From Neoechinorhynchus agilis (Eukaryota > Animalia > Acanthocephala), in assembly GCA_051530055.1 (NCBI GenBank), contig CM121341.1, positions 16,408,784 through 16,472,783 on the forward strand: a stretch of DNA of 64,000 nucleotides, given 5' to 3'. The position numbers and the translations under genes were made by a program. The notes beneath the pieces are model-generated. The model was not told the DNA's origin. It saw nothing but the letters and a program-made list of their open reading frames with translations, and made no database searches. Below, one piece after another: positions 1 through 64,000 of the stretch (its first letter is position 1; each line of letters begins with the position of its first letter).

Positions 1-1821
1 ATTACCAGACCCAACTGACGAGTCTGCTCTAAAACGTTCAGTTCTACCTCGCTTTTGAGGCGGTTCGCATGGCTCATCCACAATCGTTACTCCTTGTTGG
101 CTTGACTGGATCTTGTTCTTATGGAACTCTTGATTAAATATGACATCTGTACGAGAACAAAAGGTAGTAGATCCACCGTCTAAGATCTGAATAAATTTCC
201 CACCATAAAGCTCCTTACTTATTTGTTTCGCATTTGAACAATCAGGGCCCAGGCTACTTGTTGGAGGAGTTGTTTCGCTAATTGTAGCCCGATCTGATAG
301 ATTTTTTGATTCTGTTGTTACAGTTTCTTCTCCAGCCAAATGTTGTCCATTTGAAGTCTCATGATTCTGTTCATTTGAAGCTAAAGTTGCAACTTGAAGT
401 TCTCCTGGTCGAGGTGGTTCGTCGTGGCATTTGAAGTCGTCGTATTTTCGAAAGGAAATATAACACCGATTACAAATCAGAGCAATTCCCCTTTTCGTTT
501 TTGTGTTGTCCGGAATTGAGTGCCCGAGAGTCTTTAAATATAGATTAAGTGCCGTTCCAACTGCTGCTTCAGAAACCCATTCTGAAGGCTGTTTGTCTGT
601 TTCGCCATATTGACAAATCGTACAAACCCGAGGCGGATCATCCGCTTTATACGAAGAAGCAAGTGCTTGTCGAACTCTCTCAGTGGCCAGCCGAACGCTT
701 GATTTAGACTTTACCAACGATCGCTCAGCTAGAGTTTGTTTGCACAGATACCGAAATGAATCGCCTTCCTCCGTCCGTTTCCAATAATAGTAGAATTGAA
801 CAAGTTCTGCAATTCGTTTATGTGGAAGATAGTCGCGTTTGATTGTATGGAAAAATGGAATATTTCCTGGATTATTAAGGGCGAATTTATAACCCTTTTG
901 AAACTTATCGGTATCGGCATCATTAAAGAATTTGGCAGTTAGAGAAAAGCATCTCCCCAATGATCGTGGTTTTACTGCATTTCCATCAAGAAGTTTTTCA
1001 AGCGCATAATCTGGATCGTATTTACATTGAGTAAGTGTAGCTAAAGCCAAGTTGATTGACTCGTCGCCATGATGAATAAGAGATCTTTTCTGTTCTGATT
1101 TTACGTTTTGATTTATTAAGATGACCATTCTAGCCATTTCGAGATAATGATCGATCTCTTCTTCTGTCAAAGAACAATCTTGTCCACAAAATAGAGGGGT
1201 ATCATCCACATCTTCGCGTTCTTCATCGTATACAACTGGGTCGACATGACCGACTTCAGGAATCTGAGCCTGATAAAGAGGACCGACGTTAACTTTGTTT
1301 TTAAATGAGCACAGTCTTCGATTGTTTGAGTCGTATGAATGCACGACCCAGAAATGATTTGGTTCCGGTATAAAAGCCAAAACTTCAGATACGTTTTTAT
1401 AATTGATAACCAAGCATTTACCGACAATCATTTTCACGGGAACTGAATCCCTTTTGTCAGATTGGAAAAGTTCTCGACACTTGATACTTGGTGAATTGAG
1501 TTTAACAACAAGATGTGGTTGTTCCGTCGTCTCAGAAGCTCGTTCGGTTTCTGCGTCGGTGAGCGCAGTAATTGGAACATCTCGTTTTCGGAGATACCAA
1601 GTGATATAAGCGTATAGGCCAGTTGGATAATCCTTAAATTGTGTTATTTGGGCGATTGAGTACGGATGGCACCGTTTGCCCATGTCAACATAGATGAACT
1701 CCCGGCGGCAATAGGTGTTTCCAGCAGAGTCCGTCCATGAACTGATACGACGATGAGTTCCACCTGAAGTAGCTTTTGAGTTATCACTAGCAGCTGAGTC
1801 TTTTGATCGCGTTGAAACCAT
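1..1821 (-). CDS. RERE: RERE/atrophin-family transcriptional corepressor (BAH-ELM2-SANT-GATA-like ZnF-atrophin), 3'-partial, runs off the window
   Basis: Hand translation from ATG at 1821 gives 607 uninterrupted codons to base 1 with no stop, so it is absent from the ORF track. BAH: YCRREFIYVDMGKRCHPYSIAQI...WYLRKRDVP...IKCRELFQSD...IVGKC. ELM2 start: RRLCSFKNKVNVGPLYQAQIP. SANT: IKRDYLPHKRIAELVQFYYYWKRT. CTIC...CNRCYISFRKY finger. FIQILDGGSTTFCSRTDVIF resembles the RERE FYKHLDRG..CARTDLYF atrophin motif. Confidence 0.85.
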   Translation of the reverse strand, partial: MVSTRSKDSAASDNSKATSGGTHRRISSWTDSAGNTYCRREFIYVDMGKRCHPYSIAQITQFKDYPTGLYAYITWYLRKRDVPITALTDAETERASETTEQPHLVVKLNSPSIKCRELFQSDKRDSVPVKMIVGKCLVINYKNVSEVLAFIPEPNHFWVVHSYDSNNRRLCSFKNKVNVGPLYQAQIPEVGHVDPVVYDEEREDVDDTPLFCGQDCSLTEEEIDHYLEMARMVILINQNVKSEQKRSLIHHGDESINLALATLTQCKYDPDYALEKLLDGNAVKPRSLGRCFSLTAKFFNDADTDKFQKGYKFALNNPGNIPFFHTIKRDYLPHKRIAELVQFYYYWKRTEEGDSFRYLCKQTLAERSLVKSKSSVRLATERVRQALASSYKADDPPRVCTICQYGETDKQPSEWVSEAAVGTALNLYLKTLGHSIPDNTKTKRGIALICNRCYISFRKYDDFKCHDEPPRPGELQVATLASNEQNHETSNGQHLAGEETVTTESKNLSDRATISETTPPTSSLGPDCSNAKQISKELYGGKFIQILDGGSTTFCSRTDVIFNQEFHKNKIQSSQQGVTIVDEPCEPPQKRGRTERFRADSSVGSGN

Positions 1822-4800
1822 TTCTGAAAAAAGGCGATAGGTGGAGGGTAACAGTGGTGGTGGGATATAAGCAGGAAAGGGGAGAATCTGGCTGCTTGAA
1901 AAATAGACAAGCGCCCGTCATCTTGTCAGGAAATGCTATAAAGAACGAGACAGAAACATTACAACGCGACGGTGGTGAGGGCCATCAGATATGAGTTTGA
2001 AGAAATTAGTATTCAATCACAGTACAAGTTGAACACTTGGGAGTATAGTACAAATAAGCAGATAAATTCGGCTAAAGGAACCGGCGGAGCTGAGTTCCGA
2101 TCTTCTCTAAACAGTCGTACATTTATGCGCATTAGAGTCTCGTGCTGGTAGTTTGTAATGTGTCAGACGGTGAGAGTGAGAAAGATAAGGCCGACTGGGA
2201 TCGAGCGGAACTGTGGTGCGTGTGAGATGGACACTTGAATCCACCACCACCATCCATCACGGCCTTTCAAAGACTCAGCTACCTACGCACGCTTTCACCC
2301 TACCCCGAAATGAGTCTTCGCGTGTTTGGAAAACCCCCCCCAGAAAAATCCACTTCCGGGAGAAGAGAATCCTTCGCCAATGAAAGATACTAAATCTATC
2401 CCCGCTTATTTAAGGAAAAATACGACAATTTGCTTCAAAGAGAGCGACCGCTATCGTCGTCTTGGATTAATAGCCGCCATTCTCCACCCAGCGGTACACA
2501 TCAAGCATAAGATCATCTGTAAATATAATAAAAATTAATGAGCCGTATAGATGTCAAAATGCGAAAATGAGTGGATAAACTAATTAATCTGAGAACGAGT
2601 TGAAAAGTCGCTTCGGTGTAGGTGTCAGAGTTGAAATTTTGTTTTTATATATGGCGGTATAAACTTATAAGCTACCTTGTTGGAAAAAACGCTGCCTCCG
2701 AAAATTGTTAAGCTATAAAAAACATGAAAAATTCAATGAGCCAAAACATTGGTCTCGCGATCCAAGGAGGGGACGCAGCGAGTATGATCGCGACCACTGA
2801 GGGGAGAGCGATGCCTCTTCTTCGTGGACGGTGGTGATTGTTTAAACGTTTTGTTGTTGTGTGTGTAAATGTAAAATTCAATCTTCAAACAGAACGTTTA
2901 ATTTTGTACTTTGAGCTGCCACGATCACCGAATTCATATGAAAAAAGAGCGATCGCAATCGAATAATTTTGATCGTTTACGCAAGGCTAAATTGAGAGGA
3001 GGCGACATTTTCTCATTCAAGTCTCACCTTTTTTAGAAATTGAAGATGAAAAATATTTATAGTAGTGATTTTTCAAGTGTGATCTAAACCTTTTTCAAAT
3101 CTTGAAAAAAACACGATGATAACAATCAATTGTCTTGGCTTTAAAGAAGAGTCTAAGAACCTACGATAGAATGAATACTTTGCGAGCTAACCAACGCATT
3201 GCACGCACTTGCACGCCGAGATGCACGTGAATAAGCTGAGGCTACCAATGTAAACTACGTCATCCAATCAGCGTTCAAAGAATTGACTACGGCATTCGGG
3301 TTTTTTGGGAAGATTTCCGTCCCAAGCCGACAATTGAGGAAGTCTAATAAATAAGAAATATTAGTGCTAGAGATAGTTCGGATAAAGATAAGTCGTGAAT
3401 ATAATGATCCCTAGAGAATCTCTTGAGACAAATGGACAAGTGTCGGCTTCTGTGGCTTTAAGTGTACTAAAAGACTCTTGAATGTTTGAGAAGAACGACA
3501 AGGAGATTTTATAAAACACTGTGGTACTTCGGCTTTATAACGAAAAGACGAATCGTTGACTCGTCTTTGTGTAAGAAATGCTGTGAACTCATTTGAGTGT
3601 CGATTAAAAACAAACCACTTTAAAATTACAGACCAATATTAAAGTAGAAGGGCGTCAGCGACTTTTGAAAGCTGCTAATGAAATAGATTTCATCGTCACT
3701 AAGACAAGAAATCAAAGAATACGTTAAAACATTCTTTAAGTTCTTATAGAAGCAATAAATTGATTTTTCAGTGTGAACAATGGTTCATCATTACAACCCC
3801 AATATTTATAATTGATTCTATTATCAAGAGAATCTAAGTGGTTATTGAGCAACAACAGGAAGATGAAGTCAATAAAATTAATTTAGAATAAAATTAGATA
3901 ATGAAGTTTTTGGCTATCTTTTATTTACAAGTCTACACTTGGGAAGTTACTCCAACCGGAAATACTGTGCGAAGAAAGATCATAAGAACGGAAGGAAAAC
4001 ATTCTATTCATGATTGTTATGATTAGCAGTGTAATCTAGGTAGATAATCAAGGATCTTCACAAAAAGCTTCCAATAATTAAGACCTGCCTAAAAATTACC
4101 AAAAAGTCCAAAAGAGAGAAGTTTAAGTCTTGTATTTGATGATTAGTAGGATTTCTTGTTTTTAAAGTGTAGTTCTTGAGCGCGAATAACGGCCTGAATA
4201 AACAAAATAATAAAACTACCAGTGAAAAAAAATTTCTTGATAAAATAGAAGTTTACCGATTCCTGTAAGCACTTATGACTTAACTTAATCAGCATAATAA
4301 TTTAAAAAACTCACATCGTAGCTCTACGAGCAAATTTTTACATGGCGAAAATGGGGGAGCACAATTTGTTTGTATTTAAGGACTCTAAACGCTCGTTGGA
4401 GAGAAAAAATTGCGAAGAACTTGACTGCGCAAAATCAAATCTCTGTCTCACGAACTCAATTTGAGTGCAGATTTATTTTACACGAATGAAAATATTGAAT
4501 TGGGCTAAAAGTTCGTCTTTGGAATCTTGAACAGTTAAAAATAAAGATAAGATAGATCATTTACGACAAAACATGCTCATTTAACTGTTGACAATATTCA
4601 GCATTTTTTACCGAATCAAAAATGCGACTTTAAAATTTTCTAAACGAAACGAACAATGAAAAATTTAGATTTAAAGCTATTAAGAAAATTGGCACTTATT
4701 TTTAAACAGATAGTCGATGTCTGATCTCGCGCATAGATAATAAGTGATTAAGAGTCAAAATATAGATGATGATATTATGGATGCATTCCATTATTAATAA

Positions 4801-4863
4801 GCTTCTTGCTGTGCAAGATGGAATTTAGTTAAAACTGTGAGTGTATTGTTTAAGGAATCGAAA

Positions 4864-4908
4864 ATCACCAGTGGACAATTGGAGTCCGCCTTTTTGTCCA
4901 CTGGTGAT
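4864..4908. repeat. Perfect 15-bp inverted repeat with 15-nt spacer
   Basis: ATCACCAGTGGACAA (4864-4878) and TTGTCCACTGGTGAT (4894-4908) are exact reverse complements. Confidence 0.9.
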
Positions 4909-5148
4909 AAATTGCTATTATTAAACAGCGTTAAAGTTACAATCATCTTTATCCCCTTCCAATTAGACGAAGTGAGTGATCGTGTCCCATTCGTAAACGG
5001 GATTTTTGTGCGTTTCCTTTAGTGTGTGTGTGCTGAAGGTGTCAGGGAAGCGGAGTGGGTTGTCAAGATGTCAAAATGCCCACAAAGAAGCACATAAGGT
5101 GAGAGTGAATTTGATAGAAAATTTCCTTCAACTGGAATTCTTCATATT

Positions 5149-5526
5149 TTGCGTTCTCTTTCTCATTCAATAAAAACAGCCGACATTCTAACCTTTGAAC
5201 AAATGTCTCATCAAAGTAAGTTAGTGTTCTTTGAACGGCAGAAAAGTTTTGTATGTGAAACTGTGTTTCAAAGAAAAGGCAGATTTTCCATGGTTATTCT
5301 CGATCTGACCTTAAATGAAATCTACGTGGTGATTTGCGCCAACAGTAACATATCTGACATGATGTAAGTTGCATTCACATCTATAACATCTACTAGAACC
5401 GAGGACTGCAAGTCTACGTTTGCTGCCAAGATCGATGAACCGGCAAATGATTTAAAGAAGTTTAAATCATTAAAGGGGCTTCTTAATCATCCCTTTCGGG
5501 CAGACGAAAAGTCATTATTCAGCTGA
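5149..5526 (+). CDS. Possible two-exon fragment of a hypothetical gene
   Basis: A candidate 33-nt intron GTAAGT...TACTAG (5364-5396) removes the stop of ORF 5149..5367 and extends the frame to TGA at 5524-5526. No family recognised; true start unknown. Confidence 0.3.
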
Positions 5527-6685
5527 ATGCACGAGGCGTACAAGTTGCTCGTATTTCGCGAGATGTAGATTGTCAGCAGTAAATGGCAGCATATACGAGC
5601 AGCACTTACGTCTCAGCTTGTTGAACTGATCTGTACTATTTAGATCAAAAATATCCTTGTAATTAAAATGTAACACCTTTAAACTCCTTTGAAAAGATGA
5701 ATAGATGAGTGCGGACTATGAAATTGAGTAGAACGCTGGTGTTGTCCGTATCGGCGGGTGTGCGATCCGTCCGACGGGAGCTAACAATAGCAACACTTCC
5801 CATTCCCTTCGATTGCAGAGAATGTCGTCTGCTTCCTCTACAGTCGTTGTGGTGTTAGTGGAAGGCAGTGCCACGAGGCGCGTGGTTGAAGCTTCACACT
5901 AATCAAATAAGACCTGCTTTGGGTTCTCGTGTCATTATGAAATGTTTGTCAGCTTTGACAACTTGAATAGTGTGGCTGCTCACGAGTGTCTGAAGGTGCG
6001 TTTCTTAACCTGACATTTAAATCGGTTCACTAGATTCTGAGAGTGGGCGGGAGTCGGTGGATGATTAGGATAAAACAACGTGTTTGTTCAAACAATTAAG
6101 TACTTCACGCTTTATCTCTAACTCAACAATGGGCCCTTAATAATAAATCTCCGGTTGTTGAATGAAACTTTGAAGTGCCGCATGACCACTCTGCTGGAAA
6201 TGAATCGCTCTTTTTTTATTGTTTTCAAGTACTGCGTGAACGTTTCTATTTCCGCTTTAAGGCAGTTACTGCCATTCCCAATAGCGATTTGAAAACCTCG
6301 AGAATGTTTTGTCTTGTTGTCGTTTTCAACGGTCAGGAACAGAATTGTGAGGACATAATTAACGGTTTAATTTGTTGTCATCAGATACCAAATGACTTGA
6401 AATGATTTTACTAATAGAGTTAGAAAATGCAAGTTGCTATAAAAAATACCTAATCTTCTTGATGGCCAATGCGATGCCGAAAAAATGCTATTTCTAACTA
6501 CTTTTATTATATGTCCTTGACGAAGCATGTGATATATCAAAAAGGATAACATGCCATTCCCGATTTTTTTGCTGAAAATAACAAACAAGCACGTATGTTT
6601 GTTCGAGAATACGTAACTTATTGATACATATACACATGATTCCACAATAATAATTATTATTGTAAAATGTCTTCACCTTTTTTTA

Positions 6686-8246
6686 TTATAAAATTTTTAG
6701 ATAATCAAAAATTAGGCAAAGTTCATACAGGAATTCGGGTCCTTTAATGCGCCAATCTTCACATTGCTCGTTTAAAAATACTTTTAGCGGCGAACTAATT
6801 ATTTCCGTCATTCGCATTTTGGCTTCTGATCTTCCTTTACTATACTTCTTGTCTTCCATGACATTTAAAAATTCCAATTCCTTTACAATCACGTCATAAG
6901 AACTGCTCAAAGTCTCTGGTGCTATAGGACTTGAAATACCATTTAGAAATGTCAAATATCGACAAACTGTGTAGACCGCCCGGTTGCTATATTTTAGATC
7001 AATCACCAAATGCCCTAAAGGGGTTCTCTCTAGTATATTCAGACTTTCATCACAAACGCGATCGATCAATGTCAAAGGTATATTGAGCTTTTGGTTTTCT
7101 TTTATTCGTTTCTGAAATTCTGGATCCATTTTCCTCGCTTCGATCAAACTCATTATTGCTCTCCACTTCTCATATTCCGATTGTTCGTCTTCCTTGTTCT
7201 GCGTTTTAATATCCCCATCGGAATGTTGAGGCACTTGTATCTCCTGTAGCGGAACAATAGGAATTTCACCACTCGTTTCCAAAAAGGAAACCTGTTGACC
7301 TGAAGCATAAATCATTTGATCAAGAATTTGACCAACTTTCGATTGTGCAAGACGAATAAAGACCTTTTGGGGCATTCTCGCTCTTGGCTCGATTTTTATT
7401 CGCTTCGCCCAATAACTTGCAAACCCAATATCAGGAAATCCATTTACTAACTCATCCGGCACAATTATAGCTTCCAACCGTTCCTGGTTTTCAACACCTT
7501 TTTCTTCAATAGAATTTTCATCATCGTTGTGAACACTGTTTTTTTGCTCAGATGCAACGGATAAAGCGTCGACCATGTCACCTTCTTCGCTTTTATTCAC
7601 TAAAAAGCTTTCAGATCCTTCTGGAATCGATGACGGTAAATCAGACATGCTGTTATCATGACCACTGTAAACTGAAGTCTCGATGAATCGACTGACCCAG
7701 TCAAACGAACAAGCTTCTTCTCTCATTCTAAGATAATTATCCCATTCAGAAGCTAAGTAATTGTTCGGTGCAATCTCAACTGGATCCTCTAAATTCCTTT
7801 CAACCGCTTGAGTTCTGTGTGGACCAAAGAAATCTTCTTCTTTGATGAATTTTAGTACTAAACTATGTCGCGTGTTTAAAATGTGAAAAATTAATATACC
7901 TACATTCACATTTGAGAAATTCTTTTAATGTTATGGAAAATTCGATTATTTCATAGGCCAAGTAGAACTCGTGACCGCTTGATGTGCGAAGAACCAAATA
8001 CTTGCAAGATTTTGTGGGTAAATCATCCGCAGATAAAACATAGGATTCTTGCTCCTTCGGTATTTTCTCAGGAAATCTCCTCAATCGTCTCTTAAAATCC
8101 TTTATAAATTCATCCGTCAATCCATGGGCAGGAATTGAGTAGTCAACGTTTGGCAACTGAACTTTCGTTTTATTAACTTTCTTTTTCTTGTCCTTCTTTC
8201 TTTTTGGTCTCGTGTTTTTCCTAGGCATTGGAGTGACCTTCTTCAT
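6686..8246 (-). CDS. Elongin-C/Skp1-POZ-like protein (~507 aa) with Lys-rich N-terminus and a large internal insertion; 2 exons (8246-7900, 7862-6686)
   Basis: A 37-nt GT-AG intron (7899-7863) joins the two track ORFs in frame. YLVLRTSSGHEFYLAYEIIEFSITLKEFL matches Elongin C [48 protein letters not shown] and EFLYELCLIFDYLKI match ELOC [31 protein letters not shown]. Confidence 0.65.
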
Positions 8247-8803
8247 AATCTTATTAATCTAAACCTTTTTTATTTTCCGACGTGCGTTGCTGCGACAACG
8301 TAGTACTTTTGTTTTCACAGTTCGTCCTCAAAAATTATTTCATTTTTAGTGCGATGAAAATTCACACACGAGTGCCACATGGTGATTTTGCTAGAATTTA
8401 TTGTTTTCCTAAGACATCTTTTAACAAACTTTCTTAGATAAAAAACAATAAATCTTTATATTGTATCTGATTCCAATTTTCGGTAACAAAATTTTGATCT
8501 AATTTTTTTCGAACATTTTTGAGTTCATATTTACTTCTTTAAAGCTTGATATACAACCGTAAAAAAGCTGAAATCAAAGTTTAACTCTCGTTCTAAATTG
8601 CGAGAATATTTGAAAATCCAAATTTATTCTTCTGCTGCTGCTTAGGTGAGATTAAAAAAGTTTATGTGTTAGCCTTTGTTTACGTGTCCAACTAAAGGTT
8701 TTCAAAATTGAATGATTATTTTTTTAAGTCACGTTTTACTCCTTTTTAAACTACCAAACGCGTCATAAAACCCCTCCAAGACGACTCACAAAAAGGCAGA
8801 ATA

Positions 8804-8861
8804 ACGCATCGAGTTCCTGTTTTGGTTCGAAATGAGCACATATCCAAATTAGGAAAGGAAT
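8804..8861 (+). repeat. ~58-bp direct repeat, copy 1 (copy 2 at 13474-13531)
   Basis: ACGCATCGAGTTCCTGTTTTGGTTCGAAATGAGCACATATCCAAATTAGGAAAGGAAT versus ACGCATCGAGTTCTTGTTTTGGTTCGAAATGCTAATCTATCCAAATTAGGAAAAGAAT. Confidence 0.85.
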
Positions 8862-11800
8862 ATTCACAAAAGAGTAATTGTTTTCGTACAACGGAAGAGG
8901 TCCTGATCCCTCTACGGTCTTGAACATGTTCATTTTGTTTAATAAAAGGCGACTCAAAGAGAGACAGAATCAAGCATGGGTTACTTTGTTCGGTGTCGCG
9001 TAATTTTTTTCTAAAAAAAATTGCACTCCGAAAAATGATCAAAATAATCAAGCTTCCATTGATCCGGGTACTCCGGATGATGGTGGAGAGGAGAAGATGG
9101 ATGTGGATAATGTTCAATATAAGGTTAGTGAAGGAACAGCAGATGTCGAGTTGTATAACAAGGTTGTGGAAGGTAATAAGGAGGTTATGTTGAAGGACAA
9201 CGTTATAGAGGTGGTTTTAGAGAGTAATCCCCACTAAGGTGAATGTTCTGATTCAGTATTTAGAGGTGTTTTTCGGTTGCCGAGAAGGAGATGATTTTGT
9301 TTTGAAGTTAGTAAAGAGGATTTAGGAGATTTGACGGCAAATGATTTGACGAAGATATATTTTTCGGAAGGTTTAAAACCTAATAACTTTAGTGGTGACA
9401 GAAGGTATCAGATTAAAAAATGTTTTACGACCAAGTGGGCGGTGCTAATGATTTTCTTGGAAGTTGAAGGAATGAAACTAAAAATATTAGGTATAAAAAT
9501 ATATCAAGGAAAGTGTCAGTTTTGGTGCTAAACCCTCTGCCAAACATGTCGAAAGATGAGTTTATATTATTCCAAAACACTTTTGGTCTTGTGCCAATTA
9601 AATATTTGAAAAGGAGTCCTTCTTCTGAGCCTTATGCTTTACTTGTATCGGGCTCGCAGGATGAGGTAGACAAGGTCCAGGGGAGATATTTTGGGTTTAT
9701 GGCATATTGGATTAATTTCGTATCCCGCCAATCGGAGCCGATTTGTGATTACGTTTTAACTCAATGCACCAATTGCTGCAAATGGGGGCATACAAGTTTC
9801 CAATGTGCCAGTCTGGCTAAATGTATGAGATGTGGTGGCCCTCACAACACAATTAATTCCAGTACTTTGTGTTCAGTTAAACCTGCAAATTGTTTAGGAA
9901 ATCATGAGGCATATAGACGCACTTGTACGGCAGCGCTGAATTATTGGAAGATGGCGAAGCCGGGTAATTATATGAAGGGTTATAGTTGGTTTAAACGGAG
10001 GGTGGAAAAGGTGTTGGGGAAAAATTGTCTTCAAGGAGAGGATAAAGTTATGAAAAATAGTTTTCAGGTAGAAGATAAGGTCAAGGAGGAATTGGAAATA
10101 CTTAAAGAGAGGGTTGATAGTTTAAATAAGAAACTCGAGGAGCACTAGTATTTTGCGGTCCAATTAATAGCGATTGAGGGGATGGGTGATTCATATCGTT
10201 TGAGTGGTCGATGGATTATGGCTAATTTATATATTGCGCCAAGAAGACTTACATGCTTTAAGAATAACAGAGGAGTGGTTTAAAACATGGGATCCGGACA
10301 TTATTGTAGGAGACTTGAACTCCAACGGGTTGAGTGGTTTCTCACATTGGGAAGAAGAATACATTTTTCACCTCACTCCTTTCCTATCGTTTCATAATTT
10401 TACAAAATCTGTACATTCTTTTTTGGAGAGTGTTGGGCGGTTTCTAGAGCAGCCTAGAATGGGACATGATCTGATTATCTTTCAGTTGGAACTTATTGAT
10501 CTTAAATCAAGAGTTGTTTGGAACGATGCGACCAGGTTAGTTAATTTTAACAGTTGCTTGCGGGCTGATATGTACAAATTTTCGACAGTAAAATTGTAAG
10601 ACTTAAATAAGATGATATCTGTAGCATCTTCGAGGAACTTAGTGATTTTTTCGCATGTAAGATGTAATATACCGTCGAAAACGGCGCAGTCATTTTATCG
10701 TAGTGCAAGAATTGCAGAGGCAGAGGGTAATGAAAGTTTGCGGGATCAGTGGATGATTCGATTTTACAAAGAAATATTTATTGAAAGTATTAGGAAAGGC
10801 CATGATTTTTTTAAGATCAAATAAATGTATTCAATCAATCTTCATTTCTCGACAATTAACACACTCACCACCTCCCGCCGAATTCCAGCTTTTGTCCTTC
10901 CTCGACCGTCGCCATCACGCTGGCAGCATTGCCCCGTTGTACTGCTAGCGAGATATTTTGTCGAAGGAATACGCCTGCTCTTGAGTCTCCGGTTGCCTCT
11001 CTCAATTTCTTCGAGAGATCCTGGAGCAGAGAGAGTGCCGAGCTGTCTACCCCAAAGGGGACAAAATAGTGAGCCCTCGATAAGTGAAGATATTTCCGTA
11101 TTTTCCTCCCTTCCGCTGCACTGGCGGCACCACCGGTGATTTCGAGGGAGTAGGGGATGTTGCTGGCTGCGAGGGTATCCACACACGTGGCGTCCCAGAG
11201 AAGACATTTGCCCTCCCGCCACGGGAAGACCGAAATTCCATCGGGCCTACGGCCGTCTAGTCTACAGAGGTGGGCGGGTTCCAGGATGTTCGGGAAGTTC
11301 GCCGTTCTCAACGCCCGAGAAATTGCGTTATTGATTTCAGAATGGCGTGAGAACCTTCCTGCTGACCTTCTGCAGACGAGACCGTGTCGCCCGAAAGCAT
11401 CAATCAAAGACCCACATCGACAGCGATGGGGCGTGCATATCGGGAGACCAAGTCTTAAGGATACTGCGATCCTCGTTACCTCGTCAGTAAGAAAAGTTCC
11501 CACTGATACCAGAGGAACAGCCTCCAACCACGCCCCAGATTCTCGTGTTGAAACTGCCAACAGTTTAGCTCGGACGACCCCATCGCGAGAACCGGAAAGT
11601 AGAGAGCTGTGTGCTCTCGCGACAAGAGGTCCGTCCCAGATCGACTGTCTGAGGCCATTCACGGGAACATGGTTAGCGCCTGTCTGCTGGCACCATTCCT
11701 CAACCGCCACCACGAAATCCCGGTCAAGACAGAACTTTTCCTTCAAAATGTTCTTCGAGACTGGTAGGCTCCCCTCAAACGATCCAAGAAAGGCCGGCAA

Positions 11801-13473
11801 AGCAAGGTCGACTAGTGCCCGAATTCCCAATCCCCCAGATGACACAGGCAAAGAAGCTTGTCGCCACGCCTCATCTGAGAGCTGGACATTTAAAATACGT
11901 TCGAGGCATGCCCTCACCTTATCGTCCAGCTTTGCCAATCCTTTTTTGTGTTTGAAAAATGTTGCTGTGCGAACCTTATACAATAATTTGGGGATGAAGA
12001 GCGCGTTCTTTATGAGAAACAAGGCTTCATGAGCCGAGAGAACACACACCCTATCGCACAGCAACGAAAGTTTCGGTATCATATGGCCGATCTCATCTTC
12101 CACATTTGAATCGAAGACGCAACTACCCAGGAGGCAGAGTTGCTCTGGAGTCACGAGTTTCAGACCTGGAGCTACGGCCTCGAACCCATCCATTAGTTCC
12201 TAGACTTTGGCGGCGTCTTCGATATTTAATGCTAGAATCTCACACTTTCCAGCATTAAGCTCAATGCCCATCTTCGAGGTCTCCCTAATCAGCGTCTCCA
12301 AATCGCGCAGTACAACGGAGGGATCACCTCCGAGCGTAGCGTCATCCAAGTACCAAGCGTTGAAGCTGGAATGGAGAGAATGCGCTATTGGATTTACTGT
12401 TAGGGAGAATGCGATTGGACTGAGGGGATCTCCTCGCTGCACTCCTCTTTCGGACCAAATGAGGTGGTCTTCGAAAAGCAAAGGAGTCGCCGTCCCGTAG
12501 GCATTGAGAAAATACTGGAAGGCTTCTGGTGTTTGATCCCTAATTGCACAGAACATACTTTCTCTATTAAGAGAGAGTTAAAGGCATTTTGAAAATCACA
12601 CTTGAGAATCACGCACGGCTCTGAACTCCTCGTAGTAAAGTTTCGGAGCGCGTGGACAATAGCTTCCGCCCGCAGGATGTGCAGCAGCCCAGTTGGACTG
12701 AGCGAAGTTGCTGCCCGGTTTTCTCTGTGAAACGTTTACAGAGAATTTTTCCTGCAACTCGGCGTATCGTCGAAGATACGGCGATGGGACGGATCCCACC
12801 TTCTTTTTTGTGAGGGCACATAATGATGCTCCGAAAAATAGGTCTTTTGCAACGGAAGGCCGCTTGAGTTGCGGATTGATTTTGGCTTCTGGTTTATAAA
12901 ACGAGTATGGAAAGTTTTGAGAGATTTAGAAACATCAATAAGAGAATCGATATAATCCTTTTTATGGCGTATTTTTATAACAAAGATTTGGAATTACGCA
13001 CATAAGAATTGGAAAAGATTTTCCTTAAATGATGAACATACGTTCAACGAGATTGTGAGGCGACTTAAAAAACGAGACAGGGAGAAAGTGTTGTCCTGGA
13101 AAAGGAAGAACGGACTCTGAATTCATTTTTTTTGTTCGATGTAATTATTTCATCCGTAATCGTAGACGTACTCCCCAATATTTTTTGTTCTTTTGGGCCG
13201 CTACATATAAACTAGACAGGGAGAGAAGTCCTGTCTAAAAAGGCTTCTGAGTATGCCGAATTATCCCGCGGGGGATAATTCTTTTGTTATTTCAATTTGG
13301 TTACTTCCTTCCTGATCTCGAGGCTCAGAGATCAGCAATTTATCGAATCAGGAGTGGGGGTAACATAGGGAATGGTATTAGACAAAGGACTATGGAGTCG
13401 GATGGATGGTGTGTGCAGTATCTAAACCGTAGTATAAGTGAATATGTGTACGAACCACTAAATAGATAACTTT
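8862..13473 (+). mobile_element. Decayed APE-type non-LTR retrotransposon (I/R1/Jockey-like ORF1 with CCHC knuckles, APE remnant, C-terminal remnant), interrupted by a CRE element
   Basis: ORF 9513..10148 has tandem knuckles CTNCCKWGHTSFQC..KCMRCGGPH..CANC-like PANCLGNHEAYRRTC. ORF 10204..10599 has an APE-like IIVGDLN. After the CRE insert, RVWKVLRDL (~12902) and RIRSGG..WCVQY..SISEY (~13345-13450) resemble ORF2 linker and C-terminal motifs. Many stops; no RT core recognised. Confidence 0.65.
10825..12890 (-). mobile_element. CRE-clade non-LTR retrotransposon (RT plus restriction-like endonuclease), 5'-truncated and frameshifted
   Basis: KKEGGIRPIAV, ILKCDFQNAFNSL, GVQRGDPLSP and WYLDDATLGG are spread across three frames (12200-12821). 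The 442-aa ORF 10865..12193 has CRCG..HGLVC..RH, RPDG..WDATC, K..KY and a terminal QRGNAA, typical of CRE-type RLE ends. Confidence 0.85.
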
Positions 13474-13531
13474 ACGCATCGAGTTCTTGTTTTGGTTCGA
13501 AATGCTAATCTATCCAAATTAGGAAAAGAAT
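13474..13531 (+). repeat. ~58-bp direct repeat, copy 2
   Basis: Matches 8804-8861 at about 50 of 58 positions by eye. Confidence 0.85.
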
Positions 13532-13789
13532 TACTTTTGAGCAAATCGCCGTCAAATATTCTGTTCTTTCGGTAGACTTATTTCGCCTATGAGTTCGTTG
13601 ACGTCGCGCATTTGATTGAAATTTTTAAACTATCTTTTTTCCGGAATGCATCCTGTTTGTTGTGGCGTTTCAAGATTGGATTCACTAGAATAGTAAATTA
13701 TTACCGTTTGGAAAAGCGAATGTTATCTTTTTTATTGTATTCTCTGAATTCTTGTTTTTGGAACACCATTATCACTACTTTATAGATAA

Positions 13790-15835
13790 ATGGAATTTTC
13801 TCAAATCTGTCATCTTTTGTCTAAAGCTGATACTAACGACAATGATAAAATCGCACTCCTTTTAATAGTATGTATTTTTTAATTTTTACACCAGACGGTC
13901 AATTTTGTTTTCGCGAAGGTCTTAAAGAGCGTTAAGGCTGAGGAAGTACGAGAACAAGCTAAGCGAGATAGACTTCTTCGAGCCATATCAGTCGACTTTT
14001 TGATTCGTCTTTTGAACACAGGAGACGTGGATTGTCCTTTACATTCACAGGATTTCTCAGCTCAGTCGGTCGCACTCGCTCTTTTGACCACATTTTGTGA
14101 CCTACCCCGTCTTCGGCAACATCCAGCATTCCGCGCGTCTTTAAATCGACTTTGTTCAATGAATTTGCGATTAAAAAACATGATATTTGCTTGTTCTGAA
14201 TATGTAAGTGGAGTCGCTGATTGTCTCGTTTCTCTAACTGCAGAGTGTCCCTCAATCGCTTTTGTGGAGTCCGGTTCTTTTGAAAAGATTCTTGTTGGCC
14301 TTCACGAGATAATATCTCGGGGACATGGAGAACTTGAACAAAAATACACTACGATTTGCATGAGCGTTATGGTAAAAGAGCAAAATGTTACGCGCGACAC
14401 GTTCTCGAAGTTCATAAATAATCTTCTTCGAGACAGGAGCGATGATATTTCCTTTCTCTACCGAAAACTAGAATTTTTGGTGAATTTAACCGACAAGCTA
14501 CCGGTATATTTCCTAATTTTCATTTTTTAACCCGAGAAATTTAAACATAGATTCAAGAGTACATTGATGATGACACTTTGAAAACATTGATCCGATTCGC
14601 ATTTCAGGGTATTCAATCTCAAACTATTCGTATGTACTTTTCATCTTTTGCCTCGTTATTAATTCATCAAATTTAGCTCCTAAAGCAATCCAAAGATTTC
14701 TGATTCTCACATCACATATTTTCTCTGAAAGGTCGTTTATCTTCCATTACATGAAATCACCGGATATGTCATTGGATTCACTCTCGATAACCGTCGCCAG
14801 AATAAAAGCTGAAATTGCACTTGCCTTTTATGGTATCTTGCAAGAAGAACATCAATGTCTTAGTTCGTTTGAAAGTATGTTGAAGTTTATCTTAAACTTG
14901 AAGGAAATTATGACGGAAGAAGATGATGGATTGGATGAAAAATTTATCATTGGCACGGCTGTTACTATTTTTAAGTTAACCGAGATAATTTTGGAAGGGT
15001 TTGTGCAACGTTGTCATGCATCGTTCGAACTTAATTGTTAGTGGAACTTGGGAAGTTTGAACGCTTACTCCAAGGGCACAACGTTTTCTTATTTTTTTGC
15101 GGTAAAAATTATTCTTTATTACAAAGGCAGAAAGTCAATTCCTTTTTAATGTTTCATCGAGCTGTTTAGTATTTTGGAAAGGCTTGACATATTATATTTA
15201 TTTGAAATATGATTACGATTCTTATTTGATTATCCCGAAGGATTTTCTATCTATGGCAAAACTAAGTGTATCTTTACCATCTACGACGTTGATAGCAATC
15301 CAAAATCGAGCTTATCTGCCACTTGAATACATTAAAAATTACTATCAAAATGTTCGCATTCCCAATAATCGCTCTTATTTTTTACACTTTTCTGCATGAC
15401 AGCCTGGTAGAGCTCTCCAAAGTCAATGTAACGCTCGACGAACAAATCCATTCTGACATTTGTACTTTTTTGTTAAGATCTGGTCAATTTATGTGTCTAA
15501 TTGCCACTGAAGATACCGATTATCTGACTACAACAAGGATTTTGTACATATTTCTAGAATTGTACAAACTCTTTGTTCTAGTAAACTATGTTCAAGTATA
15601 CTTTCGATCCTAATTTACTGGTATAAGATTTTTGTACACTTTTATCCGTTTTTCAAATTATTCCATTTATAGCTCCTACAACCTATCTGAACTGACGGAT
15701 GACCTTCTACATCTAATCTACGCGAAAATTGAAGACCTGAACGAATCAGAAGTGGCACGGGTTGTAAAGTGTAACAGACAAAGATTAAGTAAAGAAACTG
15801 CCGAATGGTTGTTGAGTCAAATTGGCGACATGTAA
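13790..15835 (+). CDS. NCDN: Neurochondrin-like armadillo-type protein, multi-exon
   Basis: MEFSQICHLLSKADTNDNDKIALLLI, then an intron, then VLKSVKAEE..LLRAISVDFLIRLLNT..QSVALALLTTFCDLPRLRQHP. This matches neurochondrin [55 protein letters not shown]. Introns of 47 nt at 14504-14550 and 14630-14676; stop TAA at 15833-15835. Later exon boundaries not all resolved. Confidence 0.8.
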
Positions 15836-15941
15836 ACACTTTCTGTATTTATAGCCAAACTTTCTCGCTCTCTCAAGTTAAATAAATTACAAATTTGATA
15901 TCGCTCTATTTATACGAATCGTTTTCCATCTCCCTCTCAAA

Positions 15942-16467
15942 CTACAGCCTCCGTCGTTGCGAGGTAGACTGATTTTGGTTTGGGTAACGATACCGGTAGT
16001 TCTGCGTATCTTCTACTGATGCAGTGGATGTTGTTGGTAGTATACTAGACGCGAAAACATCAATTATTCTTCTTCGAAACGTCCTTCTTGCTGTTCTATT
16101 TCCGGATCCGCTGCGGTTTCGGTTCTCTTCTGGACGACAACAACGATTAGGCGGTGGCTGTAGATAAGGTTGCGGCTGAGTTTCGGCAATTGCATTTACA
16201 ATATCATCACCAGCATCCGTTACACTTTGACAGTTGACGGCTGCCGCTGCTGCTGCCACTGCTGCAACTGCGGCTATTGCGAGCACTTCCTGGTTAGATC
16301 TGCGACGGTGCTGTTGGTGGTGGCTCGACGATCGACGGCGACTACGGCAGCCTTGGATTTCCCGAGAATATTGAACCCGAACAGGTAGGTTAACTTTCTC
16401 ATCTGCATACGCTGCACAAATACTCACGGTATTCGCAAACATTGAACTTTGCACAAGACGACTGCAT
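15942..16467 (-). CDS. Hypothetical low-complexity protein (Arg/His/Gln and poly-Ala tracts)
   Basis: 170-codon open frame. ATG at 16467 joins it in frame through a candidate 25-nt GTGAGT...TGCAG intron. No family recognised. Confidence 0.4.
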
Positions 16468-17810
16468 ATTCTTTTTATTCGTGATTTTTTATTTACAAAC
16501 TTCGGTCATGAATTTCAAGTCTGAACATGCAGAGTAATATTGTTATAGTGATTTACAAGAACAACGCAATTAGGTATGTTCGTCATGGAACCAAACCTTC
16601 TGTCAATTGAATATAATTGTATTTCGGAAAAGTCGATCATTCATCGCCAACAAAATGATTATACAATTACCCGACAAATCTTTGTGCAAAAAATCCCGTC
16701 TATTAAACTTCTTTGTGATTAAAGCAGATGCATTATCGTTTAATATAAGAATTAACCTGGAAAATAGGTACACTGCCCCTTAGCAATAACTATGGAAATA
16801 TTATCTACCACTCTCGATTATGAAATCATTGCTAAAGGTGGTCCGAGTAATTGAGTAATAACGCTGACTGACTTCTGTAAAATTAATATTGAAGTTTTCT
16901 GATGATGGGACTTAGCAGATCAATTCAGCCATCGCAAATTTACGGAGATATTCGTTGTTGTCTGGCTATTATATTAATTTTCTACACCCAGACAAAAACG
17001 ACTGCGGATACAAATTTTGGAGATTTTTCATGATTTTTCTGTGCATATATTGAAGGGGTTGCTTCGCGTTATCTGGTTGGTCAGATCGTAATTATAAGAA
17101 CCTATCAGCATTGTGTTTGCGATCCATTAAGTATTTGTGCGATAACTATTTAGAATAACAGTTCGATTCGATGTTGGTTCTGTGCTTGTACGGAAGTAGA
17201 TCCGTCTTCGCATTTCTCGTTGATATTGTCGTTCAGCGTCCATGACGCCCTGCTCATGATTGCAGAGTTGGCAGCAAATGGTGGATAGGGCCGTTGAGGC
17301 TGTTGAGACGGATGTCAGGATACAATCCTTTTGAGGTTGAAGCGTGGGTTGTGTTGATAGGGTAGGACTCACTTGTTGCATTTAGCATAATCGGCTTATA
17401 GTTTTAAGCAGCAGATTGGTTCATTCCTTGGGGAGTAAAGAGTAGAATCTGCGGTGGAAAGAATAGATACGGTTTTTGGGCTGTGGTAGCACAAGATTTT
17501 TGCTCTTTCTTGCTGTCTGTCTCACTTTCGCGATGTACATACGCCGCCGGAGGGAATGGCGTGCTCGCCGGTAGTTGCGCAAATGCAGCGGAGACGCTTA
17601 TGAGATGACAGTAGCTCCGGTGGATTGGTAGCCGTCGAGACGTCGAGACAAATCGGACTTATCAGTCTAGACACACGATGCCATGGCGCTCAATCACCTT
17701 CTGTTTCGTTTTTCTACTCCTCAATGACGCCCGGCTGGGCTGGTAGCACAGTCAGAGGGCGGAGTAAATTTCAAATTTCTATTCTCACTCCCCTCCATTC
17801 GCCGTCGCAT

Positions 17811-18257
17811 TTATGATAAGCAGTGGGGTGGCGAAAAACCTCTTTCCGCCTCCTTTTGGCGAAGAGCGTCTAGACAAAAATTGGGTGGTAGAGATGAGGA
17901 TGGAGAAAATGTTCGAGACAGCGTAGGCGGAGACATCCTCCGAACACGAAGAACGACAACCGGATGTGGTAGCAATGAACGTGGAGTGTGCCGTGAATGA
18001 GAAATGGTGGAGAATTTAATAAAGACTTTTGTGGGAAACTCGCTGAACAACGATGACGGCGGCAGCGGCGGAAACGTATTGTACTGCTCCGCCGGTGCAG
18101 CTCCAGAAAAAGCAGACGACGGGAAAATGATGAATAACGCACGCCTCAGAAAATCTTTGTACCGAGACGGGAGTTGCTCATGGGGGAGCCAGCGGGTGCA
18201 ATATTGAACGAAATTGATCGACTGCTTTGTTCGATGAAATCGGCGAAATATCTTCAT
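17811..18257 (-). CDS. Hypothetical Pro/Ser-rich ORF (148 aa)
   Basis: ATG-initiated ORF in a GC-rich island; no motif recognised; may be non-coding. Confidence 0.25.
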   Translation of the reverse strand: MKIFRRFHRTKQSINFVQYCTRWLPHEQLPSRYKDFLRRALFIIFPSSAFSGAAPAEQYNTFPPLPPSSLFSEFPTKVFIKFSTISHSRHTPRSLLPHPVVVLRVRRMSPPTLSRTFSPSSSLPPNFCLDALRQKEAERGFSPPHCLS

Positions 18258-19804
18258 TGCGAGAAACGTGAAGAATGGGTCCTAGCATGGTTAACCACAA
18301 TTAGGCGCAAATGTGCTCTCTGAATAGGACGTGGAGTGGAGAATTTATTTAACGGTAGTGGAAACTTACACTGATGCATGTTGTTCGAGATAAGTATCGA
18401 ACTATGGCGATAAACAAAATCAATATCAAAAATAATTAACTTTTAGAAATCATCAGAATGAGTGAGGAGTTGGTAATTCCTACAATAAGAATGTCAAATG
18501 ACCAAGGTTAGGCGATCTAATTATTATTTCGTGGAGCAAAATAAAAATCGATGTTGGAGGAACGAAGGCTAATGTAAAAAATCTTCGAGCGGTTCGAAAA
18601 AGTTAGTTATGATGGCGATTTACCCGGAAAGGGCAAATTAAATTTACACGATCTATCCTAGTGAATCCGACGAGAGGCGGGGGATTGGCTTAGAGAAAAC
18701 GACTTGCTTTGCTCATATGATACTAAATTTGGTTTTTGTAATATCGAAGAATCAAACATTATTCAATCTTTCCGAATGGCTTATAAAAAAGAATCAATAG
18801 TTGGATACCAAGAACATTTTCATTTAATGTAAAAAAGAAAGAAAAAATGCAAGAGAATGAATTTTCCCTCTGTAAATTAAACCAGCTACAAGTCGCTTTA
18901 GGGTAAAAGGCATCGAGCAAGAACATAACAATAAGCGATGTGACTAGTCGGCATCTTTTTCTAAAGAATCTTAAAGCTAGTCTTAAGAACGCGGCAATCT
19001 GTCATAAAGACTGGGGTCAATAGCATCACTGTTGTTTTTTCTTTGTAGGCTTCCCTAGATAAATTCTATTAGAAGAATCCTTTAGTTCCATTTCGTTGTT
19101 AAAAATCAAAATGCAATTGGAAACGATTGAAAGACGATTCAGATAGCGATTGTAATGAAAATTGATCTATTGAGATAAATACGACAATTTAGACTTAGAT
19201 TTTCAATAATATCTTTAAAGCATAAAACTGTATTAAAGAACGACCAGTCCAACCTACAGCAACTGATGGAGTCTCAGGATTTTCGAGCTAAAATCTAGTT
19301 GTGTGATTAGTAATGATGGAGACACTGTACAGTGAAAGGAGGAGAATCTAGACTGAATCCAAAGGCATTAGCAAATGTGTCCTTTAAATGGATATTAACC
19401 CCATTCCAGTCGGCATTAAACTCATGGAGATTAACCCTAGCACGGTGAAATATTGACCTTGTCATCTTTATAAATGGACATTAAAGGAGACGCAAGTCAT
19501 GAAGTGCAATGTATGCCACAAAAAGAATCTCTTCGGTCGATGGTACACGTGCAGTTTCGTTGTGTAATACCTTCTCTCGCCGAGTTCCCATTCGCCCCTT
19601 GTTTCACACAAATGTGCGTTTCTCCCCTTCCGTCTACTAGAAGACATGCTGATGCCATACACCACAATCATATTTAGTGTGGTGTTGTCGTCGTTTCGCT
19701 GCAGACAACTCTAATAGTCGTCGATGAAGGTCAAATCACACCCTGAATCCTTAATATGCCCATCCCAATCACATCATTTTAAGTTTATGGCTGAGTTTTA
19801 GTTA

Positions 19805-22800
19805 TTAATCATGCCATCGGAGCCATCGGTTCACTGCGGTGAATGAAGGACCGTATTCACTTAGAGCCGAAAATTTGCTCATCAGTTGCTTAAAACTCGG
19901 TCTGCTGTTCGGATTTAGTTTCCAGCAATCCATCACTATTGACCAAGTGGTCGGAGAACAGGTGCTTGGCCTACCCAAACGCCCGCCGTTTTGGAGAAAA
20001 TGAAACAATTGGGTTGGCTCTTGAGCCACATGCTCATAGGGAAATTGACAATTCGTAAACATCTCCCAAATCACGATTCCGAAGCTCCAAACGTCGCTCT
20101 TGTTCGTAAAATGGAAATGCGCGAATGACTCTGGGGCATACCTGATCCAGATCGGATTGCAGTTTATGAAACAGAGGAACGGCTCACCATTGGAAAGGAA
20201 TAGGACAGTCGGACTGCTGGACGTATTCGTTAGAAGATGAATTACCAGTATATCGGGATAATCCAAAGTCGGATATCTTTATCTAAAAAAGGATTTTCTA
20301 ATGAAGAACATCTATATTACTTTATCAATCTTGCTGATATTTTGACACAATAATTGCACTTTGCATTCTCTTCTGATGTGTAATAAAAAGAAAAAGTCAC
20401 GGTTTGTCAACTGAATTGCAGTAATTACTCTTGAAATGAATACGAACAAAACGTCTCAATAATTTTGCTAACTTAAATAATGGCAATTCGTCAAACTTAA
20501 TTAGATTAGAACAACATGTCGAGTTATTTTTCTGTTTTAGGGGGGACAATATAAGTCTTTAGCTTTCGAATTTTTGTAAACAACAATGATCATGAAGCAA
20601 ACTGTGTTTACAAAACGTATAATTTTTTGTTTATGAATCTCTGTTAAACTTACTCGATCTTCTGATGCGAGAAGGATATTTCTAGCGGCTAGATCCCTGT
20701 GAACATAGCGTGACGCTTCCATGAACTGCATTCCAGAACAAATTTGAATAATCCACGTCTTTAACTGATTTGGTCGAGAATGCGGTTTTGTCAGCCGATC
20801 GATCAACGAACCGAGTGGAATCAATTCTTGAACCTAAAGATTCAATTAAATTCTCCGTGAACATCGTCATACCTACCATCCATAGATTGTTTCCGTCAGT
20901 AACTATTCCGTACAAACGGACAATAAATGGATGTATTAGCTGCTGCATCACGCTTGCTTCTTGAATAAACTCCCTTTTTTGACTTTTAGCAACGCCGTCT
21001 CTTAAAACTTTCACAGCTACCGGGTGCTTATCAGAGATTTGTGGTTAGTTAAAAAACAATCAAAGCTTACTTTCATAAAGCTTTCATCAATGTAATAGCC
21101 ACTGTAGACTTTCCCAAAATTACCTTGACCTAACATGTGCCCAAATTTTATTTGAGTGGAGTCAATTCTGGGAATCATCGAAGATTTAGATCGCAGCGAG
21201 TTGAATCCAAAATCTGCTTGAAATTGGAATGAGGATTATAAAAGCAATACTCTACATTTTAAGTGTATTCTGCTCATCGGATAATGTCACAATAAGTTTC
21301 AAATCTTATACTAATTTCAGATTATCTCAGTTTTGGAACAATTTTATTGGGATGTCACGATTCAAGAACTTCGCGTAGTTCCATTGCTAATCTGGAGCAA
21401 TGTCTTTATGATAAAATATCTAACGATTCCATTACTTTTTCAAAATTTATATATTCTGCAAAAAAACCCTGGCATATCGTCCCCGCAAATTGGTTTTAAT
21501 TTTGAATACGTTCAATATTTTTATTTTTCTCCTGTTGAAGGGAATAACTTTTTGATTTCCGCTTTCATAATAGCGTTGTGATTCTTACTTAAAAGCCGTT
21601 TTAAATTAAGAGTATCAAACAATTGTCGTTTGTTGTGCCCATTTTGTTGTTGACGCGAGGATCCAAGATTGCTTAAGAAGTTTGCAAATGATGTACCTGA
21701 GAAAGTGAAGGCTATTTTTATTTGGAATGATCGATTATTGCTTACTTTGTGGTCGCTGCCCTGCATGGTGTGAAGTTCTGGACGAAAGATTCATGGCTGA
21801 AGAGTTTAATCTATGGGGCCGAGTTCCATCACTCTTTTGGGTTAAAGTGCTTCCACTAGAATTCACAGGTAACAATCTTAGACCTGATGAGAGATTATTT
21901 GTCGATCCGCTATGAGTCTTTACATTGATGGATCTTAGGCGAGGTGTCATCGAAGTTGACGATCGTGGTTTCGCAGATTTAACAGGCGGTGGTTGAATTC
22001 CGTTGGAGACCAAAGGAAGTTCCTTAGGTTCCCCAGAAGACGATGCTTGCCTATTGATTGACGTCGTAGCCCTGAGTTCAGAAGGTGATGACAGCCGATT
22101 TTTTGACGACACAGCAGCGGTGGCAACAGTATTATTTGGTACCCGGCGGGTAATTTCTAGCTTTTTACGTGACTGAAAATCGGATTTCCTTTGATTATCA
22201 GTCAGTGTAGTTGGATTTCCGTCTATAACCTGAGCGCATATTGGGTGTACCCGTAAGCCAAAAGTTTCGGTGAAATCATCGATGGCGTGCTCAAGGCTGT
22301 AAAATGCTTCTCCTCCATCATTCTCATATAAACCATCTTCCTTTTAAGTAAAAATTATTAAGATTTTATGTTCAATTTAACCTACGAACCCTCTGAGTGA
22401 TTCGAAACCGAACCCAGTCTCCATTAGACCAAACGCACACAGTGTAATTGTGACTGTTCGAACGACTTTTTCTAACGTAAAATGCTCCATTCATTCCTCG
22501 ATATTTTGCTTCAATACTCGCTTGTTCCTTTTAACAAAAACAATGAAAAATATATAGTTATCAATTATTTTATCTAGTCTTCCATTTACTCACCTCTTCG
22601 CTGGTTTCTCCATGGTACCAATAGAATCTGTTCGTTTTCGCTGGTTCTCGATTCTGTGCACCTTGCGAATAGCGCGAATTCCAATCAAAATGTCACAATA
22701 AAAGCAGCTCACTAAGTTCATTGATGCATTGAGTAGATTTGTACTCGTGTGCAATTTGCAAAGGAGTTTTTCCGTCGTCACTGAGGCATAAAGGATTCGC

Positions 22801-24420
22801 ACCCAAGCTGAGCAGTGTCTGTACAAGAGAAACATGAACATTAGCGAAAACAAATTCGAAAGTTTTTAAAACGTGCAAACCACACTGGTTATTAAATCTT
22901 CGTGAAAAATAGTGTAGCGCGTGCAGATTTTATAGGCACTCAAATTAAAAACTTTGAGTGAGTCAAACTTGCTAAAAGAGCACTCAGCATATATACATTA
23001 CTCAAATGACACGTTTAAAAGAAAATCTTACATCTGAAAACGCTATTTTTTTATGGAAGCCCACCCCCGGAATAGTTTTAGATCGATCGGCAATCTTAAG
23101 TCGCACGTTTTTTTGCTTATCATTAAAAAGATTGAGTTAAAAGGTTTTGCAACGAGGCCAATGTTGACATTAGAATAGTACTAGACACTAAATAGTGCAA
23201 AAAATTTAATTTTATTAGTTTCCTAAGAAATTACACAAATAGAAATTGGAAAGCTCAATCTCTAGATGTTGTCGCTACCTTAATGGAATCTTTTCCTCGG
23301 AAATTGCTAGTGCTAATCTGGATTACGAATTTCCGCTTATAATTTACCTTAAGTGCCTGTACATTATTACATGCCGCAGCGCAGTGGAGTCCAGTGAACA
23401 AATTAAGAGAGTTCCGATCGTCGATATTGACCTTAGCATCTTCATGAAGAATAGAAATTATAGATGGATTGTTTCCAATCACAGCCATCTAATCCGAAAG
23501 TGAGCTCATTTTCACAAGAAGCAATCGCTACCTGTAGGGGAGTCCATCCGAATAAGTTTAGAAGATTAGGTGATGCTTTGTGTCTTAGTAATAGAGATAC
23601 AAGATCGTCCCTTCCTATGTAACAAGCCATATGAAGAGCAGTATTACCTGAGCAGAATGATCATTTTATTTGGTTCAAAGCAGAAAATAACCTTCCTCAT
23701 TTTTTATGTCGATTGGCGGACAGTGTGGACTTGTAAGAAGAATTTCAAGGTTATCATATGTTCCTATTCTCAATGAAGCGTCGTCTAAGTTTATCCCAAT
23801 TTGTTTACCTTCAGTAATAACTTTATGTAGAATCGTGGTATATCCTCTTTTCCACATATGTACAGGTAGAGGTTTCCCTTCAACCGGATTTGTAAGAACC
23901 GTATTAAATAACTCTTTTCCACGTTCTTTTATAAAAGTGATCAACTCTTCACCGTCGACAATTACATAATTCTTATGAGTGAAGGTTCCGTTTGAATACG
24001 CTTTAAATGAGAAGTGGTAGACAGTATTGTTTCGATTGCATGATAAGACCATATTGCTTGGATAATGCTCAGACATTCGCAGAAGGAATGACCCATCGCC
24101 ATGATCTGCTTGGTTTTTTATATTTATAAATCACAAGAAATTTAAAGGGCACCTTTTAGAACTTTCTCTGCTTTCGTTCGTGCAAGTTGTCCATGGAACG
24201 ATTTAAGAGTTTTACTCTTACTAAGATGATGCAAAAAATTTTGATTGAGTTGTCGTAGACTATCTTGCACATTTGAGTCTACTCTTTTTTCAGTTTATAA
24301 CAAAAAAATAGCCAAGGCAAATTATAGACATACTTTTGAATGTCTCGCGTAGTGTCTCTGTTCCTATAAATGAGAGATCACTCACTGTCTTCGACTCCGA
24401 CAAGGGTGTACTTGCAATCA
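19805..24420 (-). CDS. SHARK: SHARK/HTK16-type non-receptor tyrosine kinase (SH2-ankyrin repeats-SH2-TyrK), multi-exon
   Basis: SH2-1: SFHGQLARTKAEKVLK|ADHGDGSFLLRMSE (44-nt intron). Ankyrin repeats: TTILHKVITEG, GWTPLQVA, FTGLHCAAACN, GKTPLQIA. SH2-2: NGAFYVRKSRSNSHNYTVCV (~22500-22240). Kinase: GQGNFGKV, VAVKVL, YVHRDLAARNILL, IKISDFGLSR, W|YAPES (46-nt intron), KSDVWSFG. The 5' end is uncertain. Confidence 0.88.
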
Positions 24421-24444
24421 TCTGGAGAGAAAATCATTTCGTAA

Positions 24445-24662
24445 ATATAGCTTGTTTTCTGGCGTAGAAATTACAATGATTCTATTTTTAAAATCCGATA
24501 TTTCGGCACAATCTTGTACACGTTTATCAAGGTTGTCTGTGGATGATCTCACATATTTAAAAACTTACAACCAACCTTGATAAAAGCGTACAAGATTGTG
24601 CCGAAATATCGGATTTTAAAAATGAAATCATTTCAATTTCTTGGTCAGAAAACAACCTATAT
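24445..24662. repeat. Long foldback/inverted repeat (~90-bp arms, ~36-nt loop)
   Basis: 24484-24519 is the exact 36-bp reverse complement of 24588-24623. 24523-24535 pairs with 24572-24584. The outer arms pair imperfectly to about 24445/24662. Confidence 0.9.
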
Positions 24663-25184
24663 GAACAATTCAACCAACAATCATTTCATAAATGTCTTGA
24701 CCTCTTTTGAAAGAAGAGAGAAAAGTATTGTATGAAAACGCGTAATTGTATAACAGTCATACGAATGCTCACTTATGGTGGTTATGAAAAAGAAGGCGTT
24801 AGTCATGATCCGCACAAGGTGTTCTATGCAAGAGATTTTGGGCAAATACTGGTAAAGTCCTAGGGCCAGTTTTTAAGACATTATTTTAATGTATTTTGGA
24901 ATAAGTTCAATCGGATTCATCTAGTCCGAATCAGTTAAGATTAATTCGAAATATAAACATATACCCAAGTTTGAATTGTGGTGATGACAATCCCGGATAC
25001 AAGATATTTCATATCAATAGAGTATCTTATATCCCCGATTATTATCACAATAATTCAAACTTTATCACCCCGAACTGTTTACTCTCTATTATATACCCAA
25101 GTTGACTCTCCTGATACTATAATTTTTTTATTAATATTCGTAATTTCGCTAGTCGATTTCGATTATGTGTTTGTAAGAAAAAGT

Positions 25185-25460
25185 CTCAAAAGCGAGAGCG
25201 GTCGCCAGCTTCAGCGGAGAAAAGAAGCGGCAGAAGTACTCCTCGCTCGATGGGCATCAATATATATTCATCCCGAATGCGGTGGAAACACTGAGATGCC
25301 TCGGAAAAGAAGCCGATTATTTCCTCTAACGACTGGGAAAGATGCTAAAACATACCACCGGCGATATGCGCTCCAGGAGCTTCTTGCTGCAGCGAATCAG
25401 CGCGGCGATCCAACGCGGCAATGCCGCGGCCATCAAGGAAGCTGCCGAACAAACATAACG
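25185..25460 (+). mobile_element. CRE-clade retrotransposon 3' fragment
   Basis: EKKRQKYSSLDGHQYIFIPNAVETL..GKEA, then after a frameshift FLLQRISAAIQRGNAAAIKEAAEQT*, the same C-terminal motif as the 10865 element. Confidence 0.75.
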
Positions 25461-26656
25461 TATGGGTAATGCGGATTTGATATGACTGCGAAATAAAATT
25501 CTGTGACTATAAAAATATTGAAAATGTCTATTATTTCTGGATACTAAACAAATTTTCTTTTATTCAAAACGTTTTTATTATGACACAAGAATTATCAATA
25601 CAAAAAAACGGTCAGCGCCAAGTTTCAATTAAAGCACTATTCGTCGCTCAAAGCTGTGATTTGTAGCTGAGATAATTCACCTTCTTAACGCGTATTCGAG
25701 TTTTGGTTTAAACTGTCTACAGCACTAAAAATTGCTAAATAGCCGTACGCTAATAAAATGTGACTGAAGAATGCTCCCTAATGGGTTTACGATTGCCCTA
25801 CGTTCGTCAAAATAATTTTGTTTTCGTTTTGGAATCAAAATGTAGTCATCTAAGAGCTCTTTTTCGTTTATGTGAACATTGTGTAAAAGCGAATTTATTG
25901 TCTTTAAGTTCGTCCAGGATAAAAACTCGCCCGTTTCTTGGATAAATCTTAAAATGATATGCGGGTCAAAGCATCACGCCTTCTTCTTAGCAAACTTATA
26001 TATCACTTGCTAGTTTTTCTGTGAAAGTGCTACTTCGCACAATTGTAGCACCAGTACAGCAAATTTTAAAACAAACGTGAATGACATTGAAAATCCCAGC
26101 GCATCTCTAAGGTCAAGCTAACCACAACCTCTTTCAACTCCAAAGCAAAAATGGATCTTTCTAGTGAGCAGTAAAAGTAATATTTCTTACCTGGCTACAC
26201 ATGGAAACTCCGCAGATACCGAGAAAGAGCCTATTTCGATTTGAAGCCACCAAAATATGCACCTCAGGTATTTAGCGAAGCTTGTAACTTGTAAGCATTG
26301 GACATATTTTTGAAGATGATTTGTATTTTTATTGTTCCACCTTTGCAGGGAAAACGTTAGTTGTTAGTAGATGTTGTTTTCCTCTCTTACAAAACGCAGA
26401 ATTTTATTTGTAATGATCATTAATCCGAATAAAAAATATTTCATTGAATTGACATATTTCGCGAGGTGGCTTCGCCTTATCATTCATCGAAAAAGGTTTT
26501 AGTCATTTTAGATTGTATGACTTGGGCAAGCGTCTCGCGACCCGTGGTTATTATCACCACATCTCAAACTCTAGCAGCCGAATGATTTTCTCTCGATAAT
26601 TAAAACGCTGAATATTAAATGCTTACATTTGTATCATTGGAAAGTGTAGTTCAAGA

Positions 26657-26989
26657 TTAAAACGTGTTAAGTCGCTTTTTTCGATGGGGACAATCTTCGA
26701 TGATTCTAAGCTGATCAGAAATCTCGACGAGTGATGTATTTCTGATGATCTTGTCAATTTCGTTTGGTAAAAAAATTCTTCGTTCAATGACAATTCCTGA
26801 AACCACGTTACGCTTTAGGTGTGATTTATTGTTTGCTTTTGAATCATCGAAAGTGCTCATAAATATTCCCCTTTGAGTTATAAAATCGCCTCTATACGTT
26901 TTGAGCATGTTCGTTGGTGTGCAAAAATATACTAAAGATTGCGTCTTGAACATGTAAGTAAAGTCGCCGTCAAAGCTCACATTACTCAT
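26657..26989 (-). CDS. Hypothetical protein (110 aa)
   Basis: ATG-initiated open frame in AT-rich sequence; no family recognised. Confidence 0.35.
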   Translation of the reverse strand: MSNVSFDGDFTYMFKTQSLVYFCTPTNMLKTYRGDFITQRGIFMSTFDDSKANNKSHLKRNVVSGIVIERRIFLPNEIDKIIRNTSLVEISDQLRIIEDCPHRKKRLNTF

Positions 26990-27106
26990 GCCTTAGGCGA
27001 CCAAGACAAAATACGTACCCTTCTAAAAGGGTCGCTTTAAATACACCATTTAGGCAAAGTAACTTCTCGCTCTATTCGAACTTTACCTAGAAGCACAGTA
27101 GAGATA

Positions 27107-28075
27107 ATGTTTGGTCGAATATTTTTAATCACCGCTTTTTACTTTCATCAAAGTAAGCTGGAACTATTTATTCCCAGTGATTTGCTCTATCCGACACCCG
27201 ATTAAAGTTCAATGTGATTTTGCCTTTGAACAGTTGAAAAATGCGGAAATCCTTAACAACTGCAAATCTCGAAGTACCATAAACTGCCAGGAGATTGGGA
27301 CGTATATAATTTCATCTACTAAAAAGTTGAATAATTGCACCATCTCTTGCAATTCATCCGTTAAGTTAATACTCAATTCCCATTCGATATGTGCACTCTT
27401 TTGTCTTTTTTAATAGATTCCAATTGTTCTTCGTCGATAAAAGTCGTATATCCGTTCCTACATTCCGCATTGACGATTTTCAGGATACTATTGACTACCG
27501 CGTATCACGGTTAGTATATAATGACTTTGGGAAATCATTGAGCATCACGGAAAAAAATCGTAATGATAAATCAACTTTCATTCTTAAAGGTATTTCCGTT
27601 TTTAGGAAGCCTTTACTAAATTTTTGATTATTTAGTCGTGCCTATTCATAGTTTTTTAATTAAAGAAACATGGGAAACTGTCTCGCACTCTGTGGAAGAT
27701 TTTCCCATTATACACATCGAAGTGAATTCATGCGGTGTTCGAAGGAAAGAGGAATGTTCATCAAACAAACCAACGATTGCAATATGGAATAATGAAAGGA
27801 AAAGGTACTGTACGCAAAAAATTAAATGACTTTATTTTCATTCCCTACTCAGATTAAGAGTTTCGATGGTACATTTAAGTGAAGCGGTTTCCGTCAAAAT
27901 GACAAATTCAAAGGGCGAATCGGTTTTCTTCGACAAACCAATCAATAATAGTCGCTTGGTCATCGATGACGATTTAAATGAATCGGTGTTCATTCAAGTA
28001 TGCCTTAAAAACGGAAAAGATCTTGAATCGAAGAAGGGTCGGTCGCACGTGAAAATCCTATGTGATATATCATGA
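27107..28075 (+). CDS. Hypothetical multi-exon, possibly secreted, Cys-containing protein
   Basis: ATG at 27107 gives hydrophobic MFGRIFLITAFYFHQ, joined by a 25-nt GTAAGC...CCCAG intron to ORF 27177. Three further same-strand ORFs follow to TGA at 28075. Internal splice pattern not resolved. Confidence 0.4.
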
Positions 28076-28500
28076 CAGAAATACTTTATAAAAAAGCATT
28101 CATTTTATTGAAACAAAGTTACAACGAAATGTCTTTAGGTCAAACCATTCTAATTCATCATTTTTTCTGAAACAAAAATTTAATACAAAATTTTGTCAGA
28201 ATTTAACAGCTGCAATCGAGGGGAGTTTTATACGAAACTAAAACCTTCAAACCATTGCCAACAACTGCGACGGTTACGAATAAATAGTCTTAAGCCTACA
28301 TTGCATTGGGCGAAGAAAAAAATGGACCATCAAGATCGTATTAATATTGAGAAAATACAAGTGTTCTACAATTCAAAAACTAAAGTCCTTAAGAATTGGT
28401 AGAATCAATGAACGTCGAAAAACATTGACACATCAAAATTTCGTCAAGATCGTATACTTTGTTAAGACCTTTGTTGACTTCATTCCCAAATCAAAATTCG

Positions 28501-29958
28501 ATGCATCTTCAACTTAATCGCCAGTGGACGTATCGACTGCTGCAAAGTGCCATTATATTCTCGGGTTCGTCGAGTTTTATGTACGGCTATGGCATTGCAG
28601 CCACAAATCTTTATTCCAATTTTATAGACGATCTCGCTTTCAATCGAATGAATAACAACGGATCGTTTAGCGGGCTAAAAGCAGGAATCGGAAACGGTTT
28701 ATTCGTAGTTGGTAACTTGATTGGAGCCATTGCAACTCCACATTCGTCGAACTGTCTTTGGATTTGGCATAGGAAGCGCATGATGATTCTTAACTACGTT
28801 ATGGCTTCACTGTGCTCCGCCCTCGCTCTTCTCTCAACTTGCCGTCAAGGATTAATCCTCTTTTATTTGTCGCGTTTATTTCATGGTGTACAAGGTGGAA
28901 TGGCTTGCGTAATTGTTCCTGCATATTTGAACGAAATCAGACCTGCGACTTTAGGATGGTCAATTGTCCATTTGCACCAATTATTTATTACATTGGGAAT
29001 ATTTACTGCCCAACTTATGGGTATCAGGTTTATTTTTGGCACCAAAAGTCGATGGCAAATAGGCTTAGCCGCCGGATCCGTTACTTGTCTCTTTGCATTG
29101 TACTTTCTGAATGACTTTACTTCCGACAGTCCCGTTGAAATGTTTTTTGTCTTTAGAAACGAAGACCGGGCAAGGGAAGCACTCGTAGATCTCCGACCAT
29201 CACCTTTAGAGGCTGAAGACGAATTAATAAGAATGTGTGGAGATTACGACCGAATCACAGCTGAGAACAACACTCAAATTTCAATCTTTAACTTATTCAG
29301 AAGACGAGACATGGCTTGGCAAATCGTAACGACAACGATTATGATGATCGTCCAAGCTTTCAGTGGGATCAACGCTATATTCTTCTATTCGGGTAAACTC
29401 CTATACGACGTTGGTTTTTCTTCAAACTCAATTCAATTCCTGATAATATTTACGGGATTTGCCAATTGCATTACAACAACGGCGATTTTAGCCTTAATAA
29501 ATCGTCTTAGTAGACGGTGCATTCTTTTTTTCTCGATTTCTGTTGTATTTGTATCACAAATCCTTCTTGGAACGAACTTTGTCCTCAAAAGCACAACGGG
29601 AATTTCAAATTTAAATTGGATAACTTTCCCTTGCATGCTCTTTCTCGTTCTTGGGTTCGCTATTGGTCTCGGGCCTATGCCATTTCTTTACGTCGGTGAA
29701 GTATTTCGACCCGAAGCAAAAGATGCGGCTCTCGGCATCGCACTCTTCGTCAATTACACGTCTAATATCATCGTGGCGTTTGTATTTCCACAACTGAATC
29801 TCGAGAAAACTGGATATGCGTTCTTTACTCTTGCTGCAATCACTTTACTTTCGACCGCTCTGCTGTATGTGAAAATACCAGAAACGAGAGGATTATCTAC
29901 GGAGGAGATAGACCACGCTTTTAGCATTAGCATTCCAATTGCTCGTGAAATACAGTGA
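28501..29958 (+). CDS. Facilitative glucose transporter (SLC2/GLUT, MFS sugar porter), single exon, ~485 aa
   Basis: Many hydrophobic segments with sugar-porter motifs FMYGY, VPAYLNEIRP, QLFITLGI, DSP, QAFSGINAIFFYS, GLGPMPF..GEVFRPEAK and IPETRG. First ATG at 28501. Confidence 0.92.
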   Translation: MHLQLNRQWTYRLLQSAIIFSGSSSFMYGYGIAATNLYSNFIDDLAFNRMNNNGSFSGLKAGIGNGLFVVGNLIGAIATPHSSNCLWIWHRKRMMILNYVMASLCSALALLSTCRQGLILFYLSRLFHGVQGGMACVIVPAYLNEIRPATLGWSIVHLHQLFITLGIFTAQLMGIRFIFGTKSRWQIGLAAGSVTCLFALYFLNDFTSDSPVEMFFVFRNEDRAREALVDLRPSPLEAEDELIRMCGDYDRITAENNTQISIFNLFRRRDMAWQIVTTTIMMIVQAFSGINAIFFYSGKLLYDVGFSSNSIQFLIIFTGFANCITTTAILALINRLSRRCILFFSISVVFVSQILLGTNFVLKSTTGISNLNWITFPCMLFLVLGFAIGLGPMPFLYVGEVFRPEAKDAALGIALFVNYTSNIIVAFVFPQLNLEKTGYAFFTLAAITLLSTALLYVKIPETRGLSTEEIDHAFSISIPIAREIQ

Positions 29959-30071
29959 ATCTTCAATTTTAATTTTGTCGAATAAATTATTGGTCTTTGA
30001 GAATGGACAGCGAACGTGCAATCGTTTTTAGGAAAAAAACATGTTGTTTCTAACAGCCGAAAACCAATATT

Positions 30072-30461
30072 TTAAAATATTTTTGAACGCCCATGCTTTA
30101 TAGACAGTTTAGGTTCGGAAAACAAAGGCATTTTTACCTCGAATATTCTTGACCGACAGGTAGGAAAGACAAAGCTGTCAGTTTGTTCTATTACGACGCT
30201 TAAACTATTTATGGAGAGAGATTCAGATGCTGATTTTTCAAAAATTGATTTATCCAAGCTACGTAAAAAGTCGACTTGTGTAGTTAAACTTTTTAGAAGA
30301 TCTTGATCGCTGTTGGCAAATTCTTTGTTCTTCTTTGAAGATATATAAGTTTCTATGAAGTTCATTGAATAAATAAGAACGGACTTTGAATATAGGCGTC
30401 GAATTTTATATGGAAAATGCTGAAATGACGTATTTAATGTGAAACGAAAAATATGGCACAA
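30072..30461 (-). CDS. Hypothetical protein or exon (129 aa)
   Basis: Open frame in very AT-rich context; no family recognised. Confidence 0.3.
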   Translation of the reverse strand: MCHIFRFTLNTSFQHFPYKIRRLYSKSVLIYSMNFIETYISSKKNKEFANSDQDLLKSLTTQVDFLRSLDKSIFEKSASESLSINSLSVVIEQTDSFVFPTCRSRIFEVKMPLFSEPKLSIKHGRSKIF

Positions 30462-30784
30462 TGTTCACTCCAATTTTGTTCAAAATCTTGTCTGTTGTTG
30501 CTTAACTTTGTAAACGTTTTGATCAAGTAAGTCAATTTGTCATACATTGCAAAAGACTTCAGTTCGAATTTTCCTTCTACATCCTAATACAAAAGTATTT
30601 ACTTAGAGAGAAAAGGCTTGTTTTAAAGGGGAACCAACCTTTTCAGAAATCCCTTCACTACATTAATTTTTGCACAACAGTAAATATATCGCTTCAATGC
30701 CGAAGCCCGATGAAGACTTTTTATGCGCAAGTAAAAATAATGATGCATTTCATATCGAGAAAATCCATCGGAATGTTAAATTTT

Positions 30785-30844
30785 GACTTGTGGTGAAGAT
30801 AACCCCGGTTAAAAATCATACCGGGAGTATCTTCACCACAAGTC
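30785..30844. ncRNA. Pre-miRNA-sized hairpin (candidate small RNA precursor or MITE remnant)
   Basis: GACTTGTGGTGAAGATA (30785-30801) pairs perfectly with TATCTTCACCACAAGTC (30828-30844), followed by an inner CCCGGT/ACCGGG stem; 60 nt in total. Confidence 0.35.
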
Positions 30845-31072
30845 CAAATAATGCATTTGTAACAAGAAAATCGGTGTTGAATATCGACAGTTAAATGAGC
30901 GCATGATTTTTTATTGATTGCTGGAAGCGTCAGTTGGTCATTTCTCTTTCAAACTTTAGAAATCATGACCCAATAGAAAATGAAATTCTGAACATGGCCA
31001 AACTTAAAAAAGAAATTCGCTGCGATATTTAAGAAACTTCAACTTTTCTAAAAAAATATGAGCAACTACGAG

Positions 31073-32760
31073 TTATTGTTTATCATTCGAAGTCATCTTT
31101 TCTGTGAGTGCAGATTTGACATTAGTAATGTTGAATTCGAAAACAATAGCCTTGTGGGCCGGTTGATTGTGCTCATCACACATTGAGGCGTTGATAAACA
31201 CCGACTTGTCCTTTCTCAAAATTCCATGCGACTCATGAACGTGGCCGAAGACGTGGTAGGACGGTTTTATCTGATTTACTCTTTCCATCAGACTAGGGCA
31301 TCCGACCTGCCGTCCGTCGTGTAATCGATCAAGAACACCTTAATCGAGATTATAGTTAACATTAAATAAAATCGGAATGAGAACCTCTGGGAGGAGTGTG
31401 AGTTAGCAGTATGTCGCATTCAGTTGGAATCATCATCCATTTCTGTTTTATTGTTATTGAATCAGCGTAATAAGCCCATTCTTGAAGATCAGGCACCCTA
31501 AAAATGTCCGAAATAAAACAACTAATGCTTGATATATGATCTCCATGCTAAAGGACATTACGAAAATTCGATCGATGTAGCAACCTGTACCAAAGAACAC
31601 AAATATACGGGCATGCAAAAAAATTTTAGTGTATACAAATAGAATCAAATTTAAAGAGACACTCAGCCAAAAAGACTTTGAAAGTTACCAGGAACTTCCA
31701 TACACATGAATATTATTTAAAATGGCGAATCTTGGTTCTCGTTTTTTAACTTCAGTTTGTACTAAAAGATTTCGGGGAGAAATTTATCGGGCATTCAATG
31801 ATGATTATCATTGTTTGAGATTTTTGTTGCAATAAACGCATTTTCCAACGTAAAGATGATTAACTTTGAGCGAAAAGGGTGATGAACAATGTCTAATAAG
31901 TAACTTAAATTAAGCCAAAATTTTTTGGATTAATTGGACGTAAAAATGGTCCAAAATTTTCTTTTGTTCGTGTCCTAGAATCATCTTCGATCGCGAGAAA
32001 TTTTCATTTTTCATTCTCATCATTCCCTTTAAGATTATCTTTAATTTCTATTCAATAATTTTGTTTGAATTTAATTCTTTAGTTTGAAGTTTCGCCAATT
32101 ATTTTTTCAAAAAAACAACTAAGTTTTACAAATAAGTTCGAGAATAATAAGCTGAAGCTACTTCTACAGTTAGCCACGTAGATACCATGCATAAATCTAT
32201 TAAAAAAACCCTACAGCACATATAGAAAATATTGAAAATGATACAAGATTCGCCAAGAAACAATAACACTGGAATCATCCAATAAAACGCAATTAGTCAA
32301 AAGATCTCGTATGCTCATGTTCAATTGTTTCAACTGATTGAACGACCGTTTTGACTTTTTGTATTGTCTAGAAAAAGCAGTTTTAAAAAGACTATAAAAA
32401 TCAATGCGAAAACCTTGCTAATTCTTCACTTCGATTGGGATCAAAAAGTAAATCGTGGTTGCCCGAAATGACAATCTTCAACGAGTGGGGAAGAGACGCA
32501 AGAAAATCATTGAATTGATTGATCGCGTAATAATCGCCAACATTACTCAAATCACCGGCAACCAGAAGTATATCTCCGGCAGGAATATCTTTCCTTAGAG
32601 ACTCGTGGTGGTTGTGAGTGTCGGAAATGCAAACAAACGACAGCTAAAGAATAAGAGTTGATGACAAGGAACAATACCGTACACTAACCTTCTCTTTTGA
32701 TGGAAGATTAAATCTTGTAATTGGCCTTTTCTGTTCCGATTCCTTGATGGAAAGCAGCAT
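31073..32760 (-). CDS. MPPED1/2-type metallophosphoesterase, multi-exon
   Basis: Exons read FVCISDTH..DILLVAGDLSNVG..KIVISGNHDLLFD, RDLLTNCVLLDDSSV, IHVYGSSW, EWAY..KWMMIPTECDILLTHTPPR|GVLD..VGCPSL, and KPSYHVFGHVHESHG..FINASMC. Two 46-nt introns, plus longer ones of ~200 and ~520 nt. Start ATG tentative. Confidence 0.88.
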
Positions 32761-33219
32761 CCCCTTGAATGCAAAAGAGAAATCATTAAGGTTGTTTTGG
32801 TGCAACGGAAATGGAGAAAGAAAACAACGAAATTTTTAATCGAAAAATGAAAATAAGTATACAGAAACAGTTGAGGAGTCTACAATATTAAGAACTTTTG
32901 CCAATCTCAAGAGGCAATTTTACGTATCAGTGTTCATCACATAAACAAACATAATACCTTTAAAGAATATTACATACCCAAAGAACTCCGAGAATTAGCG
33001 ACTTCAGAAGTTCGATTAACTTTACTATTCTACTGATAAAAAACAAACTGTGAATTCAGTGTTCATTTCTTAAATATTTGCGTTCTTTGGTTGGAAACAT
33101 TTTTAATGAAACGTTTCTTAAAATTCATTATAAAACATTTTTCTGCGTCCATCAAACGTTGCGAACCATTATAAAAAAATGCAATACCATTTACAAGGAG
33201 ATCGTCTTCTATAGTCAAA

Positions 33220-33430
33220 AATGAACTTGTCAAACAGTTTTACCGACAATGAACTTAATATTTTAAATGCATCGACGTTTGAAGGGGACGAATGGATCAT
33301 TGCTGAAGTGCAGGCCGATCATTTCCGCGGTGAACGGCCCTGAATATCGGGTTTCAAAGCTCCTAGCTATAACACTAAGCCCACTCCTCCAAACGACAAT
33401 GGGCATATCTAAAAAGTTAGGACGGTATTT
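33220..33430 (+). mobile_element. Penelope-like element RT fragment
   Basis: MNLSNSFTDNELNIL and CRPIISAVNGPEYRVSKLLAITLSPLL resemble PLE N-terminal and RT motif-1/2 regions. Confidence 0.55.
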
Positions 33431-34906
33431 AATAAAAAATTATTTACTGGGTGAAGACCTAAATAATACTTGTAATTGACATATTTTTCAAGTCGAATTT
33501 ATTGCAAATTTCAAATCAAAATATTTCGCCCAGAAGATTACCACCTTCAACTTTCTGAGATCTATTAGAAACCAAAGTCGGCTTAACCTTAAAAACAAAG
33601 CAGCCACGATTGTTATGATTCAAACTCAAAGGACACGACTCGGTCATTGAAGAATCGAAAGTTACGATTACAGCATTATGGCTTATTCTGTTCAGTTTTT
33701 CCACTGAAATGAACGATCGGAAATACGAAGATCGAATTAGAGCAACTTCGCAAATCGAAAACATAAAACAACTTTCGATGAATCCGATAGCGAAACCTCG
33801 CGTATAAAGCTCATTCGGTGAAAAGCGAGTTTTTGATAAAATCTCATCTATTTCAGCTAGTCTCACCTACAAAGGCACACCCTTCATGTGCGCGAATAGC
33901 AAATTCCAGTGTTTTTAGTTTCATTGATTCAACTTCATGAGTTCATAATTGATGTTTATTAAAGTAAGTGAAATATACAAAAAATTACCGAAAATAGTAC
34001 TTTGTTTACAAGTTTTTCCGTTTGTTCTATGTATAAATACTTTTATAAAAATTATTATATATTTTCAATGCATAGGAAAGTAGGAGACACTATAAAAGAC
34101 ACACGATCGCTATTTATTTAAGTTTATCTAACACAGTTTTTCAAATTCCGCTACAAAAACCTTCTTTAAGCTTCGAACAACTTCAGACCATCACTTTAAT
34201 TCATTTAGTTGGTAGCTTAAGCAAAAAATAAAATTAAAGTATTTTATCGAGAAGTTTAAAATGAGGATTTTTTACCGTTTGGTAAGTGCTGGTCTACGCT
34301 AAATGCCCGTGACCGTACAGTTATAAGTTAGCACGCATCCCTGCAAGAACTCATCAGTGAGTTTCTTCCCTTCATCAGTGATATTCTCGAAATTTTAACC
34401 TATTTTTGTTTGAACTTCGAATTGGGATCGTGCCAAACTCGCACTCTGGTTTTGTAAGCTTCAAGTTATTCTTTTACTTTATGTCTAGCTGACCGGTTAG
34501 ATTTTTTCTAACTGTTGAAGTGAACATTTCTTACACGGCTGATTATTTTGCTTGGGCGCACACTCATCGATCTCGGTCAGGAAAAAGCGCATAAAATCAC
34601 TTAATTTCCCTGAACTATGAGGTTATGAGTTTGTACACATCCCTCCGTCAGCAGTATTTCGTCCCCTTTGGTTGTGCGTCATCAGCGGTAACGAATTCGG
34701 ATCCTTTGATTCAAACTGGGATCAGGAGCTTTAATTCACTTGACTAGCTCAGCATAACTGCAGAATGTACAAATTTCGCCAGCTTAGCTTAGTATAAGCG
34801 TCTCCATAATTCAGTGGTGTATTGTAAAAAATCCTCATCTTACACTTCTCGATAAAAAGGCAACTGTTTAATCCACGCATAAGATGTTAAAATCGAAAAA
34901 GACATG

Positions 34907-36976
34907 TTACGAATTTTTAAAATCCGTGGACGGGTACAGTTTCTCGCAAGTAAGTCGTTTTACACTCGTAGGGAACTGTGGTTTCACGAGTCCCAGAATC
35001 ATGAGTGTTCGCAAACAACTATGCAAATCTGTCTCTCCAATTGCCTCCAATGCATCACTCCAGTCTTTCAATGAACTCAGCAATGGCATCGTTTTGCAAA
35101 CCTCGTATGATTTCGTCACATTTTCCCTGTTTTCACCTGCGAATCTCTCCAAATCTTCAAATATGTGAATTCGAACTTCTGGAGAGCAATGGGTTTTCAG
35201 TGTTTCGGCACCCGGATAGAAAAACGCAGGCGGAGGCAACGCCGAGTTACACTCACAAACGAGATGATGAGTTAATTTTAGTAAAGATTCCTTTAAATCT
35301 TTATATTGGCTCGGGATTAGACGAGACGGCTTTGTCTTTAAGCGACGATTCTCTTGTTAGCACCAATAAATGAAGAGAACCACTCGATCTAATCGACTCT
35401 GCAGTTCAAAAGCACTTCGGGATACGGTAGTGTCTTGAGAACTTTCATTGACCGATTGTGAATGCGTCACTTGAGCGTTCTTGATCTCTAGTCTTATCTG
35501 CTCAACTTCATTTTTGAATAATAGATTGTTGTCTCCCGTCGCAAAACAGATTTCGTTCAAAACTGTATCGATTTCGGTTGAACACGTCAATGCGTAATTT
35601 AGCGTGTTGTCAAGAGAATCCGAAAACAAAGGATGCCAATGATGCAGAGAAATAAATGTCCATAATTCGATTGGGGAATCGAGGTGAAGTGGTTTGACAA
35701 GTCTTAACAGAAGCGAAGTTATCTGCGAAATCCGTCGTTTTTCTCTAATCGGTGACATCGTTTGTTCGAACGTTTTTTTGGCTACCAAAGAAGCTAAGTG
35801 CTTTAAGATTTTCAAAGAGAGATTTTGCACGTGATCGATCACAATAAACTTTACCGAGTCAAGGAAATAAGCAATTTCTGAAAGGAGGAAACCTACTCTT
35901 AGTTTCAGTAATACTGCTTCGTATGATAAATTTAGAGCGTGATAATCAGATAATACGAGTTCCAGAGCTCCAGCTGAAGGCAGAATCAGAAATCGATCAT
36001 TGTCAAAGCAGAGCTGAAAACCAAGACAAAGCAAATGAATTTCAATTGAATTGCCTTACTTCTTTTAGAAAATACTCAATTGAGATCTGATCGTTCGAGG
36101 GTCGAATTTTTCGAATTGCGATTCCATGGGAACATTCGCCGCAGGTTAGACATTCTAATTGATCATTGATTCCGTAATCACTAGTGCCGATAATCACGAA
36201 AATCGGCATTTGATAAGCCCGAGCACTTTTCAAAAAATTATTTCAAATCAATTTGCGAGATCAAAATAACTACCTTAGAAGAATTAAAAGGGCTTCCAAA
36301 TATTGAAATTTTACGTTCTCTATCGATGGAATTATCAATACTATTGGTTTCAAATATTCGTAAGTCTAAATAGAATAGATGGTAAACATTTCACGAGAAG
36401 CAACGAAAAGGAAATTCTTACTTTTAAGTACAAATCAGCGAAATCTCGAAGATCATCATCGACTTCAACTGTAAACTCCTTGCATTGAGAACACAAAGCG
36501 TCCACAATCCTACCGATTTCTTTGTTTAAATCATCACAATTACAAAGTACGTCATCGACAGTCAAAGCCAAATTCGAGTTCGCCAAATTTTCACCAATGC
36601 TTCGCATTATCGTTTCCTGACCGCCTATAAAATGGGAAACTACGATTCCCATTTGAACAAACGATTGATTAGAAAGTTGATCATCTTTAGAGCATAGTCC
36701 ATTCCACTTATTCGCTTCTGTCGTTATAAAATCGATTGTCGTACTGATCAATGAACCATTCGCGTCATCCAGAACTCGTTTCCACGTAAGATCGATTTGG
36801 CTTAATAAATATTCGATCACTTCATTTCTCATCGTCAATTTGCGTTTTATCTTTGTTTTCGGGATGTGAACGTAAACTCCCTGAAACAAAAAATCCATCT
36901 TCAACGCGTTTTAATTTATAAATCGAATACTTACAGTTTCTTGAATATTTAATTGGTCACTACTCTTGTAAGACAT
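34907..36976 (-). CDS. ORC3: Origin recognition complex subunit 3 (divergent), multi-exon
   Basis: N-terminal VYVHIPKTKIKRK..EYLLSQIDLTWKRVLDDANGSLISTTIDFI, middle MPIFVIIGTS, and C-terminal winged-helix EVRIHIF..LSSLKDWSDAL..CLRTLMILGLVKP..VKRLTC align with ORC3 INLVDWSEAF..ELELLGFIKP..VARLTW. ATG at 36976 followed by a GTAAGT intron. Confidence 0.72.
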
Positions 36977-39069
36977 CTTAAATAAGATTATCACCAAGCC
37001 TTTGAAAATCAAGAGACAACTCAAGCCTTACTTTCAGTTTATTTTTCATCGTAAAGGATTTTGTAGCTCCATTAACTTTTAATTTCTTCTGTTTCAATAC
37101 ATTAAAGTCGTCGAAAATTCATCGTTTTTTCAACTGCGATTACCTTCCTTTGAAAAACAAGATATAATTTCAAACCGGAATTTAATCAAAGTGTAGGTAA
37201 GTTTGCAACTGATTAATATTTTATCATTTGTTATAACTTGCATTTAGTACTCGTTGCAGTCGCTATTGAAGTTAAAATCGATTGAAAGATCCGTGAATAA
37301 AAAATTCTATTTTAAATTTTAGATCTCTAACATTAATATGTTTTAGTCTTTAAATTCTTCGAGCAACGTCAAACCGCGGTCATAATTCATTTAGTCAATA
37401 GCAAAAACAAAATTAAAGTCTTTTACTTATACGAATAACAAATCATTAAGGATACATCTTTAAACGAGCGAGTTGCTATCGTCGACTCCTAAAGACCCTA
37501 ACAGAACATCATATTCCTCAAAGGAGATTCGCTTTTTGTAGAAGAATAATACGTTAACAAGAAAACTTTATCGGCTCAATCGACGCAATTAACGTGGAAA
37601 TTCAGACAGTTGAAAATTTCATTGAAAAATATACGGAATCTAGTGAAAGCTGCCGATAAAGATTATTCGACTGGCGGATACGTTCGAGTCTTTGGATTTT
37701 CTCTCACGATACTATCAAAAAGTTGGCGCATTGCAAAAAGCGATTTGGAATATTCATGAGGCGAACATTTAGATTTATAAGTGTTTTAAAAACAAGGCCC
37801 CAAAGAGCGAGTGATAAATTGAATTTTCAAATTATAAATCTTTTTGTCGCAAATAATTTTAGGTTAAAATTAGGTAAGAGATCGATTCCGCATTTTTTAT
37901 AATCCACTCAATCAGTTCGATCTTTATTTTCAAAATTAAGAAGGTTGTGCCAACGGCTAATGAAATGAGTTCGTCGCTTAAATAAACCGATTTATTCAGA
38001 ACGGAAATCGTGACTTTTGGCGGACGCTTCCACTGTGAGGATGGAATCTGTTTTAAAAATGCTTAATATCTCGACTATAATTAGGAGCATTTCCCTTAAT
38101 TTCACGAAAAGGTTCAGTGAAGCGAAAGTCTCTTGTGGAAGCGTCGTGAGAGCTCCTTGAATTCGCATTCGTAATTGAAAACTTACAAAAGTTCTTGTTC
38201 GTTTGAGTGCCAAATATGAAATTCGAAATCAATTCGACTTCAAAAACCAATATCACATTTTTAGATTTTCTTTTATTTTTAAGTGCCCTCTGAAGCGTCA
38301 AATTAAACGCTTAAATCGTCATCGGGCGTTGGCTTGAAGCCGAAACTTACTGTTATTGTAGTGAGAAATAATAAAGTTATGTAGCTTTTTCGCAATGAAA
38401 GTTCGTAGGCGAAAACAATGCTCTTTGCAGAATATTCACGAAATGATTTCTCTCCTAAGAACCAGAGGAAAACCTCCTAAGTTATGACGCTCAATCGAAA
38501 ATATTTCCTAGCGTTGGGGAAAACATTGTTCACATAGATACCCACTCGCAAGATTTTTGTATCGTTTTTTTCAAATTCGTTAATTACATTATTTGCGAAA
38601 TTTCAGTGAACTAAAAAACATAATTTGTAAACAATAAAACTCAAAAATTGATAAAGTAAAAAGTAAGGCAGGAATTAAAAGCGATTAAATTTATTAATTT
38701 TCTTGTAAAAAATGAATAGACTGAGTGGAGAATGCTTTTGTACCACTAAATAGTTTTATATTCAAAGTTTATATTTTTTATAACTGCGCTAAACTAGACT
38801 TTAACACTTATAAATATCGAACTTGATTGCATTACACAGATAAATGAGCTGCTTCGCTGTTTTGACTTTCGATAAACCATTGATTTTTCGCTTAATCACT
38901 TTGTTAACTTCAGCGAAGAATTGTTCGATATTCAGCTTTCGGGTTAGAAAAATTGATCGAAATAACATCATCTTTAACAGTAGTAATTTTTGTTTTCTTA
39001 GAAGTCTTCCAATTTTGCTTCTTCTAATGTTACTGTTATGGAACCACTGACACTGATTGCCTAAATTTC

Positions 39070-39625
39070 GGCGAAGGAAATTATGGACCATCAAGATCGT
39101 CTAAATATTGCGAAGATACAAGCTTTCTACAATTTAAGTAGTGAATTCCTTAAAACCCAATGGAATACAACTAACGTCGAAAAATATTGACGCACCACTA
39201 TTTCGTCAAGATCGAATATTTTGTCAAAACATTTCTTGACTTCATTCGCAAATCAAAATTCGATGCATCTTCGAATTAATCGCCATTGGGCGCCTCAACT
39301 GTTTCAAGATGCAATTGTATTCTCGGATTCGTCGAGTTTTATGTACGGCTATGGCATTGCAGCGCTTATTCCAATTTTACAAACGATTTCGTTTTCAATC
39401 GGGTCAATAACCGCGGATCTTTTAGTAAGGTAAAAATGGTTATTGGAAACGGTATATTCGTTGCTGATAACTTCATTGAAGCTTTAGTAACTGCACATTC
39501 GTTCAGATTTTGAATAAAAAGCGCATGATATTTCGCAACTATGTTAATGCTTCACTGTACTTCTCTCTTCTCTCAACCTGCCATCAAGGAGTAATCTCTT
39601 TTAATTTGCCACGTTTATTTCATTG
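39070..39625 (+). pseudogene. Captured GLUT promoter plus 5' CDS fragment (copy of ~28308-28884)
   Basis: GGCGAAG..ATGGACCATCAAGATCGT through CGTTTATTTCAT is collinear with the intact transporter locus, with frameshifts and stops. Confidence 0.9.
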
Positions 39626-40240
39626 CTACGCCATTATTCATACCTGTTGTTTTGCTTAAAAATTGATCAAATAGTAAAGGATTAGTGTATCAAATCGCTC
39701 AACTTGAATATTCTGTACTCGTGTTTATTAATGCTGTATTTTGCTTCTAGTTTTCTGCAACTCTCGTGCCCGTATTCATATCCGTTTTTTCTTCAATAAA
39801 TATCCGTCAAATATTTCAAATTTTATTTCGATTTGGAGCGATGGCATACTAATTGAAAAAGTCTTTTACATGGAAAACGTACACTGATAAATTTTTAGCT
39901 TAGTAAGCGTCGGCCTTTCGCCACTGCCCAATGAAGACTCAAGGTGCTGTCTAGCATCTCAGAGGGCGTTAAAGAAAATAAAGAAAATGGGGAACGTCGG
40001 TTAAGTTCTTGTGGGCAATGTTTTGCCAGGTCAGAAATTATTGCGGTGTGAAATCTAACTCGTTCAAGTCTGCATTCCCGCACTTTTGCGACCTTTATAA
40101 AGGAATATTGAGCATTTGGAATCGATTCAAGAGTTCGTTTATAGAATCTCGTTGGGTGGATTGAAAGATGTTGTTTGTAATTACATCACCGACGTCAGTT
40201 TGTAGACTTAGTGTTTTAAAATTATTGAAAAAATTAGCTC

Positions 40241-40600
40241 ATGAAATTGCTATTTCCTGGACAGAAGATGTCTGAAATCGTTCTAAATTTGATATTGGGA
40301 GTGCCAATGATAAGATCAAAGGTCCAAAAAGATTCTGCTCCAAATTTTACAGAAGTGAGTAACTCATCTTCACTATTGAACGTTCTTTATCTGTCGCAAG
40401 GGCGCCATGAAAAAGGGAGTCGTTAAAAATTGGAAAGATATTACTTCCATTTATCAAATCTTTTCTAAAAATTATTTGGACATTGATCCTCGGACGAGCA
40501 AAATTATATTGACCGGACGCTTTTTAATCTCCTAAAGTACTAATTGTGCTGAAATCTGAACAATGCTTAGAAGCTTCCGAATTCCATTAGCAAAAACCGG
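40241..40600 (+). pseudogene. ACTR2: Arp2-like (actin-related protein 2) gene fragment with retained 46-nt intron
   Basis: MKLLFPGQKMSEIVLNLILGVPMIRSKV, intron GTGAGT...GCAAG (40355-40400), then MKKGVVKNWKDI and NYLDIDPRTSKIILT. Compare Arp2 LVGRPIIRSTTKV..YPMENGIVRNWDDM..LNIDTRNCKILLTE. Confidence 0.75.
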
Positions 40601-42859
40601 GAGATAAAAGTATAGGAATTGTTGATTGAGCACTTTCAATTTAGAGGCTTCTATATAGAAGTTCAAGCTACTCTCACATTATTTGATCAGGGAATATCTA
40701 CGGAAATCGTCGCTCACTCACGTCTGTCCAGTTTTTGAGAACTTTTGTCTGAATCATTTCGTTAAAAGGCCTGATATCGCCGATGTGGACATTACGTTTA
40801 TCTTACAAAGGTTCGCGTTTTCATCGCGATGAAATTAAGATTTGATTCTTTTTCTGTTTAGCTCCATCGATCGCGGGGTTACTCGTTAAATCCTTAAGCT
40901 GATTTTGAAACAACTCCAACGACAAAGTCGACGAAATGTCGGTCTTCATAAGGTTTGAGGCGGGTTGGAAGGAATGCCTTGTACTTCCATTTCAATTAAA
41001 TCTGTATCTTAGCTTTTTAACGGACGAGATATCAGACTTTCCTATGAACATTTTAAAAGTAGACAAAGTCGCTTATCAGCGATTAGCCATGTTTATGCGT
41101 TTCTCTCCTCGAGCATTTTAAATCGATTTTCGATGCGAAGTTGAGGATGCTTGTCGGTGATAATATCTTGTATTTCTTGGAAGATCAATGTTACGAATGC
41201 CACAAAGAAAACAGTCGATATGTGGACCAGTAACTCGGATTACTAAAAGAAGGGCTTTTTCATTGTTGTTTACAGAAACTAAAATCCTAACTTTTGAAGA
41301 GTTTTTGATGTTACAAAGTATGAAACGGTATATTTTTCAATTAAAACCTTTATTTTCGTTGGTTTCATTTTTGAGCCATACTGCTCAGAAAGCGCAATCT
41401 GCCGTCTTGGAAGGCCGAAGTCATTCAAAAGACTCGATCACATCCGGGAACAGGCCGAGACCGTCCCTGCATCACCGTAGACAGATCCGCTACTCCTCAT
41501 CCTCGCAGATTGTGGCTTGCTTTCTGTTGGTGCAGAAAGCTGAGATTCAAACTATAGAAATGATCGCTATGAGTATGATCTCGGGCTTCCACAATAAAAT
41601 ATCTCTTCTTACCAACAAACGTCTCTAGGAAAAGAAACTTCCGTTGAATATACGCGACATACATTGATAGGCTTGTGTCACTCTTCAAAAACAGTTCGTA
41701 AATTTTGATTTGAATTAGTGGTTAACTGCACATTTGGAGCCATTCAACAATCATTGTTCGAAGCTAAAATTTTATATTGTTGAATGATTCAGTTGAAAGT
41801 ACGAATGATTCACCATTCTATTACGTGGTAGCAATGTAGTACAGTAATTAAAATTTACATCTTTGTCAGAAATCAGCGCATAACGCCAAAAATAACGAAT
41901 CAGATTGTTCGATTTTCTGTGCAACTAGCGATTAAAAAAATTACTCTCGGATTTTTCATAATTAACAGATATTCGGTCGAAATCATAAGGAATGCGATTC
42001 GAGCAATAGGAGCTCTTTCCTTACGAATTCACATTCACTGTATTTTCATTGGTGCATAGTCGGCTAAGATCAAAGGGTTGTTATTATTTCAGTATCTGTT
42101 TGTTTTTAGCCAATAAAAGTACAGGTTAATGCACAAATCTTTTATAACCAAAGAAAATTTTAATATGTCCATAGGATACCATTCGAAAGATTAAAATTTA
42201 TTTGATTTCTTCAAGAAAGTCGTCATAATGTTCTATGATGTACAATGCACATCTCAAATCAATTTATAAAGAGACTACATAGTTCGGAAAGGTATCAATA
42301 TCGACAAATAACTCATATAAAAGTACGTTCAGACGATTGGTCCATAACACACCGGTTATTAAAATCATAAATGGTAGCTTTGATTTTGAAATATCATTCG
42401 AGGTTTATGTCGAAGCAGTTTTATCAGAATTGTAGGAGTTTTCACACATCGAATCGCAGTTTAACTTCGATGAATTTGGCAGCTTCACGAGTTCTGTAAC
42501 AGGAATTAAAATTTCGAAAGTAAACTTATAGGGGTGTGCCCGTTCCCCTTGGTCGTGCCTCGGACAGATCTTGTGATTACACGATCAGGAGGCGTACTTA
42601 AATTTTTTTGTCGCAATCTCAACTTAATGAAGACGTCGGATATGGCCAGGATTTGTTGAGAATTCATCAAGAGTTCCGCACTCGAGGACGGCGCCAGTAC
42701 GCAAGTAGCGTCTATTAACATTGGCACATTAACTGGAAATACATAAGAGCTTGACAGGCTGTCAGAAAGGAGATGTATCTACTAGTTGTTTCACCAATGT
42801 TCGCTGTATAACAAACTTCTTTAATTAAATCAACGAAGAAGATAGGATGGCGAACGATA

Positions 42860-43050
42860 AGGAGAATAGCGTGGTAGTACTGATATTGAAAAGGAAGGAT
42901 AGTCCAGAAGATTGCTGCAATTCTCGCTCAATCAGACCATTAAATATCTCCGGCCGCATTCTTGGTATGCGGATAAGAAATTTCGCAAAAAGCGGCATCA
43001 AACAGATAGATTTCGTTAAAGAATGTGGAATTAAATACAGAGTTTTTTAA
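42860..43050 (+). mobile_element. RTE-like non-LTR RT fragment
   Basis: VVVLILKRKDSPEDCCNSRSIR...QIDFVKECG resembles the P.FKKGD..DC.NYR.I and QxGF regions; highly degenerate. Confidence 0.45.
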
Positions 43051-43449
43051 AAACTGTTGTCGTCCGGTCATTGAGGTTAAAGATAAATTCTACAGTTTCG
43101 CAAGCATTTTTTGTATTTCCTTAAGGGGCAGCTTTTGAAATTGATATTTTCAGTTACAAGAATGACCCCTTAGATTCGAGAAGCGAAAATCTTATTTAAT
43201 CTGTCAAAAATTTCACATTGATTGTAAAGTAAAGATCTTCGATGTTTGTAATAAATGTATTTGAATTTTTATTGAACGCAGACGTCCTACTCATTTTGTG
43301 CTAAGCTTATTGAAGCAGAATTCTTATATTAATCGCGAGTCTCCCTTTAAGAACTTTTCGTTCTAAAAAGAGCTTTACGAATCGAGGGCATTATTATAGA
43401 CATCGACTAAGACCGGATTCGCCAGTTTTAAGCAAAATCTCCATTGTAG

Positions 43450-43920
43450 AAGTGTTGCGAGCGCTCCTATGATTCGGATTCGTGATTGCAAATCGAAACT
43501 TAGCAAAAGTACCTGTGCACTTCTGTACCAAATTAAATAGATATGAAACTCGACATGAATTCGACTTAGAAAACCAATGTCACCTTTCCAGATTTTCTTT
43601 TCTTTAATTTTTAAGTGCCATCTGAAGCGTCAAATTAAACGCTGAATCGTCATCGGGCGTTGGCTTGAAGCCGAAACTTAGTGTTAAAGTAGTGAGAAAT
43701 AATAAAGTTATGTAGCTTTTTCGCAATGAAAGTTCGTTAGCGAAAACAATGCTCTTTGCAGATTGTATACGAAATCATTTCCGCTCAAGCGAAAACATTT
43801 CCCAGTGTTGGGCATGTCAAAAACATTTGTTTTTTATAAATATGTTTATTACTTTATCTGCGAAATTTCAGTGAAATAAAACATAATTTTTAAGAAATAA
43901 CAGTAAAAACTGTCGCCTTT
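43450..43920 (+). repeat. Partial copy of the mosaic repeat
   Basis: CTGAAGCGTCAAATTAAACGCT..CATCGGGCGTTGGCTTGAAGCCGAAACTTA..GCGAAAACAATGCTCTTTGCAGA is shared with 38290, 55460 and 62155. Confidence 0.85.
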
Positions 43921-43929
43921 ATTAAAATT

Positions 43930-44860
43930 TACAAGTTTTGGAAGATAATGTTCGGTGGAGCAGCGGGACCTCTTTGCTATATCTGAAACCAGCTGAAGGG
44001 AGATTCTCCGAGGGCCCGAACGTTTCGATCCCGAAAGGCACAAAATGGAAAATCTCCTTCAGCTCAGCGTATTTTGCCGCTTTTGACGCTCCGCTGCGGT
44101 GCAGGTTGCATCCCACAAGAGGCACTTCCCTTGGCTCCAAGGGAAGACTGACACACCATCTGGGCGCTTACCATCAGACTAGCAGAATGTTTATGTGGGT
44201 CAGGGCTCCACTCAGGATCGCGTTGATTTCGGCATGTTTATGCGACCACCCGGCTGACCGAATGCAAATGATGGAGCATTTAATCCTTTGGCGTCTACTT
44301 GCGAGCCGCAGCGACATTCGTGTTGGAAGCAGATGGGAGCACCCAATCTCAAAGAGAAAGCTACCCGGAATGTTTCATTGTCCAAAAGAGTCCCCAACTT
44401 TTCGGCCGGGATAGCTACCAGCCAGGCGCCGGACCCTTGCATCGAGCAAGCCATGAGTCGCGCACGTGACCTATCTGCCAGTTTGTGTAGAAGTGATATG
44501 TGAACACTGCTTTTGGCACTTCTGGGGTGTTGTGGCTTGTCCTACTTTAGAGGTCCATAAGGAGAGAGCATTATTAAAATGCTCTTCGTTGGACTCCGGA
44601 TAGATCTTAAGGGAGTTCTCTCGACTAGCCGAAACCAAAGAAAGAAAGGCCGGCAATGCGACGTTCTCCATGAGTCTGAATCCTGAACTTCCGTGGTTTG
44701 AAGGTAACGTCACTTGTTTCCACGAGGAATGGTTGAAATCGATATTGACGATTTGGCTGAGCTTATTCCGAAGAAGATCATCCCGACTCGATAGATCATC
44801 ATTGCACGTGAAGGCGGGTGCAGATCTCTTGTTCTTTAGAGACGGCAATCGATTGATGAA
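43930..44860 (-). mobile_element. CRE-clade retrotransposon 3' fragment
   Basis: [64 protein letters not shown], with frameshifts. Confidence 0.85.
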
Positions 44861-45546
44861 AACGCGAGAGAGCGCGCGAATGTTACTCAGTAAATTTATT
44901 TTAAAACATTTGCTCCGCTCATTTGAAAGGTTCGTTGATTTTACGACGCAATATTGTGAGAGCGAATCGATAAATTAATCGCTATAGCACCAAAATATAT
45001 ACATGAACAACATTTTTACAACAACCTTCGAAGAGCGACTTAGAAATTATGGTAACGATAGCAATAATTTTAACAGCAATAGAAATCGAAATTTAGGACG
45101 GAGGGCGGACAACTCCTTAATGCATGTAAAAACATTAATACGAAAGACGCCAAATTATTGCCGAATTATGATCACGGATCCCTCAAATATACAAAACTTG
45201 AACTTATATAATATTAGCAGAGCATCGAATTTTCAAAGAATTCGCAGATACGTACATTGTGTTTTAAGAAACGTCTTGAAAATCTATAAGTCATTTCGGT
45301 TCAGGAATGATTGAAAATATTTGCTTCGCTTATTTGAAAGATGATCTTGAATGATTCGCCTTTTGACGTCCCTATTTTTTTGTCAGAATGACAGAAATTC
45401 GTCCAATATTTTTTTGCTTAATTTCTTAGGTTTCATTTTTAAAATATATTCGCATATAAATCACAATCTCAATACAAATGTCTCTTGACTGCTCGATTCT
45501 TAAAGCAATCATTGAGTAAGGCCTGTTTATTTAGATATATAAACGC

Positions 45547-45750
45547 TCAAAGTTCCACTGCCCTCGAGGATGCATACAGCATTCCATTTCTAAATTGCAC
45601 AACTGATTCTCCGGTAAAAATTATTAGTTGCACTTGGGTGCTGAACCATTTTCCAACCTCGGTTGAAGCTTCTGCAGTGCTTGGTCTGAAGGCACCAGTT
45701 GTCTCAATGGCGAGAGGTCGGAAAATGTATATCGGCGGATGAGTCATTTG
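45547..45750 (-). mobile_element. Short CRE-like RLE 3' fragment
   Basis: YIFRPLAIETTGAF...VQFRNG resembles the F.P.A.ET.G...QRGN terminus. Confidence 0.55.
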
Positions 45751-45891
45751 TATTTCTCTCCTTTTTAGTCTTTCTCTCTTTACGCCACTTCACCAGCCCC
45801 TAAAACTGCAAGGAACAAGTTGCTCTTAACAGGTCTTTGTCTAAAAGAGAATTTCTAAAAATTAGTCCATTACCGGTTGAAGATAACAAAA

Positions 45892-46678
45892 ATGGGAAAC
45901 GAAAATTCATCACAATTCAAACTTCGAAAAGACAAACTCTATGTTCCAGATTGGAATGCGAATGGATTGGAAAATGAATTAAATATACCAAGCCTTTCGC
46001 TAAGCCGTAATGTGGATGTAAGGGAAGGATCTACAAGCCGAGCAGAAGAATATTTGACGGATATGGGAAGTAGAACAACTCAAGTTCTTCTTTGGTCCGA
46101 TTTTGATTACCATCAAATCGGAAAAGTAGCTCATCTTTCAGCTAATCGAGTATTTGATCTGCATCGTGATTTTCTTTTGCTTTCCTCTATCTCCAAACAG
46201 ACAAAAAACGATGGAATCTATGTGAGTCGATCGCAGTTCATCCAAAAATTTGTCGAAAAAATATGCGACCCAGAATTAAGTCTTCGGGATCCAGATCGCA
46301 TCCCATCAAGTTATAGAAATCTTTCATGTCAAAAAGCTAAATCCGCAGGGACGTAAAACATGAGGCCAAATATTTTCGTTCCTGTGCACTAGACAGAAAG
46401 CCGGACATCTTTTCGATCATTTCGACAATGACATGGACGGTAATATCAATTTTTGTCAACTTGTTTGTGCCTTTGTGAGTGTTCAAGACGGATTGGACGA
46501 TATCATGAAACAAACGGCCATCAATGCTCTCCTTGCACTTAAAAAACGAACCGACGCATTGGATCGTCAAAATGAAGCTGATTGGCTGATTAAAGTAATT
46601 AAAGAAGATAGTGAAAATGATAAGAACTCAATCGAAGAGATGGTTATGTCATTTATACCAAGGACAGTTGATTTGTGA
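45892..46678 (+). CDS. N-myristoylation-motif EF-hand protein (neuronal calcium sensor/calcineurin-B-like, divergent)
   Basis: Starts MGNENS. A 40-nt GT-AG intron (~46353-46392) joins in frame to KAGHLFDHFDNDMDGNINFCQLVCAF, an EF-hand loop with Gln at position 12. Stop at 46678. Confidence 0.55.
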
Positions 46679-47649
46679 ACACAAATAAGACATTTTATTT
46701 GAAAACCAAACCAAATAGCCATAACATTAAAGTTTTGATTCGGCTAACGAAAATAAATATTGCGAAATGAAAAAAGGGAAAATTGAAACTCAGGTACTGA
46801 ATGGGAGATAAAATTCCTTACATCGTGTTAATTATGGATTCGTTAATCCAGGTATTATCACATCAATGAGTTGCCATTCTAGAATGGATTCTATGGGTAA
46901 CTCTTGAACAAGAGGAGCAAGCGTCAGTGTTGCTACGCTGCCAATCGGTCGGTGTCATCGGCTCCTCGGCGATCTTATTAAACAATCGGGTCAACTACTA
47001 TTCTTGATTTCAGTTCTTGGCCTTCCAGAGTTCCATTGCTTTATCATCAGAACGGGTTGCTTTTTCCTTCTTCATTTGGTTGGTGGATTGTCGATTGATT
47101 TCTCAAGCAAATTTTATCTTTTCGATCGTCGTTACCTTAGGAATTTACGAGTTTGAAAACAAAAATTGTTTTTGACCAATATTTTCGGAGTTTTTGCTTC
47201 TTCAGGATCCTGAAAAAACACACGCAATCTACAAAAGTAAAGTTAGAACAAATTCAGTGAGGAAGTCAACTCATCCCTTTGGTTAAGCACAATAACGCGT
47301 CGCACATCGGTCATCTAGTTTCAATGATTCTCTCGCTCGATACTTCACGGCTGTCGAAAGCTTTATTCCATGACCTCATGGGTTGAACCCTTTTATTTGT
47401 TGATTCACAAAGAACAGGAACCATGTACCTTTGGGTCCTCATAAACAGTCGAGTTCTGATTGGAAAATGAAACTGGCTATTGATTTTAAAGTGGATTACG
47501 AGTCCGGGCGAGCGGCAATATCCGGTCGGGTTGGAAGGTCCGTTCTGGTGGAAATTGGTGGTTATTGTTTGCCTCAGCACTTGTGAGGCCGGTGTTTCCT
47601 CAGGTTCATTTCAAGTTATGATATCCGAGAAGATTGGGCAGCAAACAAA

Positions 47650-50055
47650 AAGGAACGTAGATATAGAGAGGTGCGATGTCGAGGGAGAATGAAACGATTT
47701 ATAATTGCGAGTGTTGTGCTCGTGTGAAAAGGGAGCGATATGTGGTAGAAATTGTGGTGGTAGGGTTGATAGGCGTTTTGTTTGCTTTATGAAAATGGTA
47801 TAAAGGTATTCAACGAGAGGATTAAAGTCAGCTTTGCATATTTTAGATGCTCTTTTATGAAGCATTTCAAGACGACGTATTTGAGATTTGCATAAGTTGC
47901 AAAAGACGGGATAACCGCGAGGGAGGGTAAAATAAAGCTGTAGTAAAATTTGTAGAGATCGGTTGAAGGGATTTCTAAATGTCGGAGGCGTTTGAGGAGA
48001 TAAATTTTAAGGGTGTTGAGCTCGAGGGAGAGAGTGATGTGCGAGTCCCATTTCAAATTTGATTGAAATTGGATACCCAGAATTCTTAGAGAGGTTACTC
48101 GTAGGATGTCATTTAGAAGCTCAGGGGAGAATGTGGGGTTGCAGGAGAATGAGGAGATCATTTCGAAGAATTTAGAGAAATTCAGGTGGGGTTTGTGATT
48201 GGTGCAGAAATCTTTTATGTGTGTGATTTCGTTAGAGGTTAAGGAGAGGGAGAGGTGTGGTGGTGAATGGGTGAGATCGTCGGCGTATAAGAGGAGTTTA
48301 GAGTGAGAGGAAAGAGGTTTGAGGTGGTCTAGGAAAATGATAGAGAAGTGGTGACAACACAGCACTTCGAGGAACGCCTTTGGTGAGGGATAGGCTGGTA
48401 GAAGAAGTAGAACGGCAGCGAATGTATTGTTTGCTATTGTGAAGATAAGATTCGAGCCAGCGGATCTGCCACAAGTGGAGACCAAAATCATAGCACGCCC
48501 GGAGAAGGAGTGAGTGGTCCACTGAGTCGAAAGCTTCAGGTAAATCACGTTGAATGAGACGGGTGACGTGGGAGGGACTATTGTCGAGGTTGCGTAGAAG
48601 AATGTCATAAATGCAAAGTAGGGCATCTACTGCAGAAAATTTGGGTCGGAAGCCAAATTGTAGGGACGGTAACTTTTCGCGGAGAAGTGAAAGAAGGTGA
48701 GATTTAAAACATCTTTCGATGATTTTTGAAAGAGTGGGAAGAATGGAAATTGGACGGAATGATTCGGTGGAAATAGGATATCCTTTTTGAACAAGGATAA
48801 CTTTAGCAGTTGTGGGTCGATGAGTTCGGAGATGATGTAGTGAAGAGCACAGTGTGGGATTTCGGATTGAGAGGACGAATTTCGAGGTATTTCCTTGAGA
48901 TGCTGCAGTACTTCGTATGACGAAACTAAAGGAAATATCGGCGAATTGACAAAAGTTTCAGGTGCGGGCGTGAAAGATTGTGGTGTGTCTATTGTGAAGC
49001 AGTGATTGTAAATTGAGTCAGGGCAGGGTTCTGATAAATGGAATCTAGAACCTGTTTAAATTCGGTGGAAGTCAAATTAGGGAAGGGATCCGGGTGGTGT
49101 AGACCAAGAGAGTCCGTGACGGCCAGCCACCATGTGAATTGCTACCCGAACGAATTTTAGAGGAACGAAAGATTTTGCGGACGATAAGCATTTTGTTAGA
49201 GCTATTTGTGAACGTGGAAAGTCTGGGTGGTTATTGCGGTGGGCCTCAGAAGATTGCTTTTGAAGAAGTTTGTCCAGGGGGTTGCGGTTGGGGATCCTAA
49301 TTAATTTCTTGGGAATTGCCGAAGCTTGGGATTTTTCTATGACTGAGGTTAGGGAGGACATGACCAATGTAGGGCCATTTGTGTTGTCAGCGTGGTATGC
49401 ACGAATATTAGAGTTCAACAATTTTATAAAATTGTGGATGTGATGATACTTTTATCCCAGACGGGTAAACAGGGACATTTTATACGCTGATCTGGGATGG
49501 AATGAGTAATGATGGAGGGGTAATAAGGGCAGAAGAGTGGTCAGAGTTCGCGGAGGGAGTTTAGAGGCGGATGAGTAGGCGTCGATATTTGTGAACACTT
49601 TGTCAATGTGAGCGTCAAGACGAATTGGGAAGTCAATAAGTTGACGCAACTCGGAAAAAGGGTAGAAGATGAAATATATTATTGAAGTCCCATGCAATTA
49701 AGAAATGGTGCGAAATTGGGGAGTTTATGAACTCCATCATAGATTCAATTTGGAACAGGGAGGACTCAGGTTGAGAATGCGGAGGACGATAGACGCCAGC
49801 AATGGTGAATTCTCTAAGGCCATTTCTTAGAGGAGCTGAGAATTGGTCTGCGATGAATTCTAAATCGGGGTTTTGAGAAGAGCTTGTAGGAGATAAAGAG
49901 TAAGGTAATGATTACCGTACGTAAATTGAGACCCCCCTCCTGGGCGGTCACCGCGGTGTGTATGGAAGGAAGAGTACCCGGGAAGGATGGCTGAATCGCT
50001 GTTAAACAGGGTAAGCCACTTTTCTGTTAAGATGACGCCGTGGGACAGTGAATAG
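47650..50055 (-). mobile_element. Decayed L2/CR1-like non-LTR retrotransposon (APE and RT remnants)
   Basis: DHSLLL..WLESYL..LTKGVPRSAVLSPLL, LLYADDLT and RILGIQFQSNLKWDSHI; APE remnant ILTEKWL..LPGYSSFHTHRGDRPGGG near 49950-50035. Confidence 0.85.
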
Positions 50056-52012
50056 TGTGACCGAGTCGCTAGTAGACATGTTCTATATTCTACACAAAAC
50101 CGAACACACACACCTACACATATACGCGCATGCAGTTACTACTGTTTATCACCCGATCGATGGCATGATGGCATCATGCCCACTATAACATTTCGCCTTT
50201 TTTCTTCCTCAATAGCCATCGTATGGCAGTTTGGGCTTCCTCCGAATCCTTTGACTCCTGCGCGGCATAATCTTGATTTCTTCGACTGGTTCTTTCACTG
50301 ACTGTTGTGGATTTTCTTCATCGTTTTCTACTTCTAAATCCACCATCTTTTTAATAAGCCTTTTCTCCCCGGCATCTTCGTTTCCCTTTTTCTCCACATC
50401 TATACTCTCATTGGTCGTTATATCCTCAACTTCTCTATGCCTGATGTAATCCGCATGACAGCGTCGCTCTTGGCCATTCTCTTCTTCGAGCTGGTACGAA
50501 ACAGGTCCTTGAACTTTCGTGATGCAGCCGCTTCTCCATTTATCTTTTCGCTCATGCTTAAACCATACCGGCTCCTCATGTTTTAACGTGACCAACCTAT
50601 TTCCCACTGCCGATTTCTCCTCTCTGGCTCGAATTTTCTCTTCGACTCTTGCTTGTGTGCTTGGTTTCATATTGTCAAATATCGTCCGTAAGCGTCGACC
50701 AAACATTAGCTCCGCCGGTGTAATTCCCGTCGTTGTGTGAGGAGTGTTCCTATACGTGTACAAGAATTGGTCCACGTTTTCCATCTTTATTCCTTTTCCG
50801 GATATCCATGTTCGTCGTTTCAGCGTTCTTATGAACCTCTCGGCTAAGCCGTTAGTTCTAGGATGATATGGACTAGCTTTTATATGTTTGATTTAAAATT
50901 CGCTGCAAAACCTTGAAAACTCATTCGAAATAAACTGTGGCCCATTGTCTGACACAATTGATTTCGGTGCCCCGAATCTGCAGAAACACCTCCTTAGACA
51001 TCGTATGACTTGCGTGGTCGTCGAATTTCGACCTAGCAACCATACCTCTGGCCATTTTATGTTCGTATCGACCAGAATTAGGTATGTATCGCCATTTACT
51101 GGCCCCGACAAGTCAAAGTGTACTCTTTCCCATGGTTCTGCAGGCCAATACCAACTTAATAAAGGTACTTCCCTTTTGTTTTGCCTATTTGTTTGGCACA
51201 GTTCACACATCGCGATCATTTGTCTGATCTCTTCCTCCATCTTAGGCCAAAACACATAATACCGACTCATTGCAATCATTGCATCCCTTCCGGCGTGTCC
51301 TGCATGTAGGCGATCCAATACGCACCTTCTCAAATAACCAAGTCTTTGATTCTATCATCCACGGCTTTCAACTCATCATCAATCTCTTTTGAGAAAAAGT
51401 TGCATCCTCTTGCAGCTCCTCGCAAATCAGCCACCCATTGTGCATGTGTTTCGCCTTCTTGTTTATTTTTCGAATTGAAAATGTACCTGGCCAATATTTC
51501 CGGCACCTCAGCTTTGTAATATTCTTCCACTAGCCGGATAATATCCTTATATGCGAACTTCGCTATCTCCTGTGCTGCCGTCAATTTTTAAATCAGCTTG
51601 TATGTTTCGGCACCGACCCATGCAAGCATATTTGCCTTTTTGGTTCCATCTTCGATCACTCCATTAGCTTCCATATACTGGTTCATTTGTTCAACATATT
51701 CTGCCCAATCCTCTTGCTCCGGCTCGTATCGTCTGAATGCATTTATCCCTCTCCTCTGTCCATGTGCATCCAATTCGCCTTTTCCGTGCATTGATTTCAT
51801 GAGCTCCATCATTGCTGCGTTCTGCTGCTCTTGCTGCTTCTGTTGCTGCTGCATCCACTCCCTCATCATGTTCGCTCGATCCATTATGATCTGCTGCAAC
51901 ATTTGAGCACCCTCGTCGCCAAATGTGACCGAGTCGCTAGTAGACATGTTCTATATTCTACACAAAACCGAACACCGATCGATGGCATGACGACATCATG
52001 CCCACTATAACA
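50056..52012 (-). mobile_element. Ty3/gypsy (Mag-like) LTR retrotransposon, internally deleted (gag remnant joined to integrase; no PR/RT/RH)
   Basis: TG..CA LTRs at 51924-52012 (89 bp) and 50056-50190 (135 bp). PBS TGGCGACGAGG at 51921-51911. Purine tract GAGGAAGAAAAAAGGCGAAA next to the 3' LTR. Gag DWAEYVEQMNQYMEAN; integrase LHAGHAG..WPKM..CELCQ, IVSDNGPQF, YRNTPHTTTG.TPAELMFGR. Confidence 0.93.
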
Positions 52013-52670
52013 GTGAGCGTCAACACGAGTTGGAAAGTCAATAAGTTGACGCAACTCGGAGAAGGGTCGAAGAGGAAATAGTTTATTGAAGTCTCCAGCA
52101 ATTGAGAAATGGTGTGAATTTGTTTAGTTTATGAGCTCCATCATAGAGTCAATTTGGAGCAAAGAGGACAAAGACGAGAGACAAGAGGGTGATAGACGCC
52201 AGCAATGGTGAATTCTCTAATGCCATTTCTCTGTGATGAGTTCTAGATCGTGGTTTTGTAAAGAGGTCATGAGAGATAAAAAGTATGGTAGCGATTGTCG
52301 TAAGCCCTCCTGGACGGTCCTCGCGGTATGTATGGAAGGAAGAGTACCCCTGAAGGATATCTGAATCGCTGTTGAAGGGGGTAAGCCACATTTCTGTTAA
52401 GATGACTACGTCGGCTTTTGAGGTAGATGAAATCAGTGAAATTTCATCTAGTTTATGAAAGAGGCTACGAGTATCGGAGTAGAATACGGCGGGGAAGGGA
52501 ATTTGGATTTCGGAAAACCGGGGGTGGAAATGAGGGAGATTTGGGTTGCGTTGCTTGTTGCGGGTGGAGGATTAAGGGAGGAATCGTTACAAGATGCTGA
52601 TATAGAACGATTGATTAACAAAAAAGAGAGAAGTCCGGGGGCGAATCGAAAATTTGAGTTGAAATGAGTT
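52013..52670 (-). mobile_element. Second L2/CR1-like APE segment (paralogous to 49608-50040)
   Basis: KLDEISLISSTSKADVVILTEMWL..LQGYSSFHTYREDRPGG; nucleotide similarity to the left flank of the LTR element. Confidence 0.8.
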
Positions 52671-53229
52671 GAAGAAATGAGCTTGGTGTTGAGTTTTTGT
52701 ATAGATCAGCTACATAACTTTAGCTTTTTTCTTTGAGTGAATATCATGAAACTTCAAACTTTATTGTTCTTCTTTAAAAAAATGTCAATTATGTTCTATG
52801 TTTTGGACCGATCAAAAGCTCCTTTGTCTAAGTACCCACAGAAATCGCTTTAATTTCTTTATGAAGAGACTTTTTATGCTTTAGAAAATTCAAATTTTTT
52901 TATGAGCGTGTTAGTGGAATAGAAGGATATAGATTATCTGAGGATCTTATAGCTCAATTATTATAAGACGAAATAAAGTTTTTCAATAAACAAGAAAAGT
53001 TCATCGGTATTAGAAACATTAAAATGTAAAAAGCAACTAAACAAAGATGCTGTTTTTGAGTAGTAGAGCGATAATTATTTACTTGATTTGGGAAAAAGAG
53101 TGTTTAATGTAGAAGAGCTGGGAGATTGACCTTTGTGATTTTACGGGCGCCGGTGGAGTTGCACGTAACCAAAGAAGCTGGGAAGTCGCTTACTCTTTGA
53201 TTTTTTGGGATGGGGGAGATGTTCGTGGG

Positions 53230-53575
53230 TTCCCCCGATTGAAATCAAAGACACAATTCCGTACTCTCTCGAAATCCCTGGAGGTGCCGCCAGTGCAGCG
53301 GAAGGGAGGAAGGTACGAAAATATAGGGATTTAGAGAGGCCCAACTATTTTGTCCCCTTCGGAGTAAAGACGTATGGAGCGCTTGGCAGCTCGGCACTCA
53401 CTCTGCTCAAGGATCTCCCGAAGAAATTGAAAGAAACGACCGGCAACACACGAGCAGGTCTATTCCTGCGACAAAATATCTCGCTCCCAGTACAACGAGG
53501 CAATGCTGCTAGCGTGATAGCGACAGCCGAGGAAGGAGAGAAGCTCCAATTTTGCAGACAGTGGTGGTTGTATCA
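53230..53575 (+). mobile_element. CRE-clade 3' fragment, same subfamily as the 10865 element
   Basis: IPYSLEIPGGAASAAEGRKVRKY..FVPFGVKTYGALGSSAL..FLRQNISLPVQRGNAASV. Followed by an L2-like RT remnant (LSLNLSKT..RVLG) at ~53660-53880. Confidence 0.85.
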
Positions 53576-54099
53576 GATCTTAACCCCGTCACCCCGTTCA
53601 GAGTTGTTTAAAAGAAAACCGGATCTTCTTCGGAAAAAAAATAAACAATGCATAAGCTGCCTCAATAATTGCTTGCCACGAATGAATCTCTCCCTCAACC
53701 TTTCCAAAACCTTGTGCATTTTTAAAACTAGGTCCTGCCGTGTCCGCAGGGATCTAAAAATATTTTTTAACAATTTAGTTGACCCCCACAATATTGCGAG
53801 CTCTTACGCCAGCACTCCATTAAAAATGCGAGTGCTTGGTCACATGTTCACTGTCAACCTTGCAATAGGAATCCTTTGGTGATTGAAATTTTTTTAAGCT
53901 TTTAGCTAAACCACCCACTATTATTTTTTCATTGCCATGAAAAATGACTTCTACAGTTTCACCTTTTAAATGCGAATTTGCTTTGGTAAATATTTCGCTC
54001 TGCCAAGGTCTTTGCGAATCGACAACATCAATGGGGACTCGCTAGTTTCAGGATATTTCTAGCTTTTTGTCTTAAATCAATCGCTCCTGTCGACCTTAG

Positions 54100-54674
54100 C
54101 ACTCAAATTCGCGATGTCGGTGGATACTTCGGGTGGACACGGTCACGTCTGTCGCCAGTCCGGTGGCGGGTATGCTCGCCACGCCGAAATTAACTCGGTG
54201 ATTATTCGAGCCCTCAATACGACACACGCACCGAATCTGCTCGAACCGAGTCACCTCTGCAGACTCGACGGTCGAAGACCGGATGGGGAAACTGTGTTCC
54301 CGTGGCGAGAAGGGAAATCCCTTCTCTGGGACGCTACTTGTGTGGACACCCTTACTCTGTCCAATCTAAGACATTCCTCAAGGCGCGAAGGAGGTGCTGC
54401 AATTGCCGCAGAGGAACTTAAGCGCGGGAAGTACGCGGAGCTCTTGAGGGCACATCACTTCGTCCCTTTCGGCGTTGAGACGCTCGGTGCCTTCGGTGCT
54501 GAGGCCAAGAACTTTGCGGCGGATCTTTCAAGGAAGATGAGGATCGCAACCGGAGAACCAAGAGCAGGAACGTTCTTCCTGCAAAGCATAGGTCACGCGA
54601 TTCAGCGCGGCAACGCTGCAAGTGTCCTTGCGACGGTGCCGAGTGGTAAAGAGATGGATCTGGGAAGTTTGTGA
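54100..54674 (+). mobile_element. CRE-clade 3' fragment (different subfamily, open frame)
   Basis: GHGHVC..RHAEIN..LEPSHLCRLDGRRPDG..WDATCVDTL..KRGKY..FVPFGVETLG..IQRGNAASVL. Confidence 0.88.
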
Positions 54675-54999
54675 AATATACATCTTTGCTTGAAAATTTT
54701 TTTTGGTAATGGATTGAAATCCCGAAAAGAAATTTTAGAGGTTGCGTCTAATGGGCCTAACAAAGTTCAGAAAAAATTCGCAAGCGTGACTACGAGGGCG
54801 AATGAATAACGCTGGAAAATTTATGGCGCGATTTTACATTTTTACAACTTCCAACTTTTTTGTAAAGTTACTTAAAATCAGTTCTATGATTCTTCATTTT
54901 CATGTCGTTATTTATTTCATGCTAAAATTAGAGCAGGGAACAATTCCATATTTTTGATAACCCAGTAACACAGTTCGGCCTTTTCTTTCCAAATCGAGA

Positions 55000-57900
55000 A
55001 GGTTGTGTCAGTGGCTGGTAAAATGAGTTCGCCGTTTAAATCAACCGATTTATTCTGAACGGAATAAATCGTTAATTTTCTCGGACAATACCATTCTTTA
55101 AAAAGGACGGTTGATATTTCGATTATTTTTATTAGCATTTCTCCTAATGCTAATAACAGTTTTTGTGTGGCCACATTAAACAAGTAAAACTCTCTCGAAA
55201 AAGTGTTGACAGCGTTACTTGGATTCGGATTCGCGATTGCGATCAAAACTTAGTAAAACGAAAAGGTTCAGTGCTGCTACTTCACTGAAGCAAACGTTCT
55301 CCATGGAAGCGTCGCGAGAGCTCCTTGAATTCGCATTCGCAATTGAAACTTTGCAAAAGTTCTTGTACGTTTTAGTGCCAAATGTAAAATTCGAAATCTA
55401 TTCGACTTCAAAAAACCAATATCACATTTTCAGATTTTCTTTTATTTTTAAGTGCCCTCTGAAGCGTCAAATTAAACGCTTAAATCGTCATCGGGCGTTG
55501 GCTTGAAGCCGAAACTTACTGTTATAGTAGTGAGAAATAATAAAGTTATGTAGCTTTTTCGCAATGAAAGTTCGTTAGCGAAAACAATGCTCTTTGCAGA
55601 ATATTCACGAAATGATCTCTCCCCTAAGAACCAGAGGAAAACCTCCTAAGTTATGACGCTCAATCGAAAATATTTCCTAGCGTTAGGGAAAACATTTTTC
55701 ACGTAAATACCCACTCGCAAAGTTTTTGCATCGTTTGTTTTTCAAATTCATTAATTACATTATTTGCGAAATTTCAATGAACTAAAAAACATAATTTGTA
55801 AACAATAAAACTCAAAAATTGATAATACCTTAAATTAAAAACGATGGAAGTAAAAAGTAAGGCAGGAATTAAAAGCGATTAAATTTATTAATTTTCTTGT
55901 AAAAGATTAATAGACTGAGTAAAGAATGCTTTTGTACCACTAAATAGTTTTAGATTCAAAGTTTATATTTTTTAGAACTGCGTTAAATTATACTTTAACG
56001 CTTATAAGTATCGAACTTGATTGAATTACACAGATAAACGAGCTACTTCTCTGTTTTTCGTTTAATCGCATAGTTAACTTCAGCGAAGAATTGTTTGATA
56101 TTGAGCCTTAGGGATAGAAAATTTGATCGAAATAACATCATCCTTAACAGTTGTAATTTTTGTTTTCTTAGAAATCTTCCAATTTTGCTTCTGCTAATGT
56201 TACAGTCTTTATTGCTGTCAACGGAACAAGACATTCTTGGGACAAATTTTCGATATGAGTTGTTATATTCTGCTCGTTAAACAACATTGTCCACTTGGCG
56301 TGCCTCGTCGGAAGTCGGATCATTGGAATCATCTTTCTTGGTTTCCGTTTCACCACCTTCAGTTGTCGTACAAGATGACAAATTTAAAGCACTGCTCCCG
56401 TCCTCTTCATTTGCGCTTTTAAAACGATGTGTTAACCATTCAATAAATGAATTCAAACGTGAAAATCTAACCTATCTTCAGAATCGGTGTCTTGTCAGTC
56501 CGAAAAATGCCTCACGTCCAATTTTGCGTTATCGCTCGATCAGACTGCACTTTCTCGCATCTTAAAGTTCTTCGAATGCGTGCTTGATGGGCGGATAAGA
56601 AATGTGGTGGATTGTAGCATCGATCAGATTGGTTATCTTAAAGAATATGGAACCACTGACACTGCTTGCCTAAATTTCGGCGAAGGAAAATATGAACCAT
56701 CAAGATCGTCTAAATATTGAGAAGATACAAGCTTTCTACAATTTAAGTAGTGAATTCCTTAAAACCCAATGGAATACAACTAACGTCGAAAAATATTGAC
56801 GCACCACTATTTCGTCAAGATCGAATATTTTGTCAAAACATTTCTTGACTTCATTCGCAAATCAAAATTCGATGCATCTTCAACTTAATCGCCAGTGGGC
56901 GCCTCGATTGCTTCAAAATGCCATTGTATTCTCGGATTCGTCGAGTTTTATGTACGGCTATTGCATTGCAGCCCTTATTCCAATTTTACAAACGATCTCG
57001 TTTTCAATCGGGTCAATAACCGCGGATCTTTTAGTAAGGTAAAAATGGTTATTGGAAACGATATATTCGTTGCTGATAACTTCATTTCTACGATTACGTT
57101 TCAACGTTAGCCCAATCAAGACCTTCCACTTTTGCTCCCGTACCTCGATTTTCCAGTAAAAAGCACACACCCCTATCATCCTTCAACGACTACATTAAGC
57201 ATCTCTCGCCTCGTAAATTAACTCCTCCTAAACCCCTCTTATCCTTGCTTCCACTCATCTCTCATCTGCCTAAAACCACTAATCCTCACCCTACCAAATC
57301 TGGAAATTTTCGCTTCGCCCCTCAAAAGCGAAAAATACCTTGGACGCTCAAACTACCTCACCTCTTACCACCACCTCTTCAACTCCCAATATCCTCTTGC
57401 CCCCCCGACTTCATCCCGCATACGCAGTTCCCACCCACACTCAAATCACCCTTACTACAGTGTCCACCCATGAATCCCTTACCCCCGAACTACCCCATCA
57501 GTCAACTCCCATCCCTTCTCTCTCTGCACAGCTTCAACCCTCTCCGTCAGTGTCCACCCCTCATGTCCCTTCTAAACATCCCTTTCCAATAATCTTTTAT
57601 TCTAACATCCGCAGCCTCCCCCCCAAACTGGATGAGCTCCGTATAGTTGCCTCTTCTTGCAACGCCGACATCCTTGTAATTACGGAAACATGGCTCTCAC
57701 CCCATAGCAAATTATCTGCCTTCCTTCCAAACTTCAAAGCTTTTCACCTCACAGGGGACTTCCGAAACGGGGGAGGCATATCGGTCTTCATCCGCGCCTC
57801 TCTCCCTTACCATTGCTCTTCACCCTACCTTTTCATCTCCGACGATCTTGAATGGCTTCACATCCAACTTCATCTCCCCCTCCGTAATGGCGAACGTGAG

Positions 57901-60670
57901 ATCTCTATCGCTGGCCTGTATCGCCCTCCTTCCTCAAACATCCCCAACACACTTCAACAACTAGATCACCTATTCACTGTCCAACTTTCCACCTCCTCAG
58001 ATCACTTCATCATATTGGGCGATTTTAACAAACTGCCGATCCCGCCCTCGCTCTCTCATCTCTCCAACCTCCTCCCGCCTTGATAAAATTTTCTCAAACA
58101 TCAGACAGTATTCGTGCACTACTAAACTTCCCCCGATCGCCTCGTCTGACCATTGTTCTATCCTTCTCACCCCCACATCACCTCAAAAACGTTCCTTTTC
58201 CGACCCCTACGTTGTCTGGGATAAACGTGATCATCATACCCAATCCTTTGCTGCATATGTCAATTCTCTTATAACGCAACACGCTCTACCATCTTTTGCA
58301 CCGACCGCTCGATTGCAATGGGCTCTTTGTTAAATCTAATAGAATCTGCGATGAAGGCCTCCTTTCCGCGCAAAACATTACGAATCTCGAACTGCGGCCC
58401 TCCATGGTTCACACCTTTTCTAAAAACCCTTTAAATGCAGGTCACCAAAGCTTTTCGGTAAGGTAATCTTGCTTACCCCTCGATCCACTCCACACTGACA
58501 AAACGCATCCGTAGAACTCGCAAATTACCCCCTCCACAATTTTCTCCCTTCATCTCTAAATACTCTTCCTTCGTAAACACCCGTAACCCCAACCGTTTTC
58601 ATCCCCCTCTCACTTGTACCACCCTCTACCAAAAATCTTTCTTCCCCCAAGCCCAATCTTTCCTTAATAACCGGAGAACAAGGAATGACTCCTAATCCGT
58701 CATCTCCTTTACAAAACCTCCGATAGAACATCCGTCATCCAGACACCTTTCAGCAAAGATAGATACTGGCAAGTGCGTGGATCGTGCATTTTGTTATTTA
58801 AATAAAACGTTTTTATTTATTATATAGAAGGTAAAAATTGTTATTGGAAACGGTATATCCGTTGCTGATAACTTTATTGGAGCTTTAGTAACTGCACTTA
58901 GAATAAAAAGCGCATGATATTTCTCAACTATGTTAATACTTCACTGTACTCCGCTCTCGCTCTTCTCTCAACCTGCCATCAAGGATTAATCTCTTTTAAT
59001 TTGCCACGTTTATTTCATTGCTACGCCAATATTCATACCTGTTGTTTTGCTTAAAAAATTGATCAAATAGTAAAGAATTAGTTGATCAAGTCGCTCAACT
59101 TGAATATTCTGTACTCTTGTTTTATAATGATGTATTTTGCTTGTAATTTTCTGCAACTCTTGTGACCGTATTCTTATCCGCTTTTATCCTCAATAAATAA
59201 AAAACTAAAGGATTAATCCGCTAAATATTTCTAGTTTTATTTTGATTTGGAGCGATGACATACTGATTGAAAATGTCTTTTACATGGAAAACGTACACTT
59301 ACAAAAAAAAATTAGCCTTGTGATTTACCGACACGTTCAAGTGCGGTTTTAACACTTTAACAGTAAGCCTCGGCCTCTCGCCACTGCCCAATGAAGACTC
59401 AAAGTGCTGTCTAGCATAACAGAGGGCGTTAAAGAAAATAAAGAAAATGGGAAAGGTCGATGAAGTTCTTGTGGGCAATGTTTTACCAGGTCAGAAATTA
59501 TTGCGATGTGAAATCGAACTCGTTCAAGTCGGCATTCCCGCACTCTTGCGATCGTTATAAAGGAATATTTAGCATTTGGAATCGATTCAAGAGTTCGTTT
59601 ATAGAATCTCGTTTGCTTATTCAATGGGTGGATTGAAAGCTGTTATTTGTGTTTGTAGACTCTTAGTATTTTAAAATTATTGAAATAATTAGCTCATGAA
59701 ATTCCTGGACAGACGATGCTTAAAATCGTTCTAAATTTTATTTTGGGAGCGCCAATGATAAGATCAAAGGTCCGAAAAGATTCTGCTCCAATTTTTACAG
59801 CCGTTAGTAACTCATCTTCACTATTGAACGTTCTTTCTCTGTCGCAAGGACGCCATTGTCATAGAGGAAACAAATGATCAACGCCCAATTCTTGGTATCC
59901 GATATCCAATGAAAAAGGGGTCGTTAAAAATTGGAAGGATATTGTTTCTACTTATGAAAACTTTTTTCTAAAAATTATTTGGACATTGATCCTCGGACGA
60001 GCAAAATTATATTGACCGGACGCTTTTTAATCTCCTAAAGTACTAATTGTGCTGAAATCTGAACAATGCTTAAAAGCTTCCGAATTCCATTAGCAAAAAC
60101 CGGGAGAAAAATGTAGGAATTGTTGATTGAGCACTTTCAATTTAGAGGCTTCTATATAGAATTTCAAGCTACTCTCACATTATTTGACCAGGGAATATCT
60201 ACGGAAATCGTCGCTCACTCACGTCTGTCCAGTTTTTGAAAACGTTTGTCCGAATCATTTCGTTAAAAGACCTGATATCGCCGATGTGGACATTACGGTT
60301 TATCTTACAAAGGTTCGCGTTTTCATCGCGATGAAATTAAGATTTGATTCCTTTTCTGTTTAGCTCCATCGATCGCGAGGTTACTCGTTAAATCCTTCAG
60401 CTGATTTTGAAACAACTCCAAGGAGTAAGTCGACGAAATGTCGGTCTTCATAAGATCTGGGCGGGTTGGAAGGAATGCCTTGTACTTCCATTTCAATTAA
60501 ATCTGTATCTTAGCTTTATAGCGGACGAGATATCAGATTTTCCTATGAACATTTTAAAAGTAGACAAAAGTTGCTTATCAGCGATTAGCCATGTTTATGC
60601 GTTTCTCTCCTCGAGCATTTTAAATCGATTTTTGAGGCGAAGTTGAGGATGCCCATCGGTGATAATATCT
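55000..60670 (+). repeat. Gene-fragment mosaic repeat, copy 2 (longest; interrupted by an L2-like insertion)
   Basis: Collinear with 37950-41170. Contains an RTE RT remnant (YRSIRL..KFFECVLDGRIR..DQIGYLKEYGTTD, ~56510-56670), the GLUT fragment (56680-57087 and 58828-59020) and the Arp2 fragment (59695-60100). Confidence 0.85.
57088..58827 (+). mobile_element. L2/CR1-like element, internally deleted (APE plus C-terminal tail, RT core missing)
   Basis: IIFYSNIRSLPPKLDEL..ADILVITETWL..RNGGGI..GLYRPP..IILGDFN; C-terminal NTRNPNRF..TLYQKSFFP; AT-rich 3' tail with AATAAA near 58800. Confidence 0.85.
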
Positions 60671-60699
60671 TTGGCATAGAATTTACGTTACGAATTATT

Positions 60700-61250
60700 A
60701 TTTTATAGAATGACGAAAACCCCGTATATCCGATCTTAGTGAATCACTTTGAAAAAAGCGCAATGGAATCGATTGTGATTAAACCGGCCTTCTACAAGAG
60801 ATGCAAAGACGATTCTGATGGAAAACGTTGCTCTCCGTCTATCGACGATAACTAGCCATTTACGACACGAATTGTTATTTCATAGACCGACGAAAACACC
60901 ATTTTTGCGATCTTAGTGGATCAACTGGGAAAAAACGCAGTAGAATCTTACGCGATTAAATCGGTCTTCTACAAGAGATACGTAGATGATTGTTTTGAAC
61001 CAAGAACCAAAAAATTGAATTTATTCTACACAAACTGCGACACCAGAACGAAGTAGAAAAAGTTGAATAAAAATGTTAACGAATCAGTCAACTGTTCATA
61101 ACAATGATATATTCGCGATTTTGCCGGGTACGTATTCATTAAACATCTAAACCGCGAGCATAATCGAATCATATTCACCATGAATAGGTCCGATGAAAAT
61201 GGAAGGTTGCCGTTTCCAGATGTGTTGATTCAAAATAATGGGACACGAAA
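60700..61250 (+). mobile_element. Penelope-like RT fragment with an internal tandem duplication
   Basis: PILVNHFEKSAMESIVIKPAFYKRCKDD, then a second copy AILVDQLGKNAVESYAIKSVFYKRYVDDCF, then HLNREHNRIIFTM..ENGRLPFPDVLI. Confidence 0.75.
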
Positions 61251-61689
61251 TCATTTGTTACATTGTCAGCTGATTTTCTCGACCGCATGTATATATTTCC
61301 TTTTTTATTGATGTGAATTATTCTAGCACTTTCGGCGGTCGGAGAAATTTTGTTTTACATCAGAGAAATGATATGACCACTTAAACTCTGATGAAACGTT
61401 AAGAGTTCGTACAGCCCTCCGGATCTTCGAATACCTCCATCCAGGGGGCGGGACTCATCTGTGAGTTTCTTCCCTTCTGCGGTATTTCGTCCCCTTTGGT
61501 TATGCCTGTTGAGCACACCGATTCCGTCTGCTGAATGAAATTTCAGCCCATAGATAAAAATTGTAAGCTTGACTAATAGAGCGAAGGAATAACACTAAAA
61601 AATCCATAGCCCGCATTGACATGTTTACAATTTTCCTAAAAACCCTTGTAAAACTAGCGAAAATCGACCCTATTATTTTTCATCATCTT

Positions 61690-63460
61690 CGTGTCAAATA
61701 ATTTAATGCTTAAATTAAGTAAGAGATCGATTCTGCGTTTTTTATAATCCAATCAATCAGTTCGATCTTTATTTGCAAAATTAAGAAGATTGTGCATACG
61801 GCTAATAAAATGAGTTCGTCGTTTAAATCAACCGATTTATTCAGAACGGAAATCGTGACTTTGGCGGACACTTCCAAATGTGAGGATTTAATCTATTAAA
61901 AAATACTTAATATTCGACTATATTAAGGAGCACTTCTCTTAATTTCACGGAAAGGTTCAGTGCTGCGACTTAACGGAAGCAAAAGTTATCTGGTGGAAGT
62001 GTCGCGAGAGCTCCTTGAATTCGCATTCGCATTCGCAATTGAAACTTTGCAAAAGTTCTTGTACGTTTTAGTGCCAAATATGAAATTCGAAATCAATTCG
62101 ACTTCAAAAAACCAATATCACATTTTCAGATTTTCTTTTATTTTTAAGTGCCCTCTGAAGCGTCAAATTAAACGCTTAAATCGTCATCGGGCGTTGGCTT
62201 GAAGCCGAAACTTACTGTTATAGTAGTGAGAAATAATAAAGTTATGTAGCTTTTTCGCAATGAAAGGTCGTTAGCGAAAACAATGCTCTTTGCAGAATAT
62301 TCACGAAATGATCTCTCCCCTAAGAACCAGAGGAAAACCTCCTAAGTTATGACGCTCAATCGAAAATATTTCCTAGCGTTAGGGAAAACATTTTTCACGT
62401 AAATTCCCACTCGCAAAGTTTTTGCATCGTTTGTTTTTCAAATTCATTAATTACATTATTTGCGAAATTTCAGTGAACTAAAAAACATAATTTGTAAACA
62501 ATAAAACTCAAAAATTGATAATACCTTAAATTAAAAACGATGGAAGTAAAAAATAAGGCAGGAATTAAAAGCCATTAAATTTATTAATTTTCTTGTAAAA
62601 GATTAATAGACTGAGTAAAGAATGCTTTTGTACCACTAAATAGTTTTAGATTCAAAGTTTATATTTTTTATAACTGCGCTAAACTAGACTTTAACACTTA
62701 TAAATATCGAACTTGATTGCATTACACAGATAAATTAGCTACTTCGCTGTTTTGACTTCCGATAAACCATTGATTTTTCGCTTAATCACTTTGTTAACTT
62801 CAGCGAAGAATTGTTCGATATTGAGCTTTATGGATAGAAAATTTGATCGAAATAACATCATCCTTAACAGTGGTAATTTTTGTTTTCTTATAAATCTTCC
62901 AATTTTGCTTCTGCTAATGTTACAGTCTTTATTGCTGTCAACGGAACAAGACATTTTTGGGGCAAATTTTCGATATGAGCTGTTGTATTCTGCTCGTTAA
63001 ACAACACTGTCCACTTGGCGTGCCTCGTCGGACGTCTGATCATTGGAATCATCATTCTTGGTTTCCGTTTCACCACCTTCGGTCGTCATAAGATCATGCT
63101 CATAGCCATCATTTCTATAGTTTGAATCTCAACTTTCTGCACCAACAGAAAGCAAGCCAAGGTCGGTTAAATTCTTGTATGCGTTGTTTGCGAGGTCAGA
63201 AATTATTTACAGAATTTGAGAAATATCATGCGCTTTTTATTTGAAATCTAAACAAATGTGCAGTTCCTAAAGCTCCAATGAAATTACTAGCTACGAATAT
63301 ACCGTTTCCAGTAACCTTTTTTATCTCACTAAAAGATCCGCGGTTATTGATTCGATTGAAAACGAGATCCTTTGTAAAATTGAAATAAAGGCTGCAATGC
63401 CATACCGTACAAAAAACTCGACGAACTCGAGAATACAATGGCATGTTGCAGCAGTCGAGA
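61690..63460. repeat. Gene-fragment mosaic repeat, copy 3 (direct part to ~63085, then rearranged pieces including an inverted GLUT fragment 63220-63460)
   Basis: 61690-63085 is collinear with copies 1 and 2. 63090-63158 is the reverse complement of 41512-41580. 63160-63210 matches 39995-40040 directly. 63220-63460 is the reverse complement of ~39290-39540. Confidence 0.82.
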
Positions 63461-63499
63461 GGGATTAATTCGAAAAATTTGGAGAAGTTCATTTAGAGT

Positions 63500-63760
63500 T
63501 TGTGATTGGCAAAGAAATATTTGACCTAGATGATTTCGTTAGCTATTAAGGAGAGGGAGAGGCGGGAGGGTGATTGAGTGATGAGGGTGAGATCGTCGGC
63601 ATATGGCATATAAGAAAAGTTAAGAAAGAGACAAGAATGGTTTAAGTTCGTTAGGAAAATATTAAACAGAACTGGTGACAGGACAGCACATTGAGGGACG
63701 CCTTTGGTGAGCGATATTCTGATCGAGAAGGTAGTAGCCCGGCAAGGCCAGCCAGAACGT
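63500..63760 (-). mobile_element. L2/CR1-like RT fragment
   Basis: SLTKGVPQCAVLSPVLFNIFL..MPYADDLTLI, similar to 48250-48400. Confidence 0.85.
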
Positions 63761-64000
63761 TTTGGTGTAACGCGAATTCTTCGAAACCGATTCGGTCCAA
63801 ACAAATTGTGACGAACGACATTTTCTTAGGTTATTTTCAAGATACCCGAAATCGCAGTGTACGTAATCACTTACAAGACATGAATTTATTAGAAGGCAAA
63901 TCGTGTGCGCAGATCTTCGAGTTTCTTGGTGACCTGTTAAAAACAGAATCCGAAATGTGGAAAATTTCTTTTTTTGCAGCTTACCTCATTCGGCGTTCTG

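Follow-up and report, generated by a model that had tools for sequence, protein, structure and literature searches.

Pieces of three same-chromosome genes in a patchwork repeat of the acanthocephalan Neoechinorhynchus agilis

Copies of the repeat and their surroundings

The window analyzed here is a 64,000-nucleotide stretch of chromosome CM121341.1 of the thorny-headed worm Neoechinorhynchus agilis (Acanthocephala; assembly GCA_051530055.1). It occupies positions 16,408,784–16,472,783 of the record if read forward and 16,403,242–16,467,241 if reversed. Pooled worms supplied the ONT and Illumina reads for the assembly, a hybrid made with MaSuRCA (PMC12690905); its pipeline also comprised purge_dups and Hi-C scaffolding, and the long reads are noisy. 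No assembly gaps (N) were found in the window.

Comparison of the window with itself (E-values down to 0) revealed four decayed copies of one patchwork repeat within 26 kb: copy A (37838–41641), partial copy D (43430–43909), copy B (54769–60695), and scrambled copy C (61552–63522). The multi-kilobase repeat of the original prediction is therefore real and lies essentially where it had been placed, although “dispersed” is an inaccurate term for it, as every copy seen falls inside these 26 kb. Copy A matches C over 37838–39036 (C 61685–62926, 89.6%) and matches B in three segments, 38113–39036 (B 55281–56206, 88%), 39037–39477 (B 56646–57086, 96%), and 39427–41169 (B 58828–60671, 85%). B 55258–56370 corresponds to C 61947–63090 (93%), and D 43430–43909 corresponds to A 38120–38646 (∼81%). 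The flanks of the copies differ from one another. The surrounding interval is rich in transposable elements (TEs), poor in genes, and full of LINE debris.

Besides the window, we searched 42 kb of parent-locus sequence (L003 for the IBR-domain gene and L002 for Arp2, both described below), which held no further copies apart from the parent genes and local Arp2 partials in L002. The annotated N. agilis proteome contains no related gene models elsewhere, and the copies in the window are themselves unannotated there.

Gene pieces and their parents

Three pieces of the mosaic could be traced to parent genes, all of them on CM121341.1: an IBR-domain gene, a GLUT gene, and Arp2. All pieces are copies made at the DNA level, as indicated by the retention of the Arp2 introns and the inclusion of 195 bp of GLUT upstream sequence and ∼810 bp of IBR 3′ flank, and all are pseudogenized.

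The first piece (X core) derives from ACOME3_003932, an IBR-domain (RBR-type) ubiquitin-ligase-like gene at 16,487,385–16,488,795 of the record, whose 3′ end it repeats in inverted orientation. Depending on the orientation of the window, this parent lies either to the right of copy C, by ∼15 kb, or ∼20 kb before the first base of the window (a distance of ∼15–60 kb). The piece had been described as exon-like segments without an identity; the identity is supplied by the minus-strand match to the 3′ end of this gene. In copy A, the X core (38085–39036, minus strand) corresponds to L003 12224–11224, which takes in the final ∼61 codons along with the 3′ flank, with 88.1% identity over 1001 columns (blastn). 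A protein search aligned it with the IBR-domain protein (P0041) at 79% identity (E = 2e-31), and its dN/dS relative to the parent is 0.77. Copy B carries the longest IBR piece (55258–56530, minus strand; L003 12205–10900; blastn 90.4%), comprising the last ∼170 codons and the ∼810-bp 3′ flank; it contains an in-frame stop (VV*RAEY) and yields a dN/dS of 0.53 in a codon alignment. Copy D (43430–43909, minus strand) consists of X core only, namely IBR 3′ flank (L003 12175–11643; blastn 80.7% and 74.7%), and is followed by LINE debris.

In copies A, B, and C, the X core is contiguous with a further segment, left X, for which L003 offers no match beyond position 12224. Left X spans 37838–38084 in copy A (87.5% to C, 65–74% to B) and is strongly diverged in copy B (54769–55257; 60–75% identity to C and A). 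In copy C, left X and X core together occupy 61552–63090 on the minus strand, with an IBR piece corresponding to L003 12224–11061 (blastn 91.8%).

The parent of the second piece lies within the window. It is an intronless GLUT (sugar-porter MFS) gene at 28306–29958 on the plus strand, with its ATG at 28501 and a product of 485 amino acids (P0001; Pfam Sugar_tr, 7e-66) that was also placed on the NCBI record CM121341.1. The stretch found in the repeat unit, 28306–28912, comprises 195 bp of upstream sequence and codons 1 to ∼137. This component had been predicted correctly: 28306–28884 aligns with A 39067–39623 at 77.6% (blastn), and tblastn recovers residues 1 to ∼137. In copy A, a 30-bp filler precedes the GLUT 5′ pseudogene (together 39037–39650, plus strand), which contains frameshifts; its tblastn matches are spread over three frames, its alignment has 33 indel columns, and its dN/dS is 0.97. 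In copy B, the plus-strand GLUT piece is split into a first half at 56676–57086 (blastn 81% to 28306–28722, 96% to A) and a second half at 58828–59045, which reaches codon ∼137 (tblastn residues 83–137; blastn 28676–28884).

The third parent, the Arp2 gene, lies 1.7 Mb away at ∼18,175,500–18,176,960 of the record. An Arp2 component had been predicted as a fragment; its presence holds, whereas the copy in A is near-complete. This unprocessed pseudogene (40136–41641, plus strand) keeps all exons and short introns and extends from ∼20–40 bp before the true ATG to ∼280 bp or more beyond the stop codon. It aligns in three blastn blocks (L002 9491–10330, 10443–10500, and 10711–11256), its tail at 41351–41641 matches L002 17279–17569 at 87%, and weak Pfam Actin matches occur in two frames. 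Its counterpart in B (59648–60695, plus strand; L002 9529–10334, 10443–10500, and 10702–10841) is cut inside the gene at L002 10841 and contains frameshifts and stops. Overall alignment, junction alignment, and intron translations agree that the Arp2 copies retain the ∼50-nt introns of the parent. At the parent locus, the Arp2 gene model is split, and two further local partial Arp2 copies are present, indicating that small DNA-level duplications recur in the N. agilis genome.

Between the GLUT and Arp2 pieces lies region Y, at 39651–40135 in copy A and 59046–59647 in copy B (81% to A 39600–40178; A–B K2P 0.113). It had been predicted to hold a minus-strand exon pair. A minus-strand open frame is indeed present in both copies (39895–40083 in A, longer from stop to stop), but a word-indexed search found no homologue, and an exhaustive search returned repeat-protein noise only.

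Insertions, breakpoints, and divergence

Copy B has a filler between its IBR and GLUT pieces (56531–56675), of which 56562–56652 weakly resembles 42940–43030 (69% over 91 bp), the sole similarity seen for the filler. This part is possibly what had been read as a scrap of RTE reverse transcriptase. Such a scrap could not be confirmed: six-frame Pfam searches of copy A found no reverse transcriptase, and both the ∼115-bp stretch 56531–56645 and 42940–43030 lack a Pfam match and a match to LINE reverse transcriptase regions.

The only clear retroelement sequence inside any copy is a 1.74-kb non-LTR retrotransposon insert specific to copy B (57087–58827, plus strand). It contains an endonuclease ORF (57340–58083; Pfam Exo_endo_phos, 4e-12), is similar by tblastx to LINE copies at 47.6–52.5 kb, and has a 51-bp target duplication on either side (57036–57086 = 58828–58878); the insert is absent from A. 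Copy C ends in a scrambled tail (63091–63522) of three displaced pieces: an inverted piece of the Arp2 downstream flank (63091–63159), a direct piece of region Y (63159–63207), and an inverted, older GLUT piece (63216–63522; K2P ∼0.20 to A and B, 0.29 to the parent). The tail is then cut by a TE with an RVT_1 match on ORF 63526–63804.

The breakpoints of the pieces differ from copy to copy. For the IBR piece, the end lies at L003 11224 in A, 11061 in C, and 10900 in B (D is partial), and the Arp2 piece ends at L002 11256 in A versus 10841 in B. The right ends of the copies differ, A reaching 41641 and B ending at 60695 inside Arp2, and homology on the left fades at different points. When A and B were scanned together with their flanks for inverted repeats, only short AT-rich chance matches emerged (18–28 nt, 71–94%), none of them terminal; long inverted pairs in the window are limited to the inverted GLUT piece of copy C and LINE tails. 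Neither A nor B nor C is bordered by direct repeats, the sole target-site duplication being that of the LINE insert in B, and the boundary sequences have no terminal motif in common, a Helitron-type 5′-TC or 3′-CTRR included. These results uphold the absence of terminal inverted repeats (TIRs), target-site duplications (TSDs), and shared Helitron-type ends noted in the original prediction. The copy ends showed no poly(A) tail, and Pfam detected neither a transposase nor a RepHel remnant in six frames of copy A.

Distances between copies and parents (K2P) are layered. They amount to 0.27 for Arp2 and 0.21–0.29 for GLUT between parent and copy, to ∼0.18–0.19 between copy D and the IBR parent as well as A, B, and C, and to only 0.04–0.08 among A, B, C, and the IBR parent. 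Overall, divergence between copies is 0.04–0.11. Identity along the copies varies from 60 to 99%, with a substitution-only identity of mostly 90–99%, and the 600 bp at B 55358–55957 are 98–99% identical to C. Measured against the classical bar for segmental duplications (≥1 kb, ≥90%), B–C reaches 93% over 1.1 kb, A–C 89.6% over 1.2 kb, and A–B 85–96% by segment. This layering, together with the 98–99% tracts, points to stepwise accretion, re-duplication, and gene conversion. Stops, frameshifts, and dN/dS values of 0.5–0.97 relative to the parents indicate that coding constraint has been lost, and the pieces of the mosaic are non-functional.

Origin of the mosaic and comparison with known systems

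The locus is most probably a cluster of local segmental duplications, with a mosaic repeat unit patched together from unprocessed pseudogene pieces that were copied as DNA. The original prediction had correctly described a chimera of genomic, non-retroposed gene pieces in mixed orientation, and its alternative of a duplication hub is favored by the variable breakpoints, the lack of shared termini, the scrambling of copy C, and the proximity of two of the three parents. It had also stated that local copies with variable breakpoints and no shared termini would speak for local segmental duplication only. This is largely what we found, as breakpoints vary, common termini are missing, and the copies seen lie within 26 kb.

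We infer the order of events and the repair or replication mechanism as follows. Pieces of three genes of the same chromosome, namely the inverted IBR 3′ end with its flank, the GLUT upstream region with the first ∼137 codons, and almost the whole of Arp2 with its introns, would have been brought together one at a time and joined by short fillers. The assembled block would then have been re-duplicated locally at least three times, giving A, B, C, and the older D. Later deletions may have removed 440 bp from A and the Arp2 3′ end from B, whereas copy C was probably remodeled by inversion and scrambling and copy B by LINE insertion after duplication. The 98–99% tracts of B and C may stem from non-allelic gene conversion or re-duplication. 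The pieces were likely joined through break repair or through template switching during replication (NHEJ with filler DNA, or a FoSTeS/MMBIR-type process), with unequal or non-allelic recombination afterwards; transposition machinery and element termini would play no part.

It is very unlikely that the mosaic is instead the cargo of an unrecognized mobilization route of Acanthocephala, either a terminus-poor non-autonomous element or a template-switching hotspot that is recurrently active and goes on copying and converting sequence, as the 98–99% tracts would then reflect. If it were, more copies should exist elsewhere in the genome, and the Arp2 fragments beside their parent would be products of the same process. 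Very unlikely, too, is the reading that gave the original prediction its title, a family of non-autonomous transposons (Pack-MULE/Pack-CACTA or Helitron-like) that captured the gene pieces and spread as a unit. Such elements typically contain what is seen here, genomic gene fragments in several copies and mixed orientations, complete with introns and flanks, and the distance of 1.7 Mb to the Arp2 parent requires at least one long-range copying step. However, the copies have neither TIRs nor TSDs nor common 5′ or 3′ ends, their ends and inner breakpoints vary, and all of them lie within 26 kb beside two of the parents. Moreover, the ages of the pieces differ ∼3–5-fold, which leaves no room for a single capture event, and neither a transposase or RepHel remnant nor a related model elsewhere in the annotated proteome was found.

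We give very little credence to retroelement activity as the builder or mover of the block, by LINE 3′ transduction of read-through transcripts or by reverse transcriptase template switching between RNAs. The kept Arp2 introns, flanks that do not look transcribed (the 810-bp inverted IBR 3′ flank), the mixed orientations, the lack of a visible poly(A) tail and TSD at the copy ends, and the absence of a LINE from the left edges of A and C all argue against it, despite the abundant LINE debris, the 3′ end of a LINE ∼90 bp before the left edge of copy B, the genuine LINE insertion in B, and the nearly transcript-sized Arp2 copy (∼20–40 bp before the ATG to a few hundred base pairs after the stop). 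Just as improbable is an assembly artefact in which uncollapsed haplotypes or mis-joined contigs mimic duplications. Pooled individuals, noisy long reads, purge_dups, and Hi-C scaffolding could favor such errors, and the 600-bp B/C tract is 98–99% identical, but 4–11% substitutions, many indels, differing breakpoints, and a private LINE insertion and inversion exceed allelic variation by far, the window is free of N gaps, and the flanks differ among copies. A processed pseudogene or chimeric retrocopy does not fit the Arp2 introns, the noncoding GLUT and IBR flanks, and the lack of a visible poly(A).

The locus matters mainly for annotation and genome quality. About 12 kb of the interval is a pseudogene mosaic and should be called neither genes nor a TE family. 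It provides a small, well-resolved case, from a parasite whose genome has received little study, of gene fragments that accreted step by step and were re-duplicated. Micro-duplications of this kind, if common across the genome, could inflate the number of paralogues counted or give rise to chimeric transcripts.

Mosaic segmental duplications, or duplication hubs, have been described in the pericentromeric and “core duplicon” regions of primates. The N. agilis cluster resembles them in that unrelated segments were copied as DNA with introns and flanks and the mosaic was then re-duplicated locally, as well as in its layered ages, probable gene conversion between copies, and TE-rich setting. It differs in its acanthocephalan host, in the size of its pieces (0.5–6 kb versus tens to hundreds of kilobases), in an identity that seems mostly below the classical 90% threshold, and in giving no sign that a “core” gene is expressed. 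With unprocessed pseudogenes it shares introns and flanks, the lack of poly(A), stops, frameshifts, and dN/dS values near neutrality; unlike in these, three unrelated pieces are fused in one unit that was itself multiplied. Pack-MULEs carry TIRs and a 9–10-bp TSD, and Helitrons a 5′-TC…CTRR-3′ structure, the same in all copies, with a subterminal 3′ hairpin and an A|T target. Both capture systems likewise produce chimeras in which fragments of genomic genes stand in mixed orientation and which occur in several copies, whereas the N. agilis copies lack the defining termini, vary in their ends, and are clustered rather than dispersed. Nothing found suggests a new mechanism. As in FoSTeS/MMBIR, short segments from near and distant sites of the same chromosome are joined in direct or inverted orientation with small fillers, a likeness most evident in copy C.

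Copies of the mosaic repeat and their limits

The multi-kb repeat described in the original prediction is borne out by a gapped self-comparison of the whole window, which also sharpens its limits. The repeat occurs as copies A (37838-41641), B (54769-60695) and C (61552-63522) and as a partial copy D (43430-43909), which together lie within 26 kb, ~9 kb downstream of the GLUT parent gene. Matches between copies are long, with E-values reaching 0. A 37838-39036 aligns with C 61685-62926 (89.6%), and three segments of A align with B: 38113-39036 with 55281-56206 (88%), 39037-39477 with 56646-57086 (96%), and 39427-41169 with 58828-60671 (85%). B 55258-56370 aligns with C 61947-63090 (93%).

Both the ends and the inner breakpoints differ from copy to copy. 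In copy C, the order is scrambled beyond the X part, which derives from an IBR gene: 69 bp of Arp2 downstream flank, inverted, are followed by a direct 49-bp piece of Y, the region between the GLUT and Arp2 pieces, and then by an inverted GLUT piece, and the tail is ultimately cut by an RT-bearing transposable element. Between copies B and C, 134 bp of the spacer are locally duplicated in tandem (× 2, 78%, window 60681-60991). The window contains no N gaps, tandem arrays, or tRNAs.

Parent genes, remaining segments and neighboring elements

The GLUT parent (28501-29958) is an intact, intronless sugar porter gene of 485 aa (Pfam Sugar_tr, 7e-66), the exact product of which is recorded on GCA_051530055.1, CM121341.1 (19.4 Mb). 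The copied piece stems from 28306-28884/28912, that is, 195 bp of upstream sequence and codons 1 to ~137. It is found at 39067-39650 in A, at 56676-57086 plus 58828-59045 in B, and inverted at 63216-63522 in C.

The exon-like parts that the original prediction could not assign gave a single protein match when their concatenated open frames served as query, namely P0041 (ACOME3_003932; 79% identity, E 2e-31), a 418-aa IBR-domain (RBR-type) ubiquitin-ligase-like protein. Its gene (locus L003; CM121341.1, 16,487,385-16,488,795) is located ~15 kb right of copy C or ~20 kb left of the window start, according to the orientation of the window in the record, where it occupies 16,408,784-16,472,783 if forward and 16,403,242-16,467,241 if reversed. 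Three contiguous TE ORFs looked up to orient it were absent from the record. The X core corresponds to L003 10900-12224, copied in inverted orientation and comprising the last ~170 codons and ~810 bp of 3′ flank. It spans 55258-56530 in B (90.4% versus L003), 61928-63089 in C (91.8%), 38085-39036 in A (88.1%), and 43430-43909 in D (75-81%), with an inner breakpoint that shifts from copy to copy (L003 11224 in A, 10900 in B, 11061 in C). The collinearity of B with the IBR parent shows that the 440 bp at B 56207-56645 were deleted from A.

The Arp2 parent, found with a stitched translation as query, is P0033 (ACOME3_004365), encoded at L002 ~9478-10973 (CM121341.1 ~18.175 Mb), ~1.70 Mb from the window. 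A 40157-41582 matches L002 9491-11256, from ~20-40 bp before the true ATG through the whole gene to ~280 bp beyond the stop codon, whereas the piece in B (59648-60671) breaks off within the gene at L002 10841. What looked like the end of the unit, at 41169/60671, is thus no element terminus but a breakpoint private to B. At L002 9478-10973, the gene is annotated as two models (105 and 274 aa); the annotated start falls downstream of the first coding exon ("MDINGSRVIVCDNGTG"), after which comes a ~50-nt intron. The model thus gives the impression of being both split and truncated. Near the parent, the Arp2 3′ end has been partially copied two more times. One (L002 6365-6562) consists of the last exon (93.6% nucleotide identity), and the other (L002 17068-17569) of the 3′ part and downstream flank, situated between 754-bp direct repeats (L002 16100-16851 and 17593-18345, 98.9% identical). 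These repeats may have arisen by tandem duplication or be LTR-like; TG...CA LTR ends were looked for on them, and none were found. The extra local copies indicate that small DNA-level duplications recur in this genome.

For left X (~250-490 bp), Y (~500-600 bp), and the fillers (30-145 bp), no template was found. Y has a minus-strand frame that is open in both A and B. A word-indexed protein search with this frame returned no homologue, and an exhaustive one against 1.84 billion representatives gave just three repetitive proteins with multi-stretch matches, which we judged spurious. In inverted orientation, ~100 bp of IBR 3′ flank from X turn up again within Y at ~67% identity (38265-38351 versus 39902-39988); the same similarity is seen in B (55428-55528 versus 59354-59454) and also involves D 43582-43690. 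It was rejected as a terminal inverted repeat (TIR), being too weak and too internal, and may be a small old repeat.

The RT scrap of the original prediction could not be confirmed; the B filler and 42847-43050 show neither a Pfam hit nor a match to LINE RT regions. Pfam searches of copy A in six frames gave weak Actin matches only and no TE domain. The sole clear retroelement sequence within a copy is a 1.74-kb non-LTR insert specific to B (window 57036-58878), which has an endonuclease ORF and keeps the endonuclease region, with little or no recognizable RT. Its flanks carry an unusually long target duplication of 51 bp, which marks it as a later insertion.

The interval at 44-54.7 kb of the window is filled with LINE and LTR-element debris. 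A LINE family is present at window 10861-12689 (minus strand), 53205-53882, and 54114-54674, at L002 15128-15998, and at L003 12224-13676. Its ORF stops only ~4 bp short of the 3′ end that the LINE copies share, and its conserved C-terminal region ("...RGNAASV..AT..."), which has no Pfam hit, directly follows an RVT_1 domain at 12200-12556. LTR-type remnants at 50209-51947 (minus strand) comprise an integrase (rve, Integrase_H2C2) and a gag-like ORF. The repeat flanking them (49608-50044 and 52013-52414, 77%) has a LINE endonuclease-like tblastx match and is thus not clearly an LTR. Intact neighbors, all on the minus strand, are genes for an SH2/ankyrin tyrosine kinase (19805-24421), a metallophosphatase (31073-32760), and a 455-aa protein (35357-36976); the two largest ORFs of the latter (225 and 184 aa) gave no Pfam hit, and none is recorded for the full product.

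Divergence among pieces and parents

Substitution distances (K2P) are layered. The Arp2 parent differs from A and B by 0.27, and the GLUT parent by 0.21-0.24. The inverted GLUT piece of C is ~0.20 from A and B and 0.29 from the GLUT parent. D stands at 0.18-0.19 from every other X copy, whereas A, B, C, and the IBR parent are 0.04-0.08 apart in the X core. Between A and B, the values are 0.04 for the GLUT part, 0.06 for the Arp2 part, and 0.11 for Y. Identity along the alignments ranges from 60-75% in left X of B to 98-99% between B and C. The latter value comes from a ~600-bp tract (B 55358-55957 versus C 62050-62650) with an adjoining left part of just 60-75%, a contrast suggestive of recent re-duplication or non-allelic gene conversion.

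Had all pieces been captured at once and then transposed, their ages would be equal; the layered distances point to a stepwise sequence instead. The GLUT and Arp2 pieces would have been copied early, and D would represent an early X copy. X may have been gained or converted later from the nearby IBR gene, after which the block would have been re-duplicated, with gene conversion presumably continuing.

Local duplication or mobile element

The headline reading of the original prediction, in which a Pack- or Helitron-like element built and spread the unit, is improbable. Those of its defining features that were looked for were not found: inverted and direct repeats at the copy ends amount to short AT-rich chance matches, breakpoints vary, C is scrambled, and the copies seen in the window all sit within 26 kb. 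Queries with GLUT, Arp2, and X/Y against annotated models revealed no further related gene models in the N. agilis genome, a negative that carries little weight, since annotation also missed the copies in the window. The duplication hub offered as a fallback is supported.

LINE-mediated transduction or template switching, as another route to the pieces, is very unlikely, being contradicted by kept introns and mixed orientation. The Arp2 copies in A and B retain the short introns of the parent at the same places ("..NLNNA*KL..SIS", "VRVFI.MKL.FDSF.."), including the first ~50-nt intron, the GLUT and IBR pieces include non-coding flanks, and no poly(A) tail or target-site duplication is found at the ends of any copy. 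The pieces are therefore DNA-level copies rather than retrocopies. All are pseudogenes with numerous stops and frameshifts (dN/dS versus parents of 0.69-0.97 for GLUT and 0.53-0.77 for IBR).

The assembly is a MaSuRCA hybrid of ONT and Illumina reads from pooled worms, with uncollapsed haplotypes removed by purge_dups and scaffolding by Hi-C; annotation with BRAKER followed RepeatMasker (PMC12690905). An assembly artefact is very unlikely given the 4-11% divergence between copies, their private insertions and rearrangements, and the gap-free window.

We favor local duplication: break repair or template switching during replication probably brought the pieces together, and unequal or non-allelic recombination, in an interval rich in TEs, probably multiplied the block. 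This kind of structure is already known, and the locus adds a new instance from a poorly studied phylum. It resembles a mosaic segmental-duplication hub in miniature, built of unprocessed pseudogenes, whereas its likeness to Pack-MULE or Helitron cargo is one of content only.
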